Of a DNA stretch of 64,000 bases, positions 1-64,000 are shown piece by piece (within the stretch, counting starts at the first letter, position 1; each line of letters starts with the position of its first letter). The stretch is taken from the IMG/VR virus record IMGVR_UViG_3300031867_000010, positions 1-64,000 of that record. One strand, given 5' to 3'. Both the position numbers and the translations under genes were made by a program. Below the pieces are notes generated by a model, which made no database searches, had not been told where the DNA came from, and saw nothing but the letters and a program-made list of their open reading frames with translations. The stretch comes from a virus. Its lineage: Duplodnaviria; Caudoviricetes.

Positions 1-163
1 TTCGATAGTCGTTGAACCTTACCTAAATAAATATTTAGGTCTTGGCTGCTGATTGACTCTATTCATTGAATTATTACACTTTGGTATCAATGACCTAACA
101 AGTTCGTCCCAGCAATTAAAGAGGTTTGTTATATACATTACTATATAAAGTGACCCATTATCA
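1..163 (-). ncRNA. Group I intron in RNAP beta gene (5' part; continues beyond window start)
   Basis: Starts right after codon GAT of ...CGNSD. P1: exon AGUGAU pairs with IGS GUCACU, with U.G at the splice site. P2 hairpin has a GUAA loop, and an R-like UCAACGACUA is present. Positions 1-127 are identical to the gyrB intron core at 58670-58796. Confidence 0.9.
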
Positions 164-1555
164 ATCACTATTCCCGCATGTGAGCATATCAATTCTTCCA
201 ATATAACTTGGGTGTAATCCTCTGTATTTCTTTGAAATACTTTTAGATGTTTTTCTTCCTGCACTATGAGGTCCTTTAACAGTATATTTCAATCTACTGA
301 AAAAATCCATGTCATTAATATTTTCATCAAATCTAAGAACTCCAGATGCGTGCATTTTCTGGATAAGTATCATGCCAGAAAATTTGAATATATCAACAAT
401 ATTATCCATAGTTGCTTTATTTCCAAGATTTATTATTCTATTAAGTCTTGTTGAAAACTCTGTTGTCAAAAGACTGGCAATATATTCATGACACCTAAGT
501 CTCTTATTTTCAAGAGACATATTTTCTTTTAGTCTTAAGTTATCAAATTCCATCATAACCCAACGTATAACAGCATATATATTTTCTTTATGATAGTCAT
601 TTACTTTTAAGATATTTTTTGTGGTCTCATCAAGCATACGATTAAAGCTTGTAAGAGTTTCCAGTCCTTTTTCATAATTCTTACCATGAGTAAGATTCTT
701 AATAAAAGGTGTCACATCATTGATATTATCTAAAGAAAATTTCTTTGGAAGAATTTCAAGAAGTCCTGCTACAATTCCTTGAATATATCTGTATTTTATA
801 AACAAGTCTTTTACAACTTCTATATAACATGATGATGATACCTGAAAATATAAGCAATCGTTTTTTCTGTCTTTCAATGATTCCACTAATCTTAAAATAT
901 ATGCGACGTTCAAAAATGATAATGCTTCTAATATACCGTATCTTGATACAATGAAAAGCATTATATCAGTTTCCCTTTTAAACACAAAGGTTTTAAAATG
1001 TGGCATAATATATCCTGTTCCATCAACATCTTCATATATTACTGGCATACGTTTTACAACAACAGGCATAAGAGATTTAACAACTGTAGATGTTAGTGTT
1101 GTGTATGTTGACTTTTCTACAAGTTGATAGATAAGATAATACTTTTTACCATTTATAAATAAAAACCCATCTTCATCAGCAATAGGAATAAGCATATCTT
1201 TATTTATATATTTCTCTTTTAGTATATTCTTACCTGTCTTTGAATCTTTTTCTGTGGCTGTTATTTTTAAATGCACTGTCAATAGTCCAACTCTGTTGTC
1301 GAGTATGAGTTTAGTATCATACTGGGATTTTTTAGGAACACCCATTTTTCTTCTATAGACATGCCTGTTAATATCTATATCACTTTCCTTTCTACTAAAC
1401 TCGTATCCTAAGAATTTTATATTCTTTAAAACTTCCAAGCTTTTCCAAGCATCAACTACCAATTCTTCAAGAGGTTTATCATCTTCTTTTGTAATAAGTT
1501 TTGTATTAAGTTGGTCTTCATAAGTACCAATATAATCTGACAAATATTTAAGCAT
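164..1555 (-). CDS. Phage multisubunit RNA polymerase beta subunit, N-terminal part, exon 1
   Basis: FINGKKY-type segment and C-terminal RGLHPSYIGRIDMLTCGNSD resemble the beta R..HPS..GR.....P.G motif. The ORF ends at the intron. Confidence 0.8.
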
Positions 1556-1609
1556 TACTTCCCTCCTATTTAAATAGAATTTTCTATGAACCGATTAAAG
1601 ACTAAAAAA

Positions 1610-1646
1610 TGAGCTTGAGTGAATATTTCTATTCAACTCAAGCTCA
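1610..1646 (-). terminator. Intrinsic terminator
   Basis: TGAGCTTGAGT/ACTCAAGCTCA stem followed by a T6 run on the minus strand. Confidence 0.7.
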
Positions 1647-1691
1647 CCTGTAAATTATAGCACCGTTAGGCTATCAGCAGAATTAAATCAA

Positions 1692-2417
1692 TCAGTCTTC
1701 GTTCTTCGCAGTAATTATTCCATCTTGCTTGAGGTTGCCTTTTTCAAAAACTTGAGGCTTATATGAAATATTAATTCCATCATCCATTCTTCTAGCATAA
1801 ATCTCATAGCATCCACACACATTAATGTGCTCTTCAAACACCTCTTCTGGATCTTGCTCTGATAATTTGAGCATCATATATTTAACAATACAATCATGTA
1901 TTGTGCAAAAGATCGGCATTACAATACATGATTCAGCAACCTTCAAATCAAGGTCATTTCTGAACTTTGAAACAGCAGCTGTTGAAATTTTATCAATAGT
2001 AGTAAGATCTGAAGTAATATTCTGATTAAACCATTGATTGCATCTAACAACTGAAAGTGTTTCTTCTTCATTAATCTCTGTGAGTCGGTCATTCTCAAGA
2101 TGCTTCATATATGGTGAAAAATTCCCATATTTTTCAAGATCATTGTTTTCCTCAACGTCAAATGTTGATGTATATCCGATTTCCAATCTGTCAGCAATTA
2201 TAATCTGAACGCTTTCCTGCTTGTCTCTGGTGGACTTAAGAAAGTCCATGATAGCCTCAAAGGTTTTCATATAAGTAGCCATAACCCCTTCCAAACTATC
2301 AAAATTAATCTTGAAATCTGAATATATCTTTGTCTTAGCCATACTAGCTATTTGTAAAATATCATCAAGATCATCCACTACATTGTCATTAAAATAAATT
2401 TCTGCCTTACTGCTCAT
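1692..2417 (-). CDS. Hypothetical protein (acidic, 241 aa)
   Basis: Long ORF with GGAGG RBS, overlapping the upstream ORF. Confidence 0.8.
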   Translation of the reverse strand: MSSKAEIYFNDNVVDDLDDILQIASMAKTKIYSDFKINFDSLEGVMATYMKTFEAIMDFLKSTRDKQESVQIIIADRLEIGYTSTFDVEENNDLEKYGNFSPYMKHLENDRLTEINEEETLSVVRCNQWFNQNITSDLTTIDKISTAAVSKFRNDLDLKVAESCIVMPIFCTIHDCIVKYMMLKLSEQDPEEVFEEHINVCGCYEIYARRMDDGINISYKPQVFEKGNLKQDGIITAKNED

Positions 2418-2868
2418 TCTTTTTTCCTCCGTTTTTCTTATTATTTTTATTTGGCAACTTCTTTGTAGAACTCTTAGAATTCTTTTTATCTAAGAAGTTT
2501 ACCTGTGATGATAATATATTATTCAAAAACGAAAGTGCAATATCACTACTATCAACAGATTCCTTTGAGAATAATAACTGTCCAGTCGTAGCATTGATTA
2601 TCATGGTAAGTTTTTTATCATTCATATCTTTGTTAGAAGCATGGATTATAACCAAGAAATTTGATACAGCTTTTCTAACCTTAACCTGCACTGCAAATGT
2701 TATAACATCTGACATCTTTTCTTTGCTATCATTCATTGTATAGCCTATAATAGGATTGATATATTTCATATCATGTTTAATGCTTACAGCAATATCTCCG
2801 ATGCTTTTAAAATAAGCTTCTTTGTCAAAATTTGTTTGTTGTGTTTGGTTCATAATTATCTCCTCCAT
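2407..2868 (-). CDS. Hypothetical protein
   Basis: 153-aa ORF in the minus-strand operon. Confidence 0.75.
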   Translation of the reverse strand: MEEIIMNQTQQTNFDKEAYFKSIGDIAVSIKHDMKYINPIIGYTMNDSKEKMSDVITFAVQVKVRKAVSNFLVIIHASNKDMNDKKLTMIINATTGQLLFSKESVDSSDIALSFLNNILSSQVNFLDKKNSKSSTKKLPNKNNKKNGGKKNEQ

Positions 2869-2877
2869 AAAGTAATT

Positions 2878-3369
2878 TTAATTATTTGATAGACTATATA
2901 CCTCATCCTGATTGAATGATGATATTAAGTCTACATTACCGCATTCGCTCAAAGGTACAACTGTTATTGACATATAACTATTTTCGTCTTTTGCCAACTC
3001 TTTTAAGTTTTCAACTGATAATGGAAGATTAAATCTTTCTATTATAGATTCATAAGTGCTTTTATTTGCAACAACATCTACCATTATTTTATTTGGATAT
3101 AAAATTGATGTGAATAGTCCTATATTAAGTTTGTCATTCATATATATTTTAACAATAACTTCAACTAAATATGGTTGTTTTACATCAGGTAATTCTTCTA
3201 ACGGAGTATCGAACAAGGTATCGTTACTATCTGGTATTACATTCTCAAAAGATTTTTCAAAAGACTTCTTTTTCTTTTTCTTCTTTTTCTTCTTATCTGA
3301 AGATTTGAAATAAAAGCTTTTATCACTTTTCTTTTTCCCATCTCCAAATATATTTTTGAAATCATTCAT
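2878..3369 (-). CDS. Hypothetical protein with N-terminal poly-Lys tract
   Basis: ORF with K10 run and GAGGG RBS. Confidence 0.75.
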   Translation of the reverse strand: MNDFKNIFGDGKKKSDKSFYFKSSDKKKKKKKKKKSFEKSFENVIPDSNDTLFDTPLEELPDVKQPYLVEVIVKIYMNDKLNIGLFTSILYPNKIMVDVVANKSTYESIIERFNLPLSVENLKELAKDENSYMSITVVPLSECGNVDLISSFNQDEVYSLSNN

Positions 3370-3437
3370 TTTTTTAGCCCTCTTTTATAAAGGCTATAAA
3401 TCTATACCTTATAAATTTATAGCCCTTGTGCAATTTT

Positions 3438-4073
3438 TTAATTCTCAGAGTTTTCAGGAAGCTTTACTGTAAGACCTATACTAGCAAACTTATTTACAAT
3501 AGCAATTATTCTGGCAGAAAGTCTTAACTTATTTTCACCATTATATTTTCCAATAATACTTGGTGTGACTTTCTTCACACATTCTTCATTGCTTGCTCTA
3601 CAATACTCATTGACAATATTACTTATAATAGTATTGGGAGAATCACTTGCAAACCCTATAGATTTTACAGTAACCTTTTCATCAGCAGGAATAACTAATA
3701 CTAAAAACGACCCGTTGGAAGTAAATTCATCAGCATCAATATCAAAACTTATCTCAACTAAACGAGGAAGATTTGAATTCTTACTGTCATTCTCGATAAG
3801 TTTTCTTAAATCATCGAATCCATCAATTCCTATAGTATCAACAAATGAACCTTTTTCTGGTTCACTAATATCCACAGATGGCATACGAATGTTATCAATA
3901 CTAGCAACTTCCTTAGTTTTCTTTTTCTTAGGTTTGTCCTTTTTCTTTTTGTCTTTCTTTTTACTGTCCTTATCTTTTTTGCTGTCTTTGTCTTTCTTAG
4001 ATTTCTTAGCATAAAATTTGCTAGAATCCTTCATCTCAAACATCTCAGTGTAATTCTTCTTTTTCTTACTCAT
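3438..4073 (-). CDS. Hypothetical protein with Lys/Asp-rich N-terminus
   Basis: 211-aa ORF with KKDKDS repeats, overlapping the upstream gene. Confidence 0.75.
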   Translation of the reverse strand: MSKKKKNYTEMFEMKDSSKFYAKKSKKDKDSKKDKDSKKKDKKKKDKPKKKKTKEVASIDNIRMPSVDISEPEKGSFVDTIGIDGFDDLRKLIENDSKNSNLPRLVEISFDIDADEFTSNGSFLVLVIPADEKVTVKSIGFASDSPNTIISNIVNEYCRASNEECVKKVTPSIIGKYNGENKLRLSARIIAIVNKFASIGLTVKLPENSEN

Positions 4074-4500
4074 CTTCCATTATTCCTTTCAGTTTCTTTT
4101 TAAGTCTATCAGAATCAAATTTTGCTTTGAGTTCTTCAGCTTTGTCTATCTGGCAGTTAATAACTTTTATTAATGACTTCATATCTGTTTCACTAATATC
4201 AAGTTTTGTCACCTTGGATTCATACATGAGTGTATTATTTTCACAACCCATCTTATTTAAGTATTTCTTATAATCTGTCATTTTAAGATCTGCAAGCTCT
4301 GATACCACTAATGGAAAGCCTACTTTTCTTTTATAAAGTAATGCTTTGATCTTAGGGTCTTGGGTTGTTTCGCAGTGATATAAACCAACTTCACCGTTTT
4401 TGACAAGTTCGGAATAAGTCATTTTGACTTCCTTTTTCTTCTTGTCTTTTTTCTTTTTCCTCTTGGATTCCATTCCAAAGATTGTCCATTCATTTCCCAT
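4066..4500 (-). CDS. Hypothetical protein, Lys-rich N-terminus
   Basis: 144-aa ORF with GGAGG RBS. Confidence 0.75.
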   Translation of the reverse strand: MGNEWTIFGMESKRKKKKDKKKKEVKMTYSELVKNGEVGLYHCETTQDPKIKALLYKRKVGFPLVVSELADLKMTDYKKYLNKMGCENNTLMYESKVTKLDISETDMKSLIKVINCQIDKAEELKAKFDSDRLKKKLKGIMEDE

Positions 4501-4559
4501 TATTTTTTTCCTCCATTTTTAAAAAGTATTAATAAATAAGTTAAATGTAAACTAACTTT

Positions 4560-6632
4560 TTATTTTTCCAAAATAGATCTTAGCTCTTCCTCTGTGACTA
4601 CAGGAATACCATGTTTTTCAGCGGCAGCAGTTTTCGCTGATGATATGCTTTTATTTGGAACTATAAGGTAGTTTACATCGGATGAAAACCTTTCAGTTAT
4701 GCTTCCACCCATACTAATAATATATTTCTCAAAGCTAGAATCCCTAAACATTGTAAAACATACTTTAAATTTAGATTTATTGTCCTCATGATAAATATCA
4801 AGATTTTTAAACAAATATTTTAGAAGGTCAATATTTTCATTTACACCATCAATAATTGATTTAGCTTTGCTTTTACCTATACCTTTTATTTCTGAAAGTT
4901 TGTCATATTTTTCTTTAGCAGATATATCAAGAAAATCTACAAGTGTTACTTTATCAAATACAAGTTTAAAAGTTCCTTCAGAACAACCATCAATACCTAT
5001 AGCACCAAATAATTTATAATCAGGTATTCTTTTCTTTGACTCAATTTCTTTTATCCAATTATCAAACATGACTTTTCCAAAACCATCTTTACTGATTATT
5101 TCAGATTCATGTTTCTTTAGTTTATATAAGTCCTTAATTGAAGTAAGAATATTATCATCATAAAGTTTATCAATGGATGCGTATGATATATCTTGGATTC
5201 TTAACTTACTTAAATAATTAAGAATCTTTCCTTTTTTCCTACAATCACAATCAGGATTTACACAACGAAGAATTGAGCCTTCTTTAGATAGTTCAAGTTC
5301 TTTTCCACAAGAAGGACATTTCTTTATTAGTTTAAAAGGTTTATTTCCAGATGATGTGCATTTTTCATCAATACTCAAATAAGGTACTATATCGTAAGAC
5401 ACCAAAACCATATCACCTTTAGCTAAATATAACTGGTTAAATCTTTCAATGCTTCCAAGACTTATTGATTTTATTGTGTTTCCTTTTAGTTTAATACTTT
5501 GAATTTTAGCAATAGGTGTAATTTTTCCAAGAGGACCTACTTGGAATTCGATATCTTTGACATATGAATATTCACTTTCTTCGGTAAACTTATAAGCAAT
5601 CTCATACCTATTTACGGAATCTTTTCTGCCAAGAACTTCTTGAATTTTTGGATCTACTAAATAAATAACTATTCCATCACATCTTAAATGCTCAGTAACA
5701 TGATGGTCTTGAGCAAAAGATTCTATAGCATCATACTGTCCAAGTTTACATTTAAGACAAGGATGGTCAAATGCCCCTGGACAAATGCATTCAAATTCTT
5801 TTCCCTTAATAGCATATCTAAGTGGCATTATAACTAAATACTTATCTTTTTCACCACTCTCATCAGAATTTATTATCGCTGAAGCTAGAGACCTACTTTG
5901 TTTATATTCACCCTTATAAGTCTTATTATATTCTTTAACAGTATCTTCTTCAACAAGAACTTCTGTCTTTAGTCCAAATGCTTTTCCATTACTTAAAAAT
6001 CTTATTGAATCAGGAGCAGGAATATTTTTAAAATGCTTTGTTATATCTTTAGCAGTATTATCTTTAGTAAATCCTCTTGTGAGAACTCTTTCCATATTAC
6101 CATTCTCGTCAAATTCAAATATAGCACTAACACCATCCCACTTCGGGAACACACAAACATACTGATCTCTAAGATTTATATTATTACCAGTTCTTTCATA
6201 ATAAAGCCTTTCAGTACTTTCAATCCACTCATCTAGTGATTTCCTTGATAGAGCCTTCTTAGTTTCTGGTTTGTGTAAATAATGTATCTTAGAAATAGTA
6301 CCTCTAAGAATTGGGTATTTGTGAGTTACAAGATTAGTATCGCTTTTGAATGCTCTAAATTCAACATTGTTGTTTTCAAGATATTCACAAAATTTATCAT
6401 ATTCAATATCTGTAACCCCTGTGTCTAATCCAGAGTTGTTATAAATTATCCAAGAAATATTTACAATATCTTTTACAATCTGTGTAAAATTATCTGGAAA
6501 TTCTTTACACTCTAGCATACTTGCACATTGCTCGATAAAACTTCTAAACAGTTGCATTTGTGAACTTGCTTCGACTTCATCAATTTCACCATTTTCTAAT
6601 TTCTTTCTGGTTTCACTAACAACATTGTTCAT
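4560..6632 (-). CDS. ligA: NAD-dependent DNA ligase
   Basis: KWDG adenylation motif, TRG, DGIV, IAYKF, OB fold (FQVGPLGKITP), CPSC..C....C Zn finger, HhH and C-terminal BRCT. Start moved to 6632 on the basis of the AGGAG RBS. Confidence 0.95.
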   Translation of the reverse strand: MNNVVSETRKKLENGEIDEVEASSQMQLFRSFIEQCASMLECKEFPDNFTQIVKDIVNISWIIYNNSGLDTGVTDIEYDKFCEYLENNNVEFRAFKSDTNLVTHKYPILRGTISKIHYLHKPETKKALSRKSLDEWIESTERLYYERTGNNINLRDQYVCVFPKWDGVSAIFEFDENGNMERVLTRGFTKDNTAKDITKHFKNIPAPDSIRFLSNGKAFGLKTEVLVEEDTVKEYNKTYKGEYKQSRSLASAIINSDESGEKDKYLVIMPLRYAIKGKEFECICPGAFDHPCLKCKLGQYDAIESFAQDHHVTEHLRCDGIVIYLVDPKIQEVLGRKDSVNRYEIAYKFTEESEYSYVKDIEFQVGPLGKITPIAKIQSIKLKGNTIKSISLGSIERFNQLYLAKGDMVLVSYDIVPYLSIDEKCTSSGNKPFKLIKKCPSCGKELELSKEGSILRCVNPDCDCRKKGKILNYLSKLRIQDISYASIDKLYDDNILTSIKDLYKLKKHESEIISKDGFGKVMFDNWIKEIESKKRIPDYKLFGAIGIDGCSEGTFKLVFDKVTLVDFLDISAKEKYDKLSEIKGIGKSKAKSIIDGVNENIDLLKYLFKNLDIYHEDNKSKFKVCFTMFRDSSFEKYIISMGGSITERFSSDVNYLIVPNKSISSAKTAAAEKHGIPVVTEEELRSILEK

Positions 6633-6677
6633 TACTAAAATCTCCTTTCTTTTTTTAGATATTCGCATATCTATATT

Positions 6678-6685
6678 ATAATATA
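6678..6685 (-). promoter_or_regulatory. Putative early promoter motif TATATTAT (ligase operon)
   Basis: Same octamer recurs just upstream of about nine non-structural transcription units. Confidence 0.6.
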
Positions 6686-6740
6686 TAACTATTGATGAAA
6701 TAATTGAAATTCATTTTAGTCTTTAAATGATATATTATTG

Positions 6741-7080
6741 ATGTGTAAATTAAGTAGTTCAGTTACTTTAAATTATCACTGCGTGATAAACTTAATTACA
6801 TATGAGGGTAAAAATATAAAAGATACTATAGCCTATATCCTATAGTATCTTTTATAAATATGAGAGTACCCTACTCTCAGAAAGGAGGCATAATGTATGC
6901 GTGTTTATTACACCTCTAAAGACGGGAAAAGTCTTTGTGTATGACGAAAACGAGCCACACAAAGACAATAGTGCTACCAGCACTATACATTGCGATAGAA
7001 TATATCGTAATAAGAAGTATTTAGAAAGTAACCAAATACTTTAATAAAATGTTGGATGTTTATAAATTATATAAAACTTA
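6741..7080 (+). ncRNA. Putative highly structured RNA or long 5' leader
   Basis: Chain of about 8 hairpins directly after TATATTAT at 6731, including one ~17-bp perfect stem. Confidence 0.45.
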
Positions 7081-7095
7081 TTTAAAAAAGGAGAA

Positions 7096-7371
7096 ATGAA
7101 TATGATGATTAATTATGACAAGAACACAACAGCAGTAAAAGAGGCTATGAAAATGAGCAAAAAGAGTGGAGTAAGTTATAAAGAAAGACAGGCAAACGCA
7201 TTACAGCAACAGCGTATTGCTGAAGGTATAATAATCAATGCAGGTTCAAAACTTGTAGTCGATGTTATAGAAGGATCTTGCTCTGCTGTAGCTCATGGTG
7301 TAATGTGGGTTGGCAAGAAAATATTTAGTAAGAATAAGGATAAAGGGGATAAAGGGAATAAAAATAAATAA
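7096..7371 (+). CDS. Small hypothetical protein
   Basis: AAGGAG RBS, 91 aa. Confidence 0.7.
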   Translation: MNMMINYDKNTTAVKEAMKMSKKSGVSYKERQANALQQQRIAEGIIINAGSKLVVDVIEGSCSAVAHGVMWVGKKIFSKNKDKGDKGNKNK

Positions 7372-7555
7372 AGATAAAAAAAGAAAATAATATTTGAAAA
7401 ATAATTAAGTTGCAAGCACAGTGACATAAAAATTGTTAAAAAGAGAGGGTTGAAATATATAGCCCTCTCTTTATTTTTTTTAATAACCCATCTAAAAGCA
7501 TCAAAAAACATTCTTTATAATAACACATAGCATCTTCATGAAAGGAGTTTGTTTT

Positions 7556-10500
7556 ATGGCTGTTAAAAAAGAGAATCCAGATAAATTAGTTACTAAGAAA
7601 AAAAATACCAAACTAAATACACAATGGCTAAAAAACGCCACAAAATCAATAGGAACTATTGCTGCTGATAGTATATCTTCCTTAGTTCCAAATTTATATA
7701 CAACAACCACTACAGCTGCCCAACTTACTAGAAATTTAAGACAGCTTAGAAGAAATCAAGGAAGTATTAGAAGTTCTTTAGAAAAAAACCAATATATCAA
7801 ATTTGGTAAAACTTTTATAAAGAATTCGTTACAAGACTTAAAAAGTGGTAAGTTATATAATGAAAGTCGTGACAGTTTTGGTGGTGGAGATGACGAAGAA
7901 TCTACTGCTACTTATTTTGGAGGAGATGAAGAAAATAACGAAGAAGGATCTTCAGAATCCCCTCAAATAAATGTGAACCTAAACCCAGAAGGGTTTAATA
8001 ATGTAAGCAATTCTATAAATAAACTTTCTGAAATACAACTACAAAGTACAAAAGCAAACATCGATGCAATGGTGACAACATCATCAACTGCACTTGCAAT
8101 GCATCAAAAAAATGCTGATGCAATTATAAGTCATTTGTCAAATATTAATAATGGTATAGAAGCATTGGTTAAATTTACAAATGAAAACATGAATAAATTT
8201 ATAGAAACTAGCAATGCTTATTATGAAGCTACTGGAAAAGCTTTCGATGAAAAAACCGAAAGAAAAGAAGGTACTAAAGCAAGCTTAGTAAAAGAAAATG
8301 GTATATTAAATACTGAAAACTTTTTAGGATTTTTGAAAAAGTCCTTCAAGGAAAATTTTGAAGCAACAGCACCTGGTCAGTTATTAAATACTATATCAAG
8401 TGCAAAAGATCAACTTGAAGCTAACCCTATTGGTACAGCACTTTCGTTGATAATATCGACATTTATGCCAGATAATATTAAAAATCCTTTAAAGAAATTA
8501 GACACTCAATTTGGTCAATTACTTACATCAAGTATTATGAAAGCCTCTTCAAAACTTAGAAATAATAGTCAAGAGGGAATACTTGGAAGTGTAATGACAT
8601 TTCTTGGAGATACTTTAAACATAACACCATCGAGAAAAAATACTGTTGATGATAAAGAAATTGATACTAGCGCTGCTGTATACGATAAAATATCAAGAAC
8701 AGCTTTGGTTAATGAAATACCAAAATATTTAAGAGAAAGTACATCCTATCTTAAACAACTTGTACTTTTAAATGGTGGTGATCCAGATAAAGCTATATCT
8801 AAATCAGAAATTTTAAATAGAAGTACTGGAAAATATGAGTCTTATGATTCATTCAGAAAAAATATTATGGGTGAAATCATGAGCTACACAACAGGTGCTT
8901 TTAATAATAGTGATTTCAGTAAAGATTTATATAAAGCAATGTCAATATTTGAAAAGGACTCTGAGAAAGAAGACTATGAAAATATCATAAATAAATTATT
9001 CTTGGAACTTGAAAAAAGTAATATTGACATTATAGATGAAACTAATATTAGTAGTATTATCGGTTCTTTAAAAGGAACGGATCTTAGTAAAAAAGTATTA
9101 CAAAATGCTATAGAGAATACCTTCAATAATGGTAGTTCTCTTTCTATTAATCCTTTGAGAATAAAATCGAGAAATAATAGAAATAAAATAATAACTAGAC
9201 TTGAGGATGAAGCTGGATTTAATTTTGCTGATCTTGTACCAGAAGGTCAAAATATAGATGATGCTATGAGTTCAATTCTTTATGGTACAAACGATGACGC
9301 AACTGCAATTCATACAATTCATCCAAATTCTGTAATGGGTAAATTAAAAAGTATTGAAGATATTCTTCTTAGAGGAATAAATGTAAAAGTAATGCATGGT
9401 GCTCCATTCCCTTCAACAGTACTTGGAAGCACTGATAACTCAACACAAACAACTGGAAATACTCAACAAGGTTCAACAACAGGATCTGGAATTTGGATAC
9501 CTAATTCAAATCAACCATCGTCTAATACTGATGCTACAACAAATTCTGATAATAACAGACAATCTATGGAATCATTATCGGATGAAGAATTATCCAGACG
9601 TATTTTGGAAGCAACTGGTGGTGCTGAAGAAGAACCTGCTAACGATGAAAACGTAAAAAGAAAAGGTTATAAATTTTTTGATAATGGCTATGGTCATGTA
9701 AGCAATATGATGAAATTTGCATTTGCTGGTAAATTTGGTCTTGTAGGTAATGAATTTAATAGTATGATGGGAGATAGCTTCTCTAATCTTGGTATTAAAT
9801 TAAAAGATAATATTCTCATACCTACTAAAAATGCTATCTTTGGAGAAAAGAAAGATGGTGTTTATAAAAACGGTATAATGCCAGATTTTGCAAATGCTTT
9901 CGTTGATATGAAAAATTCTTTTTTGCATATGTGGGATGGTCGAAAATATAAAAAGACTAATGGTGAAGAAGTTGACGAATCTGATAAAGAAGAATCCATC
10001 ACCGATAGAATTAAAAATGTATTCTCCAATTTAAAAGATGATACTAAGAAATTCTTTTTTGGAGAAGAAGGTGATAATACTAAGGATGCTACTAGAGGTG
10101 TTCTTGGTGCTGGTGCTGATATAATACGAGAAGGATTCGATCATTGGAGAAATGCTTTATTTGGAGAAGATTCTGATCCAGATGAAATTAGAAAAGATAT
10201 TGCTAATAAAGTTAAAGAAAGACTTCCAGATACTATTATTGGTGCTGGTGCTGGTGCAATACTTACATCATCTTTTGGAGGACTTCTTGGAGACATAATT
10301 GGTGGACCAGGTCTTGGATTGATACTTGGTGGTCTTACTGGATATGCTAAAAAAAGTGAAGGATTTCAACGTTTTCTTTTTGGTGAAGAACAAGAGATGA
10401 TTGATGAAGACGGAAATCCTGTAAAAATAAGAGATGGTGGGTTAATATCAAAAGCTACTAGAGATTTCTTTAAGAAAAATAAAACTGAGATTGGTGCTGG

Positions 10501-13500
10501 TTCTATAATAGGTGCTGTGCTTGGAAGTACTGTGAGAGATGGAATTATAGCTAAAGTTCTCGGTGGTGGTTTTCTTGCTCATATGGTTGGTGGACCCGTA
10601 GCCGGTGCAATACTCGGTGGAGCAACAATGATGGTTAAAAACTCTAACGCATTTAATGAGTTTTTGTATGGTAAAGAAATTGAAGAGCTTGATGAAAATG
10701 GTAATACGAGAAAAAAAGTTATTGGTGGTATCTTAAATGGATTCCAAAAAGTTATGGGAAGGAATGGAATTGCAACTAATGATGAAGGTGCTATGAAAGA
10801 CAATGCAAGACGTATTGCTGGAATGAGTGCTGTTGCTACTGGTGGTGGCTTGCTTCTTGGTATGTTTACTCCTCTTGGACCTGTTGGTGGAGCAATACTT
10901 GGTCTTTCAAGTACAATACTTGCATCTAAAGATAAGTTTCATGATTTACTTTTTGGAAATAAAGAAGATAAATCAGGTGGTAATCATGGTTTATTAAATC
11001 AATTAAAAGCATTGATTGCTGCTAAAGTAGTAAATCCTATGGGAATGCATTTAAAGAATGCACTGGAAGATATAAATGATGCTCTTCTTGATAAAATACT
11101 AGATCCTTTACAAAACTTAATTGGACCAGCATTTGGTTGGGTAACAAGTGTCAAAGATAGAGTACTTGATTTATTTGAAGATTCCTTTGACACTATTAAA
11201 GAGGGGTTTATGAAACTTCCAAAAACTATCACAAATGGTTTTACTTCTTTACTTGGTAAAGCAATGAAACATCTTTTTGGAGATGGCTTAACTAAAAAGG
11301 TTGCTAATGTTGTAACATCAGTACCTGGTGCTGTGGCTAATGGTGTAGGAAATCTTTTTAGATGGAGAAATAAAAGTAATTCTTTAAAACGATGGAGAAG
11401 TGATAGATTTAGGAATGATGAAAGAAATAGAGAAGTTTTAGAAAAAGCTCAAAAAACTTGGGACGATGAATGGAACGCTATGTCCGATGAAGAAAAAGAT
11501 GAATGGGGTTCATATGAAGAATTTATCGAAACAAGAGATAGAGAAATGGGTGAAAATTATTTCTATAATAGTGGTGATGATAGAGCAACAAAGCTTGCAT
11601 TACGTACTGAAAGAAATAAACAAAAGAAAGAAAAAAGAAAAGCTAAACAAAGAGAATCTGATACATCATCTCTTATAGCAACATTGACTGGTGGTAAGTA
11701 CACAGAAGTTACTGAGGAAAATAAAAAGAAAGCTTTAGCTGAATATAAAAAAAGTAGAAAATATAGAAATGGTAGAGGTGTTGGAGGATTCAAAGGTTCT
11801 GAAGTTTTAGAGTTACTTAGTGAAAATCCTGATGCTGATAATAGTACTACAAAAGCTGTATCTGACGTTATAAAGGATGCTGTTGATATGACTCCAGTAG
11901 AGCATGCCTCAAATGGAATCAAGAATATTATAAGTTTCTTAACTGGTGCTCCAATAGCTGGTGCTGAAGCTTTAGGTGATATTGGTAATGGTGCTAAAAA
12001 CTTGACTGAAGTTATCGTTGATGCTATGAGAAAAGTACATCAAGAAGCACTTGACACAAAACAATCTGCATCTGATAGAACACAAGAATTTCAAAAAAAT
12101 CTAGCACAAGAACAACGAGAAAATGAAAGAAATAAAATCGCTCAAAACTATGTTGAACAACAAGAAAGACTTAGAGAATGGTCTGGTCACGGAGACTTTA
12201 CCGATGAAGAACGTGAACAACTTGCTGAAGATGCTCAAAGAGTAGGAGAATATGAAACTAGAAATAAAAAGTATAGTGCTCCAACATTTGAAGGTGGTGC
12301 TCATATAAAAAAGAAATTTTATAGAGTTCCTATATTTGGTAAGATGTTTGATAGATGGAGTTACGAAAAGCATTTCAAAAGAGCTACAAGAACTGCTAGA
12401 AGAAGAAAAGCTTTTGGTAGAAGCTTAACAAATGGATTTGATTCGGAAGGTCGTAAAAGAGAAATTGAACTTGCCGATAAAATTGCTAACTCATATGGTA
12501 GAGAAAGAGCTGGATATATTAATGAGTTTAATGATCTTGTAGATGAACTTAAAGGAGATAGACAGGCATATATTGAAGATTTAAATGAAAGACAAGGTAA
12601 TTTAAATGCTGATATCAGACGCTTAATTTCACCAAGAAGAATCTTTAATAAATACAAACCTATATTTAGTCCTGAAGATAGAAGTACAAATATAAGAGAC
12701 TCTGATATAACTAGAGATGATATTATCAACGATGTATCAAATGCTGCTGATGCCTTGTTAAATCATGCTGCTAGAGAAGAGCAAGCGAACGCTCTTAGAG
12801 AACAAGCAGAACGTGAAGTACAAGGTGAAAATGAAGGTGGTAATGGCTCTGGAAAAATGTCAGTTTCTGAAGCTTTACGAAGAACTGGTGGTAGAGGGTA
12901 TGCTACAGGAAGTGAACATACCAAAGAAGGAGCTGCTGTTGTTGGAGAAAATGGTCCTGAGATAGTTCAATTTAGAGATGGAGACCGTGTTATTCCGAAT
13001 AAGCCACATTCATTAATTGATGTTAATGTAGTAAGTTTTGATAGAAGTGCTACAGAAGATATTCATTCTATTCCTACTAATGTAAATATCGTAGGTCAGG
13101 ATGGTCTTATCACTACATACAGTACTGGAGCTTCTCTTGGAGATAATACTGATAGCTCTTCTAAAATAGAAAAAGATCTTTCTACTTCAAATTCTCTCGT
13201 AAGTTATGAAGACGTTAAAAAAGATAATAAAGACGAGATGATTGAGGGTAAAGCAACCTTAATTAGTGAGCGTAAAGAAAATATACTTGATAAACTATTT
13301 TCCTTCGTAAGTGGAAATGGTGGTATTGGTGGACTTATAAAAAATATAGGACTTATAGGTGGAGCTGCTGCATTATTAGTCCCATTCTTAAAAAATGGAG
13401 GTCTTAGTAAAATACTATCAACATTTTCAGGTCAAGGCAGAACTATGAAAATGATGTTTGAAAATGATGCTTACGATGGTGGTGTTGATTTCCAAACTAA

Positions 13501-16500
13501 TTTAAAAAATCAATTAGAAGATTGGGCAAATCCATTAAATAGTGAACATGAAAATGTGGATACGTCTAATAAGGCATTATTCAACTTCGCTCGTGGTAGA
13601 TTAAATAATTTCTTAAATGGTAAAGCAGGAAAAACAGGATTAGTTAATGGACTTAAAAAATCATCGATAAGACTTGGTGAATCCGCATCAAGAAGACTTG
13701 GTGTTGATGTTGCTGAAACTGCGGTTAAAAATGGTGCTAAGAATGCTGCTAAAACTGTTGCTAAAGGAAGTGCAGAAGCTGCTACTAAAAGTAAAAAATC
13801 ATTACTTAAAACTATTTTTGGCGGTATTAAAAAAGCCTTTAAGATGGTTATTGAAAAAGTAACCAAAAAAGGAGGAAAGGCTGGAGAAATCCTTGGTAAG
13901 ATAGTTTCAAAACTTGATGCTGCTGAAAAGAAAATAGGTGAAGGACTTATAGGACCTCTTAAAAATAAAATAAATACTCTTCTTGGAAAAGCTGCTGAGA
14001 AATTGGGACTTTCTGCTGGATTTCTTGCATCTGGTCCACTTGGTTGGGTAGCTGGTTTAGTTAAGGATGCACCTTTTGTAGCAATAGCTGCATTAGATAA
14101 TTCTGGAAAAGAGGGTGCTGCTAGATTATTCAGATGCGATAAATCTATCGTTGATGGTAAGATGAGAGCCATTGCAGCTGCTATCAGAGGTCTTGCTGCA
14201 ACTACATGGGGTTCTGTCATTGATTTGATTTCTGAAATAATAGTTGCTGTTTGTGGATTTGATTTATTATCGTTTGCAGCCACGGCTATATATAAAGGAA
14301 TGAGTGACGAAGAATCTGGAAAGAAATTAGACGAAAGTCAGGCTATGCATGAAGAAGAGTATGAAAAATATAAAGAGGAAGCATTAAAAAATGAATATGA
14401 AAATTATTTAGATGAGAATGAAATTGACCCAAGTCAATTAAGTTTTGAGCAATACAAAAATCTTGTAAAAACTGGCGAAATTAGTGCTGATGTACTCGGT
14501 TATACAGAATGGAACCAGGAAGAGAACAAAACAGTCACTAATAAAATATGGGACAAAATAACTGGTAAAAGTAAAATTGCCAAAACATACGATAAGTATA
14601 AATCAATAAAAGAAGGAGAGGCTATTGTTGAGAATACTGCAAAAGAAGATGCTTTAGCACAAGCCATTAAAACTGTTCCTGTAACAGGTGGAAATGGTGG
14701 TGGATTTGGAACTTCTTTAAGAAAATCAACAAGATCATCTTTCTCTTTAAAATATGGAAAAACAAATTCAAATATCAATATAGATCTTTCTACACAAGTT
14801 GGAAATACTGTAGGAGCATTTACCAATGAGACTGATGCTGACATGAAAGAAGCTACAGATTCCTTCAAGAAAGGTGTTGAAAAACTTAATAACAAATTAA
14901 CCGATAAGCTAGACTTTAAGAATATCAAAGAATGGTATAAAAACGATGAAATAAAATTATCTAAAAATAATCAAATGGGGTCAATGCTTAAATCAATATT
15001 AAGTATTTCAAAGCACATGATGTTCCCAGTTGCTATGTTAAAATCTGGTACTAATAAAATCACAGAAGCGTTGAAAAATGTTTTATCAAGTTCAACAGAT
15101 GTTGGTACAACAACTTTAAACTATATCAAAACACTTTTATCTTATGAAGACCCTACCAAAAACTGGTCATCATTTAAAAGTGAAAAGATGACTGGTTCTG
15201 ATAAAAATGTAGTGTTTAAGTTAGTTGAACAACCAATTAAAAATGTACTTGGCATATACGTTGGAATAAAACGTGGTGTAAATAAATTAAAGAATTTTAT
15301 AAACGACAAATTTAAAGGATTTGGAGTATCTCAAATTAAAGATATTTCTGATAATTTATTCGATGATGCGACCACATCAACAACTTCTACTGCTAGTACC
15401 AATGGTGGAAATGGTGGATACGGTGGTGTTCCATTCTTTTCACAAAAAGATCCTAGATGGGCTAATAGACAGTATGAAGAAGGAGGTTCTGGAGATACAT
15501 TATCTAACGCTGGTTGTGGACCTACAGCATTTGCTATGGCTGCAAGTGGAAGTGGTGTTGATATAGATCCAGTTCAATCAGCTAAACTTATGCAAAATAT
15601 TGGTGCTAGAGATGATACTGGTACTAACTGGAATGGTATAAGTGAAGGTGCTAATGCTCTTGGTATTAGTACATCTATGAGAAGAAAACCTTCTGAGAAC
15701 TTTGTAGACTCACAGCTTATGTCTGGAAAGCCTGTAATATTATCTGGTAAGACTGGTGGATATGGAGGAACTCCTTATACACCTCAAGGTCATTATGTTG
15801 TTGCTACTGGAATGGATAGTAATGGTAATTATATAATTAATGACCCTAATAAAAAAGATGGTCCTAGGAAATACTCAAAAGACTCTATTATAAAAGAAAC
15901 AGGTGCTGCTTGGGGATTTGGTGGAAGAGGCGGTGGAAAACGTCGTGATGTTACAGAATCCCAAGAGACACAATCTGAAAATTCTGCTACACTAAATATA
16001 TCTGTAAAAAATGGTGTAACGGCAGATGATGTTATTAAAATTGCTAAAAACGAAGTTGGTTATCAAGAGAAAAACTCAACTAAAGACCTTTATCAGAAAG
16101 GTGGTTCAGATACTGGTAGTGGAAACTACACAAAATACGCAGTTGAACTTGGTCAACCAAATGGTAATTATTGGTGTGCAAGTTTTGTATCATGGGTATT
16201 TTACAAGGCAGCAAACAATAGTGCAAATATTGCAAATGCTGTTATGTGTGGTGGATTATCACCATCTTGTGAGAATATTAGAACTGCTTTTAGATCTGCT
16301 AAAAGATATATTACGACTGATCCAAAACCTGGTGATATTGTATTCTTCCAGACAAAAACTCCAGGGCAATGTAATCATGTTGGTATTGTATATGCTAATG
16401 ATGGAAGTAAGATTTATACTATTGAGGGTAATTCATCAAATTCTGTTAGAGATAGAAATTATGATTTGTCGTCATCTAAAATACTTGGTTATGGCAGACC

Positions 16501-17830
16501 GATGTATGATACTAACTCAAGTTTTAATGGAATGAATAGTAGTAGTTTTTCATCTGAATCTCAAACTTCATATAACGATTCATCTGCATATTCGACAGGA
16601 AATAGTAGTTTTGATGCTTTGTCCGCAATAGGTTCATTATTTAGTGAACTTGCAAGTAGAGCTGTGAATGGTCTTTTAACCGGTAATTACAATACCGATT
16701 GGACAGATTTTAAAAATTCATTGCGTGGTGATAATACATCTAGCACAACAGCTACTACAAATACTTCAACTAATAATACTACTACAAATACAACAGATAA
16801 CTCATCCACTTCATCTGGAAATATTACAGCGGCTAGTGTTGCTACTGGAAGTGGATATGAAGCTGCCATGTGGAAATATCTAAAATCTCAAGGAATGACT
16901 GATGCTGGTGCCGCAGCTGTAATGGGTAATATGCAAGCTGAATCATCATTAAATCCTCATGACCTTGAAAGTGATAGTACACCAGCTAAGAAATATAAAT
17001 ATACTGATGAGTCATATACTCAAGCTGTCGATGATGGTAGTTATACTAAAGACAAATTCATGCATGACGCTGCTGGATATGGACTTGTCCAATGGACATA
17101 TAAGACACGAAAGAAAGGCTTGTATGAATTAGCTAAGGAAAATAATGTATCTATAGGTGATGATGGATTACAAAAAACTTATATGATGGAAGAACTTAAA
17201 GGTTATCCAAAATTGCTTAAAGATTTAAAATCTTCTAATGATATTAGAGGACTCACAACTTCATTCTTACTTGATTATGAGAATCCTGCTGATGAAAATA
17301 AAACACCTGCTGCACAGAATAAACGTACTTCTTATTCGCAATCATTTTATAATAAGTATGCTGGAAACAATGGTGGTTATGGAGAAAATGATAAAGAAGA
17401 TAGTAATGATGAAGTATCGGCTGCTGAATTAGAAGATATTAAGAAAGATTTGTTTGATACTAAATTTGAAACTCTTAAGAGAGAAGCTAAGAAAAATGGT
17501 GGTTATGGTAGTGAAATATCTTCAACATCAATGAATATTTCATTAGATAAGTTAAAGAATAGTCGTGTTAATACAACTACAAGCAATAATAATTTACTAA
17601 ATATTGCCAAGTATCTTGAAAAGATTGTAGAATTACTAGGTATTTCATCTGATAAACTTGACTTGCTTGAAAAGCTTGATGATATAAAAGATATTACTCC
17701 TATAACATACAATAATCTTACAGCAAATAGTATAAATCCCACAAAGACAGTTTCATCAGGTAATAAGGTATCTAAGATAACTGAATCAAGATATAAAACT
17801 GCTCAAAAAATTGCTAGTGGTGGGTTATAA
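7556..17830 (+). CDS. Giant tape-measure / tail-associated lytic protein (C39-like peptidase, CHAP and phage tail lysozyme domains)
   Basis: Gly-rich hydrophobic segments and a TMP-type GYATG...VGENGPE motif. C39-like FSQKDPRW/GCGPT/GHYVV/INDP at ~15430-15920, CHAP WCASFV/PGDIVFF/HVGIV/IEGN at ~16020-16505, lysozyme GNMQAES/GYGLVQWT at ~16850-17365. Start at 7556 follows an AAGGAG RBS. Confidence 0.85.
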   Translation: MAVKKENPDKLVTKKKNTKLNTQWLKNATKSIGTIAADSISSLVPNLYTTTTTAAQLTRNLRQLRRNQGSIRSSLEKNQYIKFGKTFIKNSLQDLKSGKLYNESRDSFGGGDDEESTATYFGGDEENNEEGSSESPQINVNLNPEGFNNVSNSINKLSEIQLQSTKANIDAMVTTSSTALAMHQKNADAIISHLSNINNGIEALVKFTNENMNKFIETSNAYYEATGKAFDEKTERKEGTKASLVKENGILNTENFLGFLKKSFKENFEATAPGQLLNTISSAKDQLEANPIGTALSLIISTFMPDNIKNPLKKLDTQFGQLLTSSIMKASSKLRNNSQEGILGSVMTFLGDTLNITPSRKNTVDDKEIDTSAAVYDKISRTALVNEIPKYLRESTSYLKQLVLLNGGDPDKAISKSEILNRSTGKYESYDSFRKNIMGEIMSYTTGAFNNSDFSKDLYKAMSIFEKDSEKEDYENIINKLFLELEKSNIDIIDETNISSIIGSLKGTDLSKKVLQNAIENTFNNGSSLSINPLRIKSRNNRNKIITRLEDEAGFNFADLVPEGQNIDDAMSSILYGTNDDATAIHTIHPNSVMGKLKSIEDILLRGINVKVMHGAPFPSTVLGSTDNSTQTTGNTQQGSTTGSGIWIPNSNQPSSNTDATTNSDNNRQSMESLSDEELSRRILEATGGAEEEPANDENVKRKGYKFFDNGYGHVSNMMKFAFAGKFGLVGNEFNSMMGDSFSNLGIKLKDNILIPTKNAIFGEKKDGVYKNGIMPDFANAFVDMKNSFLHMWDGRKYKKTNGEEVDESDKEESITDRIKNVFSNLKDDTKKFFFGEEGDNTKDATRGVLGAGADIIREGFDHWRNALFGEDSDPDEIRKDIANKVKERLPDTIIGAGAGAILTSSFGGLLGDIIGGPGLGLILGGLTGYAKKSEGFQRFLFGEEQEMIDEDGNPVKIRDGGLISKATRDFFKKNKTEIGAGSIIGAVLGSTVRDGIIAKVLGGGFLAHMVGGPVAGAILGGATMMVKNSNAFNEFLYGKEIEELDENGNTRKKVIGGILNGFQKVMGRNGIATNDEGAMKDNARRIAGMSAVATGGGLLLGMFTPLGPVGGAILGLSSTILASKDKFHDLLFGNKEDKSGGNHGLLNQLKALIAAKVVNPMGMHLKNALEDINDALLDKILDPLQNLIGPAFGWVTSVKDRVLDLFEDSFDTIKEGFMKLPKTITNGFTSLLGKAMKHLFGDGLTKKVANVVTSVPGAVANGVGNLFRWRNKSNSLKRWRSDRFRNDERNREVLEKAQKTWDDEWNAMSDEEKDEWGSYEEFIETRDREMGENYFYNSGDDRATKLALRTERNKQKKEKRKAKQRESDTSSLIATLTGGKYTEVTEENKKKALAEYKKSRKYRNGRGVGGFKGSEVLELLSENPDADNSTTKAVSDVIKDAVDMTPVEHASNGIKNIISFLTGAPIAGAEALGDIGNGAKNLTEVIVDAMRKVHQEALDTKQSASDRTQEFQKNLAQEQRENERNKIAQNYVEQQERLREWSGHGDFTDEEREQLAEDAQRVGEYETRNKKYSAPTFEGGAHIKKKFYRVPIFGKMFDRWSYEKHFKRATRTARRRKAFGRSLTNGFDSEGRKREIELADKIANSYGRERAGYINEFNDLVDELKGDRQAYIEDLNERQGNLNADIRRLISPRRIFNKYKPIFSPEDRSTNIRDSDITRDDIINDVSNAADALLNHAAREEQANALREQAEREVQGENEGGNGSGKMSVSEALRRTGGRGYATGSEHTKEGAAVVGENGPEIVQFRDGDRVIPNKPHSLIDVNVVSFDRSATEDIHSIPTNVNIVGQDGLITTYSTGASLGDNTDSSSKIEKDLSTSNSLVSYEDVKKDNKDEMIEGKATLISERKENILDKLFSFVSGNGGIGGLIKNIGLIGGAAALLVPFLKNGGLSKILSTFSGQGRTMKMMFENDAYDGGVDFQTNLKNQLEDWANPLNSEHENVDTSNKALFNFARGRLNNFLNGKAGKTGLVNGLKKSSIRLGESASRRLGVDVAETAVKNGAKNAAKTVAKGSAEAATKSKKSLLKTIFGGIKKAFKMVIEKVTKKGGKAGEILGKIVSKLDAAEKKIGEGLIGPLKNKINTLLGKAAEKLGLSAGFLASGPLGWVAGLVKDAPFVAIAALDNSGKEGAARLFRCDKSIVDGKMRAIAAAIRGLAATTWGSVIDLISEIIVAVCGFDLLSFAATAIYKGMSDEESGKKLDESQAMHEEEYEKYKEEALKNEYENYLDENEIDPSQLSFEQYKNLVKTGEISADVLGYTEWNQEENKTVTNKIWDKITGKSKIAKTYDKYKSIKEGEAIVENTAKEDALAQAIKTVPVTGGNGGGFGTSLRKSTRSSFSLKYGKTNSNINIDLSTQVGNTVGAFTNETDADMKEATDSFKKGVEKLNNKLTDKLDFKNIKEWYKNDEIKLSKNNQMGSMLKSILSISKHMMFPVAMLKSGTNKITEALKNVLSSSTDVGTTTLNYIKTLLSYEDPTKNWSSFKSEKMTGSDKNVVFKLVEQPIKNVLGIYVGIKRGVNKLKNFINDKFKGFGVSQIKDISDNLFDDATTSTTSTASTNGGNGGYGGVPFFSQKDPRWANRQYEEGGSGDTLSNAGCGPTAFAMAASGSGVDIDPVQSAKLMQNIGARDDTGTNWNGISEGANALGISTSMRRKPSENFVDSQLMSGKPVILSGKTGGYGGTPYTPQGHYVVATGMDSNGNYIINDPNKKDGPRKYSKDSIIKETGAAWGFGGRGGGKRRDVTESQETQSENSATLNISVKNGVTADDVIKIAKNEVGYQEKNSTKDLYQKGGSDTGSGNYTKYAVELGQPNGNYWCASFVSWVFYKAANNSANIANAVMCGGLSPSCENIRTAFRSAKRYITTDPKPGDIVFFQTKTPGQCNHVGIVYANDGSKIYTIEGNSSNSVRDRNYDLSSSKILGYGRPMYDTNSSFNGMNSSSFSSESQTSYNDSSAYSTGNSSFDALSAIGSLFSELASRAVNGLLTGNYNTDWTDFKNSLRGDNTSSTTATTNTSTNNTTTNTTDNSSTSSGNITAASVATGSGYEAAMWKYLKSQGMTDAGAAAVMGNMQAESSLNPHDLESDSTPAKKYKYTDESYTQAVDDGSYTKDKFMHDAAGYGLVQWTYKTRKKGLYELAKENNVSIGDDGLQKTYMMEELKGYPKLLKDLKSSNDIRGLTTSFLLDYENPADENKTPAAQNKRTSYSQSFYNKYAGNNGGYGENDKEDSNDEVSAAELEDIKKDLFDTKFETLKREAKKNGGYGSEISSTSMNISLDKLKNSRVNTTTSNNNLLNIAKYLEKIVELLGISSDKLDLLEKLDDIKDITPITYNNLTANSINPTKTVSSGNKVSKITESRYKTAQKIASGGL

Positions 17831-17843
17831 TTTTTGAACTAAC

Positions 17844-17882
17844 AAAACCATAAGGTATCATTTCGATACCTTATGGTTTTTT
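17844..17882 (+). terminator. Intrinsic terminator (16-bp stem), overlapping the late-promoter motif at 17841-17852
   Basis: AAAACCATAAGGTATC/GATACCTTATGGTTTT followed by a T run. Confidence 0.75.
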
Positions 17883-17901
17883 ATGAAAGGAGGAAAACTA
17901 A

Positions 17902-19440
17902 ATGCCTGAATATACTGGAAGTGAAGAAATACATTCTGGAGGTCAAAGTGCATTATCAACAACTAATACTTATGCTAATAGTATGCGTCTTTTTGGTTTG
18001 CCTTATCAATTTATAAGTACAACAGACCCTAGAATGCCAAATATATCAAGTAGTGTTGGTGTTAATTTTATGGACAAAATTATGTTACAAGCACCTGTTG
18101 CTACCATTATACCTGGGAAAGCTGTATATTTGCCAGGTGTTAAAAAGAGATATAGAGAAGGTATTGGAACTGCACTTATTGCTGCTGGTAACGGAAATGT
18201 TAGCCCACTTGCAAATATTGCAAGCACTAATCCTACAGAAAAATTAAGATATTATGATTTTCAAGAAGACTATACCAGTTATATGAAATATGTGAATGTA
18301 ATGTGTAGAACTGTAGCGGGATTCTTGGAACTAGAACAAACTATAAGTTCTGGCAATAATCAAACAGATTCATTTCAGTTTTATGATTGGAAAAATTATA
18401 GATGGAATAAACCTTATTACAGCACAGGAAGTGCGTGGCAAAATTTTAAGTATATAGTTAAATCTGGGGTATCTTTTATAAGAAATACACCAACGGCAAT
18501 GGCTAATATATTTAGATCCACTCCATCAGCAGTTCAATTAGATACTGTGCTAGATGCTATACCAAACGAGTACACAAGTAACTATGTACAATTTTATGTA
18601 GATCCTTCATCTGCTGCTACAGAGTCGATGAGCAATGCTTCACAGCAATCATTTATAAAAGGTGCTGTAGATACTGGTTCTGGAATGATGCGTGAAATAA
18701 ACTTTTTGTCAAATAGTGTAGGTACTGGAGTAATAACAAATGGAGCAGAATCATTGATGGAAAGTGTTCTCGATCCTCTTGGTGACGTTGTATCTCTTGG
18801 AGGTAACTGGGCATTTGGTAATATACTTAATAATATTTTCTCAGTAGGTACTCGTGTTATAAAAGGAGAAAATATTATATTACCAGATGTTTATCAAAGT
18901 TCTGAATATGGTGTTGATTATACTTTAGATATTCATCTTAGATCACCTTATGGAAATAAATTTTCAAGATTTATGGATGTTATAGTTCCATTACTTCATT
19001 TAATAGCTTTGTGTTTACCAAGACAAGCAACTTCAAATACGTATGGTTCACCTTTTTTAGTTAAGGTTCATTACCCTGGTGTATTTGATTGTAACTTAGG
19101 TCTTGTTGAATCATTGTCGATAAATATTCCAAGTAATGAAGATGCATGGAATAATGATGGATTACCTATGGAAGCTCACTGCCAACTTAGAATAAAAGAT
19201 CTTTACTCAGACCTTACAATGTCTCCTGCAAATGAACCAGCACTATTCCATAATAATACGAGTTTAATAAATTATCTTGCAACGTTATCTGGGTTATCAC
19301 TGATCGAACCTCAGACTACTACAAAGTTAGAAATGATATTAAACAACCTTACAGCGTCTATGAGAGATATTCCAGATAACGCAATGACTCTTGTATCAGA
19401 TGCTATTAATAGAGGATTATCGGGGATGTTAAGATTATGA
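17902..19440 (+). CDS. Putative baseplate/tail structural protein
   Basis: 512 aa, AGGAGG RBS, directly after the tape-measure gene, with a late motif upstream. Function inferred from context. Confidence 0.55.
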   Translation: MPEYTGSEEIHSGGQSALSTTNTYANSMRLFGLPYQFISTTDPRMPNISSSVGVNFMDKIMLQAPVATIIPGKAVYLPGVKKRYREGIGTALIAAGNGNVSPLANIASTNPTEKLRYYDFQEDYTSYMKYVNVMCRTVAGFLELEQTISSGNNQTDSFQFYDWKNYRWNKPYYSTGSAWQNFKYIVKSGVSFIRNTPTAMANIFRSTPSAVQLDTVLDAIPNEYTSNYVQFYVDPSSAATESMSNASQQSFIKGAVDTGSGMMREINFLSNSVGTGVITNGAESLMESVLDPLGDVVSLGGNWAFGNILNNIFSVGTRVIKGENIILPDVYQSSEYGVDYTLDIHLRSPYGNKFSRFMDVIVPLLHLIALCLPRQATSNTYGSPFLVKVHYPGVFDCNLGLVESLSINIPSNEDAWNNDGLPMEAHCQLRIKDLYSDLTMSPANEPALFHNNTSLINYLATLSGLSLIEPQTTTKLEMILNNLTASMRDIPDNAMTLVSDAINRGLSGMLRL

Positions 19441-20066
19441 AAAAGAATGAAAAAGATTATAAAGAAATATATGGAGATATATCAACCTCCGATACAAAAC
19501 GATTGGCAGATTTCTTGGTAAAATGTAAACTTCATAAATCTAAAAAAGATATATTCTCTGAAATAAAAAGAATAAATAATATAGAGTGGAATACTGAAAA
19601 ATTTATAATTTATCTTTTACCTAAAGCCACTCCAAGACCTAGGTCATTCAAAGGATCTTTCTTTTATGTCACGGGTGCTAATGATAACAAAAAAATGTTT
19701 AATAAAGCATTTAAAACATGGAACTGTGATATGATTTGTACACCCTGTAAATTTAAATGCACAAGTTATTTTCCAATACCAAGTTCACTTTCACCTATTG
19801 ACCAAATACTTGCAGAATTTGGATTTATAAGACCTATATCTAAACCAGATTTTGATAATATAGCAAAAACTTATTCTGATATGATACAAGGTTCATTATT
19901 ACTAGATGATGCATTAATAATAGAAGGTATATCTGAAAAATATTATTCTTGGAAACCAAGAATAGAAATATCAATAAGTTATATGAAATCATTCGATTCA
20001 GACTATAACAGAAAAAAGATAACTGGCAAGAAAACATTGAGTGAGAACAAATTATTTAATAACTAA
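19437..20066 (+). CDS. rusA: RusA-family Holliday junction resolvase
   Basis: PKATPRPR and KPDFDNIAK..SD......DD..I......KYYS.KPRIEI signature. Confidence 0.85.
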   Translation: MKKNEKDYKEIYGDISTSDTKRLADFLVKCKLHKSKKDIFSEIKRINNIEWNTEKFIIYLLPKATPRPRSFKGSFFYVTGANDNKKMFNKAFKTWNCDMICTPCKFKCTSYFPIPSSLSPIDQILAEFGFIRPISKPDFDNIAKTYSDMIQGSLLLDDALIIEGISEKYYSWKPRIEISISYMKSFDSDYNRKKITGKKTLSENKLFNN

Positions 20067-20085
20067 AGAAAGGAAGGAACATTAT

Positions 20086-21348
20086 ATGGCTAATCTGTAC
20101 GGATTTTTCGGTAATACTGTTTATCGAATGTCAACACGAAATCAGATACCCAAATTGATATCTAATTTTGATTCATCCACAATAGTAAAAGTAAATGAAT
20201 CAAATAATACAGTCACAGCAGCAATAAAGCTTAATTCTATGGATTTTACATTGGATGAAGCTAATGAAATATTATATGATAAAATGCTTGACTTTTTAAG
20301 AAGACAATCAGTAAAATATATTGATACACTTCATTATTGTTTTAAAATAGCCTTAGATTATACTGTAAGTGATGCTGTTGGAAATATCTTGGATAGTGGT
20401 ATAAGATATGTAAATGCTGATGCTGAAGATTGCTACATTTTATTACCAATGGATGAAGCAACCAATATAATGCCTTATAGGAGAGCTCAGTGTGTTAAAA
20501 GACGTATCGAACTTTCCAAGTGTGGTGGTGCTCAATATGGAGTACTTGACCAACAAGTGACAACTTGTACTTTCAAGATCAATTCAATAAAATTATATGC
20601 AAATACAACAGATGAAGGTAGTCCAACATTTATAAGAAAGCTTGGAGTATCAGCAGAAAATATGACATTCCCATATGCATCTTCAACAGTATCAACTATG
20701 ACAAATACTTCAATATTGCTTTTTGATACTTTATTATATGATATTAGTTTTGATCCAGTTGTTATTCCCAATAGACCAACATATATATTGGTAGACATTT
20801 ATATGCTTCTTAATAATTTTTGTAATGTTGGGAATGATACTGCTATATGGGAAATTGTGAGTGAAAACGGTGGAATAGCATCAAGTGCTAAATATATTTT
20901 TGATGAAGGATTCCCACCAAGGGGTCCTTTTGATCCTATTGTAGAGAGACGTCCTTGTCCTGGAGATTTATATTATCCATACGGACGCATGGTTCCACCA
21001 CCACCTCCACCAAAACCAGGGAAATTCCCTCCAGGGGTTCCACCTTATTGCGATCCAAAAAATACAAATATAATTAAGAAACCATTAATTAGTGGTGATA
21101 ATTGGGACGATCAACAAAGTGTTAGTCCTGTTCCCACTTACAACCAAGCTCATGGTGAATTCCATACCGAATGGTGCATGGCAAATTCATATGATGATGA
21201 AAGTGTCAAATTCAAGGTTGTTTCTGATAATATTTCAGATAGCGAGTTTGATGCTCTTACAATGGTTAAGTACTCAGAAGTTGTAACATATATCTCTGAT
21301 GTTCAGATTGGTGATTATGTAAAACAGTTTGATGTGCTTTATTACTAA
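20086..21348 (+). CDS. Hypothetical (probable virion) protein with proline-rich segment
   Basis: ATG at 20086 after AAGGA. Contains PPPPPPKPGKFPPGVPP. Confidence 0.7.
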   Translation: MANLYGFFGNTVYRMSTRNQIPKLISNFDSSTIVKVNESNNTVTAAIKLNSMDFTLDEANEILYDKMLDFLRRQSVKYIDTLHYCFKIALDYTVSDAVGNILDSGIRYVNADAEDCYILLPMDEATNIMPYRRAQCVKRRIELSKCGGAQYGVLDQQVTTCTFKINSIKLYANTTDEGSPTFIRKLGVSAENMTFPYASSTVSTMTNTSILLFDTLLYDISFDPVVIPNRPTYILVDIYMLLNNFCNVGNDTAIWEIVSENGGIASSAKYIFDEGFPPRGPFDPIVERRPCPGDLYYPYGRMVPPPPPPKPGKFPPGVPPYCDPKNTNIIKKPLISGDNWDDQQSVSPVPTYNQAHGEFHTEWCMANSYDDESVKFKVVSDNISDSEFDALTMVKYSEVVTYISDVQIGDYVKQFDVLYY

Positions 21349-21366
21349 TTTTTTGGAGTAAGGAAT

Positions 21367-21636
21367 ATGTATAAAAATATTATAATATCATTACCTTTAG
21401 AGTCTTACGATTATTCAAATGCTAGAGAGACAACTATAGAAGCTATTAAATCTTCCAAATTGGAATATGAGAATAATTCTGATAATGTAAAAGTATTTAA
21501 TATATCAGTAGATGATATGTATGATATAATTGAAATTCATACTCAATTACCAGTTCTTATATTAAATACTACTATCATTTGTAAAAAAGATAATGATGAT
21601 GTTGTTATAACATTTCCATTTGAAAACTCAAAATAA
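21367..21636 (+). CDS. Small hypothetical protein
   Basis: GGAG/AAGGA RBS, 89 aa. Confidence 0.65.
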   Translation: MYKNIIISLPLESYDYSNARETTIEAIKSSKLEYENNSDNVKVFNISVDDMYDIIEIHTQLPVLILNTTIICKKDNDDVVITFPFENSK

Positions 21637-21638
21637 AA

Positions 21639-21684
21639 AAGAATACATAGAAAGGAATATGTTAAATCCTTTCTATGTATTCTT
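21639..21684. terminator. Bidirectional terminator between convergent genes
   Basis: 18-bp inverted repeat AAGAATACATAGAAAGGA/TCCTTTCTATGTATTCTT. Confidence 0.75.
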
Positions 21685-21701
21685 AAACCCTCTGATGGAT
21701 T

Positions 21702-22772
21702 TTAAACAGCAACTTCAAATTTTATATTGCTTACTGGATAATAATCTTCAACTGTAATGTCATCTATTTTATAATCAAAGAAATTATCTTTATTAGCAAT
21801 TTTAACAACTGGGACTGATTCGTAAATCTTAATTATATCTAAACCAGGTTTATCAAAAAGCAATGATTCTAATCTACTATTGACTTTTCTAAATATATCT
21901 AAGACATTATTCACTTCATTATCATTACTACTAGCATTAGCTCTTTCTTCCAAATAATTCATAAAATTATCCATATTATAATTTTCATAAAATTTATCTT
22001 TAATTCTCTCATCTATTGTAGAAAAATCTGTTATATCATTTATTTTATAATCGTTTGAAAGTTTGCCAATCAAGTTTGTTCTAAATTGCCCTACAGTATT
22101 TAACAAAGTATAGTTTGTGCAAAGTTCATCAGCACTTTCAATTTGATTAACATAAATATGACAGTCAGCAATACAGAAAGTCATTATTCCTGGTTTACAT
22201 CCAAGATGCCTTGCAAACAAATTATTGAGAATATAATACTGAAATATATTAAATACTCCACCTACAAGAATATCACAACTTCTGCTTGTAACAAGACAAT
22301 TAAGTTGATTACCCACAATATCCCATGTACTTGTATATACACAAGGAGTTATAACCATATCTTCCAAATCAGCATTATTCCACAAATCAATAACACATCT
22401 TCTCGATGATGGATCACTTTTTAAAGTATTTAAAACTCTATTTACCTGATCGAATTTTTTTATTTGGTATCCGTAAGTTTTCTGCACAATACCATTCTCA
22501 TCAGCCCAATCATCCCATATATGAGGATTAAGATCGTGTATATCATTACTACCATCTCTAAATATCCAAAACAGTTCCTCAATCGCAGACTTCCAAAACA
22601 CCTTTCTACTTTTTAATAATGGTGCTTTTAACAAATCATTGCAGTCTAATTGAAATATAACATTACTAAGTCTCTTAGTTAATATTCCAGTTCTTTTATT
22701 CAAATCATTGTAACCATGTTGTGCAATATTAAATATCACACTCATATAATTACTTTCGTTTTTAGAAATCAT
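21702..22772 (-). CDS. thyA: Thymidylate synthase (ThyA) with ~95-aa insertion
   Basis: RTG, EELFW, IWDDWAD, YGYQ, DPSSRR, PC (catalytic Cys), RSCD, FN, D.HIY and C-terminal VAV. Start at 22772 by AGGAGG RBS. Confidence 0.92.
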   Translation of the reverse strand: MISKNESNYMSVIFNIAQHGYNDLNKRTGILTKRLSNVIFQLDCNDLLKAPLLKSRKVFWKSAIEELFWIFRDGSNDIHDLNPHIWDDWADENGIVQKTYGYQIKKFDQVNRVLNTLKSDPSSRRCVIDLWNNADLEDMVITPCVYTSTWDIVGNQLNCLVTSRSCDILVGGVFNIFQYYILNNLFARHLGCKPGIMTFCIADCHIYVNQIESADELCTNYTLLNTVGQFRTNLIGKLSNDYKINDITDFSTIDERIKDKFYENYNMDNFMNYLEERANASSNDNEVNNVLDIFRKVNSRLESLLFDKPGLDIIKIYESVPVVKIANKDNFFDYKIDDITVEDYYPVSNIKFEVAV

Positions 22773-22838
22773 CCTTACTATCCTCCTATTTATCATATAA
22801 AATATGCACAGTTTAATGTCGTGTGCGGACATAACTAT

Positions 22839-23012
22839 TTAGCAAGTACAGAAATTCAAGATATCTATTTTCTGTCCTTTTGTTATAGCAAAAGATTTAT
22901 TTAAATAACCAGTATCTCTATCAATAACCGAATATCTGGGATCAAATTTTCTAAACATATGTTTTATATTATCATCCATTAACCCCAGTATATTCAGTTC
23001 ATCCCCATCAAA
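22839..23012 (-). CDS. RNA polymerase beta' subunit (N-terminal half), exon 2
   Basis: Reads FDGDELNILGL...NFCTC*, which completes the NADFDGD catalytic motif. Not in the ORF track. Confidence 0.9.
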   Translation of the reverse strand, partial: FDGDELNILGLMDDNIKHMFRKFDPRYSVIDRDTGYLNKSFAITKGQKIDILNFCTC

Positions 23013-23440
23013 CGTTATGTCAAATAACCATATGATTATTTAACCAAGAATTTTCAATCTTGACTGGACTATATCTTCACCCATTCTAAATAAAAACATA
23101 AAATGGGGTTGTGCGCTTCGAGATTGACCCACAAATCAATCCCTACCTTATTGATTTAACAACTCAATAAGTCGATATTTCTCAATGTCATTATATACTA
23201 GATATTTTACATTTTTGAAATAACGATAAATAGTCTCTACACCTTCATTATTTATTTTGATAGTATAAATAAAGCTTGGCACGGTATCACCATATCCATT
23301 AAGGACTTAGGCTCTCTTATCACTTTAATCTTTCGATTTAGTTGACCGTTAGCCTATCTAAAATGATAGACACCTCTTGTTAAGAGTTCACACAATTCTA
23401 TTATCCATATTACTATGGATAACGGACCTTGATTTGGCTG
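23013..23440 (-). ncRNA. Group I intron (428 nt, no ORF) in RNAP beta'
   Basis: P1 GCGGAU/GUCCGU with U.G, P10 AUCAAG/UUUGAU, R GUAGAGACUA, S AAGAUAUAGUCC and terminal G. Removing it restores NAD-FDGD in frame. Confidence 0.93.
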
Positions 23441-24670
23441 ATCCGCATTAGTTCCTGGTAATATTGCAAAAGGTAAAGACATAACATATGTGTCAGAATC
23501 TGGAAATATATTCCTTATACACATACGTATTAATGAATAAAAATTAAGTGTAGGATTTCTATTAATCATTACCATAGGTTTCTCTTTTTCAATCATAAGT
23601 TTCATTATTTTATAGATCTTTGGATCAAAATTAAATCCATTTTCCCATACAGCATTAGCTTTTGCCAATGAAATATCATATATCTTCATCAAGTAGTATA
23701 TTATTTTGAATTTGTACATAATATAAATACACGAATACGACAAATCAACCTCATATTCTCTGAGAGATGGGTCTGGTATAATAACGCTACGTGATGTGAA
23801 ATTAAGAGAACCTCCTGTAAGCTGATCTCTAATAAGACCATCTTTTCCATCAATTAAATTAAAATTATAATCCCACGCTTTGCTTAACTTATTTTGAATA
23901 CTACCAAGTATTGCAGGTATTTCAATTTCATTAGCATTCTTTAAAAGTCTTGAATGACTTACAAGAGTATTATATATTTTATCAATGCCTGTGAAATAAA
24001 AATCCTCGACAGTCGATGCTTGCTGTCTTAATGCAGTTGTATACACTGGAATATGGCTTGTAAACACTTTAAGTCTTTCTTTCCTTATGAGTTTAAAAGT
24101 ATCTGATTTATTAGGCTTTTTCTTCTCAAAATAAGACATGATTTCATCAAAACGCATTCTAAACTCATCAGTCCCTATTCCATAAAAAGGAGTTTTAGGA
24201 TCATAGACTTTTGATTCATCGTAATTTAGTGAATGTCTTTTACCATCTCTGTCAACCCTCTTTTTAGTATAAGCAATTTCATTTAACTCTGTTTCTCCAA
24301 AAGCATTCTGCAAAATCTTAAAATAATGAGGTGAAATTACTTTATGCTGCCCAAGAGAAATCCATCCAGTCATTCTAGGATTTATATCTCTAAACTCAAC
24401 CTTTGTGTGACATTTTGGGCATTCTTCATCTTTAAAAAGTATTCCTCTAAATTCACCACATTCGCACCTGTATCTTTCACCATATCCTCGCTCATCTGTT
24501 ATTGAAGTTCCATACAACGGAGATTGCGGACCATTTAATGATCTTTTCTTTTCATCGTCAATATTTATTTCTGGTGGATCTGTTATGAAAAATCCTGTAT
24601 TATTGACAATATCCAAAAAGCATTCAACATCAAAATTTAGTCTTTCAACCTCAACTCTTTGTTTACCCAT
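23441..24670 (-). CDS. RNA polymerase beta' subunit (N-terminal half), exon 1; spliced product 467 aa
   Basis: Zn-binding RCECG..CPKC, NFTSRSVI, NRNPTL and NAD. The early motif at 24718-24725 suggests a non-virion RNAP. Confidence 0.9.
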
Positions 24671-24804
24671 TATTTTCCTCCTTACAACATCAATATATTT
24701 GTGCTTTGCACGTATAAATAATATATCTACATATTGATAAAACTTTATAGTTTAGTTATTTCATTTATAAAGTTTTAAAATAAAGTGTAAAAGTAGTGAT
24801 TGAA

Positions 24805-24816
24805 AACAATAAACTA
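24805..24816 (+). promoter_or_regulatory. Putative late promoter AACA-N6-TA
   Basis: AACAataaacTA upstream of the prohead protease. Same motif precedes most structural genes and matches the AR9 late consensus. Confidence 0.6.
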
Positions 24817-24849
24817 AGTATCAAAAATTAAGAAAGGGGTGTTATCATA

Positions 24850-25773
24850 ATGGCTAACATACCTCCCCAACTAGGGTTGGATTCAACAAACAATATAGGT
24901 CTTATGTTTCTGGCAGAACAAGTTTCTCCAGAAAATAACTTTGTGAAGAACTTATCATGTGGACAAGTTGCTGGTACTCAATTTGCTGAATTTCATACGA
25001 TATTACAAAGTTTTGATTCGCTTAATAGAAATAATAGAAGATATTATGGTCCTAATATAGCTGAGATGTTAAAAGCAGAAAGAATACTGACTATGTTAAA
25101 AACAAATGCTTGGTATGGTGAGATGGATCATCCATATGAAAATATCAATGGACAAAAACTTACTCCAGAAAGACTTCAGACAATAGAAATGAGTAGAAGA
25201 AGTCATAAAATTTTAAACCCAGAAGTTAAGGGAAATCTTATGTACGCTACTATTCAAACTGCATCTGGAACTGAATGGGGTAGAGGAATGTGTTCAGAAA
25301 TACTTCAAGGACTTATACCTTCATTTAGCTGTAGAGCTATTGCAGGAATTCAAGATGTTAATGGCAAACCATATGTTATTGTAAGAAAGCTTATTACATA
25401 TGACTGGGTTCTTTATCCTTCTCATAAAGAAGCTAATATGGATAGTACACCAAAATTTGTAACTAAAACATCTACCAATTTTACTGCAACAGAATCAGTA
25501 TCTAATTCAAATAACAATAATTGCTATACAGATATTAGATCAAAATATACCCAAGATATTAAAATTGCTCTCAAGGATATATTTGATTACATAACTGATA
25601 AAGATGAAAATACAAAAGCTATTATGGAATCTTTTGATTTAAAGAAAGAAGACTTAATAGGTTTTGACAAATCAAAACAACATGCAATAATAAGAGACAG
25701 AAACAATCTTATTTATGCAAATATATCTGCAAGAACAAAAAATGAAGTTACTGACTTTCTAAGTTCATTCTAA
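24850..25773 (+). CDS. Prohead core protease (T4 gp21-like)
   Basis: NRNNRRY, GEMDHP (catalytic His), SFSCRA (catalytic Ser), ITYDWVLYPSH. Confidence 0.85.
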   Translation: MANIPPQLGLDSTNNIGLMFLAEQVSPENNFVKNLSCGQVAGTQFAEFHTILQSFDSLNRNNRRYYGPNIAEMLKAERILTMLKTNAWYGEMDHPYENINGQKLTPERLQTIEMSRRSHKILNPEVKGNLMYATIQTASGTEWGRGMCSEILQGLIPSFSCRAIAGIQDVNGKPYVIVRKLITYDWVLYPSHKEANMDSTPKFVTKTSTNFTATESVSNSNNNNCYTDIRSKYTQDIKIALKDIFDYITDKDENTKAIMESFDLKKEDLIGFDKSKQHAIIRDRNNLIYANISARTKNEVTDFLSSF

Positions 25774-25797
25774 TATTTGAAAGGGGGTTACTTTATA

Positions 25798-27243
25798 ATG
25801 ATACAAGAAAAACTTGGAGAAATGGCTACCAACGCTGCAAATGTTGTTGGTAATACTATTAGAAATAAACTGACAGATGCTCAACTAAGTGATGCTTCAG
25901 CTTTGTTTGGTAAAGCAAGGGCTGAATTAAAACGTAAAGGTTTTGATATATTAAGAGATGCTAATGGAAAATTTGTGTATGTACCACATGGTAAAGAAAC
26001 GTTTTCCCAAAGGCATGCTAGAAGAAAAGAAGAAAGAGCACATAAAAAAGAATATAAAAACTTCATAAAGGGAAAAACTAAGGATGGATTAAATACAATT
26101 TCAGATATCAAATCTGATTTGTCTCAAGCTAATGCTGATAAACAAGCCATAATTCATCAGATGTTTGGAAACCGTATGAAGGGTGTCACAAGTGATGTTG
26201 AAGCAAATGGTGCTAAATATCACATGAAAAAATTAAATAAAAGAATAGATGAGGATACAAATAAACTTGGAAGCAGAGGAATTGGAGTTTATATACCATC
26301 TCCTAATTCTAAAAACAAAAATATTCGTTATAGTGAAGGAGTTGAAAATACAATGCTTACTACAAGTACAATAGATAGAATGGAAAATGATATTTTTATG
26401 GAATCTGAGAATAACCAAATATCAGATAATTTCAGAGATTATATGTATGCGTATTTAGAGCAGGTTAGATACACATTGGAACGAGACGAGGCACTTTCAG
26501 AAATTGTGATGGAAGAACTTAACAATAGAAGAAATGTAATGTGTGAGGCTGTTGAAGATAGGTTTTATAACGGTGATATCTCAAGAAGAGAAGCTCAGTA
26601 TTTGCTTGAACAGGCTGATGATATGTCTAGTTATGACATCGTGTATCCTGAGGATATTCCTGCTATCGTTAATGCATATCTTGAAGCTTCAAGATATGAT
26701 GATGAAGATACTATGATGAGATTATCTTCACTTCTTGAATCAGCAAATTATATAAAAGACAGAATGGATGAACTTGGTTATTATACTGAAGCAGAAGATG
26801 ATGATACTGACAGCGATAGTGCTGACGACGATGACTCAAGTAGTGATGATGACGATCCATTTTCAATAGCTGATAAACTCGATGAGCTCAAAATCACTCT
26901 TACAGATAAAGAAAAAGAACTTATTGAAAAGATTGACGAAGATATCAAAAAAGCATATGAAAAAAATAAAAAGGGTGATAAAGACGATAGTGATGATAGC
27001 GACGATGATGATTCAAGTAGTGATGATAGTGGCGATGATGATAGCGACGATGATGATTCAAGTAGTAAATCAACATCAGAAAGTGTTAAAGAGATCTTTG
27101 AATCAGTTGAAATAGATAATGAACCAAATTATGCTATGACTGATAAAATGGTAGATTATCTGAAAGAATCTGTTTACGATGGAACTTATGATTTAGAAGA
27201 CGCTAGGCGTGTTTTAGAGATGATAGATATTTACGAATCTTAA
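25798..27243 (+). CDS. Putative scaffold / internal head protein
   Basis: Follows the protease gene. Basic N-half, very acidic D/S tracts and many xxE(A/S) sites. Confidence 0.55.
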   Translation: MIQEKLGEMATNAANVVGNTIRNKLTDAQLSDASALFGKARAELKRKGFDILRDANGKFVYVPHGKETFSQRHARRKEERAHKKEYKNFIKGKTKDGLNTISDIKSDLSQANADKQAIIHQMFGNRMKGVTSDVEANGAKYHMKKLNKRIDEDTNKLGSRGIGVYIPSPNSKNKNIRYSEGVENTMLTTSTIDRMENDIFMESENNQISDNFRDYMYAYLEQVRYTLERDEALSEIVMEELNNRRNVMCEAVEDRFYNGDISRREAQYLLEQADDMSSYDIVYPEDIPAIVNAYLEASRYDDEDTMMRLSSLLESANYIKDRMDELGYYTEAEDDDTDSDSADDDDSSSDDDDPFSIADKLDELKITLTDKEKELIEKIDEDIKKAYEKNKKGDKDDSDDSDDDDSSSDDSGDDDSDDDDSSSKSTSESVKEIFESVEIDNEPNYAMTDKMVDYLKESVYDGTYDLEDARRVLEMIDIYES

Positions 27244-27260
27244 TGATTTTATGTAAAAAA

Positions 27261-27298
27261 ATAACCTAGAGAACTGATATAAAAAGTTCTCTAGGTTA
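27261..27298. terminator. Bidirectional terminator
   Basis: TAACCTAGAGAACT/AGTTCTCTAGGTTA inverted repeat. Confidence 0.7.
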
Positions 27299-27340
27299 AT
27301 TACCGCAAAACAGCACAAGTTTGTTAGAAATTGTTAGAAA

Positions 27341-27514
27341 TTATAACTCAAAATCTTTAAAATATTTTTTTCCGTTCTTATAACCTTTATCTGCAAATAC
27401 ACTTACAATAATTGAAATTACATAACCAATTACTGCAAATCCAACAAGATATGGTACAGACCTAATTACAGAACCTATAACTTCACCTATTGCATTACAA
27501 AATTTTTTAAACAT
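27341..27514 (-). CDS. Small membrane protein (57 aa)
   Basis: MFKKFCNAIGEVIGSVIRSVPYLVGFAVIGYVISIIVSVFADKG...FEL. AGGAGG RBS and TATATTAT at 27568-27575. Below the ORF-track cutoff. Confidence 0.75.
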   Translation of the reverse strand: MFKKFCNAIGEVIGSVIRSVPYLVGFAVIGYVISIIVSVFADKGYKNGKKYFKDFEL

Positions 27515-27661
27515 TTTTGTTTCCTCCTTAGATTAAAATTATTTTGTTTGTACATTTGTACAAACTTATAATATATCAATATAACGCAAATACTATATTC
27601 ACGTTATATTATGGTTAAAAACATTATTTTAAATAATTAAAGTATTATAAAGGAGGTAAGT

Positions 27662-30430
27662 ATGGCAACTACTAAAAGATTACATACTGAATTTACTAAT
27701 ATACTTGAAAATGGTGATAAGAATGTCTTGTATTTAAAGAATACAGTTAAAGATGTTGTTACAGGCGATAAATCAAATATAAGTATAGAAGGAAAGATTT
27801 TATTTAGTGGTGAATGTAGCACAAGTGGATATACTGTAGCTAAAAGTGTTACTATAAATGGTTTCTCTTTAGTCAGTGGTGCTCATTTGACAGTAAAATT
27901 TATAAATGGAATAAGCGTTGCTAATTCTACTCTTAGTGTGAATTCATCAACAGCTATTCCTATTTATTTAAACGGTGAAAGACTTGAAGCAAATGTAATT
28001 AAATCCAATTCATATGTAACTTTAATGTATGATGGAAGTAGATTTAATATAGTTTCATCGGTAGGTGGTGGTGATATTAGTAAAACATTAACACCAAATA
28101 CAAAGCTTTATATACTTGGTTCAAGTCTTCCAAGTAATGAAGACAGTTTGAAAGAAATCCAATATGTATCTACTGCTTATATTGATACTGATGGAAGTGT
28201 TCATGCATCATCACTTTATGGTGATGGATCACACATAACAAACATTGACGCTAGTAATATTACAGGAAATATTGGCTCTACAAGCTTATCCAATTCTGGT
28301 GTTACTGCTGGTCAGTATGGAGATAATTCATCAAATACAAATATAACTTTGAGTAATGCAAGTAGAAATATATCAGTCCCTTCATTCAATGTAAATTCCA
28401 AAGGACTGATAACAAATGCTCAAACAAAAACATATACAATACCAAGAATTCCAGATAACATGGTTTACTATGGGACATGTAGTGATTTTAATTTAGAAGA
28501 GCATGAGGATGAGAATATTGATGGTACAGTAACCATGAATATATCAATTTCAGATAATACATTCACACTTAGAAATGGTATATCTATTGTTGTACAAATG
28601 CCAGAAATATATGGAGATTATAATGGTGTATATTTTGAAACTGGAAGTGCATATCATTTTGATGTCACGATGGGTTTAAGTGCACCAGGTTATTCCACTA
28701 CATTTCATAACATAGGATATATGGATTACGGAAATTTTATAAAAGGATTCCCACCAAGTTTGTCTTATATACCACATATATCAAAGACTCCAATCGTCTT
28801 AACATATGATTCAAGTAGTAATAATTTTTTACTAAACTCATTTGCTGGGGATTGGTCTACTACTGATATAGGAATTTTAGAAGCTCTTGGTAGAGCTTAT
28901 TATGATGGATTGCAAAACTTAGATCATAATGGAGTTACTCACTATGCAGAATGTATTGAATTTAATAGTTCCAATAATCTTTTCACATTAACATTGAATG
29001 ATGCTAGTTATAGTGGTAATTATGCAAGTAAACCTATTTTCTTTTATTCTAGGTTTTCATCTTTTGATGATGATTTTGACAATGAAAGTGATAACGGAGT
29101 CAAAATTAGGTTTTGTCAAAATACTACAAGTGGATCAAAAATTTACTCGAATCCAATTCAATTACTATATAGAAATCCTAGCTATGGAAATAGTAATGAT
29201 GTTGGAATTAAATATGATTTAACCAACAACTATAATATGTTTGTACTTGTTGGTAGAGAAGCTTATATTATTGGTTCTCAATGGGATCAAAATAAAATCT
29301 CAACTATTGAAACTAGCTTGAATAATCTAAATGATTATAGATATATAGATGGTGTTAAATTCACACAAAATTATACAACACATTTTGCCACAGTTTCCAG
29401 TACGGATTATTCTAATAATTCAATGACGATAAGTTTTTCAAATGAGGTTGACAGTACATATCCAATACTGTTTTATGCTGCTCTTGGAAAAAATAATATT
29501 AATTCTATGAACCATGCGTCACCTGTTTATATAAAAATAAATGGATTTACTGGCTCAACAAATTCATTTCCTTTAACTATACCTGGAGCTACAGAGATGT
29601 ATGTTGGAGATTATTATGATTTTGACAAATATCATTTATTTATGATATATAGCTACCATACGTATGTATTAGGCAGCACGGAGATGCAACTTCTAAATGA
29701 ATTTAGTGATTATTATTCTTCAACGTCTCCTTATATAAGATCTTATAATGATATGGCTCTTAGTGCTAGTGCTGGAATAGGATTAGATACTAGATTAAAA
29801 GCGATCGAAAACGTATATGTAAGTAATGATACAAAGTACTATCAAACCTTAGGAACCAAATCGGAGTACAACCAAGTTTCGACACAACTTGGTAATAAAA
29901 ATAGTAGTTATGTCTCAAGGTCTTACATTGAAAATTCTAACAATGTATATGAAGAATTTTTAACAATACTTCTTAGAGGTAGTAGTGTGAGAGGAGATAT
30001 CGGATTTTTTTTAGATGGTAGCTCTGTAACTGATTTTACTAGATATTTTAGATTTAGTACAAACGCTTCTTCTGGTTTTCATTTTGATAAAGATATTATA
30101 ACTAGCTCTAATGTAGGTGCAGTATCATTTAACCAGACTTCATCAAGAAAATACAAAGAAAATATAATTGATATGCCTGATGATGTTGGAAGAGAAATAC
30201 TTTCTTTAAATCCTGTTGTATTTGATTATAAGGATGGTAGAAAAGATTGCAAAGGTCTTATTGCAGAAGATGCTTATGAAATAGATAAATACCAAGTTTC
30301 CTGTAATGAAGACAATGAACCTGATTCTATTGATTATAGTAAATATGTGGCTCAGTTAATAAAAATGGTACAAATTCAACAAAAAGAAATAGATCAACTT
30401 AAAAAAGATATTCAAGAATTAAAAGGATAA
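27662..30430 (+). CDS. Tail fibre protein with C-terminal S74 intramolecular chaperone
   Basis: C-terminal SSRKYKENI...GLIAED...IDY..YVAQLIK plus coiled coil. Repeated beta-rich modules, AGGAGG RBS, late motif at 27620-27631. Confidence 0.85.
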   Translation: MATTKRLHTEFTNILENGDKNVLYLKNTVKDVVTGDKSNISIEGKILFSGECSTSGYTVAKSVTINGFSLVSGAHLTVKFINGISVANSTLSVNSSTAIPIYLNGERLEANVIKSNSYVTLMYDGSRFNIVSSVGGGDISKTLTPNTKLYILGSSLPSNEDSLKEIQYVSTAYIDTDGSVHASSLYGDGSHITNIDASNITGNIGSTSLSNSGVTAGQYGDNSSNTNITLSNASRNISVPSFNVNSKGLITNAQTKTYTIPRIPDNMVYYGTCSDFNLEEHEDENIDGTVTMNISISDNTFTLRNGISIVVQMPEIYGDYNGVYFETGSAYHFDVTMGLSAPGYSTTFHNIGYMDYGNFIKGFPPSLSYIPHISKTPIVLTYDSSSNNFLLNSFAGDWSTTDIGILEALGRAYYDGLQNLDHNGVTHYAECIEFNSSNNLFTLTLNDASYSGNYASKPIFFYSRFSSFDDDFDNESDNGVKIRFCQNTTSGSKIYSNPIQLLYRNPSYGNSNDVGIKYDLTNNYNMFVLVGREAYIIGSQWDQNKISTIETSLNNLNDYRYIDGVKFTQNYTTHFATVSSTDYSNNSMTISFSNEVDSTYPILFYAALGKNNINSMNHASPVYIKINGFTGSTNSFPLTIPGATEMYVGDYYDFDKYHLFMIYSYHTYVLGSTEMQLLNEFSDYYSSTSPYIRSYNDMALSASAGIGLDTRLKAIENVYVSNDTKYYQTLGTKSEYNQVSTQLGNKNSSYVSRSYIENSNNVYEEFLTILLRGSSVRGDIGFFLDGSSVTDFTRYFRFSTNASSGFHFDKDIITSSNVGAVSFNQTSSRKYKENIIDMPDDVGREILSLNPVVFDYKDGRKDCKGLIAEDAYEIDKYQVSCNEDNEPDSIDYSKYVAQLIKMVQIQQKEIDQLKKDIQELKG

Positions 30431-30435
30431 AAAAA

Positions 30436-30475
30436 AAATAACTAAGATAAGTCATACGACTTATCTTAGTTATTT
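30436..30475. terminator. Bidirectional terminator
   Basis: 18-bp perfect inverted repeat between convergent genes. Confidence 0.75.
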
Positions 30476-30488
30476 ACCAACTTAATTA

Positions 30489-30917
30489 TTACCAACCAGT
30501 ACTTCCAAGTCCACCTCTATCATTGTCATCTAGTTCTTCTTTTTCGACAAAGGTTATCTTTGGCTGGTTTTGTATTATTCTAAACTGAGCTATTCTAGCA
30601 CCATATGGAATAAACGTATCTTCAAGTGCTATTGCTCTAAACATCCACTGATCATTCGTACCTGAGTATGAATTATCAATAATTCCAATACTGTTAGCCA
30701 TCATTATTTTAAATTTCTTTGATAAGCTACTTCTTGGAACCAACCAAGCTTCATACCCTTCAGGTAACTTCATACTAAATCCTAAAGGAATATCAGCAAT
30801 TTCTCCTTTATAGATTCGTACATTTTCAGCTGCCATCACATCAATCCAATCACCAAAATCTGTTTGTTTGATTTTAAAATCTGGATCTTTATTTATATAA
30901 TGAATCTTAACTTCCAT
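30489..30917 (-). CDS. dut: Trimeric dUTPase
   Basis: PRSS, GIIDNSYSG, RIAQF, RGGLGSTG. Start coupled to the upstream stop (TAATG). Confidence 0.95.
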   Translation of the reverse strand: MEVKIHYINKDPDFKIKQTDFGDWIDVMAAENVRIYKGEIADIPLGFSMKLPEGYEAWLVPRSSLSKKFKIMMANSIGIIDNSYSGTNDQWMFRAIALEDTFIPYGARIAQFRIIQNQPKITFVEKEELDDNDRGGLGSTGW

Positions 30918-31483
30918 TACAACTTCCTTCTCTCTTGCAACCACTTAGGGCATTTTCCCTTTACAACAAGTTCTTTATGAGACTTCTTCTTTGTTTCATA
31001 ATTACCAAGAATCTCTCCAGTGCCAGGCTTCTTTACTTCACCAGTAGTGATTGTTTCAGGTACGTCTTTAAGAGCAATAGAAGCATTGAAATTATCCTTC
31101 TTCAAAAACTCAAATCTATTTCCCTGTAAGTATTGCCACAGCACTTCTGCAAAGAAAGTGTAAGCCCATTCCATATTAGGAATTGTGAAATCCTTTTCTT
31201 CAACTATGGCTGACTCCTTAGTATCAACTCCAACCTGTTCCACAATCTTCCTAACCCATTTTCTGAAAGCTGTACCTACTGCAATTTCTTCAGTATCTGC
31301 AAGTTCATCACCCTTAATAACTGCAACTTTAGCTACAAAGTCTGGGTCATTAGCTGCTGCTGTCACAAGCTTAATAAAATTAGCCTTATTAAACCTATTG
31401 ATAATCGCTGTGCCGTCCTCGCCATACTTTGGTGCTATTTCTGTTATTACTTCTTCAAATGTCTTCATATACATTTCCTCCAT
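30917..31483 (-). CDS. Putative HU/IHF-like DNA-binding protein
   Basis: C-terminal KKPGTGEI....KKKSHKELVVK resembles the HU beta-ribbon arm. Confidence 0.45.
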   Translation of the reverse strand: MEEMYMKTFEEVITEIAPKYGEDGTAIINRFNKANFIKLVTAAANDPDFVAKVAVIKGDELADTEEIAVGTAFRKWVRKIVEQVGVDTKESAIVEEKDFTIPNMEWAYTFFAEVLWQYLQGNRFEFLKKDNFNASIALKDVPETITTGEVKKPGTGEILGNYETKKKSHKELVVKGKCPKWLQERRKL

Positions 31484-31516
31484 AAAATAAAATATTTATT
31501 TAAAACCTAAAAGGTC

Positions 31517-31666
31517 TTAATCGTTATTACTCCAGATATTTTTTCTAGCTTTTTTATCTTTTCTTTTCTTAAGCAATTTATTCAGTTCTTTTGTGATATC
31601 AAAATCTTCATATTTTATAAATCTCTTATACTGTTTAGATCCGTTATCACTTCTTTCTTTACCCAT
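31517..31666 (-). CDS. Small basic hypothetical protein (49 aa)
   Basis: AGGGGG RBS before MGKERS. Early motif at 31737-31744. Confidence 0.55.
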   Translation of the reverse strand: MGKERSDNGSKQYKRFIKYEDFDITKELNKLLKKRKDKKARKNIWSNND

Positions 31667-31838
31667 ACTGTACCCCCTATTATTTTTTATTAATGTGAAT
31701 GTCAAGCTTTACATAAACTTTAATCTTCACACATGAATAATATATTAGCAAAACAAAAAAAGAAAAACGAACAAAAAAGAAAAACGAGCAGTTTATTAAC
31801 GTCACTTGCTCAGGTGACGGAGTATAACATAGCGTTCC

Positions 31839-32036
31839 TTAGGGAATCGGAAATGCTATGTTATACTCTGGGTCTCCGCAAGCACCACCACATGCGAAGA
31901 AAACTTCATCTGTACTTGGATCTTGGTATTTCTCCATCCAAGCACAGCTGAAGCTTTCAGCTGTGGCACACTTGTCGTTGGACCCAAAAATATAGTAACC
32001 GAGCTCTTTAAGCTCGGCTTTTGATCTTTGGATCAT
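31839..32036 (-). CDS. Small Cys-containing protein (65 aa) within a structured RNA
   Basis: Perfect GAGGAGGTG RBS before MIQRSK. GC-richer than the surroundings. Confidence 0.55.
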   Translation of the reverse strand: MIQRSKAELKELGYYIFGSNDKCATAESFSCAWMEKYQDPSTDEVFFACGGACGDPEYNIAFPIP

Positions 32037-32185
32037 AGACTTCACCTCCTCGACGGCTCTTGATGTTATCTCCACCGACCTGGATTCACCAGGATTTGCA
32101 TAACGTATTAAAGCTTTCCCATACTTTAATACACATAAATAATATATAAATAGAATATCCTAATATTCGGTTATCACTTCATTCC

Positions 32186-32249
32186 ATATACAAAAAAAAA
32201 CAAATCTTTAATATTCAATTATAACTATATATAAGAAAGGATAATTATT
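32186..32249 (+). repeat. Conserved promoter/RBS cassette of the MADFN family (also 35840-35903, 44264-44326, 49034-49096 on minus; 51801-51858 on plus)
   Basis: ATAC-A9-CAAATCTTTAATATT...AAGAAAGGA...ATTATGGCT in five copies, containing AACA-N6-TA. Confidence 0.9.
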
Positions 32250-33232
32250 ATGGCTAATTTTGATGAATTATATAATCTTATAGACACATATAAGGAATCA
32301 TATGGGGGGGGGTATATGATTACTCCTTAGATTATTATACAGAAGCACAATATAGCAATGCTAAATCTATAATACAACCATTTAAGACAGAGATTAAAGA
32401 AATTAATAAAAATTTTAATATAGCTAAATCTAATAAAAATAAAATACTAGGTATGAAGTGTATAAAAGAAATGCAAAATTTGATATCAAGATTACAACAT
32501 ACTACAAATTCATTAACACCAGAAGATATTAAGAAATTTGGAATAGGATTGATTGCAAGCTTTGGAACATTAAGTGCAGGAATATTTGCATTTATATCTC
32601 GTAATACAGTAAATAAATATATTGCAAACCTGGATAATGACTTAAAAAAAATTGATGATAGTATTTTACAACTAGAAAACGAGCATCGTAAAGCAGCTTC
32701 AGATGCTGTTAATGCTAATATATATACTAACAAATTAAAGACCGATTGTTATAATAGAATAAGTAATCTCACAGACGTAATATTTGACGTCAACCTTAGT
32801 GAAAATGAAAAAAATAAATATTCCGATGAACTTCAGTCTATTGCTGAGAAACTTGATAAGGCATGTGGTGATCAAAAAAAGGCAGATAAAGAAGCTTTAC
32901 TAAAAAAAAGTAAGTGGGAAAAATCTAAGAAAGATCGAGAAGCTTTCGTGACAACCAGAGATAAGCTTAAAGCAGCCAATCGTATAGGATATGATAAAAA
33001 TGGGAAATTTAGTAAAGAAGAATTAGCACACTATAAAAAAGGAATTCGCAAAACACATGGCATAATTACTGGTATAGGTGCTGGTATAGGATCTACCGTA
33101 GGTGGTCTTACAGCATTGACTTTGAATAAACTTAATGTAAAATATAAACTATGTATAAAAAAGATGAATAAATTCTTACAAGAATGTAATACAGCTTTAC
33201 AATCAATGAAACAAGAAGTAGCTAGTTGGTAA
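32250..33232 (+). pseudogene. MADFN-family paralogue 1, out of frame at the G9 tract (32304-32312)
   Basis: As written it reads MANFDELYNLIDTYKESYGGGYMITP*. One extra G gives YGGGVYDYSLDYYTEA..., joining ORF 32453-33232 (ends QEVASW). Confidence 0.85.
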
Positions 33233-33246
33233 TGTATAGTAATTAA

Positions 33247-33285
33247 TAGAGAATATGCTAGTATATCATACTAGCATATTCTCTA
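33247..33285. terminator. Bidirectional terminator
   Basis: 18-bp inverted repeat between convergent paralogues. Confidence 0.75.
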
Positions 33286-33304
33286 ACTAATGTATCTAAT
33301 TTTT

Positions 33305-34920
33305 TTACCAGCTAGCTACTTCTCTTTGCATTATACTTAATCTCTTTTTAGCATTCTTTATAGCATTCTTTACTCTAGCAAAAGCTATCTTACCATTTAC
33401 ATTAGCTTTACTTAATCCATATCCTATACCAGCACCTATACCAGCACCTACAGTACCTCCAATAGCAGTACCTTTAAGATTAATCTTACCTTTAAGATCT
33501 TTACCATTAAACTTCTTTTTACTATTAGTATTTTTATTATTATTAGCATTATTAGCATTATTATTAGTAACATTACCAATAGGTTCTTGCTCTTCATTAT
33601 TAGTAGTATTATTAGTAACATTACCTATTGGTTCTTGTTCACTTGGTTTCTGTATATTAACATCACGATATACTTTACTACCTACTTTTGTATAGTCATT
33701 AGAACCACCCCTTTTAAGATATATTTATTAGAACCGGAACCCCTTTTTAAGATATATTTACGTCTAGGTTCACTAGGTATATTTTGTTCTTCATTATTAT
33801 TAGTAACATTGCCTATTGGTTCTTGATTAGTTGAATCTTGATTAGGATTTAGGCTATTTAGTAATTTCTTTTCTAGTTCTTGCCCTTTTTCAGCTTGTTG
33901 TGCTTTAGCTTTAGCTTTAGCTTCCTCATTAAGTCTTTCATTTTCCTCTTTAGTAATATACTTACCATCTCTAATAGTTCCTTTTACTTGTGCTGTTAAA
34001 TCATTTATTCCTTTATAAAAATTAAAATTAAAACCATTGAATCTTTTATCACAAGTATCTATAAAATTCAACAGAATTTTTTTATCACTATCAGATATTC
34101 CTGGATGACTCTTTATTACCTTTTTTGAAGGAAGCCATGAAATAATCTTATCAATACTACTAATATTTTTTTGAAGTCTGTTGGATATCATGACTTTATC
34201 TTCATCACTCACATTTTGATCTTTTAATGCATTAATATCGCGTAATACTTGGTAAACTTTCTTATTGGCATCACCTATCATACGTACATGTCGCGAAGCA
34301 CTTTTAGGAGAATACTCTTCTATTTCTTGTTTTTCTTCACCTGATAATGAATTTCGTTGCAATCTCTGACGCATATTTTGCGTATTTCGTTTTTCATGTC
34401 TTTCGTCCAAACTATTATAAAATCCACTTCTACCTGCTTCAATATCTTTTTTAGGTTTATTATGAGTGTCTCGATTAGTCTTTTTACTTGTTTCCATATT
34501 ACGTGCTTCCATATAATAATCATACCAATAATCATCATATGCACTTTCTTTTACTTCTTTACTCTTTTTATTACCTATTATATTACCTATTATACTTCCA
34601 CCTATACCACCAAGTACTGTAGTAATAGATGTTAATAATGCAGAACCATTACCAGAGAAATCATCTGCTGTCATAGAATTAACCATATTATCTAATTTAT
34701 TAATAGTATTAGACATAAGTGAAATACACTTATTGCCTAATGATTTATTCTTATGACGTCTAGCATTAGAATACTCACTATTTATTTGCTTTATTTGTAT
34801 TAATAAAGGTTTAATATCATTAGGAGTATATTGAGATTCTATATAATAATCATTATAATCATATTTATATGATTCTTTATATGTATCTATAAGATTATAT
34901 AATTCATTAAAATCAGCCAT
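33305..34920 (-). pseudogene. MADFN-family paralogue 2, frameshift near 33708-33715
   Basis: ORF 33682-34920 plus a downstream frame encoding KVGSKVYRD...QEPIGN...GTAIGG...QREVASW. One extra base at A4G4 joins them. Confidence 0.85.
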
Positions 34921-34954
34921 AATAATTATCCTTTCTTATAAAATTTATTTTATC

Positions 34955-35839
34955 TTATTTTTTTATCTTATTTAATGCAACTTTAAGTTTGTTTATTTGT
35001 TTTCTTAATCTAGCTATAAGAGTATGAACATTTCTTCTTTTCTTAAGAATTAATGCTGGTATAGTCCCACCAATAGTAGCTCCTGCACCTATATGTGCTG
35101 CTGTACCAAGACTTTGAGATTTTTGAAACTGTTTTAAAGACTTACCTTGTTTTAATGCTTTAACATAAGGATTATTTGGATTCTCTTTACTTAAATATTT
35201 TATATAGTCATCTTTTGAAACTCTATTATTCGCATTATAAAACAAATTTGCTAATGAGTCTTGTTCATACATCAATTTAGCCTCGTCTTTAACATATTTT
35301 TTATAGTGCCTATTATTAAATCCCCAGTTGTCTCCACTATATTTGGTGTCAAGTTTATCATATCTATCAGCTAACTTATCAATCTCACTATCAATCCTTT
35401 TCTTATCTTTAATATCACGATATTCAACATCATCAAATGCAAAATGTTCTGATGCACGGACATCTGTATTTCCAAAATCGTCAGCATCCTTATAATCAAG
35501 GTGCGTTTTCAGCAGAAATGTGAACATTCCACCCAATAATGCACTTACACCTATTATTACTTTACCACAAGTATCTAATGCATTAGGGTTCTTAATCTTA
35601 TCTACTAATCCATCTAATGTATTACAGTCTTTCTCCATAGTAGTAATTAATTTAGAAGCATTCCTAGTATCTCTATTCTTAATAAGATTCTTGCATACTT
35701 TAATATTATTCTTAATAGATTTAACTATAGATTTAAACTCCTCTGCCGCTGGATCAGAAGCTTCTGTATAATAATCATTATATGAATATGATTCTTTATA
35801 TGTATCTATAAGATTATATAATTCATTAAAATCAGCCAT
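34955..35839 (-). CDS. MADFN-family paralogue 3 (divergent body)
   Basis: MADFNELYNLIDTYKESYSYNDYYTEA leader and two hydrophobic Gly-rich helices. Confidence 0.85.
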   Translation of the reverse strand: MADFNELYNLIDTYKESYSYNDYYTEASDPAAEEFKSIVKSIKNNIKVCKNLIKNRDTRNASKLITTMEKDCNTLDGLVDKIKNPNALDTCGKVIIGVSALLGGMFTFLLKTHLDYKDADDFGNTDVRASEHFAFDDVEYRDIKDKKRIDSEIDKLADRYDKLDTKYSGDNWGFNNRHYKKYVKDEAKLMYEQDSLANLFYNANNRVSKDDYIKYLSKENPNNPYVKALKQGKSLKQFQKSQSLGTAAHIGAGATIGGTIPALILKKRRNVHTLIARLRKQINKLKVALNKIKK

Positions 35840-35909
35840 AATAATTATCCTTTCTTATATATAGTTATAATTGAATATTAAAGATTTGTTTTTTTTTGTA
35901 TATAAAAGG

Positions 35910-35949
35910 GGTAAAAATGGTTTAGGGAACTCCCTAAACCATTTTTACC
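35910..35949 (-). terminator. Terminator
   Basis: 19-bp inverted repeat after the 35970 gene. Confidence 0.7.
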
Positions 35950-35969
35950 ACGTTATATCTTTAAACTAT

Positions 35970-37037
35970 TTATTTCTCGTCATTACTATCTTCAGAATTA
36001 CTAACTAATTCTTTCTTCTCTTTTATAAGATTTTCGGCTTTAATTCTATCTGGGTGTAATTTATATGCAGAATTATTTTTCTTAAATCTTTCTATATTTT
36101 CTTCAGTATCAAAATAAGTATAAAATTCATTAATTACACCAACTAATGTGAACTTTTCTTCTTTGGTTGCTTTATCAGTCAATACATCTCTTAAAGCGGC
36201 AAGCAATGATGTTACTAAAATTTTAGATTCTTTTAATGATGTATCACAATATGACACATATCTGATTATAGCATAAATGAAAAAATTATTAAACGGTGCA
36301 TATCTTTCTGGAAGCAATTTCTCTTCTATATTCATAAAAAGATTATGGATATTAACAGGTATTTCAAGTTTCTCAAGTTTCATAAAATATTTCTTAAGAA
36401 TATAATCACCACGTTGTTTATCAAAAAACGTTTCAATCATATTACTTGCTTCTTTATCACCAAATTGTCTCAATCTATCAAGTATACAAGTAAAATTCTG
36501 TGATTTTTCTATTGTATCCAGATCTCTACTCATTTCTTTCTTTTTAATATCATCAGTTTCATTTTCAAGTTGTTTGCGAAGAGTTTTTATTCTTTCAAGT
36601 CTAGCCTCTCTATATTCTGGAGATCTTAATTTATCAATGTAGTTATTTGTTATATTAAGAATATCTTCTTTGGATGATCTTAAAGTTTCCCTATTTTCAG
36701 TAATAAGTTTTATATCATCTCTTAGCTCTTTTAAAAACTCTTTACACCACTCAATAAAACTTCTAGTATCAGATGGATCATTATGCAACTTATAAGATGT
36801 GAGACCATCTTTAACAGAGCCACTTTCTTCTAGCATAACTTGTAAATCCAATAGGGTAAAATTGTCAATTTCTTCATCACTCAATTTAGATACTTTTAAT
36901 GCAAATTCCCATGTGATATTCTCGTTAGCTAAATTTTCCTCAATATCGTTTTGCTTATCATTTATTATAGACTCGTATAATTTAATAAGCTCTTCAAATA
37001 GTTGAGTGTATTCACTTACTGTAGAACTACGACTCAT
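35970..37037 (-). CDS. Hypothetical helical protein
   Basis: AGGAGG RBS before MSRSST. Confidence 0.8.
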   Translation of the reverse strand: MSRSSTVSEYTQLFEELIKLYESIINDKQNDIEENLANENITWEFALKVSKLSDEEIDNFTLLDLQVMLEESGSVKDGLTSYKLHNDPSDTRSFIEWCKEFLKELRDDIKLITENRETLRSSKEDILNITNNYIDKLRSPEYREARLERIKTLRKQLENETDDIKKKEMSRDLDTIEKSQNFTCILDRLRQFGDKEASNMIETFFDKQRGDYILKKYFMKLEKLEIPVNIHNLFMNIEEKLLPERYAPFNNFFIYAIIRYVSYCDTSLKESKILVTSLLAALRDVLTDKATKEEKFTLVGVINEFYTYFDTEENIERFKKNNSAYKLHPDRIKAENLIKEKKELVSNSEDSNDEK

Positions 37038-37314
37038 ATTTAATCCTCCTTTAATCTTATTAAAAATAATGTAGCGTGATATATAATTAATTAAAGTGAT
37101 TAACATTTAAGTAATGATATGTGAATAGCAATTTTTGTCATTTAGTGCGTAGATTAATCAATTTTCCTCCTAAAAAATTTTATAATAATTTTTTTATTAG
37201 TCCTCAGATTTTGAACGAATTTGATAAGTTACTACAGAGTTGCTTGCTATTTATTTCATATCACAAAGATACTCATAGAAAAGTCTATGAGTATCTTTTT
37301 TTTTAACTTAAATA

Positions 37315-39474
37315 TTAAAAGAATAATCCACCATTATTTCCGTCATCCATTCCAAGATGATTTATTTCATCAAAAAATGATAAATCATAATCATTAGATT
37401 CATCATCAAATGTCACTATTTCTTCTTTAGATAAATTTCCAGAGCTTACATTTAATGATGAATTCATTAACTTATAAGTATCTTTTTGGGATTCCAGTAT
37501 AGCATTTCTTAAAATATTCTCATAATTTAATTGTGCTGAAATTTTTCTATCTTCTATTATAGAGTCTGCAACATCAGAAGGAAGTAATTCCTGTAATTGC
37601 TCTCTTGAATACTCTTTGAATAATCCTTTATTTTTCTCTTCAGGTTCTTTTTCTCCAGGAATATATCCAAACATTGGAAGGTTATCACCATGAATAAGGA
37701 CATACATGCCTATAAGATAAGACATGATTGAGTCATCATGGAAACCATCCCCAGCAACAATTTTTCCACTTGTTGATCTAACAAGTCTTGATATATCTCT
37801 AATTATATTTCTAGTAACAAAATCTTCTTTATGGTCTTTAATTCTATCTGCTAATATTGCAAACATTCTTTCTCTTGATTTTCCTTCAGTATACACACCA
37901 GTAAATGATTTTCTAGTAGCATGCTTAGTAAGCATAGAAGTTTGGGTATCGTATTCTTTAAATTTTTCTCCAAGCAAATCCCCAGATTTATCATAATAAA
38001 GTCTTGGTGCTATTCTTGAATTCATAAGATGATCTATAATACCATCACCTATTGAGTTTCTTTCGATGCATACAATAGCTCTAGGAATATAATTTAATAC
38101 AAGTTCGATTATAATTTGTTCATATAAAGTTTCCCCAACGAAATTACATTCAAACTCCATCACAGGTCTTAACGTATATGGATTTATTGCAGTAATTGCA
38201 TTAAAGTCTTTATTAGTACCAGTAGAACAGTCAACTCCAACTACATAAGGAATATTTGCATCTATTTCTTCATATACATCAAATCTAAAATAATCTTTTA
38301 TAAATATTTCCTTTATTGGAAGTTTCATTCTTTCGTTAATATATTCGATGTCTTCTTGATCATAAGGTGATAATGATGAACCATGTATTCTTTGAAGAAG
38401 AATTTCTCTACGGAATGTAAGTTTATCCGTAGTCATATTGTAGACATTTTCAAGCCAAGCGTTATCAAGACCAATTTGATAATATTGAAACTCTATATAC
38501 ACAATATGATTTGAATTACTTGCTGTTGCATAATTTTCCATTTCTTCATCACTCATATCATACATTTTTTCAGTCCATCTAACGCAATTATCTATTAACT
38601 TTTGTGCTGATATACCAGCTTTGGTATCGAGATCTCCTGGAGTCGATGTAAACATTCTTCCAGCAACTCCACCATTTTCTTTAGATAATCTTGCCGCAGT
38701 CTCATATGTAGATATTGAGTTATCTACAATAATATCTATATTCTCAGTAAACTCAGGCTCGTCATAATGTATTGCTGGAGACGTGAGACCTCTTGCAGTC
38801 GACATCGCTTTTGCTGGAGTAGCAGATCCAGCTTTTATAGTTACTTTATTCTTTGTTACTGGATGCTTTATACCAGTAGCATTATCCATAGCTTTCACCA
38901 TTTTTCCAGTATCATCATCTAAAATATATTCAAATCTTAAATATTCTGGAAGTAAGGATAGTTGATCTTTCATTCTTGCAAGGTTTTCTTTTGCATCTGG
39001 TACTTGCTTATTTACAGAAATAAATGTTGAGTTTGTTGTACCAAATGAATATGCCCAGCACCAGTTTGCTATAGCAGATTGGGTTTTTCCTTGCTGACGC
39101 GGAAGACAAAGCCAAGAATCAATATGATGAAAAAATAACCATGCTTGTGCTATATTTCCTCTGTTAGCTTTATACATAGATCCTTCTGGTCTACCAGGTG
39201 CTGGTATTCTTGAAACTTCCCTCAAATAATACCAAGGGTTTCTTCTACACTCTGTTACTACTCTTGATATTTCTTCCTTAGTTAAAGCACAATTACCGTC
39301 TTTATCTACTTTATACGGGTTTATTCCTACTACGGAAGGATCTTTAACTTCAAGCAAAAAATACCAATTCTTTACACCTAAAGTTTTTAAATCATTTGCT
39401 AATTGTAAAAAAGATGTATTTGATGTACCAATATCAAATATTCTATTTTTTATTCTTTTAAGTCTAGTTCCCAT
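37315..39474 (-). CDS. terL: Terminase large subunit
   Basis: NPWYY, Walker A PRQQGKT, Walker B IHYDE, coupling TSTP, nuclease VGVDCSTG..DF and HDDSIM. Confidence 0.92.
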   Translation of the reverse strand: MGTRLKRIKNRIFDIGTSNTSFLQLANDLKTLGVKNWYFLLEVKDPSVVGINPYKVDKDGNCALTKEEISRVVTECRRNPWYYLREVSRIPAPGRPEGSMYKANRGNIAQAWLFFHHIDSWLCLPRQQGKTQSAIANWCWAYSFGTTNSTFISVNKQVPDAKENLARMKDQLSLLPEYLRFEYILDDDTGKMVKAMDNATGIKHPVTKNKVTIKAGSATPAKAMSTARGLTSPAIHYDEPEFTENIDIIVDNSISTYETAARLSKENGGVAGRMFTSTPGDLDTKAGISAQKLIDNCVRWTEKMYDMSDEEMENYATASNSNHIVYIEFQYYQIGLDNAWLENVYNMTTDKLTFRREILLQRIHGSSLSPYDQEDIEYINERMKLPIKEIFIKDYFRFDVYEEIDANIPYVVGVDCSTGTNKDFNAITAINPYTLRPVMEFECNFVGETLYEQIIIELVLNYIPRAIVCIERNSIGDGIIDHLMNSRIAPRLYYDKSGDLLGEKFKEYDTQTSMLTKHATRKSFTGVYTEGKSRERMFAILADRIKDHKEDFVTRNIIRDISRLVRSTSGKIVAGDGFHDDSIMSYLIGMYVLIHGDNLPMFGYIPGEKEPEEKNKGLFKEYSREQLQELLPSDVADSIIEDRKISAQLNYENILRNAILESQKDTYKLMNSSLNVSSGNLSKEEIVTFDDESNDYDLSFFDEINHLGMDDGNNGGLFF

Positions 39475-39560
39475 TATTTTACCTCCTTAAATAAACGTAT
39501 CTGATGTTCGAAATTACATTTATATAATTTAATAAATATTTTTAAAAAGGAGGAATTGGT

Positions 39561-40259
39561 GTGAAAGGTGAGATCACATATGATGATGAAAATTTAAGAG
39601 TATATGAGATTATAACAAACGATGATGTTTTTAAAGAGAATTATAACAAGATCACTATTAAGTATAATGAAAATGATTTAATACCTATTTATATAGTAAA
39701 TAGTTATACCTATACATTTTTTGGAAAAGGTGTAAGAAAATTTACTCATGATGCATACACACATAGTGCAATTTCGTTAGACTCTTCATTAAACACATTA
39801 TATTCTTTTAATGGTGCCAATGATAAAGGTTACAGGGGATTTTCCATAGAATCCTTAAAAGGATATATACAAGTATCTCCTTTAGCAGAAATATATGTTG
39901 GTACACTTATTCTTACAAATAACGAATATAATATAATTAAAGATCACTTAAATAGACTACTAGAAAATGCTGATAAGACATCATATGCTTTTTCCAACAT
40001 TTTCAATATAGTAATTAACAGACAATCAAAAGAAAATGAATTTAGAATGGTATGTTCACAATTTGTAAATTCATTACTAAAATTTATAAATGTTGATGCT
40101 AGTAATAAAGCTTCATCTTTAACAAGACCAGAGGATTTACGTTATTCTTTAAATAAAAGAATATTTAAAGTATTTGAAGGATACGCAACTGATTACGATT
40201 ATAGACAAACTAATAGATTTGTCGATAAACTTAAATTAATGATGAGAGGTAAGAGGTAA
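39561..40259 (+). CDS. Permuted papain-like (NlpC/P60, YiiX/YebB-type) hydrolase
   Basis: YTHSAI (His) precedes Y...MVCSQFV (Cys). GTG start after AGGAGG. Confidence 0.7.
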   Translation: MKGEITYDDENLRVYEIITNDDVFKENYNKITIKYNENDLIPIYIVNSYTYTFFGKGVRKFTHDAYTHSAISLDSSLNTLYSFNGANDKGYRGFSIESLKGYIQVSPLAEIYVGTLILTNNEYNIIKDHLNRLLENADKTSYAFSNIFNIVINRQSKENEFRMVCSQFVNSLLKFINVDASNKASSLTRPEDLRYSLNKRIFKVFEGYATDYDYRQTNRFVDKLKLMMRGKR

Positions 40260-40262
40260 ACC

Positions 40263-41696
40263 ATGAATGATTTTTTCACAGAAGCATATTATGGAAAAAC
40301 ATCTACGATAAAAGAAATAGAAAAAGTTATTGGTGCATTAACTGAACTTTCAAAAAAAGATCCACTTGCAGATTATACTAATCACCCACTTAATAAAAAA
40401 CTTGAATCGTTATTCGTAAAGCAATTTGGATTTCACAAGATTGATATTGTGTGGAAAAGGTCATCTGAAAGTGGTCCTATTATTTGTACATGGGTATCAT
40501 TAGATACTGCATTAAAAGGAAAAAGTATGTATGCATTGGATACAACTGGGTATTACGATAAAAGTCATACACATGATGTATACATGATGTTATCATCAAC
40601 ATTTGCAGGTCATTATAATGTAAGTGCTGAAGAATACACAGCAGTTATATTACATGAAATCGGTCATAACTTTAGTACTGGTTTTTATAATAGAATTAAT
40701 TATTTAACATCGGTACTAAATATTGTTATGAGACCAGTATTTGGAACGAACGCTGAGGGAGAAACAGTTCAAACAGGAAATACTATTGATGTTTCACAAA
40801 CTCTAAAATTTACAGCTTTAAATGTTCTTACTACAACAAAACTTGGAAAAGGATTTTTTGCGTTATGTAATAGAATATATGATAAACTTTTAGATCAAGT
40901 TCCAGTATTAAAAGAAATTGCAAGCGTGATCACCAAAGTTGCAAATAAAGTAAATGTTGTGTGGACAAGACTTAATTTTATTAATATTTCATTGAAGCTT
41001 CCCATGGTAATTTTAATGTCACCACTAACACATTTACAACAAGTAGTATCAAGAAAAGAAGAAGCATTTGCGGATTCGTTTGCAACGGCGTATGGATATG
41101 GCGTTCCACTAAATACAGCACTTGTGAAGTTATCACGAGCTGGATATGATAAAACTGTATCTTTATTTAATTATGATAAATCTGGATTTGCAAAAATAAT
41201 CACAGATATAATGATGGCAGAACTTACTATGTTTGATGTATTTGCTTCAGGTGGTGCATCACATGGTAGTACTGGAACAAGAATTGCGACAGCAATAGAA
41301 TTAATAAATAGAGAAATTGATAATGAGCAACTTCCAACAAGTGTTAAAAAAGATTTAAAATTGCAATTAGGATCTCTTGAAAAAGTTTATAATGGATATG
41401 TTACTGCTGAATATAATGGAGATCATTTAAAAATAACAGCATTTGTTAGAAAAACTATTGAAACAGTGTTTGGAAGAAGAACAGATGTTATTGCAAAACT
41501 TTTCCCTGATTTTTATGCAGGGTATACTGAAATTTCTTACAAAGATAGAAAGCCTTTATTTAGAAAAGAATCCGTAGAAACATTTGAAGAATCTGAATTA
41601 TTTAGTTATCTTGATTATATGGTAAAAGAAGCTTACGATAATAAAATGATAGATGATTATGACATGAGTGTTCTTATGGAAATTGCCAATAACTAA
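40263..41696 (+). CDS. Zincin-like metallopeptidase (probable virion protein)
   Basis: AVILHEIGH, EEAFADSFA..YG and a downstream His (SHG...RI). Confidence 0.7.
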   Translation: MNDFFTEAYYGKTSTIKEIEKVIGALTELSKKDPLADYTNHPLNKKLESLFVKQFGFHKIDIVWKRSSESGPIICTWVSLDTALKGKSMYALDTTGYYDKSHTHDVYMMLSSTFAGHYNVSAEEYTAVILHEIGHNFSTGFYNRINYLTSVLNIVMRPVFGTNAEGETVQTGNTIDVSQTLKFTALNVLTTTKLGKGFFALCNRIYDKLLDQVPVLKEIASVITKVANKVNVVWTRLNFINISLKLPMVILMSPLTHLQQVVSRKEEAFADSFATAYGYGVPLNTALVKLSRAGYDKTVSLFNYDKSGFAKIITDIMMAELTMFDVFASGGASHGSTGTRIATAIELINREIDNEQLPTSVKKDLKLQLGSLEKVYNGYVTAEYNGDHLKITAFVRKTIETVFGRRTDVIAKLFPDFYAGYTEISYKDRKPLFRKESVETFEESELFSYLDYMVKEAYDNKMIDDYDMSVLMEIANN

Positions 41697-41698
41697 AA

Positions 41699-41742
41699 AT
41701 ATATAGATATGATGATTTGGTTACCATCATATCTATATATTT
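41699..41742. terminator. Bidirectional terminator
   Basis: ATATATAGATATGATG/CATCATATCTATATAT inverted repeat. Confidence 0.7.
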
Positions 41743-42986
41743 TAACCCTCATATCCAGGCGGGTATGAATCAATAACTAATCTAAGCCTATCATCACTTC
41801 TTATTTTTCTTTGCATACACATTGTTAATAACTGTTGTAATTTACTTCTGTACTGTATTAAATAATTCATACTGTGAGGTACGTCATATTTTCCAGAATA
41901 CTTATCATTTTGTAAAATATCAATGTAGTATTGAGCAGTATCTAATTTATTTCGTATGTATGAAAGAATGAGTAATTTGTCATCGTTATTTTTAATATCA
42001 TCTATTTGTACTTGAATGTAATCAATAGCATATGGATCAAGAGGTTTTAATTTCTTTTTAAATATAAAAAACTCTGTATAATAATTATCTTCTATATCAT
42101 GAATCTTTTCTGTGAAATAGTTCATTCTGATTTCATCAGATATATAGAAATCACTCTGATTTGACTTCTCTGTATAGAATGCTCTTGTTGATTTCAAATA
42201 TTCTTTAATATATTCACTTGGTGTTGTAAGTATCAATTTATCAAGTAAATTCTGATTTAACTTACCTTGTCTTTTTTCAAAATTACTTATCATTTCTGTA
42301 GAGAATTTGAAAACTTCTTCCATATTCTTTTCTGGAGTCATAATGGAAGGTTTTGATATCTTATTAAGTACTGAGTAAAGTTCTGGTCCATATCCAAGAT
42401 TTTTAGCATATTTGTCTGCTTTATACTCTTCTTTTATATTAGAAGAAGTTGTACAAGAATCTATTATGGGTAATGACATCATTGATGAAAATTTGTCATT
42501 CTTCAAAATCAATTTAAATTTTGTAGAAAGATTGGCAAATTCATATTTCATTACTCTAGCAATTCTTTGGGGTATACTATTACTATAAACAGTATGACCT
42601 ATTTCATGAAGTAAAACAGCAGTACATTCTCTAGCCGAAAATGGTGCTAAAAAATTATCAATCATTCGTCTATCTATTTCAACAATCCATGATTTATTTT
42701 TTGACCAAACTTCTGCTATTATAGAAGAAGGACTTTCATTTACTATTGATTGAATTATTTTGTTTACTGTAGATATTTCTGGGAATACAGACATTAAACA
42801 AACTGGATCGGTATTTTTTGTTTTAAGTATTCTTATGGTAAATGATTGATTATACATATTGGTTAATTCTTTTTCTATCTGTACGATAGCAGCTTGATTA
42901 TTGATATTTGCTTTTAAATCCAAAAAGGCTTTATCAATAGTTTCAAGCCTAGCTTTTAATCTAGTTTTTTTAGTCTCTATAATCAT
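41742..42986 (-). CDS. Zincin-like metallopeptidase (probable virion protein)
   Basis: AVLLHEIGH and EEYKADKYA..LGY. Late motif at 43011-43022. Confidence 0.7.
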   Translation of the reverse strand: MIIETKKTRLKARLETIDKAFLDLKANINNQAAIVQIEKELTNMYNQSFTIRILKTKNTDPVCLMSVFPEISTVNKIIQSIVNESPSSIIAEVWSKNKSWIVEIDRRMIDNFLAPFSARECTAVLLHEIGHTVYSNSIPQRIARVMKYEFANLSTKFKLILKNDKFSSMMSLPIIDSCTTSSNIKEEYKADKYAKNLGYGPELYSVLNKISKPSIMTPEKNMEEVFKFSTEMISNFEKRQGKLNQNLLDKLILTTPSEYIKEYLKSTRAFYTEKSNQSDFYISDEIRMNYFTEKIHDIEDNYYTEFFIFKKKLKPLDPYAIDYIQVQIDDIKNNDDKLLILSYIRNKLDTAQYYIDILQNDKYSGKYDVPHSMNYLIQYRSKLQQLLTMCMQRKIRSDDRLRLVIDSYPPGYEG

Positions 42987-43045
42987 GTAACTACCAGCCT
43001 TTCTTATTATTATTCAAATGTTTTTTGGTGATGACTATTCATATA

Positions 43046-43085
43046 AAACAAGACAATGACTAATCAATTAGTCATTGTCTTGTTT
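43046..43085 (-). terminator. Terminator
   Basis: AAACAAGACAATGACTAAT/ATTAGTCATTGTCTTGTTT inverted repeat. Confidence 0.75.
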
Positions 43086-43098
43086 CTCATATAACATA

Positions 43099-44263
43099 TT
43101 ACCAACTAGCTACTTCTTGTCTCATCACTGTTAATCTCTTTTTAGCATTCTTTATAGCATTTTTTACTCTAGCAAAAGCTATCTTACCATTTACATTAGC
43201 TTTACTTAATCCATATCCTACACCAGCACCTATACCAGCACCTACAGTACCTCCAATAGCAGTACCTTTAAGATTAAATTTCTTTTTGCTATTAGTAGAT
43301 GTAGTATTACCTATTGGTTCTTGATTAGGTTGTTTATTAATATTCACAGGTCCTACACCTTTACCATTATTAGGTTGTCTACGTTGTCTTTCAGGAATAT
43401 TATCCTTTGTAAGATTTACTCTATTCATTTTGTACGGATCATTGTCTGATAAATTGTATCTATTAATATTTTCTTGACGTTGGTACATATCTGTTAAGTC
43501 ATCATAATCATTACCAATAGGATCACTTTTATCATTCATATTAATATATTGACCAGTACCTGTCGATCGTAAGTAGTCAGAGTAATAACTTTTAGCCTTA
43601 GGACCACGTTTTTTAATAACGTAATTTGATACTTTTCTATCTCCATCTGCAATACTGCTTCGGTTTTCAATCTTTTTCAAAGCTTCATCACCAGAAGCAC
43701 GTAATTCATATCTATCTGTTCCATCTGTAATTGACGGTATTGGTCCACTATATCTTACTTTAGGTTTATCTTGTTGTGTACTAGCATTACCTATTGGTTG
43801 TGGCTCAATAGGAGAAGCATTTTTTTTTAGGTTTTTTAGGTTTATTACGACGTGCTTCCATATAATAATCATACCAATAATCATAATATACACTTTCTTT
43901 AACACTATTAGCATTTTTATTACCTATTATATTACCTATTATACTTCCACCTATACCACCAAGTACTGTAGTAATAGATGTTAATAATGCAGAACCATTA
44001 CCAGAGAAATCATCTGCTGACATCCTATTAACCATGTTATCTAGTTTATTAATAGTCTTAGACATAAGCGAAATACACTTATTACCTAATGACTTATTCT
44101 TAGTCTTTCTAGCATTAGAATACTCATGGTTTATCTGTTTTATCTCAACTAATAAAGGTTTAATATCATTAGGAGTATATTGAGATTCTGTATAATAATC
44201 ATTATATGAATATGATTCTTTATATGTATCTATAAGATTATATAATTCATTAAAATCAGCCAT
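43099..44263 (-). pseudogene. MADFN-family paralogue 4, out of frame at the A9 tract (43820-43828)
   Basis: ORF 43805-44263 (N cassette) and ORF 43099-43914 (payload plus C cassette) join if A9 becomes A8, giving PKKPKKNASPIEPQ. Confidence 0.85.
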
Positions 44264-44347
44264 AATAATTATCCTTTCTTATATATAATTATAATTGAAT
44301 ATTAAAGATTTGTTTTTTTTTGTATATGAAATGCGAGTTTCATACTT

Positions 44348-45076
44348 TTAAAAGTTAGGAGTAACTTTTCTTTTCATAGCAGCTTTTAATTGTTTATACA
44401 TCGAATCAATTTCTACTAATGTATTTTTAAGTATTATCGAAACTCTTGCTTGCATTCGTGTTGTGAATGTACTAACACTTACTCCATAACCAATAGCACC
44501 TCCTATTGCTGCACCAGCACCAATGGTTTTTGCAGTTTGGAATTTTGTTGGAAGAATAAGATCTTTATTTTCTTTTTTAAATTTAGCTAAGTCTTCCTTA
44601 AGTTTTAAAGCTTCCTCAGCTGTTTTAGTGTTTTTAATCATAAGATTCGTGTCATTAGTTATTTGCTTAACATTTTTTCTATTATTTTTTATAATATCCA
44701 AATTTTGTTTTGTCCCTTTTCCAAGAAGTATAGGAACTAATATACCTGTAACAGATCCTATTAAAGTTGGTATTTGACATACTCTACTGGCAGCACTTGC
44801 AAAAGCTATAGGATCATTTTTCAAAATATCCATTTCAGTTGCGACTTTATTTACAAGTGATTTCATATTGAGTATACATTTTTCAGCGGCAACAAAATCC
44901 GAAGAGTCTAATGCTATTTTGAATTTTTTTTTATTATCGTTTATCTTTTTGACACATTCGTTTATCTTATTATAGTGCCTCAAGCCATCTCTACCATATC
45001 TGAATGCCATTCCAGCATCTACTACAGGATTTGACATTATTCGTTTTAAATCTGAAGCATCTTCCATAACTTCCAT
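44348..45076 (-). CDS. Distant MADFN-family relative (paralogue 5)
   Basis: Same helix-helix / TM1 / variable / IGAGAAIGGAIGYG / C-helix layout. Late motif at 45110-45121. Confidence 0.7.
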   Translation of the reverse strand: MEVMEDASDLKRIMSNPVVDAGMAFRYGRDGLRHYNKINECVKKINDNKKKFKIALDSSDFVAAEKCILNMKSLVNKVATEMDILKNDPIAFASAASRVCQIPTLIGSVTGILVPILLGKGTKQNLDIIKNNRKNVKQITNDTNLMIKNTKTAEEALKLKEDLAKFKKENKDLILPTKFQTAKTIGAGAAIGGAIGYGVSVSTFTTRMQARVSIILKNTLVEIDSMYKQLKAAMKRKVTPNF

Positions 45077-45130
45077 AATGTAATCTCCTTCTTATTATTT
45101 TTACTTAATTAAAAATATGTTTTGAAGAAG

Positions 45131-45171
45131 AAGTATATCAAGCAAATGTAATACATTTGCTTGATATACTT
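45131..45171 (-). terminator. Terminator
   Basis: AAGTATATCAAGCAAATGTA/TACATTTGCTTGATATACTT inverted repeat. Confidence 0.75.
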
Positions 45172-45189
45172 TAATTAAAAATTATATTT

Positions 45190-46308
45190 TTAGTCTTCCA
45201 TCATCATTTCATAAAGAACTTCAGCTTCATCTTCATCTATCTCGCCTGTATATACAGACTCTTCAATAGCTTCAACGATATTATCTTCTAATGTATTACC
45301 ATAATCGTCATAATCATCGTCATAACCATAATCATCGTAGTCATCATAGTCATCATAATCTGACTCAAAGTACATATCATAATCCATATTCATATAGCTA
45401 TCAAGATCCTCCGCAAATTCATAATACATGTCATAGTCTGCATAATCGAAAACTGATTCTTTCATAGGCTTGCCCCAGTTAGCAAGTTGACGTTCCATTT
45501 CGGTTATAGCCTTCTCAGCATCATCAAGAGATTTCATAATCTTTTTATATGCCATCTTACCAGTAACATTCAACTTAGCTAAAGCAACACCAGTACCAGC
45601 ACCGACAGCAGCACCAACTCCTGTTGAAACTCCCATTGAAACTTTGTTTGCTTTTATAAATTCTTTAGCATCACTTATTGACTTACCGAGATCGAATAAC
45701 TTATTCTTTACTGCTTGAGGTTCTTGAGATTGCGCAGCTGGAGCTGGAGCAGATCCCCCTTTTTTGTTTGCTTTGTTTGCTTTATTTGCCTTTCTATTTT
45801 CATTCCAAGTTTTGAGTCCGTCTATAAGACCTTCAGTATAAAGCTGTCCCATAGCTCTATCGTACGCCGATTCTCCAGCGTAGTATTCATCATCTAAAGT
45901 AGCTGGATCCCCAGCAGGATTCTTAGCATTCTTTTTAGCCGCTCTCCAATCCTTAAACTTACCCACACCTTTCTTACCAGCACTCCATGTTGGTATAGTT
46001 AATGCACCAACCAGTGTACCAACTGCGGTTGAAATACCAATAAGTGCAGGTGCAGCAGCATTAAGATCAGCTGCGGAAAGACCTCCTGCAAGTCTCTTAG
46101 CACTTTTAACAGCCATCTTAGCTTCTTTCAAAGCTACTTTAGCAAGAGCTTTATCACCTTGCTTAATGGCTGCTCCAAACTTCTTCTTAGCTTGTTTGAT
46201 TACTGTAACATACTGCTTAATCTGTTGGGCAATAGCCTTGCCACTAGAATTATCAGCTTCTGTATAGTAATCATCTATTAAATCATATAATTCATTAAAA
46301 TCTGCCAT
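45190..46308 (-). CDS. MADFN-family paralogue 6 with acidic D/Y-rich C-terminal extension
   Basis: MADFNELYDLIDDYYTEA leader, TM1, GVGAAVGAGTGVAL and KLNVTGKMAY. Late motif at 46353-46364. Confidence 0.85.
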   Translation of the reverse strand: MADFNELYDLIDDYYTEADNSSGKAIAQQIKQYVTVIKQAKKKFGAAIKQGDKALAKVALKEAKMAVKSAKRLAGGLSAADLNAAAPALIGISTAVGTLVGALTIPTWSAGKKGVGKFKDWRAAKKNAKNPAGDPATLDDEYYAGESAYDRAMGQLYTEGLIDGLKTWNENRKANKANKANKKGGSAPAPAAQSQEPQAVKNKLFDLGKSISDAKEFIKANKVSMGVSTGVGAAVGAGTGVALAKLNVTGKMAYKKIMKSLDDAEKAITEMERQLANWGKPMKESVFDYADYDMYYEFAEDLDSYMNMDYDMYFESDYDDYDDYDDYGYDDDYDDYGNTLEDNIVEAIEESVYTGEIDEDEAEVLYEMMMED

Positions 46309-46384
46309 AATAGTTAAATCCTTTCTATAAATTTTATTAATTTATAAAGTATTACAGAAATGTTTGTAATTCGTATCTAATTTT

Positions 46385-49033
46385 TTACCAGCTAGCTACT
46401 TCTCTTTGCATTATACTTAATCTCTTTTTAGCATTCTTTATAGCATTCTTTACTCTAGCAAAAGCTATCTTACCATTTACATTAGCTTTACTTAATCCAT
46501 ATCCTACACCAGCACCTATACCAGCACCTACAGTACCTCCAATAGCAGTACCTTTAAGATTAAATTTCTTTTTAGTATTAGTAGATGTAGTATTATCTTC
46601 ATTATTATTAGTAGCATTACCTATTGGTTCTTGATTAGGTTGTTTATTAATATTCACAGGTCCTACACCTTTACCATTATTAGGCTGTCTACGTTGTCTT
46701 TCAGGAATATTATCCTTTGTAAGATTTACTCTATTCATTTTAGGTATTTCTTGTTCTTCACTATTAGTAGCATTACCAATAGGTTCTTGTTCACTTGGTT
46801 TCTGCGTATTAGCATCACGATATACTTTGTTACCTACTTTTGTATATTTATTAGAACCAGAACCTCTTTTTAAGTTATATTTACGTCTAGGTTCACTAGG
46901 TATATTTTGTTCTTCATTATTATTAGTAACATTACCTATTGGTTCTTGATTAGGTTGTTTATTAATATTCACAGGTCCTACACCTTTACCATTATTAGGT
47001 TGTCTACGCTGTCTTTCAGGAATATTATCCTTTGTAAGATTTACTTTATTCATTTTAGGTATTTCTTGTTCTTCACTATTAGTAACATTGCCTATTGGTT
47101 CTTGATTAGTTGGTTCTTGTTTAGCAAGTTTAGGACCACGCTTAGGATTTAAAGTATTTAGCATTAAATCAGAAGTTGGAACGCCGTATCTATTTCTCTG
47201 TACATTTAAAAACTTATTCTGTGATCTAATTGTATTTAAACTATTATCACCAGATGGTTCATAGTACATATTATTGGAAGTTAAATTTCTTGAATTTGCC
47301 TTAGGCATATTTTGTTTAATATCCACATGACTTATCGGTCCTTGGTGTTCAGGTGGTTTGGGCTTGTCTTGAATTTTTTTGATATCAATGTTTCTTCTAC
47401 GGATTTCATCATTTACAGAATTCCATTGTGAAATATTATGATAGTATCTTTTACTTTCTTTTTTTGTAAGATATTTGTCAGTGAATATTGATCTATTAGT
47501 TAATGGTCTACGTTGATTAATAGTATTGTAACTTTTATCATTAATAGTATCAATATATGATTTAAGTCTTATAAGATCATTATCTGACAAAGTTTGAATT
47601 CCTGAGCTAAATGGATTAGTGCTACCTTTACCATTCCTGTACACTTTCTGCATAATATAATTAATATCTTTATTGGCTTCTTGTATCTCTTTCTTATATT
47701 GGTCTTTTGTTATATTTCTTGAAGAAGGCATTTGAGTTTTTTTATTAACTTCATCACTCATATTTTTAATAGTTTCTTTATCAAATTTATATAAAAATTT
47801 TCTAGTACGCCTGCCGTTGTTGTTCATATGAAAATCAGTGGCAGCAACTCTAATAGCATCAATCGCCTTATTATATGCCTTATAATATTCAATGTCATGC
47901 TTATCTAGTCCAGATTTTTGTAGTATTTCTTTATCCAAAAATTGTTTTATTTCATCTTTATTATGGATGTTGCCATTTTCTTTATCAATATCAATTTTAC
48001 CAAAGCCATCTATATAAACACCATCACTGCCAACTTTTAACCAAGAATATTTACGTTTTGGTGTAGTATTAGTGGTAGCATTACCAATAGGTTCTTGTTC
48101 ACTTGGTTTATTAACATCACGATATACTTTGTTACCTACTTTTGTATATTTATTAGAACCAGAACCCCTTTTTAAGTTATATTTACGTCTAGGTTCACTA
48201 GGTATATTTTGTTCTTTATTATTAGTAGCATTACCAATAGGTTCTTGTTTAGCTTGGTGTTTATTCATATCTTCCACTATTTTTAAAGCCTTATTGAATT
48301 TGATACTCAACATATCAATTTCATTATGTATATTTGTATACTTATTCTTTTTATCATTTAGCTTTGGTTTATTTTTTTTTATTATTTTAAAAAAATCTGC
48401 AATTACACTACTCTTCCCTGGTTGATTAGAATAATTTTTCATAAAACTATTAACTGCATTTTTGTCGGTTCCATTACTAGCAATTATTCTATCCAAATTA
48501 CTATTGATATGACCTATATTATATGCTAATCTTGGTATTTTATTGGTATAATAATCAAATAACTGTGGAAACTGTTCACGAGCTTCTTTTATTTTCTTAT
48601 CTTCAGAATCAGATGCTTCCATATAATAATCATACCAATAATCATCATATGTACTTTCTTTTACTTCTTTATTAGCATTTTTATTACCTATTATATTACC
48701 TATTATACTTCCACCTATACCACCAAGTACTGTAGTAATAGATGTTAATAATGCTGCTCCATTACCAGAGAAATCATCTGCTGTCATAGAATTAACTACG
48801 TTATCTAATTTATTAATAGTCTTAGACATAAGTGAAATACACTTATTGCCTAATGATTTATTCTTAGTCTTTCTAGCATTAGAATACTCACTATTTATTT
48901 GCTTTATTTGTATTAATAAAGGTTTAATATCATTAGGAGTATATTGAGATTCTGTATAATAATCATTATAATCATATTTATATGATTCTTTATATGTATC
49001 TATTAAATCATATAATTCATTAAAATCAGCCAT
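46385..49033 (-). CDS. MADFN-family paralogue 7 (882 aa, six QEPIGN modules)
   Basis: Intact N and C cassettes, with internal direct repeats of ~150 bp. Confidence 0.9.
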   Translation of the reverse strand: MADFNELYDLIDTYKESYKYDYNDYYTESQYTPNDIKPLLIQIKQINSEYSNARKTKNKSLGNKCISLMSKTINKLDNVVNSMTADDFSGNGAALLTSITTVLGGIGGSIIGNIIGNKNANKEVKESTYDDYWYDYYMEASDSEDKKIKEAREQFPQLFDYYTNKIPRLAYNIGHINSNLDRIIASNGTDKNAVNSFMKNYSNQPGKSSVIADFFKIIKKNKPKLNDKKNKYTNIHNEIDMLSIKFNKALKIVEDMNKHQAKQEPIGNATNNKEQNIPSEPRRKYNLKRGSGSNKYTKVGNKVYRDVNKPSEQEPIGNATTNTTPKRKYSWLKVGSDGVYIDGFGKIDIDKENGNIHNKDEIKQFLDKEILQKSGLDKHDIEYYKAYNKAIDAIRVAATDFHMNNNGRRTRKFLYKFDKETIKNMSDEVNKKTQMPSSRNITKDQYKKEIQEANKDINYIMQKVYRNGKGSTNPFSSGIQTLSDNDLIRLKSYIDTINDKSYNTINQRRPLTNRSIFTDKYLTKKESKRYYHNISQWNSVNDEIRRRNIDIKKIQDKPKPPEHQGPISHVDIKQNMPKANSRNLTSNNMYYEPSGDNSLNTIRSQNKFLNVQRNRYGVPTSDLMLNTLNPKRGPKLAKQEPTNQEPIGNVTNSEEQEIPKMNKVNLTKDNIPERQRRQPNNGKGVGPVNINKQPNQEPIGNVTNNNEEQNIPSEPRRKYNLKRGSGSNKYTKVGNKVYRDANTQKPSEQEPIGNATNSEEQEIPKMNRVNLTKDNIPERQRRQPNNGKGVGPVNINKQPNQEPIGNATNNNEDNTTSTNTKKKFNLKGTAIGGTVGAGIGAGVGYGLSKANVNGKIAFARVKNAIKNAKKRLSIMQREVASW

Positions 49034-49105
49034 AATAATTATCCTTTCTTATATAGTTATAATTTAAATATTAAAGATTTGTTTTTTTTTGTATATGAAT
49101 GGGGT

Positions 49106-49148
49106 AATTAAAGTAACAGCATATTTTTAATATGCTGTTACTTTAATT
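49106..49148 (-). terminator. Terminator
   Basis: AATTAAAGTAACAGCATATT/AATATGCTGTTACTTTAATT inverted repeat. Confidence 0.75.
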
Positions 49149-51720
49149 ATTTTTCTATTATAATTTCATTAACCAAATCACTTTTATCTATCTTAGATCC
49201 ATCTATACTAATTGCATCTACAGGATAGGATGAAAACATATTATTATGCGATATTATAAATAATTGCTCAGCATTTATCATTTCAAGAAGTCTTTCTATC
49301 ATAGCTATAAAATTTGATCTGTTAGATTCATCGAGTACCGAATCCAATTCATCTAAAAGCATAATATTATATTTAGACATACTCTGAAATGATATAGCAA
49401 ATGAGAGCGTTATTGAGAAAAATGATTTCTCACCATCAGAAGCATATCGTATATCTGGAATCTCCTTACCATCTTTAATAAATGGAATGGTAAAACTATT
49501 TTCATTTATATCAAATTTTGATACATACTTTTCACCACTGTATATTTGATCCAATAAATCATTTACTACACTTAGTGCCTTTTTTAAATACATATCTATG
49601 AATATTAAAGGAATCCCATCATTTGGTGACAATGAATTCTTAAGCAAAACCCAACTATCATAGAATTTTCTATAAGTCTTTAAATATTTACTTGTATTTT
49701 TAAATGTTAGTATATTAAATTCTAGTTTACTTATTTCATTAGATAAATTAACCTCATCTCTTTGAAGATTTACCTTTTTGAAGGATTTATCGTTTTCTTC
49801 TTTTAATAAGGTTTCCCTAGTTTCGACATATTCTTTATTCAATTTATATTTCTCTTCAAGTAAATCTTTTTCTTCAAGAATTTCTATATATTCATCTATA
49901 TTTTCAAGTTCAACGGAATATTTTTTATTAGTTTCAATAAGTCTATTATAATCATTTTTGTAATTATTATATTTATAATTGGATATATTTAACTTATTCT
50001 CTAAAGAAGTCTTACTATTTAATAAATAATTTACAGATGAGTTATTCACAATATTATCTTTTTCTTTTATTTTTTCATCTAATGTTACTTTCATATTTAG
50101 ATAATTTTCATAATCTGTTATAAAAGCCAGTTCATTAAAAAAATCTTTTTGATTATATATCGGTTGACATTTGGATATATTATCCAATAGCGTCTTTACT
50201 ATAAAAGATTCTTTAATATATTTTGGAAGTTTTTCAAACAAATCTTTCTTTTGTGTAAATGAATTAATCACTTCTTTTATTGTTAGGTAAGACATCCTTA
50301 TATATGAAATATACTCATCATCATAGGTTATACTGTCAAATGATAACTTACTTATATCAATAAATTCATCAATAATTTTTTTATATACACAGTTATCACA
50401 CGATGGTTTTGATTTTAAATTATATTTTGATAAAACCGACTGTATAACTTTTTTAGAAGATTTTAATTCATTATTCTCTTTATCCTTTTTAGCAGCATCC
50501 ATTATATACTCAGAAATATCTTTCTTCTTTTCTATAATATTAATCGCCTCTTTAATAGGCTTACTTCCAAAGCTATATATGTTATTTAGTGCATTTTGTT
50601 TTTCTTTTAAAAAGACTAAGGTATTATTTATATCTTCTTTCGTATAATTTATTTTCCCAGTATAATCTGCATATACAATATCAAGTTCGTTTATCTTTTT
50701 TGTGAGTTCTTTAATATAATCATCAATCCCATCAATGTCAAGGTTTAGTTCTATTTTAGATAACTGATTATTTATTTCATCCAAATCATTTTCGTATGAA
50801 TTTATCAAGTTGAGTTCATTATTTATAAATTCTTTAGATATTTTTATTTTTTCCTCATTATTAGTAAACTCTTTTAAAATATACTCTTTATCTTTTTTGA
50901 GACTTTCTATAGATTCATCATTAGTTTTTTTATTAAGTTTCAGCAATTTCTTGTAAGCATCTTCCATATCTTTTTTACATTCAACAGGGATATTAGAAAG
51001 TTTATATCTAATTAATGTAATATCCTTATCTAGTTTTGATATTGATTCTTTTAATGAAACTAAAATATCTTTTTTCTTCGTAAGTTGTTCTTTACTTTCA
51101 TCCAGATCTTTTACAGGGTTTTTATTTAGTTCATCTGTAGAATGGCTTATAAGAGTTTTTAGTGTAGACAACTCTGTATTTATTTTTTTATAGCACTTTA
51201 AATAAATATTAGTATCATCTAAAAGTTTGGACATAAAGGCTTTTCTTTCAGCACTCTTTAAATCTATCATATTTACAACACTATTCCCGAGCCTTACAAG
51301 TTTCATATACTCTTGCTCAAGTTCAAGTTCTGTTTTCACACATTCTTTAAAACTTGTGACATTACCGTTAGGGTTTAATTCTTCACCATTTTTCTTTATA
51401 AAACTTTTTACAGTATGAGTTTTCTTAGATGGTGAATAAAAATGATCTATAACATATTCGTTTTCGTTATCAATAATGACTATTTTCTTATGCCCAGATT
51501 TCCCTTCTTGTATAATTGGAAGAGCATCTCTTTCATCAATAGTTCCTAAAGTCGCAAATGGTTGTAGTTGAGAAAGTAGAACTGTTTTACCCTTACCATT
51601 TGGACCGACTATTAAACATATTTTATTTTTTGATTTATTAAAATCAATATGAATATAATCTAATTTCATTGCTGACTTTACACCAGCAAAATTTTCAAGT
51701 TCTAGTTCAGTTATTCTCAT
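49147..51720 (-). CDS. sbcC: SbcC/Rad50-like ABC ATPase (recombination exonuclease subunit)
   Basis: ENF, Walker A GPNGKGKT, coiled coil with CDNC hook, signature ASDGE, Walker B LLDELD, ISH. Confidence 0.9.
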   Translation of the reverse strand: MRITELELENFAGVKSAMKLDYIHIDFNKSKNKICLIVGPNGKGKTVLLSQLQPFATLGTIDERDALPIIQEGKSGHKKIVIIDNENEYVIDHFYSPSKKTHTVKSFIKKNGEELNPNGNVTSFKECVKTELELEQEYMKLVRLGNSVVNMIDLKSAERKAFMSKLLDDTNIYLKCYKKINTELSTLKTLISHSTDELNKNPVKDLDESKEQLTKKKDILVSLKESISKLDKDITLIRYKLSNIPVECKKDMEDAYKKLLKLNKKTNDESIESLKKDKEYILKEFTNNEEKIKISKEFINNELNLINSYENDLDEINNQLSKIELNLDIDGIDDYIKELTKKINELDIVYADYTGKINYTKEDINNTLVFLKEKQNALNNIYSFGSKPIKEAINIIEKKKDISEYIMDAAKKDKENNELKSSKKVIQSVLSKYNLKSKPSCDNCVYKKIIDEFIDISKLSFDSITYDDEYISYIRMSYLTIKEVINSFTQKKDLFEKLPKYIKESFIVKTLLDNISKCQPIYNQKDFFNELAFITDYENYLNMKVTLDEKIKEKDNIVNNSSVNYLLNSKTSLENKLNISNYKYNNYKNDYNRLIETNKKYSVELENIDEYIEILEEKDLLEEKYKLNKEYVETRETLLKEENDKSFKKVNLQRDEVNLSNEISKLEFNILTFKNTSKYLKTYRKFYDSWVLLKNSLSPNDGIPLIFIDMYLKKALSVVNDLLDQIYSGEKYVSKFDINENSFTIPFIKDGKEIPDIRYASDGEKSFFSITLSFAISFQSMSKYNIMLLDELDSVLDESNRSNFIAMIERLLEMINAEQLFIISHNNMFSSYPVDAISIDGSKIDKSDLVNEIIIEK

Positions 51721-51858
51721 AAATAACCTCCATTATAAATATAGAAATATTTACTATTATGTGAACCTTAAAATATTTATTTATGGTTATCACTCCATTT
51801 ATATACAAAAAAAAACAAATCTTTAATATTTAATTATATAAGAAAGGAAATTTGTATT

Positions 51859-53496
51859 ATGGCTGATTTTAATGAATTATATAATCTTATAAATACATAT
51901 AAAGAATCATATGGGGGGGGGGTATATAATTACTCCTTAGATTATTATACAGAATCTCAATATACTCCTAATGATATTAAACCTTTATTATCTAGTATAA
52001 AACAGATAAATAGTGAGTATAATAGTGCTAGACGTCATAAGAATAAGTCATTAGGTATGAAGTGTATTTCACTTATGTCTAATACTATTAATAACTTAAG
52101 TAGTATGGTTAATTCTATGACAGCAGATGATTTCTCTGGTAATGGTTCTGCATTATTAACATCTATTACTACAGTACTTGGTGGTATAGGTGGAAGTATA
52201 ATAGGTAATATAATAGGTAATAAAAATGTTAATAGTGTTAAAGAAAGTACATATGATAATTATTGGTATGATTATTATATTGAAAAGTTTAATCCTGAAG
52301 GTAAAGCAGATAGTGAATTAAGTGAAGAAGAACTTAAAGCATCATATGCTAAAGATAGAGAAGCTAGTCCACAAAAGGGAAAGAATAAGTATGGTGATAT
52401 TAGAGTAAAATTTGGTAAAAAAGATAAGATGATATATACAAACAAATACCCTGAAGGGAAAAAGTTTTCAGAAATGAAGTTCTTTAGTAATTTTAAGGAC
52501 GATGGTGAAGATGAAAGCGATGATAAAAATACAAGACGTGTAGTTGATAATACTTTAAGACGAGCAAGTAGTGATGGAAAGCCTCGTCAATTAACTGACT
52601 CGCAGATGAAGGCTCAGAAATCAAGATACACATATGATATTGATCCTAATACAGGTAAGAAAATAAATGTTAGAAAACAAGAAGAGTCAAAACGTCAAAG
52701 AAGTCACCCATTAAAAAATGAAGATGATCGTAAAGCATTTGGTTTGTTAATGAATAAAATTTATAAGAATGGTAATGAATTGGCTAAACAACAGGGTGGC
52801 AGTGGAGATGCTTTTGAATTAGGAATCACGACTTTATCACATGATGAGCTGAAATCTCTCAACAATTATTATCAAAACGTACCTTTAAAGACTGACTCAA
52901 ATTTCTTTGGTAGGTTTATAAGTAAAAATAAAGAAACGGATAATAGAAAAAGTAAAAAAGAAATTAGAAAAAATAATAAAAAAAATAATACAAATCAGAA
53001 AAATATTAAAGTAAATACTTATGAGGATAAAGATAACCAAGTAAAACTACGAAATGGCATTATTAAATATGAAATTGAAAGGCGTTTAAAGAACGATATT
53101 GATAATGAATATGCTGATATGGATCCTAGTCGTAGTCATGATGAAGATAAACCACAATATAAGGAACAACCTAATCAAGAACCAATAGGTAATGTTACTA
53201 ATAATACTACTAATAATGAAGATCAAGAACCTATTGGTAATGCTACTAATAATGCTAATAATAATAAAAATACTAATAGTAAAAAGAAGTTTAATGGTAA
53301 AGATCTTAAAGGTAAGATTAATCTTAAAGGTACTGCTATTGGAGGTACTGTAGGTGCTGGTATAGGTGCTGGTATAGGATATGGATTAAGTAAAGCTAAT
53401 GTAAATGGTAAGATAGCTTTTGCTAGAGTAAAGAATGCTATAAAGAATGCTAAGAAAAGATTAAGTATAATGCAAAGAGAAGTAGCTAGTTGGTAA
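51859..53496 (+). CDS. MADFN-family paralogue 8 (in frame with G10 tract at 51913-51922)
   Basis: YGGGVYNYSLDYYTES leader, N and C cassettes intact. Confidence 0.9.
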   Translation: MADFNELYNLINTYKESYGGGVYNYSLDYYTESQYTPNDIKPLLSSIKQINSEYNSARRHKNKSLGMKCISLMSNTINNLSSMVNSMTADDFSGNGSALLTSITTVLGGIGGSIIGNIIGNKNVNSVKESTYDNYWYDYYIEKFNPEGKADSELSEEELKASYAKDREASPQKGKNKYGDIRVKFGKKDKMIYTNKYPEGKKFSEMKFFSNFKDDGEDESDDKNTRRVVDNTLRRASSDGKPRQLTDSQMKAQKSRYTYDIDPNTGKKINVRKQEESKRQRSHPLKNEDDRKAFGLLMNKIYKNGNELAKQQGGSGDAFELGITTLSHDELKSLNNYYQNVPLKTDSNFFGRFISKNKETDNRKSKKEIRKNNKKNNTNQKNIKVNTYEDKDNQVKLRNGIIKYEIERRLKNDIDNEYADMDPSRSHDEDKPQYKEQPNQEPIGNVTNNTTNNEDQEPIGNATNNANNNKNTNSKKKFNGKDLKGKINLKGTAIGGTVGAGIGAGIGYGLSKANVNGKIAFARVKNAIKNAKKRLSIMQREVASW

Positions 53497-53564
53497 AAAA
53501 TTATAAAATTTTATAATTTTACATTTTATATAATAAATTTATTATATGAAAGGAATAATTACTT

Positions 53565-53867
53565 ATGGAAAATAATAATACTCCAGTAATACCAGAAGGT
53601 TCTAAACTTATAAATGTTATTGTATATGAGCCTGAGACAATTAAGAAGATTCTTTCAGATCTTTATCAACTTTCAGTTCAAGGAGTTGATAATGCTAAGT
53701 TATATATCAGAATTATAGATACTTTGATAGATGGAGGTTATGAGCAACAAGCACTTGTTGTAAATAATGACGGTACTCCAGATGAAGTTTCAAAAACTAA
53801 TAATGAAGAAGTATCAAGTGAAAGTATAAAAACTGATGAGACTTCGGAACCTACTATAAATGAATAA
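53565..53867 (+). CDS. Hypothetical protein
   Basis: AAAGGA RBS, 100 aa. Confidence 0.75.
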   Translation: MENNNTPVIPEGSKLINVIVYEPETIKKILSDLYQLSVQGVDNAKLYIRIIDTLIDGGYEQQALVVNNDGTPDEVSKTNNEEVSSESIKTDETSEPTINE

Positions 53868-53880
53868 TGAATATAAATAA

Positions 53881-53918
53881 AAAAAATACATACATGCTTT
53901 AAGCATGTATGTATTTTT
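53881..53918. terminator. Bidirectional terminator
   Basis: AAAAATACATACATGCTT/AAGCATGTATGTATTTTT inverted repeat. Confidence 0.75.
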
Positions 53919-53929
53919 TAACCATTAAT

Positions 53930-56356
53930 TTATTTAATTACCACGGATACTACAATATCTGATTTGTTGAGTTTTATCAACTTCTCAGCTTCAGCTATTC
54001 TTGACTTAAGAGGTATCTCAGATATTTTTAAGGTTTCTTTATCACCCTTCTTTTTATAAACTACAATCTCATTATCATCTGAAACGCTCTTTACTGCAAA
54101 TACTTCATCATTGTCAAAAATATTAGTTATTACCATAGGCTCATCTTTCTTACTCATTACTGGGAAATATTTAAGTTCCGTGAGCTTTATTTTGCCTTTC
54201 AAAGTAACAACTACAAGATACTTGTCAGTTGGAAGTATTGAAGTAGAACCAATGATATGCTCTCTTGGTCTAATAGTAACCATTCTACTTCCTTTGCTAG
54301 TAGGTTGCTGAAGTGGTATATCTAACGGAGATAATCTAACCCCATCTCCAAAATTTGTAAACATAATTAGTTCTTTACTTTCAACATTTAATGCTCCAGC
54401 AACAACTAACTCATCACCTTCATTTAATGTAATTACTGTAGCATCACCACTGGTACCAATAGCTTTTAATAAGCTAGTTGCAGATACTCTTTTAGCAAAC
54501 CCATTTCTAGTAACACACATATACTCAATCTTATCTCCCATCTGAGAAGATTTAGGTGCGATACTTGCTGATATAATATCTTTACCATCTAGTCCTTTAA
54601 TATATTTATCTATCAAAAGACCATTGTTCTTTACTTTTATCGTTGGTAGTTTTCTAACAGCAAGTAAATGTACATTACCTTCTCTATCGAATAGAAGAAT
54701 GGAATCATTTTCTCTTACAGATATTACCATAGATTTTTCATTTTTGGGATCTTTAGAGATTGGTCCCATATTTCCTTTTGCGTCAGCTAAGTCAATCTTT
54801 TTGATATAACCATCGGATGATATACCGACTACAACATCTTTATCTTCTATCTTTTTCTCACCAGATATAATACTAGACTTTCTAGGAACTCCATATTTTC
54901 TAATTCCTTCTTCTAGTTCTTTGATTATCTCTTTATCTATTTTAGATTCAGATTCTAATATATCTTGGATATGATTTAGTCTTTCTGTTATTTTATCATA
55001 CTCTTCTTTAAACTTAGCCTTTGAATCTTTAAGATAATCCGATGTTCTTATATCGCTAACAGCCTTTGCTTGTAGTGAGGTTATATCATATTTCTTCATA
55101 ACTTTATCTACAAACTCATTCATATCATTAGATGATTTTGATAATAATGTTATTTCATCAGATTTATGTCCTTCTTGCATCATTATTTTTGCTTTAAGAA
55201 TATGCTGTTTATCTAGTAACTTAGCAAATTCATTATTGTAAGAAGATCTTTTAACATCTCTTCTAAAGTTAATCCATTCGAGTAGTACTCTCCTTACAGA
55301 ATATTCATCTGACCTAAAATCTTTAATAAGAGTAATCTGCATAGGATTAGTCTTTCTAAGAGTTGTCTTAGATTTAAATAACTTCTCTAATGCTTCTTCT
55401 GGGTTTACATTAGCTTGCAAATGGATCTCTAGCAACACTCCATTATTGTCAGTAGTTCTATCCTGGACATCTTTAATCATGTCCTTATTATGACTATCAT
55501 CCATTTTTCCTTTAAGTCTTAATGCGGTTATATTGTCTACAATCTGACCTGTGGTAGTTTGCATTGGTATTGATTTAAATGTGATTATGTTATTAATATA
55601 ATCAATATCATAACTGCTTTGCATTTGAATCTTACCTATACCATTCTCAAATATATCCTTAGCTTCCTTCTTAGTCATTATTAAATCACAACCAGAAGGA
55701 AGATCAGGATAAATCAAAACTTTAGCATCAGGGTCTTTCATTAGTGCTATAGTTGTTTCACAAACTTCTTTAAAATTAAATGGCGGTACATTTGAAGAAT
55801 AAGCGTATCCTATACTAGCAAAACCACCATTTATAATACATACTGGATATTTTGCTGGAAGATAGTCAGGTTCTTCTTCCTCTCCAGTATATGCAAGTCT
55901 TGTGTCTACATTGCTATTCTCATAATCTTCAAAATAGCAGTCATATGCGAAATCACTCATGCATACATCCAAGTAACGTGGTGCTGCTGGGGCATCCCCT
56001 TTAATAGAGCCATTATTTCCGTCTGTGTGAATCAAAGGTACATTATTTACCCAATCTTGACTCATACCAATAATAACATCAGAGATTGAAGCATCACCAT
56101 GCGGATGAAAGCTTACTGCATTTGTTGAAGCTTTTGAAAGCTTTAGCATTTTTCCATGATACCTCTTGTCGAGGTAGAGCCCATAAAGAGCCCTCCTCTC
56201 AACAGGTTTAAGTCCATCAACTAATGATGCAAAACATCTATAAAGATTTTTATTTGCACCATATATTTTTTGCCATTCAGTAACTTTTTCGCTTATATTA
56301 CTTTCAATTATAGTTTCCCTAAAACTACTAGGGTCTGTCTTTTTTTCTTTTGACAT
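53930..56356 (-). CDS. gyrA: Type IIA topoisomerase subunit A (GyrA/ParC)
   Basis: DGLKPVERR, HPHGD, AAPRY (catalytic Tyr) and C-terminal pinwheel repeats. No clear GyrA-box. Confidence 0.93.
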   Translation of the reverse strand: MSKEKKTDPSSFRETIIESNISEKVTEWQKIYGANKNLYRCFASLVDGLKPVERRALYGLYLDKRYHGKMLKLSKASTNAVSFHPHGDASISDVIIGMSQDWVNNVPLIHTDGNNGSIKGDAPAAPRYLDVCMSDFAYDCYFEDYENSNVDTRLAYTGEEEEPDYLPAKYPVCIINGGFASIGYAYSSNVPPFNFKEVCETTIALMKDPDAKVLIYPDLPSGCDLIMTKKEAKDIFENGIGKIQMQSSYDIDYINNIITFKSIPMQTTTGQIVDNITALRLKGKMDDSHNKDMIKDVQDRTTDNNGVLLEIHLQANVNPEEALEKLFKSKTTLRKTNPMQITLIKDFRSDEYSVRRVLLEWINFRRDVKRSSYNNEFAKLLDKQHILKAKIMMQEGHKSDEITLLSKSSNDMNEFVDKVMKKYDITSLQAKAVSDIRTSDYLKDSKAKFKEEYDKITERLNHIQDILESESKIDKEIIKELEEGIRKYGVPRKSSIISGEKKIEDKDVVVGISSDGYIKKIDLADAKGNMGPISKDPKNEKSMVISVRENDSILLFDREGNVHLLAVRKLPTIKVKNNGLLIDKYIKGLDGKDIISASIAPKSSQMGDKIEYMCVTRNGFAKRVSATSLLKAIGTSGDATVITLNEGDELVVAGALNVESKELIMFTNFGDGVRLSPLDIPLQQPTSKGSRMVTIRPREHIIGSTSILPTDKYLVVVTLKGKIKLTELKYFPVMSKKDEPMVITNIFDNDEVFAVKSVSDDNEIVVYKKKGDKETLKISEIPLKSRIAEAEKLIKLNKSDIVVSVVIK

Positions 56357-56368
56357 ATTCCCTCCTTT

Positions 56369-58521
56369 CTAGTTATCAAGATCATCTGGGTCGATCCTGA
56401 ACTCTTTCATCATTTTCTTTCTAGCTTTTTTATCATGCTCAGTAGTCCCATGAAGCATATCGAATGTCTTTAGTTCTTTCTTCAAATCATTCATAGTAAG
56501 TCTTATTAAAACTCTACTATCTGGATCGAGTGTAGTATTATATAAATCCATAGGTGACATTTCACCAAGTCCCTTAAATCTGCTTCCAATCTTCGGAACA
56601 TACTTACTATACATCTCAGCGAATTCTCCTATAGAAAATCTGGAATAATCATTTGAATTACTTCCCTTTTCATTTACCATAATATAGTATCCATACTTTC
56701 TATACACATCAAATAATATATAAATCTTATCAATAAATACATTATCCAATTTTAAAAGTATTGCATGACCACTTGTAACACCTGTAAGAGCATTTTCATT
56801 CTCATCATATTTAATCTCTGGATATACTTCTTGAATAAATGAAACAAATCTCTTTATCTCATTTTGATTCTTTAAAATAAATCCTTGATTAGATTCATAG
56901 ATGTCATCGGGTCTTCTAAATTTAAATACTATATAAGCAGCTATTCTTTCTATTAAGAACTTATCAACTCTAACATGCTTAGAAATTGATATTAGATTTG
57001 ATAAATAATCAGCAGTATCAAATAAGTATTCTTTAAATTCTTCTTTTGTTATCTTCTCTTCAAAAATCTTTATATTATAATTCTTAATAACCTTTTCTTG
57101 ATATAAATCAACATATTCTTTCTTATCATGAATGAAGTTATTTTTCTTTCCTTCTTGAATACTATAAAGAGGTGGCAATGCTTTATAAAGCTTTCCAGCC
57201 TTTACCACTTCAGGAAGGCATTTTATAAAGAACGCTGAAATAGCTGATGTAATCCCATGACCATCAATATCAGCATCTGTAAGAATTATTATCTTATCAA
57301 AGTACAACTTATCCAAGTCAAAACTTTTTCCAAATCCACATCTTAAAATCTTTACAAAGTTCCTCCATTCTTTATTACCAGTATCTGGATTCATCATATC
57401 TGTAATAGATTTCTTATATGGATTAGCAGTCATTCCTCTGACTGCATAGAAAGCTTGAAAATCTGGATTTCTTCTTCTTGATGCAGAGCCCTTAGCCGAG
57501 TCTCCTTCGACTATAAAGATTTCTCTATAATCATTTTTACCAGTATTGAAACATCTATCGTAGTTCGGAATGAGTTGTTCCTTCAATGGAGTCATTGACT
57601 CTTTTGTAGAAGCAACTCTAGCTTTAGTTGATTCAATTCTTGCTTTAGCATTCATCTTGACTATTTTTATAGCAGACTTTAATTTATCTTGATTATTATT
57701 AAAATAATCACTAATTTCTTTTGTTGCACCAGCAAGTATTATATCGTAAAGGAGCTGTGAATTAATTTTTTCCTTTACATTACCCTGAAATTCCACATTA
57801 GCATTTGTAGATAAATAAACTACAAGTTTTAATCCAGCACGAATATCATTCCAAAGAATATCAATCTTTTCTTTCTCTTTCTCACTCATACTGTCCTTTG
57901 TAGCTTTTTGTAAGAAATTACAGAAAGCTTTTTCAACGGCATCTAAATGAACTCCACCTTCTGATGTATTTGTGAAGTTACAATAAGAATCATAGGTATT
58001 TTCAAATGCATCATCATATGCAAACATAATACCATATTTTGCCATTCTATGCTTTACTACTGTATCAGATTTTACTGATGGATCTGTGTTAATTACAGTC
58101 TCATCAAACAAATCTTCATGAGTTAAATGAACTGGTTCAAAATTAACCTGTTCAGAAAGCATTTCTTTTATCAATCCTATTTCATCTTGCTTAGTATAAG
58201 TTTCTTCTGATATAACCTTGAAACCATCCATTATAGTAAGATTTATAGTAGTACCTTCGTTTATAAAGTAACTGATCTGGTCAACCCATTCCTCAATCTT
58301 ATCAGTAGGAATATAGGTTTTTGCACCAAGATATTTTTTACTCGGAATCATCTTTGTTATTAAGCCATGCTTCTTTCCCTTTTTGCTTAATGAAGTCTTT
58401 TCATCTGATATTTTAACGCCTTCATTAAATACAAGCTTATGAACATATCCCTCACTTTCTCTGTAAGAAGATACTTCAAATACTTCGCTTAATGCATTAC
58501 AAGCGGTAGCTCCGAGACCAA
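56369..58521 (-). CDS. gyrB: Type IIA topoisomerase subunit B (GyrB/ParE), exon 2
   Basis: (F)GLGATACNALS, EGGVH, IVEGDSA, TDADIDG, RFKGLGEM. In frame with ORF 56369-58351. Spliced product 825 aa. Confidence 0.93.
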
Positions 58522-58833
58522 CGGTAATACCTTATATCTCTATAAAGCCTAGACTATATCTTCATCTTTATATTCTGTTACCAAATATAAAGAGCCTCCC
58601 ATTTCCATTAGTTAAATACTAATGTACTCTACTTACTTCTTCACCTAAGTATTTCTCTTAAGCTATGCTTTCGATAGTCGTTGAACCTTACCTAAATAAA
58701 TATTTAGGTCTTGGCTGCTGATTGACTCTATTCATTGAATTATTACACTTTGGTATCAATGACCTAACAAGTTCGTCCCAGCAATTAAAGAGGTTTCCTA
58801 AAACACATTACTGTGTTTGAGAGCTTGTTATCA
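58522..58833 (-). ncRNA. Group I intron (312 nt, no ORF) in gyrB
   Basis: P1 GAGAGU/GCUCUC with U.G, P10 CAA/UUG, R UCAACGACUA, S AAGAUAUAGUCU and terminal G. Removal gives GAG T|TT GGT, i.e. SGEFGLG in the ATP lid. Confidence 0.93.
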
Positions 58834-59158
58834 ACTCTCCACTAGATGTGGTGTTTGCTTCACGCATAAATTTTGATCCTGACTGTATCTTTGTAAAACA
58901 AATATCAAGAGGATAATTTATCTCACTAATTCCTCTTCCATTATCTTCTACAGTCATTGAATCTTCTAATTTATCACATACAATATTGACTGTATCACCA
59001 TTACTATTATTATCCTCAACTTCATCTATTGAGTTTTGGATAATTTCTTTACAAAGGTGGAATGCTCCACCTGGACCATATGCTTTGAGGTAAAGATTGG
59101 TTTTTAACTGTATCTTTTTAATGTCATCCTCAAAATACATAATGACTGAATCTTTCAT
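58834..59158 (-). CDS. gyrB: Type IIA topoisomerase subunit B, exon 1
   Basis: EIIQNSIDE, VEDNGRGI and SGSKF GHKL motifs. Confidence 0.93.
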
Positions 59159-59368
59159 GTCATTTCTCCTTTCTCAAATTATTTCAATTTTATAATATAC
59201 AATCATAAGAAATTTCAAATAGATTCATTTATATAATTATATGTTAATCAAAAAATTTAATGTTATTGTTATCACCCTAAGGATAAAAAAGAAAGATAGG
59301 ATTATAACTAATCCTATCTTTCTCATACAATAACTAACACAAATTAAATTGAATTAAATTTTTTTCAC

Positions 59369-59878
59369 CTAGTGTCTTCTCCAGCCACCCAATGAAGAAT
59401 TGTACTTATCTCCACCACCGCTGGATTTCTTTTTCTTAACGCTTTCTTTCTTCTTCACAACCTTAGCAATCTTGTTATAGTTGTTAGGAAATACCATCAG
59501 CATTGAGCCAAGTTCTGAACCATACTTAACTGCTTCGGCACCTGCATTACTTGCAACTGCTAAATACTTGTACTGGTTTACAAATGGCAATATTGTTTCC
59601 TCAATTTCTTTCTTCATTTTATCCTTTGTAAGAATTTCACCGCCCCACTCATACTTGCACATTCTGCACTTGCATGTCCTGCCATCAGGATTCCATACTG
59701 TCGGCTTAAGTTTGCCTTTGCTGTTCTGAGTATGATGAATACATGCACCAAGTAATATTAAGGTTTCCCTCTTGTTATTACCTTTAATCTTACCATGCTT
59801 TGTCAAATGGTCTTGTATCACACCCATTATGTTTTTGCTTGCAGAATCAATTTTGTAAGGTTTCTTTTTGTCTTTCAT
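59369..59878 (-). CDS. Basic hypothetical protein with possible Zn site (CxH...CxCxxC)
   Basis: AGGAGG RBS. Early motif at 59932-59939. Confidence 0.75.
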   Translation of the reverse strand: MKDKKKPYKIDSASKNIMGVIQDHLTKHGKIKGNNKRETLILLGACIHHTQNSKGKLKPTVWNPDGRTCKCRMCKYEWGGEILTKDKMKKEIEETILPFVNQYKYLAVASNAGAEAVKYGSELGSMLMVFPNNYNKIAKVVKKKESVKKKKSSGGGDKYNSSLGGWRRH

Positions 59879-59956
59879 ATTTATTCCTCCTATTATAAAA
59901 GTTATAGCATCTGTCTATGCTATACTTATCTATAATATACTACTCAAATTAAATTT

Positions 59957-60952
59957 TTAATTTGACTTAATGCAGTTTATATACTTATGAGCTTCTAAAT
60001 CTAATTTACTTCTAAATACATATAATAGTTTTAAATCATTTATAATTTTATTTCTAAGTCTGCAATCTAAAAATGTTACTGCTCTTATATTTCTCTTATG
60101 AAATTCTTTTTTAACAGATTCATATTTATCGTTTTCTATAATATATCCTTCTTCATCAACATCAAGTGGATATACATATACACATTTATCATTATTAGGT
60201 TTCTGTACATTTAGTATATTATCACTCAGTTTATGTGTACAAACAAATGTATTTACATCAGAATCCTTGGTACTAGATGGAACAACAACTATTGGTGTAA
60301 GTAAGAACTTACTTGATATACTGAACCTATTTTTGATATTCATTTCACTAATTCTCTTTTTAATATTTACAAGCTCTTCTATAGTATCAGCTTTCTTAAT
60401 ATTAGTAAATGATACATTAAATTTGTTGTTATCATCTATTGTAATTCTACAATGCTTGTATGATTCACCTTCACCAACATCAGCAGAAAAAACCAATTTT
60501 TGTGCTACAGAATAATCTACAAGAATAAAGCACCCTATATAATTTTGAGATGAAAATGTAGATATCATCTCTCCACAAAATGCAGAAACATAAGATCTCA
60601 AATAATTATAGTATCTCGTGTCTATTGTTACTATGAGAAGTTGTTTTTCAGATTCATCATCAGCTTTTTCAAAAAATTTAGGATTCATATTTCTTCCATC
60701 CACTTTAATGGAATTAAGGGATGGTAGATCAAAATCTTGAATACAGATTCCGTTATCATAATTAAAGCTAATATCATTTACATTAATTTCTTTAAGATCA
60801 TCTGGGATTGTTTTTCCTATCTTAATTTTCTGCTGTATTTCATCATTAAGTGATTGCAAGTAATACACATTGTTGTCTTGTTTAACCCCCCATTCAAAAG
60901 ATGGGAGGCTTTTTTCATCTTGTGTAGTAAGTAAAACATTAAAAACTCTCAT
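59957..60952 (-). CDS. Hypothetical protein
   Basis: AGGAGG RBS, 331 aa. Confidence 0.8.
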   Translation of the reverse strand: MRVFNVLLTTQDEKSLPSFEWGVKQDNNVYYLQSLNDEIQQKIKIGKTIPDDLKEINVNDISFNYDNGICIQDFDLPSLNSIKVDGRNMNPKFFEKADDESEKQLLIVTIDTRYYNYLRSYVSAFCGEMISTFSSQNYIGCFILVDYSVAQKLVFSADVGEGESYKHCRITIDDNNKFNVSFTNIKKADTIEELVNIKKRISEMNIKNRFSISSKFLLTPIVVVPSSTKDSDVNTFVCTHKLSDNILNVQKPNNDKCVYVYPLDVDEEGYIIENDKYESVKKEFHKRNIRAVTFLDCRLRNKIINDLKLLYVFRSKLDLEAHKYINCIKSN

Positions 60953-60996
60953 TTAAAAAGCCTCCTGTTTAAAGCATATTATTTCATTTTTTTTTA

Positions 60997-61938
60997 TTAC
61001 ATAAACTCTTCTATACCAGAATTAATGCTCTTCATTTTATTAAGCACTTTGCATATATTTGGGAACTCAGATTCTGGAAGTGATGACAAGAAAAATCTTC
61101 TGTTAGAATCTTTGTTCTTTTGTTTGTCCATCTTCCTGATATTGAAGTAGCTCTTAAGGATTTCATTTATTTCTGTCTTATCCATATTCTCCAATGTGTT
61201 GAAACACCAGTCTGTAACCTTATTGAAGAATTCCTTCTGTTTATCAGTATAATTAACATAATCGCTCTTCTTCTCAAGAAGCAGATAAGTTATAAGCAAT
61301 GGATAATAGTCAGATGATATTGCATACTTAACAACATCTTCAAACTTAAATTCTTTTGTATTTGCATGTTGATAAAGTATAGACATAACTGACTTAATTC
61401 TATTAACGCCATTCTTTTCAAGAAGTTTAGATGATGGTAATACTGAAAGAACATCTACTGCAACCTCTTTAGGAATTCCTGCCTTTTCAAATTTCTTAAG
61501 CTTCTTTTTATTTATCTCCAGTGACAAGTCAAGTAAATCGTTTAAGTCAAAATCTTTAGCATCAGGATCGGAATCTTTTTCTTCTTTATAATATTCCTTA
61601 GCTATTTTGATAGCATCAGCAATTATTACTGGAAGGAAATTTAAATTTTCAATGTCATCAATACCATACTTTTCAATATCCTTTTCAATGGCATCAATCA
61701 TTTCTTTTTCCATAAGCTTCTCATATATAGAATCCTTGATTTCTGTTACTTCTTTGACATTTGGATAAAATACTAAAAGCTTTATTACTTCGGGCAGGCA
61801 AGATATAAGCATTTTATAATAATTCTTTTTTATTTCCTTTTTGCTCATACTTGAGCTTGCATACTTCTTTTTGTACTTTTTCTTTGTCATACCTGCAAAT
61901 AACTTAACGTCATCGTCAATTTTAAATTGTTTTTCCAT
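60997..61938 (-). CDS. Hypothetical helical protein next to the tubulin gene
   Basis: AGGAG RBS, 313 aa. Confidence 0.8.
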   Translation of the reverse strand: MEKQFKIDDDVKLFAGMTKKKYKKKYASSSMSKKEIKKNYYKMLISCLPEVIKLLVFYPNVKEVTEIKDSIYEKLMEKEMIDAIEKDIEKYGIDDIENLNFLPVIIADAIKIAKEYYKEEKDSDPDAKDFDLNDLLDLSLEINKKKLKKFEKAGIPKEVAVDVLSVLPSSKLLEKNGVNRIKSVMSILYQHANTKEFKFEDVVKYAISSDYYPLLITYLLLEKKSDYVNYTDKQKEFFNKVTDWCFNTLENMDKTEINEILKSYFNIRKMDKQKNKDSNRRFFLSSLPESEFPNICKVLNKMKSINSGIEEFM

Positions 61939-62019
61939 TTCTTTTATTCTCCTTTACTTTTGATTTACAAAGACAACTTTGAAATCCATTAATTTCAAAG
62001 TTGTCTCATTTATAAATTA

Positions 62020-63171
62020 TTATTTCTTTTTCTTAAACTTACTCAATATTGAACCCACATCAACTTGTCTATTCTGTTGCAAATTAGACTTTTCTCTGTA
62101 CACTCTTTTACCCTGAATTTCGGTAAGCAAATTATCATCAAGTTCAAGTTCTTCTTCCTTTGTCCTTTGAGCATCAAGAATTGAATCTATTCTGTCCTTA
62201 ATCTTTAAAATTCTATCATTGATGGGTTTTAAACCCGATGCAATAAAGAACAAATTATTTGGAAGCTTTCTATCTTCATTAATAGACATGTGTTCAAATT
62301 CCTCTACAGGTGAACCTACAATCTCCTGCACTTTAGGCATATGAGTATCGAATCCAGTAAGAATGGTTTTTGAAGCATTTATGATAATACCAGTCCTGTT
62401 TACTATTTTATCATCTTGAAGTTTGGCATGACCATTCTTCTTAATTTCATTAATAAACATATCTTCTATATTATTATCATTTATATCTTCATCTTTAACA
62501 TCAAACAGTGACGCAACCAATATTCTCCCCGGTGTTGTTATAATCGTGAGTGAGTCCCTCTCATCTATTGAGTTATATCTGGTTGAGGAATTATAATACC
62601 CCCTCAAAACATTAATATCATTTACAATCTCTTGATTGATTTTATTCATCATATCCATTGAAGGTAACTTTGAATATTTCTCATTATCATATAACATATA
62701 AGTTGGTTTCTCAGAAACTTCATACAACTCAGTAAGATATGATAATGAATTTTCTTGTGTTGCTAATGCTTCTTCAACGGTAGGCAAAATTCCAACAGAT
62801 ATTGGAAAACATTTATCAGCAGCAACTTCTTTAATTATCTCAGTAAGTGCTAAAGATATACCACTTCCTGTACCACCACCAATACTACTTACAATAAATA
62901 CCAAATCTAATTCTTTGAGAAAATCTCTGAAATTGTCATTTTCAATCATAGCCATAATGGAAGATTCAAGAAACTCCTTAGCCTCTTCCCTATTTTTACC
63001 AGCACCTCTACCATCACCAATCAGGAACTTACTTATTGATGAATTGAGAGTTGACAAATCTTTTTCGCTACAGTTAATTGCTAGTATCGGTATATCTGGA
63101 TACATCTTTGAACATTCTGAACAAACTTGGTTTCCTGCATTTCCACAACCTATTATTCCAACATTTAGCAT
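62020..63171 (-). CDS. FtsZ/TubZ/PhuZ-family tubulin GTPase
   Basis: GCGNAGN, GAGKNRE, GGGTGSG signature, DN motif, and T7-like IDERD. Confidence 0.92.
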   Translation of the reverse strand: MLNVGIIGCGNAGNQVCSECSKMYPDIPILAINCSEKDLSTLNSSISKFLIGDGRGAGKNREEAKEFLESSIMAMIENDNFRDFLKELDLVFIVSSIGGGTGSGISLALTEIIKEVAADKCFPISVGILPTVEEALATQENSLSYLTELYEVSEKPTYMLYDNEKYSKLPSMDMMNKINQEIVNDINVLRGYYNSSTRYNSIDERDSLTIITTPGRILVASLFDVKDEDINDNNIEDMFINEIKKNGHAKLQDDKIVNRTGIIINASKTILTGFDTHMPKVQEIVGSPVEEFEHMSINEDRKLPNNLFFIASGLKPINDRILKIKDRIDSILDAQRTKEEELELDDNLLTEIQGKRVYREKSNLQQNRQVDVGSILSKFKKKK

Positions 63172-63187
63172 TTTTTATTCTCCTTCT

Positions 63188-63589
63188 TTATTCAATATTT
63201 TTACCTAAAACTTCTCTAGCCTTTCTATCCATAACTCTCTTGTTCATAAATTTAAGAGCTTCTGTGATATGATATAAAGCCTGAGCATTTTCATAGCAAG
63301 CAAATTCTCCTTCTTGGAATCTAATAAGTCTATCCCTTACAATCTCAAGAAGATCTGAATCTACTGCGCCGTGAACTGAAAATATATCGGTTCTTGGTCC
63401 TTTCTGAAAATTAATTTCTCCCACTTTATCAGAGTCAGGAGTTTTTAATTCTTCAGATATTTCATCGTGTTTCTTAATGATAACGTATTTATGATATGCT
63501 CCACCTGGACCAATATCATCTACACTATATACGTCATTAAGTTTATCTTCTGTCTGTATCGTGTTTAATAATCTCTTATTTGTTGCCAT
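63188..63589 (-). CDS. tad1: Tad1 / Acb2-family signalling-molecule sponge (anti-Thoeris/anti-CBASS)
   Basis: LNTIQ..KLN, GPGGAYH.Y, FQKGPR, HG..DSDLLEIVRDRL..FQ.G.F...EN..AL.H..EAL..MN.RV.DR..R.VLG.N closely follows clostridial Tad1. Alternative in-frame start at 63700. Confidence 0.88.
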   Translation of the reverse strand: MATNKRLLNTIQTEDKLNDVYSVDDIGPGGAYHKYVIIKKHDEISEELKTPDSDKVGEINFQKGPRTDIFSVHGAVDSDLLEIVRDRLIRFQEGEFACYENAQALYHITEALKFMNKRVMDRKAREVLGKNIE

Positions 63590-63776
63590 TGTCTTAGTTA
63601 TTCTCCTTTCTTCTTTTTTACCAAATTTATTAAAAGTATTAAAGGCATTTCTTCTGTTATAATAAATATCAAATATCCTTAACGATGGTAACAATATCAT
63701 ATTTCCTCCTTTCTAATAAATTTACGATACAGTTAGAATTAAAATAAATTTTAATTCCATTTTTATAATATATGAA

Positions 63777-63814
63777 TAAAACGTGGAAACCCTGTTAGAG
63801 GTTTCCACGTTTTA
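63777..63814 (-). terminator. Terminator
   Basis: TAAAACGTGGAAACC/GGTTTCCACGTTTTA inverted repeat. Confidence 0.75.
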
Positions 63815-63815
63815 T

Positions 63816-64000
63816 TTAAGATGAATACATTCTGTAAATAATTGTAAAATCTTTCATTAGTGAAATATTTGTTACTGGAATACAAAGTTTTGAAAATAAT
63901 CTGACATTTTCATAGTCATCTTTTGTTGCATTATATCTACCTGTATATAATGCTATAGTATTAAATCTAGTATCTGATACACTAGACGTTGCGTCAAACC
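63816..64000 (-). CDS. 3' end of a gene running in from beyond the window (possibly structural)
   Basis: Open frame FDATSS...RLFSKLCIP...FTIIYRMYSS* followed by a terminator. Confidence 0.6.
   Translation of the reverse strand, partial: FDATSSVSDTRFNTIALYTGRYNATKDDYENVRLFSKLCIPVTNISLMKDFTIIYRMYSS

Follow-up and report, generated by a model that had tools for sequence, protein, structure and literature searches.

How do two introns in unrelated, essential genes come to share one catalytic core, base for base, while their P2 stems and linkers differ completely? This question is raised by a 64,000-nucleotide stretch of phage DNA (the window, meaning the whole stretch that was analysed), which begins at the very start of the 134,577-bp contig G000. 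The source phage is an AR9/PBS1-like jumbo phage from the bovine gut, and its genome is about 55% complete in G000, with 45% missing. Protein queries with nvRNAP beta and GyrB against the viral contig collection returned no relatives. The introns sit at conserved motifs of essential genes. The original prediction described twin introns, A in nvRNAP beta and B in gyrB. These two do share a core, but they are not alone, since this 55%-complete genome carries at least four family-1 copies (A; B; C in nrdD; D in RNAP beta') and four family-2 copies (E and G, both in beta'; N1 and N2, both in nrdD).

The introns of nvRNAP beta and gyrB

All window features given here lie on the minus strand. The 5' exon of nvRNAP beta (164..1555), which encodes the N-terminal part of the protein and ends in CGNSD, was identified by tblastn (26-29% to nvRNAP beta of AR9, MarsHill and Machias) and phmmer (E 4e-46 against AR9 nvRNAP beta, 7s00_c). 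Intron A follows at the NSD|P site, where L044, L046, L049 and G010 also have introns. Only its 5' part (1..163) is present, being truncated by the contig start. This part comprises a site-specific 5' module (128..163, recognised by its fold and guide pairing) with the P1/P10 guide (157-149) and a P2 with a GNRA loop, and a core tract (1..127) with the P3 5' strand, P4-P5-P6 and the P7 5' strand. The P6 loop is closed. The 3' part of A was not recovered, as it is nowhere else in G000 and other assemblies break at the same repeat, and the beta 3' exon is absent from the contig. The segment G000:90842-91005 was at first a candidate for the lost half of A, or for a trans-spliced piece, and was rejected: it belongs to intron D as its 3' half, and the 5' half of D is located upstream of the HNH ORF. 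In relatives the NSD|Pro junction is as predicted: the motif continues as NSD-PGT in 58 of about 90 motif-bearing homologues listed and as NSD-PG in 9 more, and a Pro codon lies directly 3' of four same-site introns.

Intron B (58522..58833, 312 nt, omega-G at 58522) is complete and interrupts gyrB at a GE|F site. It separates exon 1 (58834..59158; HATPase_c) from exon 2 (56369..58521; DNA_gyraseB, Toprim and gyrB_C), as identified by Pfam and, for exon 1, the spliced frame. It has no ORF, in line with the lack of an endonuclease noted before. Its group I identity is confirmed by Infernal with RF00028 (69.4 bits, cut-off 50); because of filters, the Rfam search of the whole window gave nothing at the gathering threshold, and B was found in E-value mode. 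Removing B in silico yields an 825-aa GyrB with the junction SSGE|FGLGA, and an intron-less allele from another sample (run X3, one contig) is joined at the same place.

Judged by sequence and fold, we take these to be ordinary group I introns, probably IA-like and with additional helices between P7 and P3, and they can be expected to splice themselves. The seven complete introns are all preceded by U and end in G, and removal of each restores the open frame. Between P7 and the P3 3' strand there is an insertion of 63-71 nt that contains two covarying hairpins, and the guanosine-binding G-C pair of P7 is canonical in family 1 and in intron E. An apparent G.U occupies this pair in the family-2 introns N1, N2 and G. 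A P1 can be folded for each of the introns A to D, and the best P1 partner of each guide is its own 5' exon, as had been claimed for A and B; for A the values are -6.0 kcal/mol with its own exon versus -1.4 to -2.5 kcal/mol with the others. The P1/P2 folds are as earlier described in both introns, with a z of -3.6 for gyrB but only -1.1 for beta. Both introns start with UGAUAA as noted before, but this is weak evidence of kinship because the same-site beta intron of L049 has these six bases too.

Other introns of the genome

Intron C (G000:128660-128957) scores 60.7 bits with RF00028, against the cut-off of 50. Intron D, which its ORF divides in two, was recognised through exact tracts. It has an unrelated 5' half with the HNH ORF, a predicted 271-aa HNH protein (weak HNH_3 match), and its P9 is like that of C. 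In family 2, intron E (23013..23440, 428 nt) lies at the NAD|FDGD site of nvRNAP beta', and intron G lies outside the window (G000:92954-93297). These two have a partial tract of 119 nt in common at 99%, and their 3' halves differ. N1 and N2 are preceded by the same six exon bases and are identical over 323 nt, including the guide. Both of their sites are occupied by introns in other phages.

Length and copy number of the identical core

Positions 1-127 equal 58670-58796 at 127 of 127 bases in the same orientation, just as originally reported. Since the contig starts at position 1, the figure of 127 is probably set by the contig edge and not by the length of the tract; most likely it is the k-mer overlap at a collapsed repeat. 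An independent k141 assembly, L043, holds the same beta gene (2660/2660 identical to the window) and ends 141 nt inside the tract, and all 141 nt match intron B. The core tract of B (58636..58796) is thus identical to A over at least 141 nt, and it is identical to C over 161 nt. In the run that may be the source, the piece 58655-58796 shows no differences and a depth of 57.9, compared with 18-18.4 in the unique flanks. This threefold depth indicates three copies of the core piece, the third being intron C. The original count of two is thereby corrected to more than two copies.

A collapsed repeat could force one consensus on copies that differ. In favour of such an artefact, the contig begins exactly 127 nt into the repeat, the other assembly stops 141 nt into it, and the 323 nt of the nrdD pair could conceal a popped bubble. 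However, three independent assemblies with different k agree, and the core piece has threefold depth with no differences. In addition, each of B, C and D connects its proper exons in frame and differs from the others in tracts that adjoin the identical ones, and the same pattern of core sharing is found in G010 and in the isolate genome AR9. We therefore regard an assembly artefact as very unlikely.

Purifying selection on the ribozyme, keeping anciently duplicated cores identical, is extremely unlikely. It would suit P3, P4 and P7, which are invariant across the family, but the identical tract also includes P5, P6 and P7.1/P7.2, whose stems and loops vary freely (one row with wrong coordinates was left out of this alignment and of one other). 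This family variation refutes the idea. In addition, the same-site intron of G009 differs at 12-14% of the core halves, and selection would not account for a partner that switches along a single intron.

Ends and core of the gyrB intron

The two ends of intron B are linked to its site. Its 5' module (58797..58833; guide 58827-58819, P2 58818-58801 and a linker) is closest to the gyrB intron at the same site in G009, which ranks 1/62. Its 3' tail, from P9 to the omega-G (58522..58551), again ranks this intron first (1/89), with B's own paralogues at 13 and 37. The core is different: its halves reach identities of 0.99 and 0.93 to paralogues versus 0.86 and 0.88 to the G009 intron. At diagnostic positions both ends match the G009 gyrB intron and the middle matches the nrdD intron of its own genome. 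The middle is itself a patchwork. B has 161 nt in common with C and 94+39 nt with D (runs test p<0.0002, a test that compensatory stem changes inflate by clustering substitutions). The 94-nt tract (58551..58644; P7.2, P3 3' strand, P8 and P7 3' strand) equals that of D and differs from C in P8. A related gyrB intron of run X2, available as a partial difference list, was left out of these quantitative comparisons. For intron A, the core is of a short-P5 type like B and C, versus a long-P5 type in the same-site introns of four relatives (best 0.52); same-site introns are not ranked first for its 5' module. Site-linkage of both ends is thus clear for intron B only and with one orthologue.

These data bear on whether a whole intron recently moved, by reverse splicing and reverse transcription or by ectopic endonuclease cleavage, and then re-adapted its guide. 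For ectopic spread, textbooks propose reverse splicing, although this route was without direct experimental support as of a 2014 review (PMC3984707). Intron D does encode a predicted HNH protein, and N1/N2 fit a transposition: both follow the same six exon bases, their sequences are identical, and the P10 suits the 3' exon of N1 better (6 bp versus 2-3 bp). For A and B, however, transposition is largely refuted. The guide of B cannot pair with the exon of A, nor that of A with the exon of B; a freshly inserted copy would therefore leave an essential gene unspliced. The P2 and linker are fully changed and the P5/P6 loops unchanged, different tracts have different partners, no RT is found in the complete relatives, both sites are occupied in relatives, and B resembles an old same-site intron at its ends. 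A recent transposition is therefore unlikely overall, though it may apply to N1/N2 and to the way in which the sites were first founded. The original prediction allowed for a transposed intron with a reprogrammed guide. Since the P2 and linker differ, the sites are occupied and the ends of B match G009, the likely order of events is the reverse, with old ends and a core that was exchanged between them.

Mosaic cores in related phages

A similar patchwork is seen in relatives. G010 has 23 introns; the nearest neighbours of all 23 3' halves and of all 19 scored 5' halves are introns of its own genome. Its 5' and 3' distances are uncorrelated (rho -0.05; 0.84 for a control of odd versus even columns), and its runs statistic is 101,061 versus 50,778 +/- 2,111. 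In a tree of 60 3' halves, same-site introns are scattered and genome labels clustered, with 0/200 shuffles as low. AR9 has 19 RF00028 matches with paralogues mostly 70-90% alike, and exact tracts of 67-80 nt are found among introns at separate loci (identities and plus-strand pairs only).

Likeness within the genome exceeds likeness at the same site for A, B and all testable G010 introns, and the tracts are patchy, with changing partners and discordant signal. This does not hold at the terL RR site, nor in the close strains G002/G003, where same-site introns are 97-99% alike and paralogues 68-85%. The nearest half is within its own genome in 30/56 and 53/85 cases, and several genomes have introns whose nearest half is in another genome. 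Because of this cross-genome likeness and the G002/G003 pattern, homogenisation is episodic and not universal.

The donor could in principle be a cDNA that a reverse transcriptase of phage or host copied from the RNA of excised introns. Such RNA should be plentiful, 45% of the genome is missing from G000, and an RT is encoded by two related phages, MarsHill and phiR1-37 (bioRxiv 2020.12.14.422802). But no RVT_1 match was found in G010 (98% complete, and the most mosaic), G009, G008 and G002 (98-100% complete), nor in AR9, and mosaicism is thus not confined to phages that carry an RT. We thus consider a cDNA donor quite unlikely.

Proposed mechanism

We think it probable that the introns are under concerted evolution, through ectopic non-crossover recombination between cores that is bounded by exon pairing. 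This agrees with the part of the original prediction in which cores are homogenised by conversion or module swapping while P1/P10 stay site-specific, a reading well supported by the mosaic tracts. With so many related introns in one genome, the cores would act as dispersed repeats. During recombination or repair, presumably at the DNA level, a strand of one intron would invade a paralogue at a distant locus of the genome, and non-crossover gene conversion or double crossover would copy some 40-320 nt. The donor could also be a non-allelic intron of a co-infecting relative and not of the same chromosome. Tracts within the core would be tolerated because core modules are interchangeable. Selection would set their limits: tracts reaching into P1/P10 would break the splicing of an essential gene and be purged, but would be spared where exons end alike. 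N1/N2 serve as an internal control, having the same exon end and an identity that extends through the guide. Single crossovers would delete or scramble essential genes and would also be purged. The 58.7-kb excision suggested earlier is correct in its geometry, but the assembly contains no such product, and essential genes would be lost with it. The outcome would be ends that follow the insertion site and a core that follows the genome. A search with a RecA profile, which is too insensitive for these phages, did not identify the recombinase behind the exchange.

A more far-reaching version seems doubtful to us. In it the core would be a shared, continually re-copied module, and conversion would repair decaying ORF-less introns, move endonuclease ORFs in and out of P6 and perhaps found new introns, by setting a core between site-specific ends with no need of an RT. 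If true, it would provide a DNA-only route for the upkeep and spread of group I introns beyond homing, and would explain genomes with more than 20 introns that are mostly endonuclease-free.

The findings bear on how endonuclease-free group I introns persist and spread. When introns in different genes are nearly identical, this is usually taken as a sign of recent transposition, but it can also arise by core overwriting; since old introns can be overwritten in this way, trees of intron cores are weaker evidence for transposition in these phages. The introns also provide a natural set of interchangeable ribozyme modules, with AR9/PBS1 as a culturable system for measuring the process. In addition, core repeats break jumbo-phage assemblies inside RNA polymerase genes, as they do here.

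Comparison with known systems

The closest parallel is phage T4, where homologous cores of td, nrdB and sunY exchange at non-allelic sites and double crossovers swap functional modules. Hall, Liu and Shub (1989, Nature 340:574) reportedly obtained recombination between T4 intron cores in the laboratory, and Bryk and Belfort reportedly described T4 core recombination with domain shuffling of P7.1 in 1990. These events were reportedly selected laboratory variants of introns about 60% alike. Here, by contrast, the events are natural, fixed and repeated; the identity is 100% over stretches of 94-323 nt, and as many as 23 introns are involved in a genome. To our knowledge, core overwriting is otherwise known only from laboratory T4. 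Within a limited literature coverage we found no published account of natural genome-wide core overwriting, nor relevant work on concerted evolution of group I introns.

The introns of Twort orf142 and nrdE (Landthaler and Shub 1999; Landthaler et al. 2002) are similar in being several related phage introns, mostly ORF-less, several in one gene and with possible exon skipping. They are related but are not known to have long 100% tracts between different genes. The AR9-group jumbo phages are the same phage group with the same target genes (RNAP subunits, gyrB and terminase), and AR9 has short exact tracts common to separate loci, as here. A preprint on this group, in its portions on introns, covers their presence and position and contains no intron-to-intron sequence comparison.

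The definition of homing introns by an embedded endonuclease does not fit, since B and C have no ORF and only D has a predicted HNH ORF. With the IStron CdISt1 of Clostridioides difficile, too, a single genome has numerous group I ribozymes that are nearly identical and lie at unrelated sites. IStrons move whole through an IS200/605 transposase, with a fixed short target and one unchanging guide. In contrast, the complete ORF-less copies here have no transposase or TnpB, the embedded ORF is HNH, and the four guides and targets are different and site-specific. As in tufA/tufB and rRNA operons, paralogues are closer within a genome than copies at the same position in different genomes, and the tracts are patchy. 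Unlike in those systems, the unit here is a catalytic RNA inside unrelated genes, and the tract ends appear to be set by exon pairing.

Introns A and B share a tract but keep their own guides

The source of the window, which represents its first 64 kb, is a linear viral contig of 134,577 bp (29% G+C, about 55% complete). Since the ORF at 161-1555 matches the beta subunit of the non-virion RNA polymerase (nvRNAP) of Bacillus phage AR9/PBS1 and of Staphylococcus jumbo phages, and tubulin, gyrA, gyrB and NAD ligase are also encoded, the phage is, judged by its gene content, an AR9-like jumbo phage. Among metagenomes, the DNA is matched best by one from bovine gut, possibly the sample that it came from.

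Intron B lies in gyrB (58833-58522, 312 nt; RF00028, 69.4 bits). Its removal restores an 825-aa GyrB, and an intron-less gyrB allele from another sample is joined at the same place as the predicted splice. Intron A, in the RNAP beta gene, starts at 163, and its 3' exon is outside the contig. The original observation was that positions 1-127 equal 58670-58796 and that identity may continue past the window edge. Sequence comparison confirmed the repeat, and a k141 assembly of the same beta gene extends it to 141 nt. Because the tract begins at contig base 1, the length of 127 nt probably reflects the k-mer of the assembler. Logan contigs match the piece 58655-58796 without differences and cover it to a depth of 57.9, versus 18-18.4 on its flanks, so we assign three copies to the tract; that assembly collapse lies behind the identical cores is very improbable. 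A proline codon had been predicted to open the 3' exon of A, and intact homologues do read NSD-PGT, with a Pro codon also following same-site introns in four relatives. The guides proved to be site-specific as proposed, each pairing best with its own exon.

Two intron families in the contig

Calling A and B twins understates the number of copies: the contig has two more introns of this family (family 1). Intron C, in nrdD (128660-128957), is without P2 and without an ORF. Intron D (92003-90825) carries a 271-aa HNH ORF in P6 and interrupts a second RNAP beta' gene, which probably belongs to the virion enzyme. By model match, boundaries and P1/P7, the elements are group I introns, with self-splicing predicted. 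Of these four, A, B and C do not qualify as homing introns, and none is an IStron.

Family 2 also has four introns. N1 and N2 are in nrdD (L003:2095-2419 and 3452-3775, or contig positions 126595-126919 and 127952-128275), and G is in beta' at DFDG-D (L002:4955-5298, minus strand). Intron E (window 23440-23013, minus strand, 428 nt) splits the catalytic NAD-FDGD of nvRNAP beta' and is a chimera of family-2 P4-P6 and a 3' half with a canonical P7. All complete introns (7/7) are preceded by U, end in G, restore an open frame and occupy conserved-motif sites. The G-C pair of the guanosine-binding site in P7 is normally invariant. In N1, N2, G and a same-site nrdD intron at another locus (L038:1564-1921) it seems to be G.U, a compensatory change lies next to it, and RF00028 does not detect these four introns.

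Core follows the genome and ends follow the site, most clearly in B

In a related phage (G009), the gyrB site of B is also occupied, by an intron with an endonuclease ORF. At diagnostic positions, the 5' end (P1, P2 and linker) and the 3' tail (P9 to omega-G) of B agree with this intron, and the middle agrees with the nrdD intron of its own genome. Across many genomes, the G009 intron ranks first for both the 5' module (n=62) and the 3' tail (n=89) of B, with B's own paralogues at ranks 6-45 and 13-37, respectively. In contrast, the core halves of B have identities of 0.99 and 0.93 to paralogues versus 0.86 and 0.88 to the G009 intron. This own-genome middle between site-linked ends supports the proposal that cores are homogenised while P1/P10 stay site-specific. 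The other option raised, whole-intron transposition followed by re-adaptation of the guide, is unlikely, since it accounts neither for the identical cores of A and B beside a P2 that has diverged completely nor for the site-linked ends of B. For A, the NSD-P introns of four relatives have a long-P5 core unlike its own (best 0.52), which is that of B and C. Its P2 resembles those of same-site relatives, yet these are not ranked first for its 5' module, so site-linkage is weaker evidence here.

The shared tracts form a patchwork. B equals C over 161 nt and D over 39 and 94 nt. The P8 of C differs from that of both B and D, C and D have a P9 type that B is without, and the 5' half of D is unrelated. 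In family 2, N1 and N2 are identical over 323 nt, G has 41-70-nt tracts in common with both, and E and G agree over 119 nt at 99%, the 3' half of E being different.

The mosaic and its polarity are plain in these alignments. As for the pathway, we infer that intron cores probably recombine ectopically, without crossover, between paralogous introns. Selection would confine the tracts in two ways, by acting on exon-pairing elements and by removing single crossovers; such crossovers would delete the A/B and N1/N2 blocks, invert the A/C block and join the wrong exons. The donor of the converted tracts could instead be cDNA, but a search of AR9 and of four near-complete relatives found no reverse transcriptase; this favours a DNA donor and leaves cDNA an unlikely one, slightly less probable than transposition. 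That selection alone keeps the cores identical is the least probable reading.

The nrdD pair, 1357 bp apart, serves as a natural control: the same six exon bases precede N1 and N2, and here the guide too falls within the identity. Other phages also carry introns at both sites. From the long identity and common guide one would predict that exons are skipped in the RNA and that a single crossover can delete the middle exon. The 3' exon of N1 is the better fit for P10, which suggests N1 as the donor, and for this pair transposition is possible.

Occurrence in related phages

The intron family has a wide distribution among related uncultured jumbo phages. In one of them (G010; 249 kb, 98% complete) 23 introns were detected, and all halves that were scored have their nearest match in an intron of their own genome (0.84-1.00 versus 0.70-0.90 for all but one half). 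The 5' and 3' halves of one intron often have different nearest partners, and their distances give a rho of -0.05, versus 0.84 for the odd-even column control. A runs statistic of the Sawyer type reaches double its mean under permutation, although compensatory stem changes inflate this test. In a tree of 3' halves (n=60), same-site introns are scattered and clustering is by genome. In the isolate AR9, introns of separate loci have tracts of 67-80 nt exactly in common. The pattern is not universal, since in the close strains G002 and G003 orthologues (97-99%) are closer than paralogues (68-85%).

Other features were seen in these genomes. Intron density is extreme in G010, with six introns in nvRNAP beta, at least six in a gene next to it (L115, L117; G010:82100-87000, 107600-117000), and micro-exons of about 10-70 nt. 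A family-1 P6 loop (L016, about 1950-2075) has a 115-nt insert with a T-arm-like hairpin, in which ARAGORN found no tRNA, and the L008 intron has a short ORF and a terminator in P6. The nrdD of a related phage (L037) combines an intein-like insertion at the MGCR motif with an intron at the LYG site.

In the window, a 3430-aa ORF (7538-17830, plus strand) probably encodes a virion protein of the tail or tape-measure type. The thymidylate-synthase-family gene adjoining nvRNAP beta' (21702-22832) deserves mention, given that the DNA of AR9-like phages contains uracil. A 220-nt non-coding duplication, 97% identical (6710-6928 and contig 112154-112372), holds a strong hairpin along with a ribosome-binding site and the opening codons of a short ORF. 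A large paralogous gene family (32100-53600; more copies at contig 68400-69400, 89800-90000 and 130300-131500) occurs in both orientations, with common upstream and N-terminal blocks, G-runs, Asn/Thr-rich repeats and identity up to 98% over 263 nt. Possibly it is also homogenised by conversion.

Relation to known systems

For this phage group, a preprint (bioRxiv 2020.12.14.422802) already describes introns that interrupt RNAP and gyrB genes. Reviews treat ectopic spread by reverse splicing or relaxed cleavage (PMC3984707; PMC2504315), and a recent phage survey reports introns in which the two halves match different subgroups (PMC11878797). The literature searched, whose coverage is incomplete and leaves key papers outside, yielded no description of genome-wide concerted evolution of intron cores. 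In our view the data give good support to a naturally occurring case of concerted evolution among group I intron cores, by a process already known. A further reading, rather improbable at present, is a DNA-only route by which endonuclease-free introns are maintained and spread. Hall et al. in 1989 and Bryk and Belfort in 1990 reportedly showed that T4 intron cores recombine. The likeness is that non-allelic cores exchange sequence there, as they probably do in this phage.

Follow-up and report, generated by a model that had tools for sequence, protein, structure and literature searches.

The heads of jumbo phages hold tens of megadaltons of poorly understood proteins and, to our knowledge, the rules by which a protein enters the head have been worked out only for T4 and, in part, for phiKZ/SPN3US. 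In T4, internal proteins whose basic bodies are divergent share a targeting leader of 10 aa (PMC9026906). Head paralog families of SPN3US and phiKZ have 2–20 members with identical N-terminal 15-mers and propeptides of ~125 aa; one ejection protein among them has a transmembrane segment (PMC5694885). Family A (phiKZ_IP, PF12699) contains inner-body gp93-95, 162, and 163 as well as SPN3US gp53/54, paralogues whose identical N-terminal 15-mer holds cleavage motifs (PMC5694885).

A previously undescribed family of probable late genes is found in an uncultured phage represented by the 134.6-kb IMG/VR record IMGVR_UViG_3300031867_000010, of which the first 64 kb are called the window here. The record covers about 55% of an AR9/PBS1-like jumbo phage genome with a GC content of 30%: its TerL is 33% identical to those of Bacillus phages BpSp and AR9, and AR9-like traits are encoded, namely an RNAP beta fragment, a PhuZ-like tubulin, and a gp21-type protease. 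The major capsid gene was not found in the 134.6 kb, and the head-gene context is therefore incomplete. A sequence-only reading of the window had listed eight paralogues (P1–P8, Table 1). Open reading frames of the stated architecture do exist at every position, except that P5 has no leader, while three of them (P1, P2, and P4) are not intact; the count of eight was too low, because the whole record harbors at least 13 members occupying ~11% of its length. Members are 192–882 aa long. They share a 65-nt late-promoter/5′UTR block and, in the protein, an acidic leader (MADFNELY), a hairpin of helices, two hydrophobic helices rich in Gly, and a C-helix that is basic. The family is real and lineage-specific, and its constant ends and variable middles are as that reading had proposed; effector payloads and free payload swapping are not supported by the analyses below.

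Table 1. Family members, cassettes, promoter blocks, and the protease gene (window positions unless stated otherwise).
Feature	Position	Strand	Description
Prohead maturation protease	24850..25773	+	phrog_3014 at 9.5e-19, phrog_207 at 8.4e-13
Late-promoter/5′UTR block of P1	32180..32249	+	AACA-N6-TA, then AAGAAAGGA, then ATG
Other copies of block	35840-35907(-), 44264-44333(-), 49034-49101(-), 51790-51858(+)		
P1	32250..33235	+	Leader frame breaks at G9 (32304-32312)
P2	33305..34920	-	P7-type leader and N cassette, P8-type tail; frame-broken
P3	34955..35839	-	Intact, 294 aa, second subfamily; C-helix ends in KIKK; orthologue L012
P4	43099..44263	-	P3-type promoter and leader, core N cassette, P7-type B module and tail; frame-broken
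P5	44348..45076	-	242-aa scaffold copy without leader; directly 3′ of P6
P6	45190..46308	-	372 aa; scaffold with acidic Asp/Tyr-rich C-extension, second type of end module
P7	46385..49033	-	882 aa; middle holds QEPIGN-bounded modules A and B
P8	51859..53496	+	545 aa, intact
Five extra members	record 68448, 69314, 89299, 129104, 131430		Outside the window
N cassette of P8	51940..52304	+	Hairpin, hydrophobic helix 1, Asp/Tyr spacer ending YY-x-E
N cassette copies	34474-34853(-), 43823-44202(-), 48584-48966(-)		
C cassette of P8	53238..53500	+	Gly-zipper helix 2, basic helix, EVASW
C cassette copies	33301-33563(-), 43090-43333(-), 46378-46619(-)		

The promoter block reported for five window members is borne out: AACAAATCTTTAATA lies before P1, P3, P4, P7, and P8, and this exact 15-mer occurs 10 times in the record, always 40–50 nt 5′ of a member ATG. 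Promoter and leader DNA of P3 is 98% identical to that of P4 and 97% to that of P1. The motif AACA-N6-TA stands 42–56 nt upstream of member ATGs and also 34–61 nt upstream of the genes for the protease (at -45), portal, sheath, fibre, and one head protein, while replication genes have TATATTAT upstream or no motif. AACA-N6-TA/G is the consensus of AR9 late promoters; 41 of 43 AR9 virion proteins are late, and the late promoters and late class also cover lysis genes (PMC5312081). Because the block holds this motif, shared with the protease, portal, sheath, and fibre genes, late expression of the family is likely, and the RNAP beta fragment in the genome completes the AR9-type setting. The non-virion RNA polymerase of the phage could turn on all copies together, since they have one conserved type of late promoter. 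Every copy carries its own promoter, and a silent-donor/expression-site layout is absent.

The N and C cassettes recur as DNA repeats (N, 300–345 nt at 89–94% identity; C, ~190–260 nt), and the two mosaics pointed out earlier are confirmed. P2 joins a leader and N cassette of P7 type to a P8-type tail, the two tails being 98% identical over 263 nt, including a 208-nt exact run, and P4 combines the leader of P3 with the B-module and tail of P7. Recombination between copies is likewise supported. Informative sites of the N cassette fall into blocks backing all three possible groupings (runs test p=0.0008), and the N and C trees conflict. The AU test on the C cassette rejects P2+P7 (p=0.002) while that on the N body does not reject a P2+P8 clade (p=0.295), so that the N-versus-C conflict rests on branch support and the C-side test. 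Furthermore, synonymous divergence has a six-fold range along one gene, and leaders are alike within each genome and unlike those of their orthologues in the related phage, among which the leader variants are distributed otherwise. The family thus shows mosaic structure and concerted evolution, unusually clean for a virus genome in that promoter and leader are homogenised while orthologous bodies diverge.

Similarity of the N and C cassettes co-varies by subfamily (Mantel r=0.87, p=0.0002), which argues for exchange by homology-dependent gene conversion and module duplication and not for free payload swapping between universal flanks, as had been imagined. Silent cassettes and immunity-like partners are absent. 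Orthologues in relatives have different neighbour genes. Probably, the diversity arises incidentally, from the presence of many similar copies in a genome proficient in recombination, where gene conversion would homogenise promoter, leader, and cassettes, and unequal crossing-over at QEPIGN(A/V)TN junctions would duplicate or delete 50-aa modules.

The middles had been called unrelated. They are variable, but modules of ~50 aa are common to P2, P4, P7, and P8, and P7 contains a stretch with 38% identity to the P4 middle. They are low-complexity, Asn/Lys-rich, and basic (pI 9.2–9.8 in most members, range 7.0–9.8; net charge up to +43; 64–81% polar residues), and are built from duplicated QEPIGN-bounded modules: in P7, module A is found at 269-318 and 702-754, and module B at 650-701 and 755-806. 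No Pfam, PHROG, or ESM Atlas feature matched the middles, and no enzymatic, known anti-defence, or toxin domain was found in them; in the ESM Atlas search with P3 and the P7 middle, no feature match was usable and structure rows had TM ≤0.35 by query (≤0.43 by match). Since the middles have no domain match and fold poorly, they do not look like the effector-type payloads once suggested. A protease site between QE and P was considered and rejected: only PIGN is kept across subfamilies, and the preceding residues vary (QQP, PQP, SDP). P6 and L013, probable orthologues, have payloads of ~40 and ~410 aa, a ~10-fold length gap, L013 having ~400 aa extra between its two hydrophobic helices. The P3 middle has a dN/dS of 1.7 in its first part; such a high value with near-zero dS is also compatible with relaxed constraint and recent conversion.

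P1, P2, and P4 have each lost their frame through a 1-nt change at a homopolymer. The leader of P1 has an out-of-frame G9 where P8 has G10 (51913-51922), in frame and read as Gly-Gly-Gly; the remainder of P1 lies in the -1 frame, between 32306 and its stop at 33235, with EVASW at the end. P2 breaks near 33700, inside a 33-nt tandem duplication, with A4 where A5 is needed, and P4 at an A9 run near 43830. An intact P1 orthologue in a related phage (P0003/L011) is without the G tract, while G10 is also in frame in two relatives' genes, L012 and L014. G/C runs of ≥8 are confined to this leader and to sites beside early promoters. Homopolymer slippage may silence individual copies, and the family supplies candidate homopolymer switches in a phage structural-type gene; three frame-broken copies out of 13 could also mean a decaying family. 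Poly-G phase variation operates in receptor-binding genes of Campylobacter phages, which likewise have a long G tract in a structural-type gene with tract length setting the frame. Unlike that case, the tract here lies in the leader, in an AT-rich phage, and a single tract length was read per gene.

No Pfam or PHROG family matched the members, and when 1.84 billion proteins were searched with a profile, matches came from this phage and a single relative only. Neither megablast with 10 kb of the locus nor tblastn with P3 gave a match among 50,697 phage records. In Bacillus phage BpSp, a profile search across the full genome revealed no family member, and the ~250-aa genes beside its terminase are unrelated repeat proteins. 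The exact leader DNA pattern had no match in IMG/VR, and when the core N cassette was used in a word-based search of proteins, only this genome's own proteins matched; because the core subfamily is thus confined to one genome, pairings of flank and middle are not comparable across a population.

What the proteins do is most readily explained, tentatively, by internal head proteins of the ejection or inner-body type, T4-CTS-like or phiKZ-like, evolving by gene conversion; from the genes we infer late timing, a place in the head, cleavage, association with DNA, and, if there is one, a membrane step. The leader is kept in 11 of the 13 members of the record and in four related metagenome proteins, with a conserved Glu at its end (position 16/17; Y-K/R-E or YY-T-E in nearly all members, not T4's L/I-x-E). 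YY-x-E recurs after helix 1, and its frequency in the family is ~10-fold that in the remaining proteome, a figure inflated by shared descent. The acidic leader of 16–30 aa, MADFNELY...Y-K/R-E or YY-T-E, would play the part of the capsid-targeting sequence of T4 or of the long propeptides in phiKZ/SPN3US, bringing the protein into the prohead to be cut after Glu by a gp21-type protease, for which the protease of Table 1 is the candidate enzyme. The N-terminal hairpin and the basic C-terminal helix would form one small helical bundle, and the two Gly-rich hydrophobic helices would flank the basic, Asn/Lys-rich, mostly disordered loop (the "payload"), which is of a kind that could lie against packaged DNA and might exit the head with it.

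The fold models, of low to middling confidence, are consistent with the bundle. In the AF2 model of a 203-aa member (pTM 0.60), residues 30-110 and 170-200 have pLDDT 74–89, and the range 38..203 superposes on three-helix bundles of 73–78 residues with rmsd 1.1–1.6 Å, which implies that, as modelled, the hairpin and C-helix pack together. The co-variation of N and C similarity noted above is in keeping with such packing. The matched bundles are generic (Z ≤9.4 in the VIA wide search, below the helical-bundle noise level), and Foldseek found no match at E≤0.001 in BFVD or PDB.

Like T4 IPI/IPII/IPIII and Alt, which carry the CTS, the members have a short conserved Glu-ending leader on divergent bodies with middles basic in most members, a gp21-type protease in the same phage, presumably co-ordinated late expression, and a set that varies between related phages (PMC9026906; PMC5694885). 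Unlike them, they number at least 13, against three to four in T4, show no sequence similarity to them, reach 192–882 aa, and have hydrophobic helices and a constant C-terminal cassette, which T4 internal proteins are without. The candidate site is Y-x-E here versus L/I-x-E in T4 and S/A/G-x-E in phiKZ. With phiKZ/SPN3US families A and B they share the form of a jumbo-phage multigene family of varying copy number, and a stretch of ~145 aa comprising leader, hairpin, helix 1, and YY-M-E, if cleaved as a whole, would compare with the ~125-aa propeptides. These families do not have two Gly-rich helices bracketing a variable loop, and PF12699 matched neither the eight members by hmmscan at E≤0.01 (27-bit cut-off) nor the whole 134.6-kb record in a six-frame search at E≤1. 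We know of no report of DNA-level concerted evolution of promoter and leader, or of homopolymer breaks, in the phiKZ/SPN3US families. If the head location is true, the AR9 branch would have a new candidate for a targeting leader, and a very clear one, carried on at least 13 bodies and useful for cargo-loading work.

It is rather unlikely that the members are instead late non-virion membrane proteins of the infected cell (for example holin/antiholin-like, superinfection-exclusion, or envelope-remodelling). In that case the two Gly-rich helices would truly span the membrane, and the leader would serve as a cytoplasmic tag for regulation or assembly. Two hydrophobic segments are present in nearly every member (hydropathy 1.0–2.4), helix 1, at 1.5–2.4 over 19 aa, is possibly a true membrane span, the C-terminus is holin-like in its high basicity (net +8 over 35 aa), and AR9 late promoters drive lysis genes too. 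The weak Foldseek rows include membrane-active helical proteins such as the ClyA/Hbl/Nhe family and syntaxins, although at E 0.009–0.2 and TM <0.45 these rows are noise. Against such proteins, a loop of net +10 to +43 combined with the basic C-tail means that neither two-span orientation obeys the positive-inside rule. Moreover, a signal peptide is absent, helix 2 is weakly hydrophobic (1.1–1.5), and the best match to the Gly-zipper family PF13488 (Gly-zipper_Omp), P7 residues 827-848 at 16.4 bits, is below the 25-bit cut-off. We know of no lysis or exclusion function with at least 13 paralogues of up to 882 aa. Were the proteins of this kind, they would still be a new, highly expanded late function.

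The full model of the sequence-only reading, with packaged membrane-inserting carriers and effector payloads swapped by recombination between constant flanks, extended here by poly-G ON/OFF switching against host defences, is improbable, and equally so its restatement as a self-diversifying arsenal of head-packaged carriers with a split helical-bundle scaffold and two membrane-active Gly-zipper helices. In that restatement the scaffold would carry basic, fast-evolving loops into the host along with the DNA, and gene conversion, module shuffling at QEPIGN junctions, and poly-G/poly-A slippage would continually re-pair copies and turn them on and off as bet-hedging against host defences. Mosaicism and leader exchange are real, and the P6/L013 length gap, the dN/dS value, the G10 kept in two relatives' genes despite a genome of 30% GC, and the orthologues among different neighbours all point the same way. 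However, the middles look disordered and are without an enzymatic domain or a known anti-defence domain, recombination of N and C cassettes stays within subfamilies, the dN/dS signal has its other reading, and each copy has a promoter of its own. Constant and variable parts and demonstrable recombination between copies are shared with Rhs/CDI/LXG, pilE/pilS, and vls; unlike these polymorphic toxin and antigenic-variation systems, the family has no toxin domain, immunity gene, or silent donors, its neighbours being core phage genes or other members, and both ends are constant, every copy has a promoter, and the variable part is low-complexity.

Virion proteins outside the head, such as tail-lumen, tape-measure-associated, or baseplate/pilot proteins whose hydrophobic helices breach the envelope, are very unlikely: late promoters would suit them, yet the weak PHROG match of P1 to a tape-measure family (E=0.0017) and the BFVD rows with tape-measure and pilot proteins (E 0.3–0.7) are all at noise level, the copy number and the 192–882 aa range are unlike length-determining or stoichiometric tail parts, and a cleavable-looking acidic leader common to the copies is typical of head-core targeting.

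That the mosaic is an artefact of chimeric joins across repeats in short-read metagenome assembly is hardly credible: four contig ends do fall on family repeats (L014 ends 2 nt past the G10 tract, L005 begins within a C cassette, and at the end of the record that holds the window is an upstream repeat element recurring before the late-promoter block in L011, L014, and L005), and the 208-nt exact repeat, which is inverted, exceeds the probable k of 127, but swapping its exits would invert the intervening 20-kb segment and leave both proteins essentially unchanged, the remaining exact family repeats are ≤126 nt, below k=127, and are therefore resolved by the assembly graph, and independent JGI and ENA assemblies show the same architecture, promoter block, and leader variants.

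All eight paralogues in the window (P1 to P8) have the layout described in the sequence-only reading: their translations run from an acidic MADFNELY leader through a helical region and a first hydrophobic helix rich in Gly (helix 1) to an Asp/Tyr spacer with YY-M/I-E at its end; then come the variable middle, a second helix of Gly-zipper type (helix 2) and a basic C-terminal helix, which ends EVASW in the core subfamily (P2, P4, P7 and P8). Eight is not the total: five further members were found by searching the whole record, and the family occupies about 14.8 kb, 11% of the record. The family has alternative ends: P6 (45190-46308), the member at record 69314-70105 and P0014, a metagenome protein of a related phage, terminate in another conserved module, ..YES..YG-E/D-I..E.ER..LL, which also closes a small leaderless ORF of a related contig (L014:4442-4756).

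Members, genes and repeats of the record (window positions unless marked record)
Feature	Position	Remark
Paralogues P1 to P8	32250+, 33305-, 34955-, 43099-, 44348-, 45190-, 46385-, 51859+	in the window
Five extra members	record 68448+, 69314+, 89299-, 129104-, 131430+	whole-record search
RNA polymerase beta subunit		multisubunit type, fragment
PhuZ-like tubulin		
gp21-type prohead protease	24850-25773	
Large terminase	37315-39474	
NAD-dependent DNA ligase, topoisomerase II, SbcC-like protein		
3430-aa ORF	7538-17830 (+)	uninterrupted
Adjacent divergent genes	40263-41696 (+), 41742-42986 (-)	both match phrog_2767 (function unknown); another paralogous pair in region
C8-C10 early-promoter runs	record 101942-101951, 119170-119177; L005:7241-7249; L007:11-20	record runs outside window
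127-nt exact copies	1-127; 58670-58796; record 128680-128806	record start and two internal sites
161-nt exact repeat	58636-58796; record 128680-128840	
329-nt exact repeat	record 126589-126917; 127946-128274	
208-nt exact inverted repeat	33348-33555; 53246-53453	P2 and P8 tails

About 65 nt 5′ of the ATG are near-identical in ten members and are arranged as CATATAC-A9-CAAATCTTTAATATT...AAGAAAGGATAATTATT-ATG. The exact 15-mer AACAAATCTTTAATA, which includes AACA-N6-TA, occurs ten times in the record, each copy ahead of a family member. In AR9, the 94 late promoters that have been mapped, which serve the non-virion polymerase, have AACA-N6-TA as their consensus; late genes there include those of 41 of 43 virion proteins and the lysis genes (PMC5312081). 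In this record, the short motif is located 34-61 nt upstream of the protease, portal, sheath, fibre and one head-protein gene, while replication genes have the early motif TATATTAT or none. Since the motif matches the AR9 late consensus and precedes structural but not replication genes, it is a well-founded inference that the family block would be a late promoter, with late and co-ordinated expression. Neither motif is found within 110 nt upstream of the 3430-aa ORF.

The record, a linear IMG/VR virus record of 134,577 nt whose bases 1-64000 form the window, with about 30% GC and a CheckV completeness of 55%, is identified by several genes (RNA polymerase, tubulin, protease, terminase, etc.) as a phiKZ/AR9-type jumbo phage. 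Even the nearest relatives of its terminase, from Bacillus phages BpSp and AR9/PBS1, are no more than 32-33% identical to it, and megablast of the locus against 50,697 phage records gave no match; judged by these comparisons, the phage represents a branch so far unsampled.

Tentatively, the family may be regarded as internal head proteins, whose acidic leader would target them into the head. This reading is favoured because the family shares late promoters with structural genes, because the conserved leader ends in Glu in a genome with a gp21-type protease, and because a second YY-x-E after helix 1, a candidate site about 145 residues in, recalls the propeptides of SPN3US gp53/54, which are about 125 residues long. 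Furthermore, the bodies are basic and disordered, as in T4 internal proteins, and giant phages provide precedents, namely multi-copy head paralog families, paralogues with identical N-terminal 15-mers and an ejection protein with a transmembrane segment (PMC5694885; PMC9026906). It is unlikely that the products are instead ordinary two-span membrane proteins synthesised in infected cells: helix 1 has the hydrophobicity needed for a membrane span and lysis genes are among the late genes, but the loop and tail, on either side of the hydrophobic helices, are strongly basic.

The full adaptive “effector cassette” reading is somewhat less probable still. Of the proposal that swappable payloads sit in constant flanks, recombination stands while free pairing across subfamilies does not: among 14 members, similarity in the N-hairpin closely tracks similarity in the C-segment (Mantel r=0.87, p=0.0002), and no member has N and C types that come from different subfamilies. 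An AF2 model of a 203-aa member (pTM 0.60; confident helices at 30-110 and 170-200) superposes over the range 38..203 on three-helix bundles of 73-78 residues at 1.1-1.6 Å, generic matches uninformative on function; because of this superposition, the model implies that hairpin and C-helix fold as a single unit into which the middle is inserted as a loop. Polar residues make up 64-81% of the middles, which are rich in Asn and Lys, with pI mostly 9.2-9.8 and net charge up to +43; a domain search of them gave no match, and pLDDT is 0.48 in the Atlas model of P7. In four members they had been considered unrelated except for QEPIGN modules. The shared modules are real: core-subfamily middles are composed of modules of about 50 aa delimited by QEPIGN(A/V)TN, as A...B-A-B in P7, one B in P4 and a broken A in P2. 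The junction DNA, repeated ten times, and the module orders bear the footprint of unequal crossing-over. A tail-associated role for the family is improbable.

Recombination between copies, the other element of the earlier proposal, is borne out by site blocks, conflicting trees, genome-specific leaders and uneven dS. Repeat analysis and an exact-repeat scan revealed 89-94% identity over 300-345 nt among the N cassettes (hairpin, helix 1 and spacer). As had been noticed, P2 has the tail of P8 (98% match over 263 nt, 208 nt exact) and P4 the leader of P3, whose promoter and leader are 98% identical to those of P4 and 97% to those of P1. In the promoter-to-spacer region of the four core copies, 20 parsimony-informative sites support all three possible pairings and form seven spatial blocks versus 14 expected by shuffling (p=0.0008; some neighbouring sites may reflect one event, so that the p value, though not the incompatibility, is weakened). 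The N-body tree, with P8 outside P2+P4+P7 (support 97/92), conflicts with the C-cassette tree (helix 2 and basic helix), in which P2 and P8 are sisters (100/98) and P2+P7 is rejected by the AU test (p=0.002).

Comparison with the related phage is the most telling. The bodies of two metagenome loci, L011 (identical to P0003) and L012, are clearly orthologous to P1 and P3, respectively. The leaders read CDLISIYKESY in all three there and YNLIDTYKESY here, and a Gly-Gly-Gly/poly-G insert is present in P1 and P8 here and in the P3 orthologue and L014 there, while the P1 orthologue is without it. Because leaders are genome-specific and the insert is placed differently though bodies are orthologous, leaders and promoters are homogenised inside each genome and pass between subfamilies. 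Within a single gene, synonymous divergence varies from part to part: dS between P1 and L011 is 0.14 (CI 0.05-0.27) in the N flank, 0.82 (CI 0.54-1.41) in the middle and 0.53 in the C flank, and between P3 and L012 it is 0.22, then 0.17, then 0.02, with dN/dS of 1.7 in the middle's first part. P6 and L013 have both ends in common, L013 having about 400 more residues between the hydrophobic helices. The 949-aa product of L013:6001-8850 has the scaffold again, without a leader, at its C-terminal end, where hydrophobic segments lie around residues 804 and 880; the adjoining P6 and P5 may be a split form of such a fusion, P5 being only weakly similar to that part. No counterpart of the genes flanking the L011 and L012 orthologues was found across 134.6 kb of record, so the loci are either non-syntenic or beside genes in the genome's missing half.

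That the mosaic is an assembly artefact is very improbable: four contig ends do lie inside family repeats, but the 127-nt copy at the record start suggests de Bruijn assembly at k=127, exact family repeats are all ≤126 nt with the sole exception of the P2/P8 inverted repeat, where wrong exit pairing would invert the ~20 kb between and leave both proteins essentially unaltered, and the architecture is reproduced in independent assemblies. Homologous recombination at the 208-nt repeats could itself invert the intervening segment, and the assembly may display one orientation only.

The family belongs to a known kind, the multi-copy, leader-tagged late/head protein families of large myophages. The family itself is new, as are its scaffold, which is constant on both sides and has Gly-rich helices flanking a variable loop, the concerted evolution demonstrable for promoter plus leader, and the homopolymer breaks, among them a poly-G tract that is also kept in a relative. 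Members match no family in Pfam or PHROG, and the phiKZ inner-body family (PF12699) has no match in the record. When 1.84 billion representative proteins were searched with a profile, 19 matched at E≤0.001: 13 own-record proteins (separate ORF pieces of frame-broken genes being counted individually), four true members (P0003, P0014, P0015 and P0016) from one related phage that occurs in metagenomes of ENA and JGI, and two noise. In JGI metagenomes, a search with a degenerate leader gave four loci (L011-L014), and one fragment (L005) was found in IMG/VR. Probably, metagenome assemblies under-count the family, because contig breaks in this phage group are apt to fall within its repeats; such breaks, in the upstream element or just past poly-G, are at the L014 end (6066), the L005 start and the record end (134401-134577).

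Reading frames are broken in three members: P1 shifts at G9, the P8 counterpart being an in-frame G10, P4 at an A9 run, and P2 within a 33-nt tandem duplication, where an A5 run is short by one A. Since the record's largest ORFs apart from these are open, random sequencing error is unlikely to be the cause of all three. G/C runs of at least 8 in this genome are found only in the family leader and at an early-promoter element, where a C8-C10 run is located six bases upstream of TATATTAT in a subset of early promoters (GTATAA-Cn-AAATGA-TATATTAT); in relatives, this element stands back-to-back with the family late promoter.

Follow-up and report, generated by a model that had tools for sequence, protein, structure and literature searches.

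A candidate poly-G ON/OFF switch in the leaders of two paralogous late genes of an uncultivated AR9-type jumbo phage

Introduction

Two paralogous late genes of an uncultivated phage carry, at the same place in a shared leader, runs of nine and ten G residues. With ten the gene is open to its end and with nine translation stops almost at once. The question that this locus raises is whether the runs act as a reversible ON/OFF switch, or whether the shorter run reflects a dead gene, a sequencing error or a site of programmed recoding.

The window, that is, the whole stretch of DNA analysed here (64,000 nucleotides), corresponds to the first 64 kb of an IMG/VR virus record of 134,577 bp (GC 29%), for which a CheckV completeness of ~55% implies a genome of ~245 kb. 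It is assigned to an uncultivated jumbo phage of the AR9/PBS1/phiKZ type, whose large terminase shares ~33% identity with those of Bacillus phages BpSp and AR9. Both types of AR9 promoter recur in the record: the late type, AACA-N6-TA, and the early type, AAAT(G)ATATATTAT-N6-G, the consensus for which has been published (PMC5312081). A megablast search with 5 kb against GenBank phages gave no match. The window also contains a gene for a head maturation protease (24850..25773, + strand), which bears on the idea of a propeptide discussed below, and an ORF of 3430 aa (7538-17830, +) whose residues ~2827-3290, towards the C-terminus, contain endolysin-like (peptidoglycan hydrolase) domains.

Results and discussion

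The G9 tract lies at 32304..32312 (+) and is out of frame. The G10 tract lies at 51913..51922 (+) and is in frame, coding for Gly-Gly-Gly and the first base of a Val codon. These positions and frames, first given in a first-pass annotation, were reproduced exactly. Both tracts start 54 nt past the ATG of two paralogues that have a late promoter, ribosome-binding site (RBS) and leader in common; the tract thus falls in codons 19-22, and the late promoter, RBS and start codon that precede it are intact.

The G10 paralogue (51859..53496, +), whose copy of the late promoter is at 51807..51830 (+) and which adjoins an SbcC-like gene, reads KESY-GGGV-YNYSL-DYYTE across the tract and is open for 545 aa. 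In the G9 paralogue an AR9-type late promoter (A9, then AACA-N6-TA; 32192..32215, +) is followed by an intact RBS and ATG, and translation from this ATG at 32250 meets a stop after 26 codons; the truncated ORF (32250..32330, +) consists of the leader MANFDELYNLIDTYKESYGGG and then the stop. The downstream frame (32312..33232, +) is open for 306 codons and has kept the N- and C-terminal cassettes of the family, and a single additional G would join the two frames.

Runs of this kind are not expected from the composition of the DNA. Dinucleotide shuffles of the window gave an expectation of 0.06 for runs of at least 8 G, against five overlapping matches observed, at the two sites. The claim that there is no other G/C run this long holds in the window, where G9 and G10 are the only ones of 8 or more. 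It does not hold for the record as a whole, which has four such runs; the two outside the window, a C10 (101942-101951) and a C8 (119170-119177), are both non-coding. Across the whole record the numbers of G/C runs tail off at a length of 6, beyond which there are single runs of 8 and 9 and two of 10.

Codon usage also sets the tract apart. GGG is the rarest Gly codon (5.9% of Gly codons) and elsewhere in the record three successive Gly residues are encoded by GGT or GGA, which puts the chance of GGG being used three times running at ~2e-4. The purity of the tract is not significant, as it is found in three cassettes of common descent (the third is on a related contig described below) and their divergence is ~10%, too little for the purity of a 10-nt run to tell. 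Having a common origin, the three cassettes are not three independent occurrences. What was found corresponds to an SSR contingency locus in two respects: each tract is a homopolymer inside an ORF, longer than the ~8 nt taken as the minimum and over-represented for the base composition, and one repeat unit separates the intact ORF of 545 aa (G10) from termination after 26 codons (G9).

The reading that we favour, and hold to be reasonably probable, is that G9 and G10 are two states of a hypermutable poly-G contingency tract in a leader that is probably cleaved, G10 being the ON state and G9 the OFF state. Slippage of DNA polymerase on the run would add or remove one G at high frequency. With G10 the gene would be in frame and with G9 translation would end after 26 codons, and the phage population would be a mixture of virions making or not making each tract-bearing member of the family. 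The head protease would probably remove the leader at a conserved YTE(S/A), downstream of the Gly-Gly-Gly-Val encoded by the tract, and the extra residues would therefore be costless to the mature protein. We infer switching, leader removal and any benefit; the sole contrast in length observed, G9 against G10, is between diverged paralogues.

Two observations make removal of the leader plausible: the phage encodes a head maturation protease, and the motif (Y/F)xE(A/S) is more frequent than expected. The sequence YTE(S/A) is conserved downstream of the tract, and the more general motif [YF][TMIL]E[AS] occurs 25 times in the whole record, compared with 7.2 ± 2.7 times in shuffles, several of the occurrences being near N-termini. 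It is a candidate cleavage motif for the head protease, unlike the S/A/G-X-E motif of phiKZ, and the leader could plausibly be a removable propeptide. The motif was also seen within the first 25 residues of several ORFs outside the family, for example at 40263 (+) in the window and at 102755 (+) and 83945 (−) in the record.

The two genes are members of a late-gene family with 12 or more representatives in the record, which have the leader MA(D/N)F(N/D)EL.. and most of which follow a near-identical late promoter. The encoded proteins have a helical N-terminal part, Gly-rich hydrophobic segments and variable middles, often with a common C-terminus. Searches of Pfam and PHROGs gave no family match at threshold for this gene family, and Atlas gave no usable match; the suggestion in the first-pass annotation that the products are virion cargo found no support, the family being without a Pfam or PHROG function. 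A profile search of 1.84 billion representative proteins revealed a few further members, from other metagenomes, none of which has a Gly run in the leader.

Alignment of the family agreed with the earlier observation that its other members have no G tract at this position. Where the tract-bearing copies read KESY-GGGV-Y(D/N)YSL-DYY, those without it have KESY-KYDYN-DYY or KESY-SYN-DYY. In the DNA, the leader contains a short palindrome whose two central bases have given way, in tract-bearing copies, to the G run, and a second insertion, of 12 nt, follows the run; at G10 each of these two changes is in frame by itself.

Tract-less members include those at 34955..35839 (−, 294 aa), 45190..46308 (−, 372 aa) and 46385..49033 (−, 882 aa), and two that are frame-broken. 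In the first of these (33682..34920, −, 412 aa) the frame is lost near 33700 (~33690-33760), where, within a 33-nt tandem repeat, one copy has an A-run of A4 and the copy next to it one of A5; the break cuts off the conserved C-terminal cassette, which continues in another frame. The second (43805..44263, −) is broken at an A9 run (43820-43828) that would be in frame as A8, and its downstream frame is the ORF at 43099-43914. Frame-broken members thus number three of ~12, two of them at sites other than poly-G, and all three have open downstream frames and conserved C-termini. As two members are broken elsewhere, the break at G9 could be one more ordinary inactivation, and plain decay and base-calling error are real rivals to a switch.

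A metagenome scan gave one related contig, L014 (Ga0326511_10002277; ~85-90% identical), on which the promoter (here with A11), the leader and the cassette all recur, the last with its G10 in frame. The payload of this cassette is the 76%-identical orthologue of the 294-aa member at 34955-35839, which has no tract in the window. G10 is therefore the in-frame length in two phages, and the family member that carries the cassette differs between related phages, as if the cassette had moved between paralogues. Comparison of the two orthologues (34955-35839, −, and L014:13070-13963) gave pS 0.12 and pN 0.11, that is, a dN/dS of ~0.95, which indicates that the family evolves fast. This suggests that the payload evolves almost neutrally or under diversifying selection, with the ORFs staying open. 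Positional orthology of L014 with the G10 locus was rejected, the upstream gene in L014 being unrelated to the SbcC-like gene, and a second metagenome match, L015, was a chance match with no G run.

Close relatives were also sought in IMG/VR. A DNA scan with the exact flanks gave no match, and protein-pattern scans with the G10 protein and with P0005, a homologue described below, found no relatives. A scan with the back-translated leader gave a single match, which was internal to an unrelated gene and was dismissed as chance. Across the flank, protein-pattern and back-translated-leader scans, no record near-identical to this phage was found.

The OFF copy is otherwise sound, a third point of agreement with a contingency locus: promoter, RBS and ATG are intact, the downstream frame is undecayed and its homologue is conserved. 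This homologue, P0005, is an intact protein of 325 aa encoded on an 84-kb contig of another metagenome sample. It is 54% identical to the frame after G9 with 100% coverage, and the N- and C-terminal cassettes are near-identical. The existence of this intact homologue shows that the broken G9 gene is a real, conserved gene. A search of a collection of 5.8 billion proteins returned only the record's own proteins and P0005.

The leader of P0005 is the same as that of L014 but lacks the tract, which must be dispensable for that gene. This fits a rival explanation, that the G9 copy is a recent and permanent pseudogene in a redundant, fast-evolving family and the tract a mutational hotspot with no selected role in switching. 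The proportion of frame-broken members, about a quarter of the family and mostly outside poly-G, is in keeping with such decay, and the dN/dS of the 35839 member and its L014 orthologue suggests weak constraint. Decayed relics of the family were, however, not seen: all three broken copies retain fully open downstream frames and conserved C-terminal cassettes. In addition, a pure G10 run in the rarest Gly codon stays in frame in two genes of two phages, and slippage will restore a G9 run at a high rate, however it arose. Permanent loss of the G9 gene is, in our judgement, unlikely.

The same intact downstream frame would be expected if the G9 were a mistake of base calling or assembly in a long homopolymer and the true length were G10, with both genes intact. 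Most platforms are error-prone on long G runs, and the in-frame length, G10, is what is found in the sister copy and in L014. On the other hand, 17 other homopolymers of at least 8 nt inside ORFs are read through in frame and the 3430-aa ORF is unbroken. The large ORFs outside the family are all intact (3430, 922, 857 and 808 aa among them), which argues against a generally error-prone assembly. The first-pass annotation had made a similar case from intact core genes and a constant A9 in the promoters. The former stands for the large non-family ORFs but is weakened by the two further family members that are frame-broken. The latter is true of the window, where A9 was found in five of five promoter copies, but elsewhere A10 and A8 occur in the record, as does the A11 of L014. 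Finally, a consensus error at such a tract usually mirrors a mixed population, which is what the switch hypothesis itself proposes. A simple miscall thus seems distinctly improbable.

The out-of-frame arrangement might instead be the designed state. Programmed recoding of the G9 copy, either by transcriptional slippage of the phage RNA polymerase or by a −1 ribosomal shift on G GGG GGG, would then give a fixed low level of product. Runs of at least 9 are known slippage sites for RNA polymerase, and G-only heptamers are poor slippery sites for the ribosome. By the logic of the sequence a −1 shift on the run would yield exactly the G10-type protein, and the G run is itself Shine-Dalgarno-like. 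Recoding is nevertheless disfavoured on two counts. The homologues do not share the out-of-frame arrangement, the sister copy and L014 being in frame at G10 and P0005 having no tract, and no convincing stimulatory structure was found 5-9 nt downstream, where there are weak AU-rich stems or pairing with the tract itself (z −1.5 to −2.5). We consider this explanation highly improbable. A prfB-like +1 frameshift was rejected, as the shift required is −1.

If the contingency reading is taken further, the tract may belong to a portable switch cassette of ~30 nt, a proposal that we put forward with considerable doubt. The cassette would consist of the G10 run at the centre of the pre-existing leader palindrome and, as its 3' part (32313..32332, + in the G9 paralogue), the anti-Shine-Dalgarno-like segment ACTCCTTAG, which is complementary to the G tract and able to pair with it. 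It would have moved among family members by recombination between promoters and leaders that are nearly identical, so that the payload subject to stochastic ON/OFF control would differ between related phages. The same slippage-based regulatory repertoire would include the poly-C tracts next to two early promoters of the AR9 type elsewhere in the record.

The segment ACTCCTTAG follows the G run in all three cassettes (window 32313-32332 and 51923-51942; L014:13134-13153) and resembles the 3' end of 16S rRNA, that is, the anti-Shine-Dalgarno. In predicted folds it pairs with the Shine-Dalgarno-like G run, with fold z-scores of only −1.5 to −2.5.

The two poly-C tracts outside the window, C10 (record 101942-101951; L010:17942-17951) and C8 (record 119170-119177; L011:15170-15177), are non-coding, and each is followed after 2-5 nt by a + strand early promoter of the AR9 type (AATGATATATTAT-N6-G). 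The C10 tract has a virion structural gene on one side and a dihydrofolate reductase gene on the other. Elsewhere this early promoter has TCCTCCTCCC or T9 in the place of C10 and C8, and the C runs may represent an upstream pyrimidine-tract element that is prone to slippage as well. An Rfam search of the regions with the C10 and C8 tracts gave no match.

Read on the C-strand, the 26 nt after the leader tracts (window 32278-32303 and 51887-51912, −) match the 26 nt after the pyrimidine tract of another early promoter, at 89976 (record ~89960-90000), at 17-18 of 26 positions; for random sequence the probability of at least 16 matches is ~0.001. The two poly-C promoters match less well (10-13 of 26). 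The tract may have entered the leader by recombination with an early-promoter region of this kind. An antisense early promoter within the leader was also considered but is not supported: its core has 4 mismatches in 14 positions, and the virion polymerase of AR9 is described as not tolerating deviations (PMC5312081). Among the late promoters, the copy at record 131356-131420 (L012:7356-7420) has a 30-nt internal tandem duplication of the AACAAATCTTTAATATTCAATTAT element, and A8 rather than A9.

Conclusions

If the tracts do switch, each burst would consist of virions that differ in which members of the late family they make. Such bet-hedging would concern proteins outside the receptor-binding class studied so far, in a clade with its own transcription machinery, and would extend phage contingency loci to jumbo phages of the AR9/phiKZ type. 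Tract length would also provide a simple handle on the role of this uncharacterised family.

Contingency genes with 5' homopolymer tracts are well known in bacteria, among them Campylobacter, Neisseria and Haemophilus. The genes described here resemble them in having a tract near the start codon, in belonging to a multi-copy, fast-evolving family and in the presence of ON and OFF copies side by side. They differ in that the replicon is a virus.

In T2, T4 and other phages, homopolymer slippage is described as causing reversible frameshifts and population heterogeneity in many classes of gene (Gomez, Barrick and Waters, bioRxiv 10.1101/2025.10.21.683753). Those loci appear to be mostly short runs in single-copy genes, established by sequencing and selection. 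The present tracts are, in contrast, candidate loci, with long G runs at a fixed position in a multi-copy family.

A close parallel is with the Fletchervirus phages of Campylobacter, T4-like phages of ~135 kb that reportedly have G runs of ~9-10 inside ORFs of an AT-rich genome. The tracts are said to lie in receptor-binding and other genes, which are switched on or off by the gain or loss of one G, and this variation has reportedly been shown experimentally. The hypermutable polyG tracts of these phages have been published (Sorensen et al. 2021, Cell Rep 35:109214, as cited in PMC10638138). Here, likewise, G runs of ~9-10 lie inside phage ORFs in an AT-rich genome. Unlike the Fletchervirus phages, the present phage is a jumbo phage of the AR9 type with its own RNA polymerases, the genes concerned form a late family of helical, Gly-zipper-like proteins, and the tract is part of a shared leader cassette; the variation is known there by experiment, whereas here we infer it from sequence. 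As the principle of poly-G switching in phages has already been published, the gain would be one of breadth and not of a new mechanism. What sets the present case apart is its setting: an AR9-type phage, a family that is neither fibre nor receptor-binding, and a cassette that has apparently moved between paralogues.
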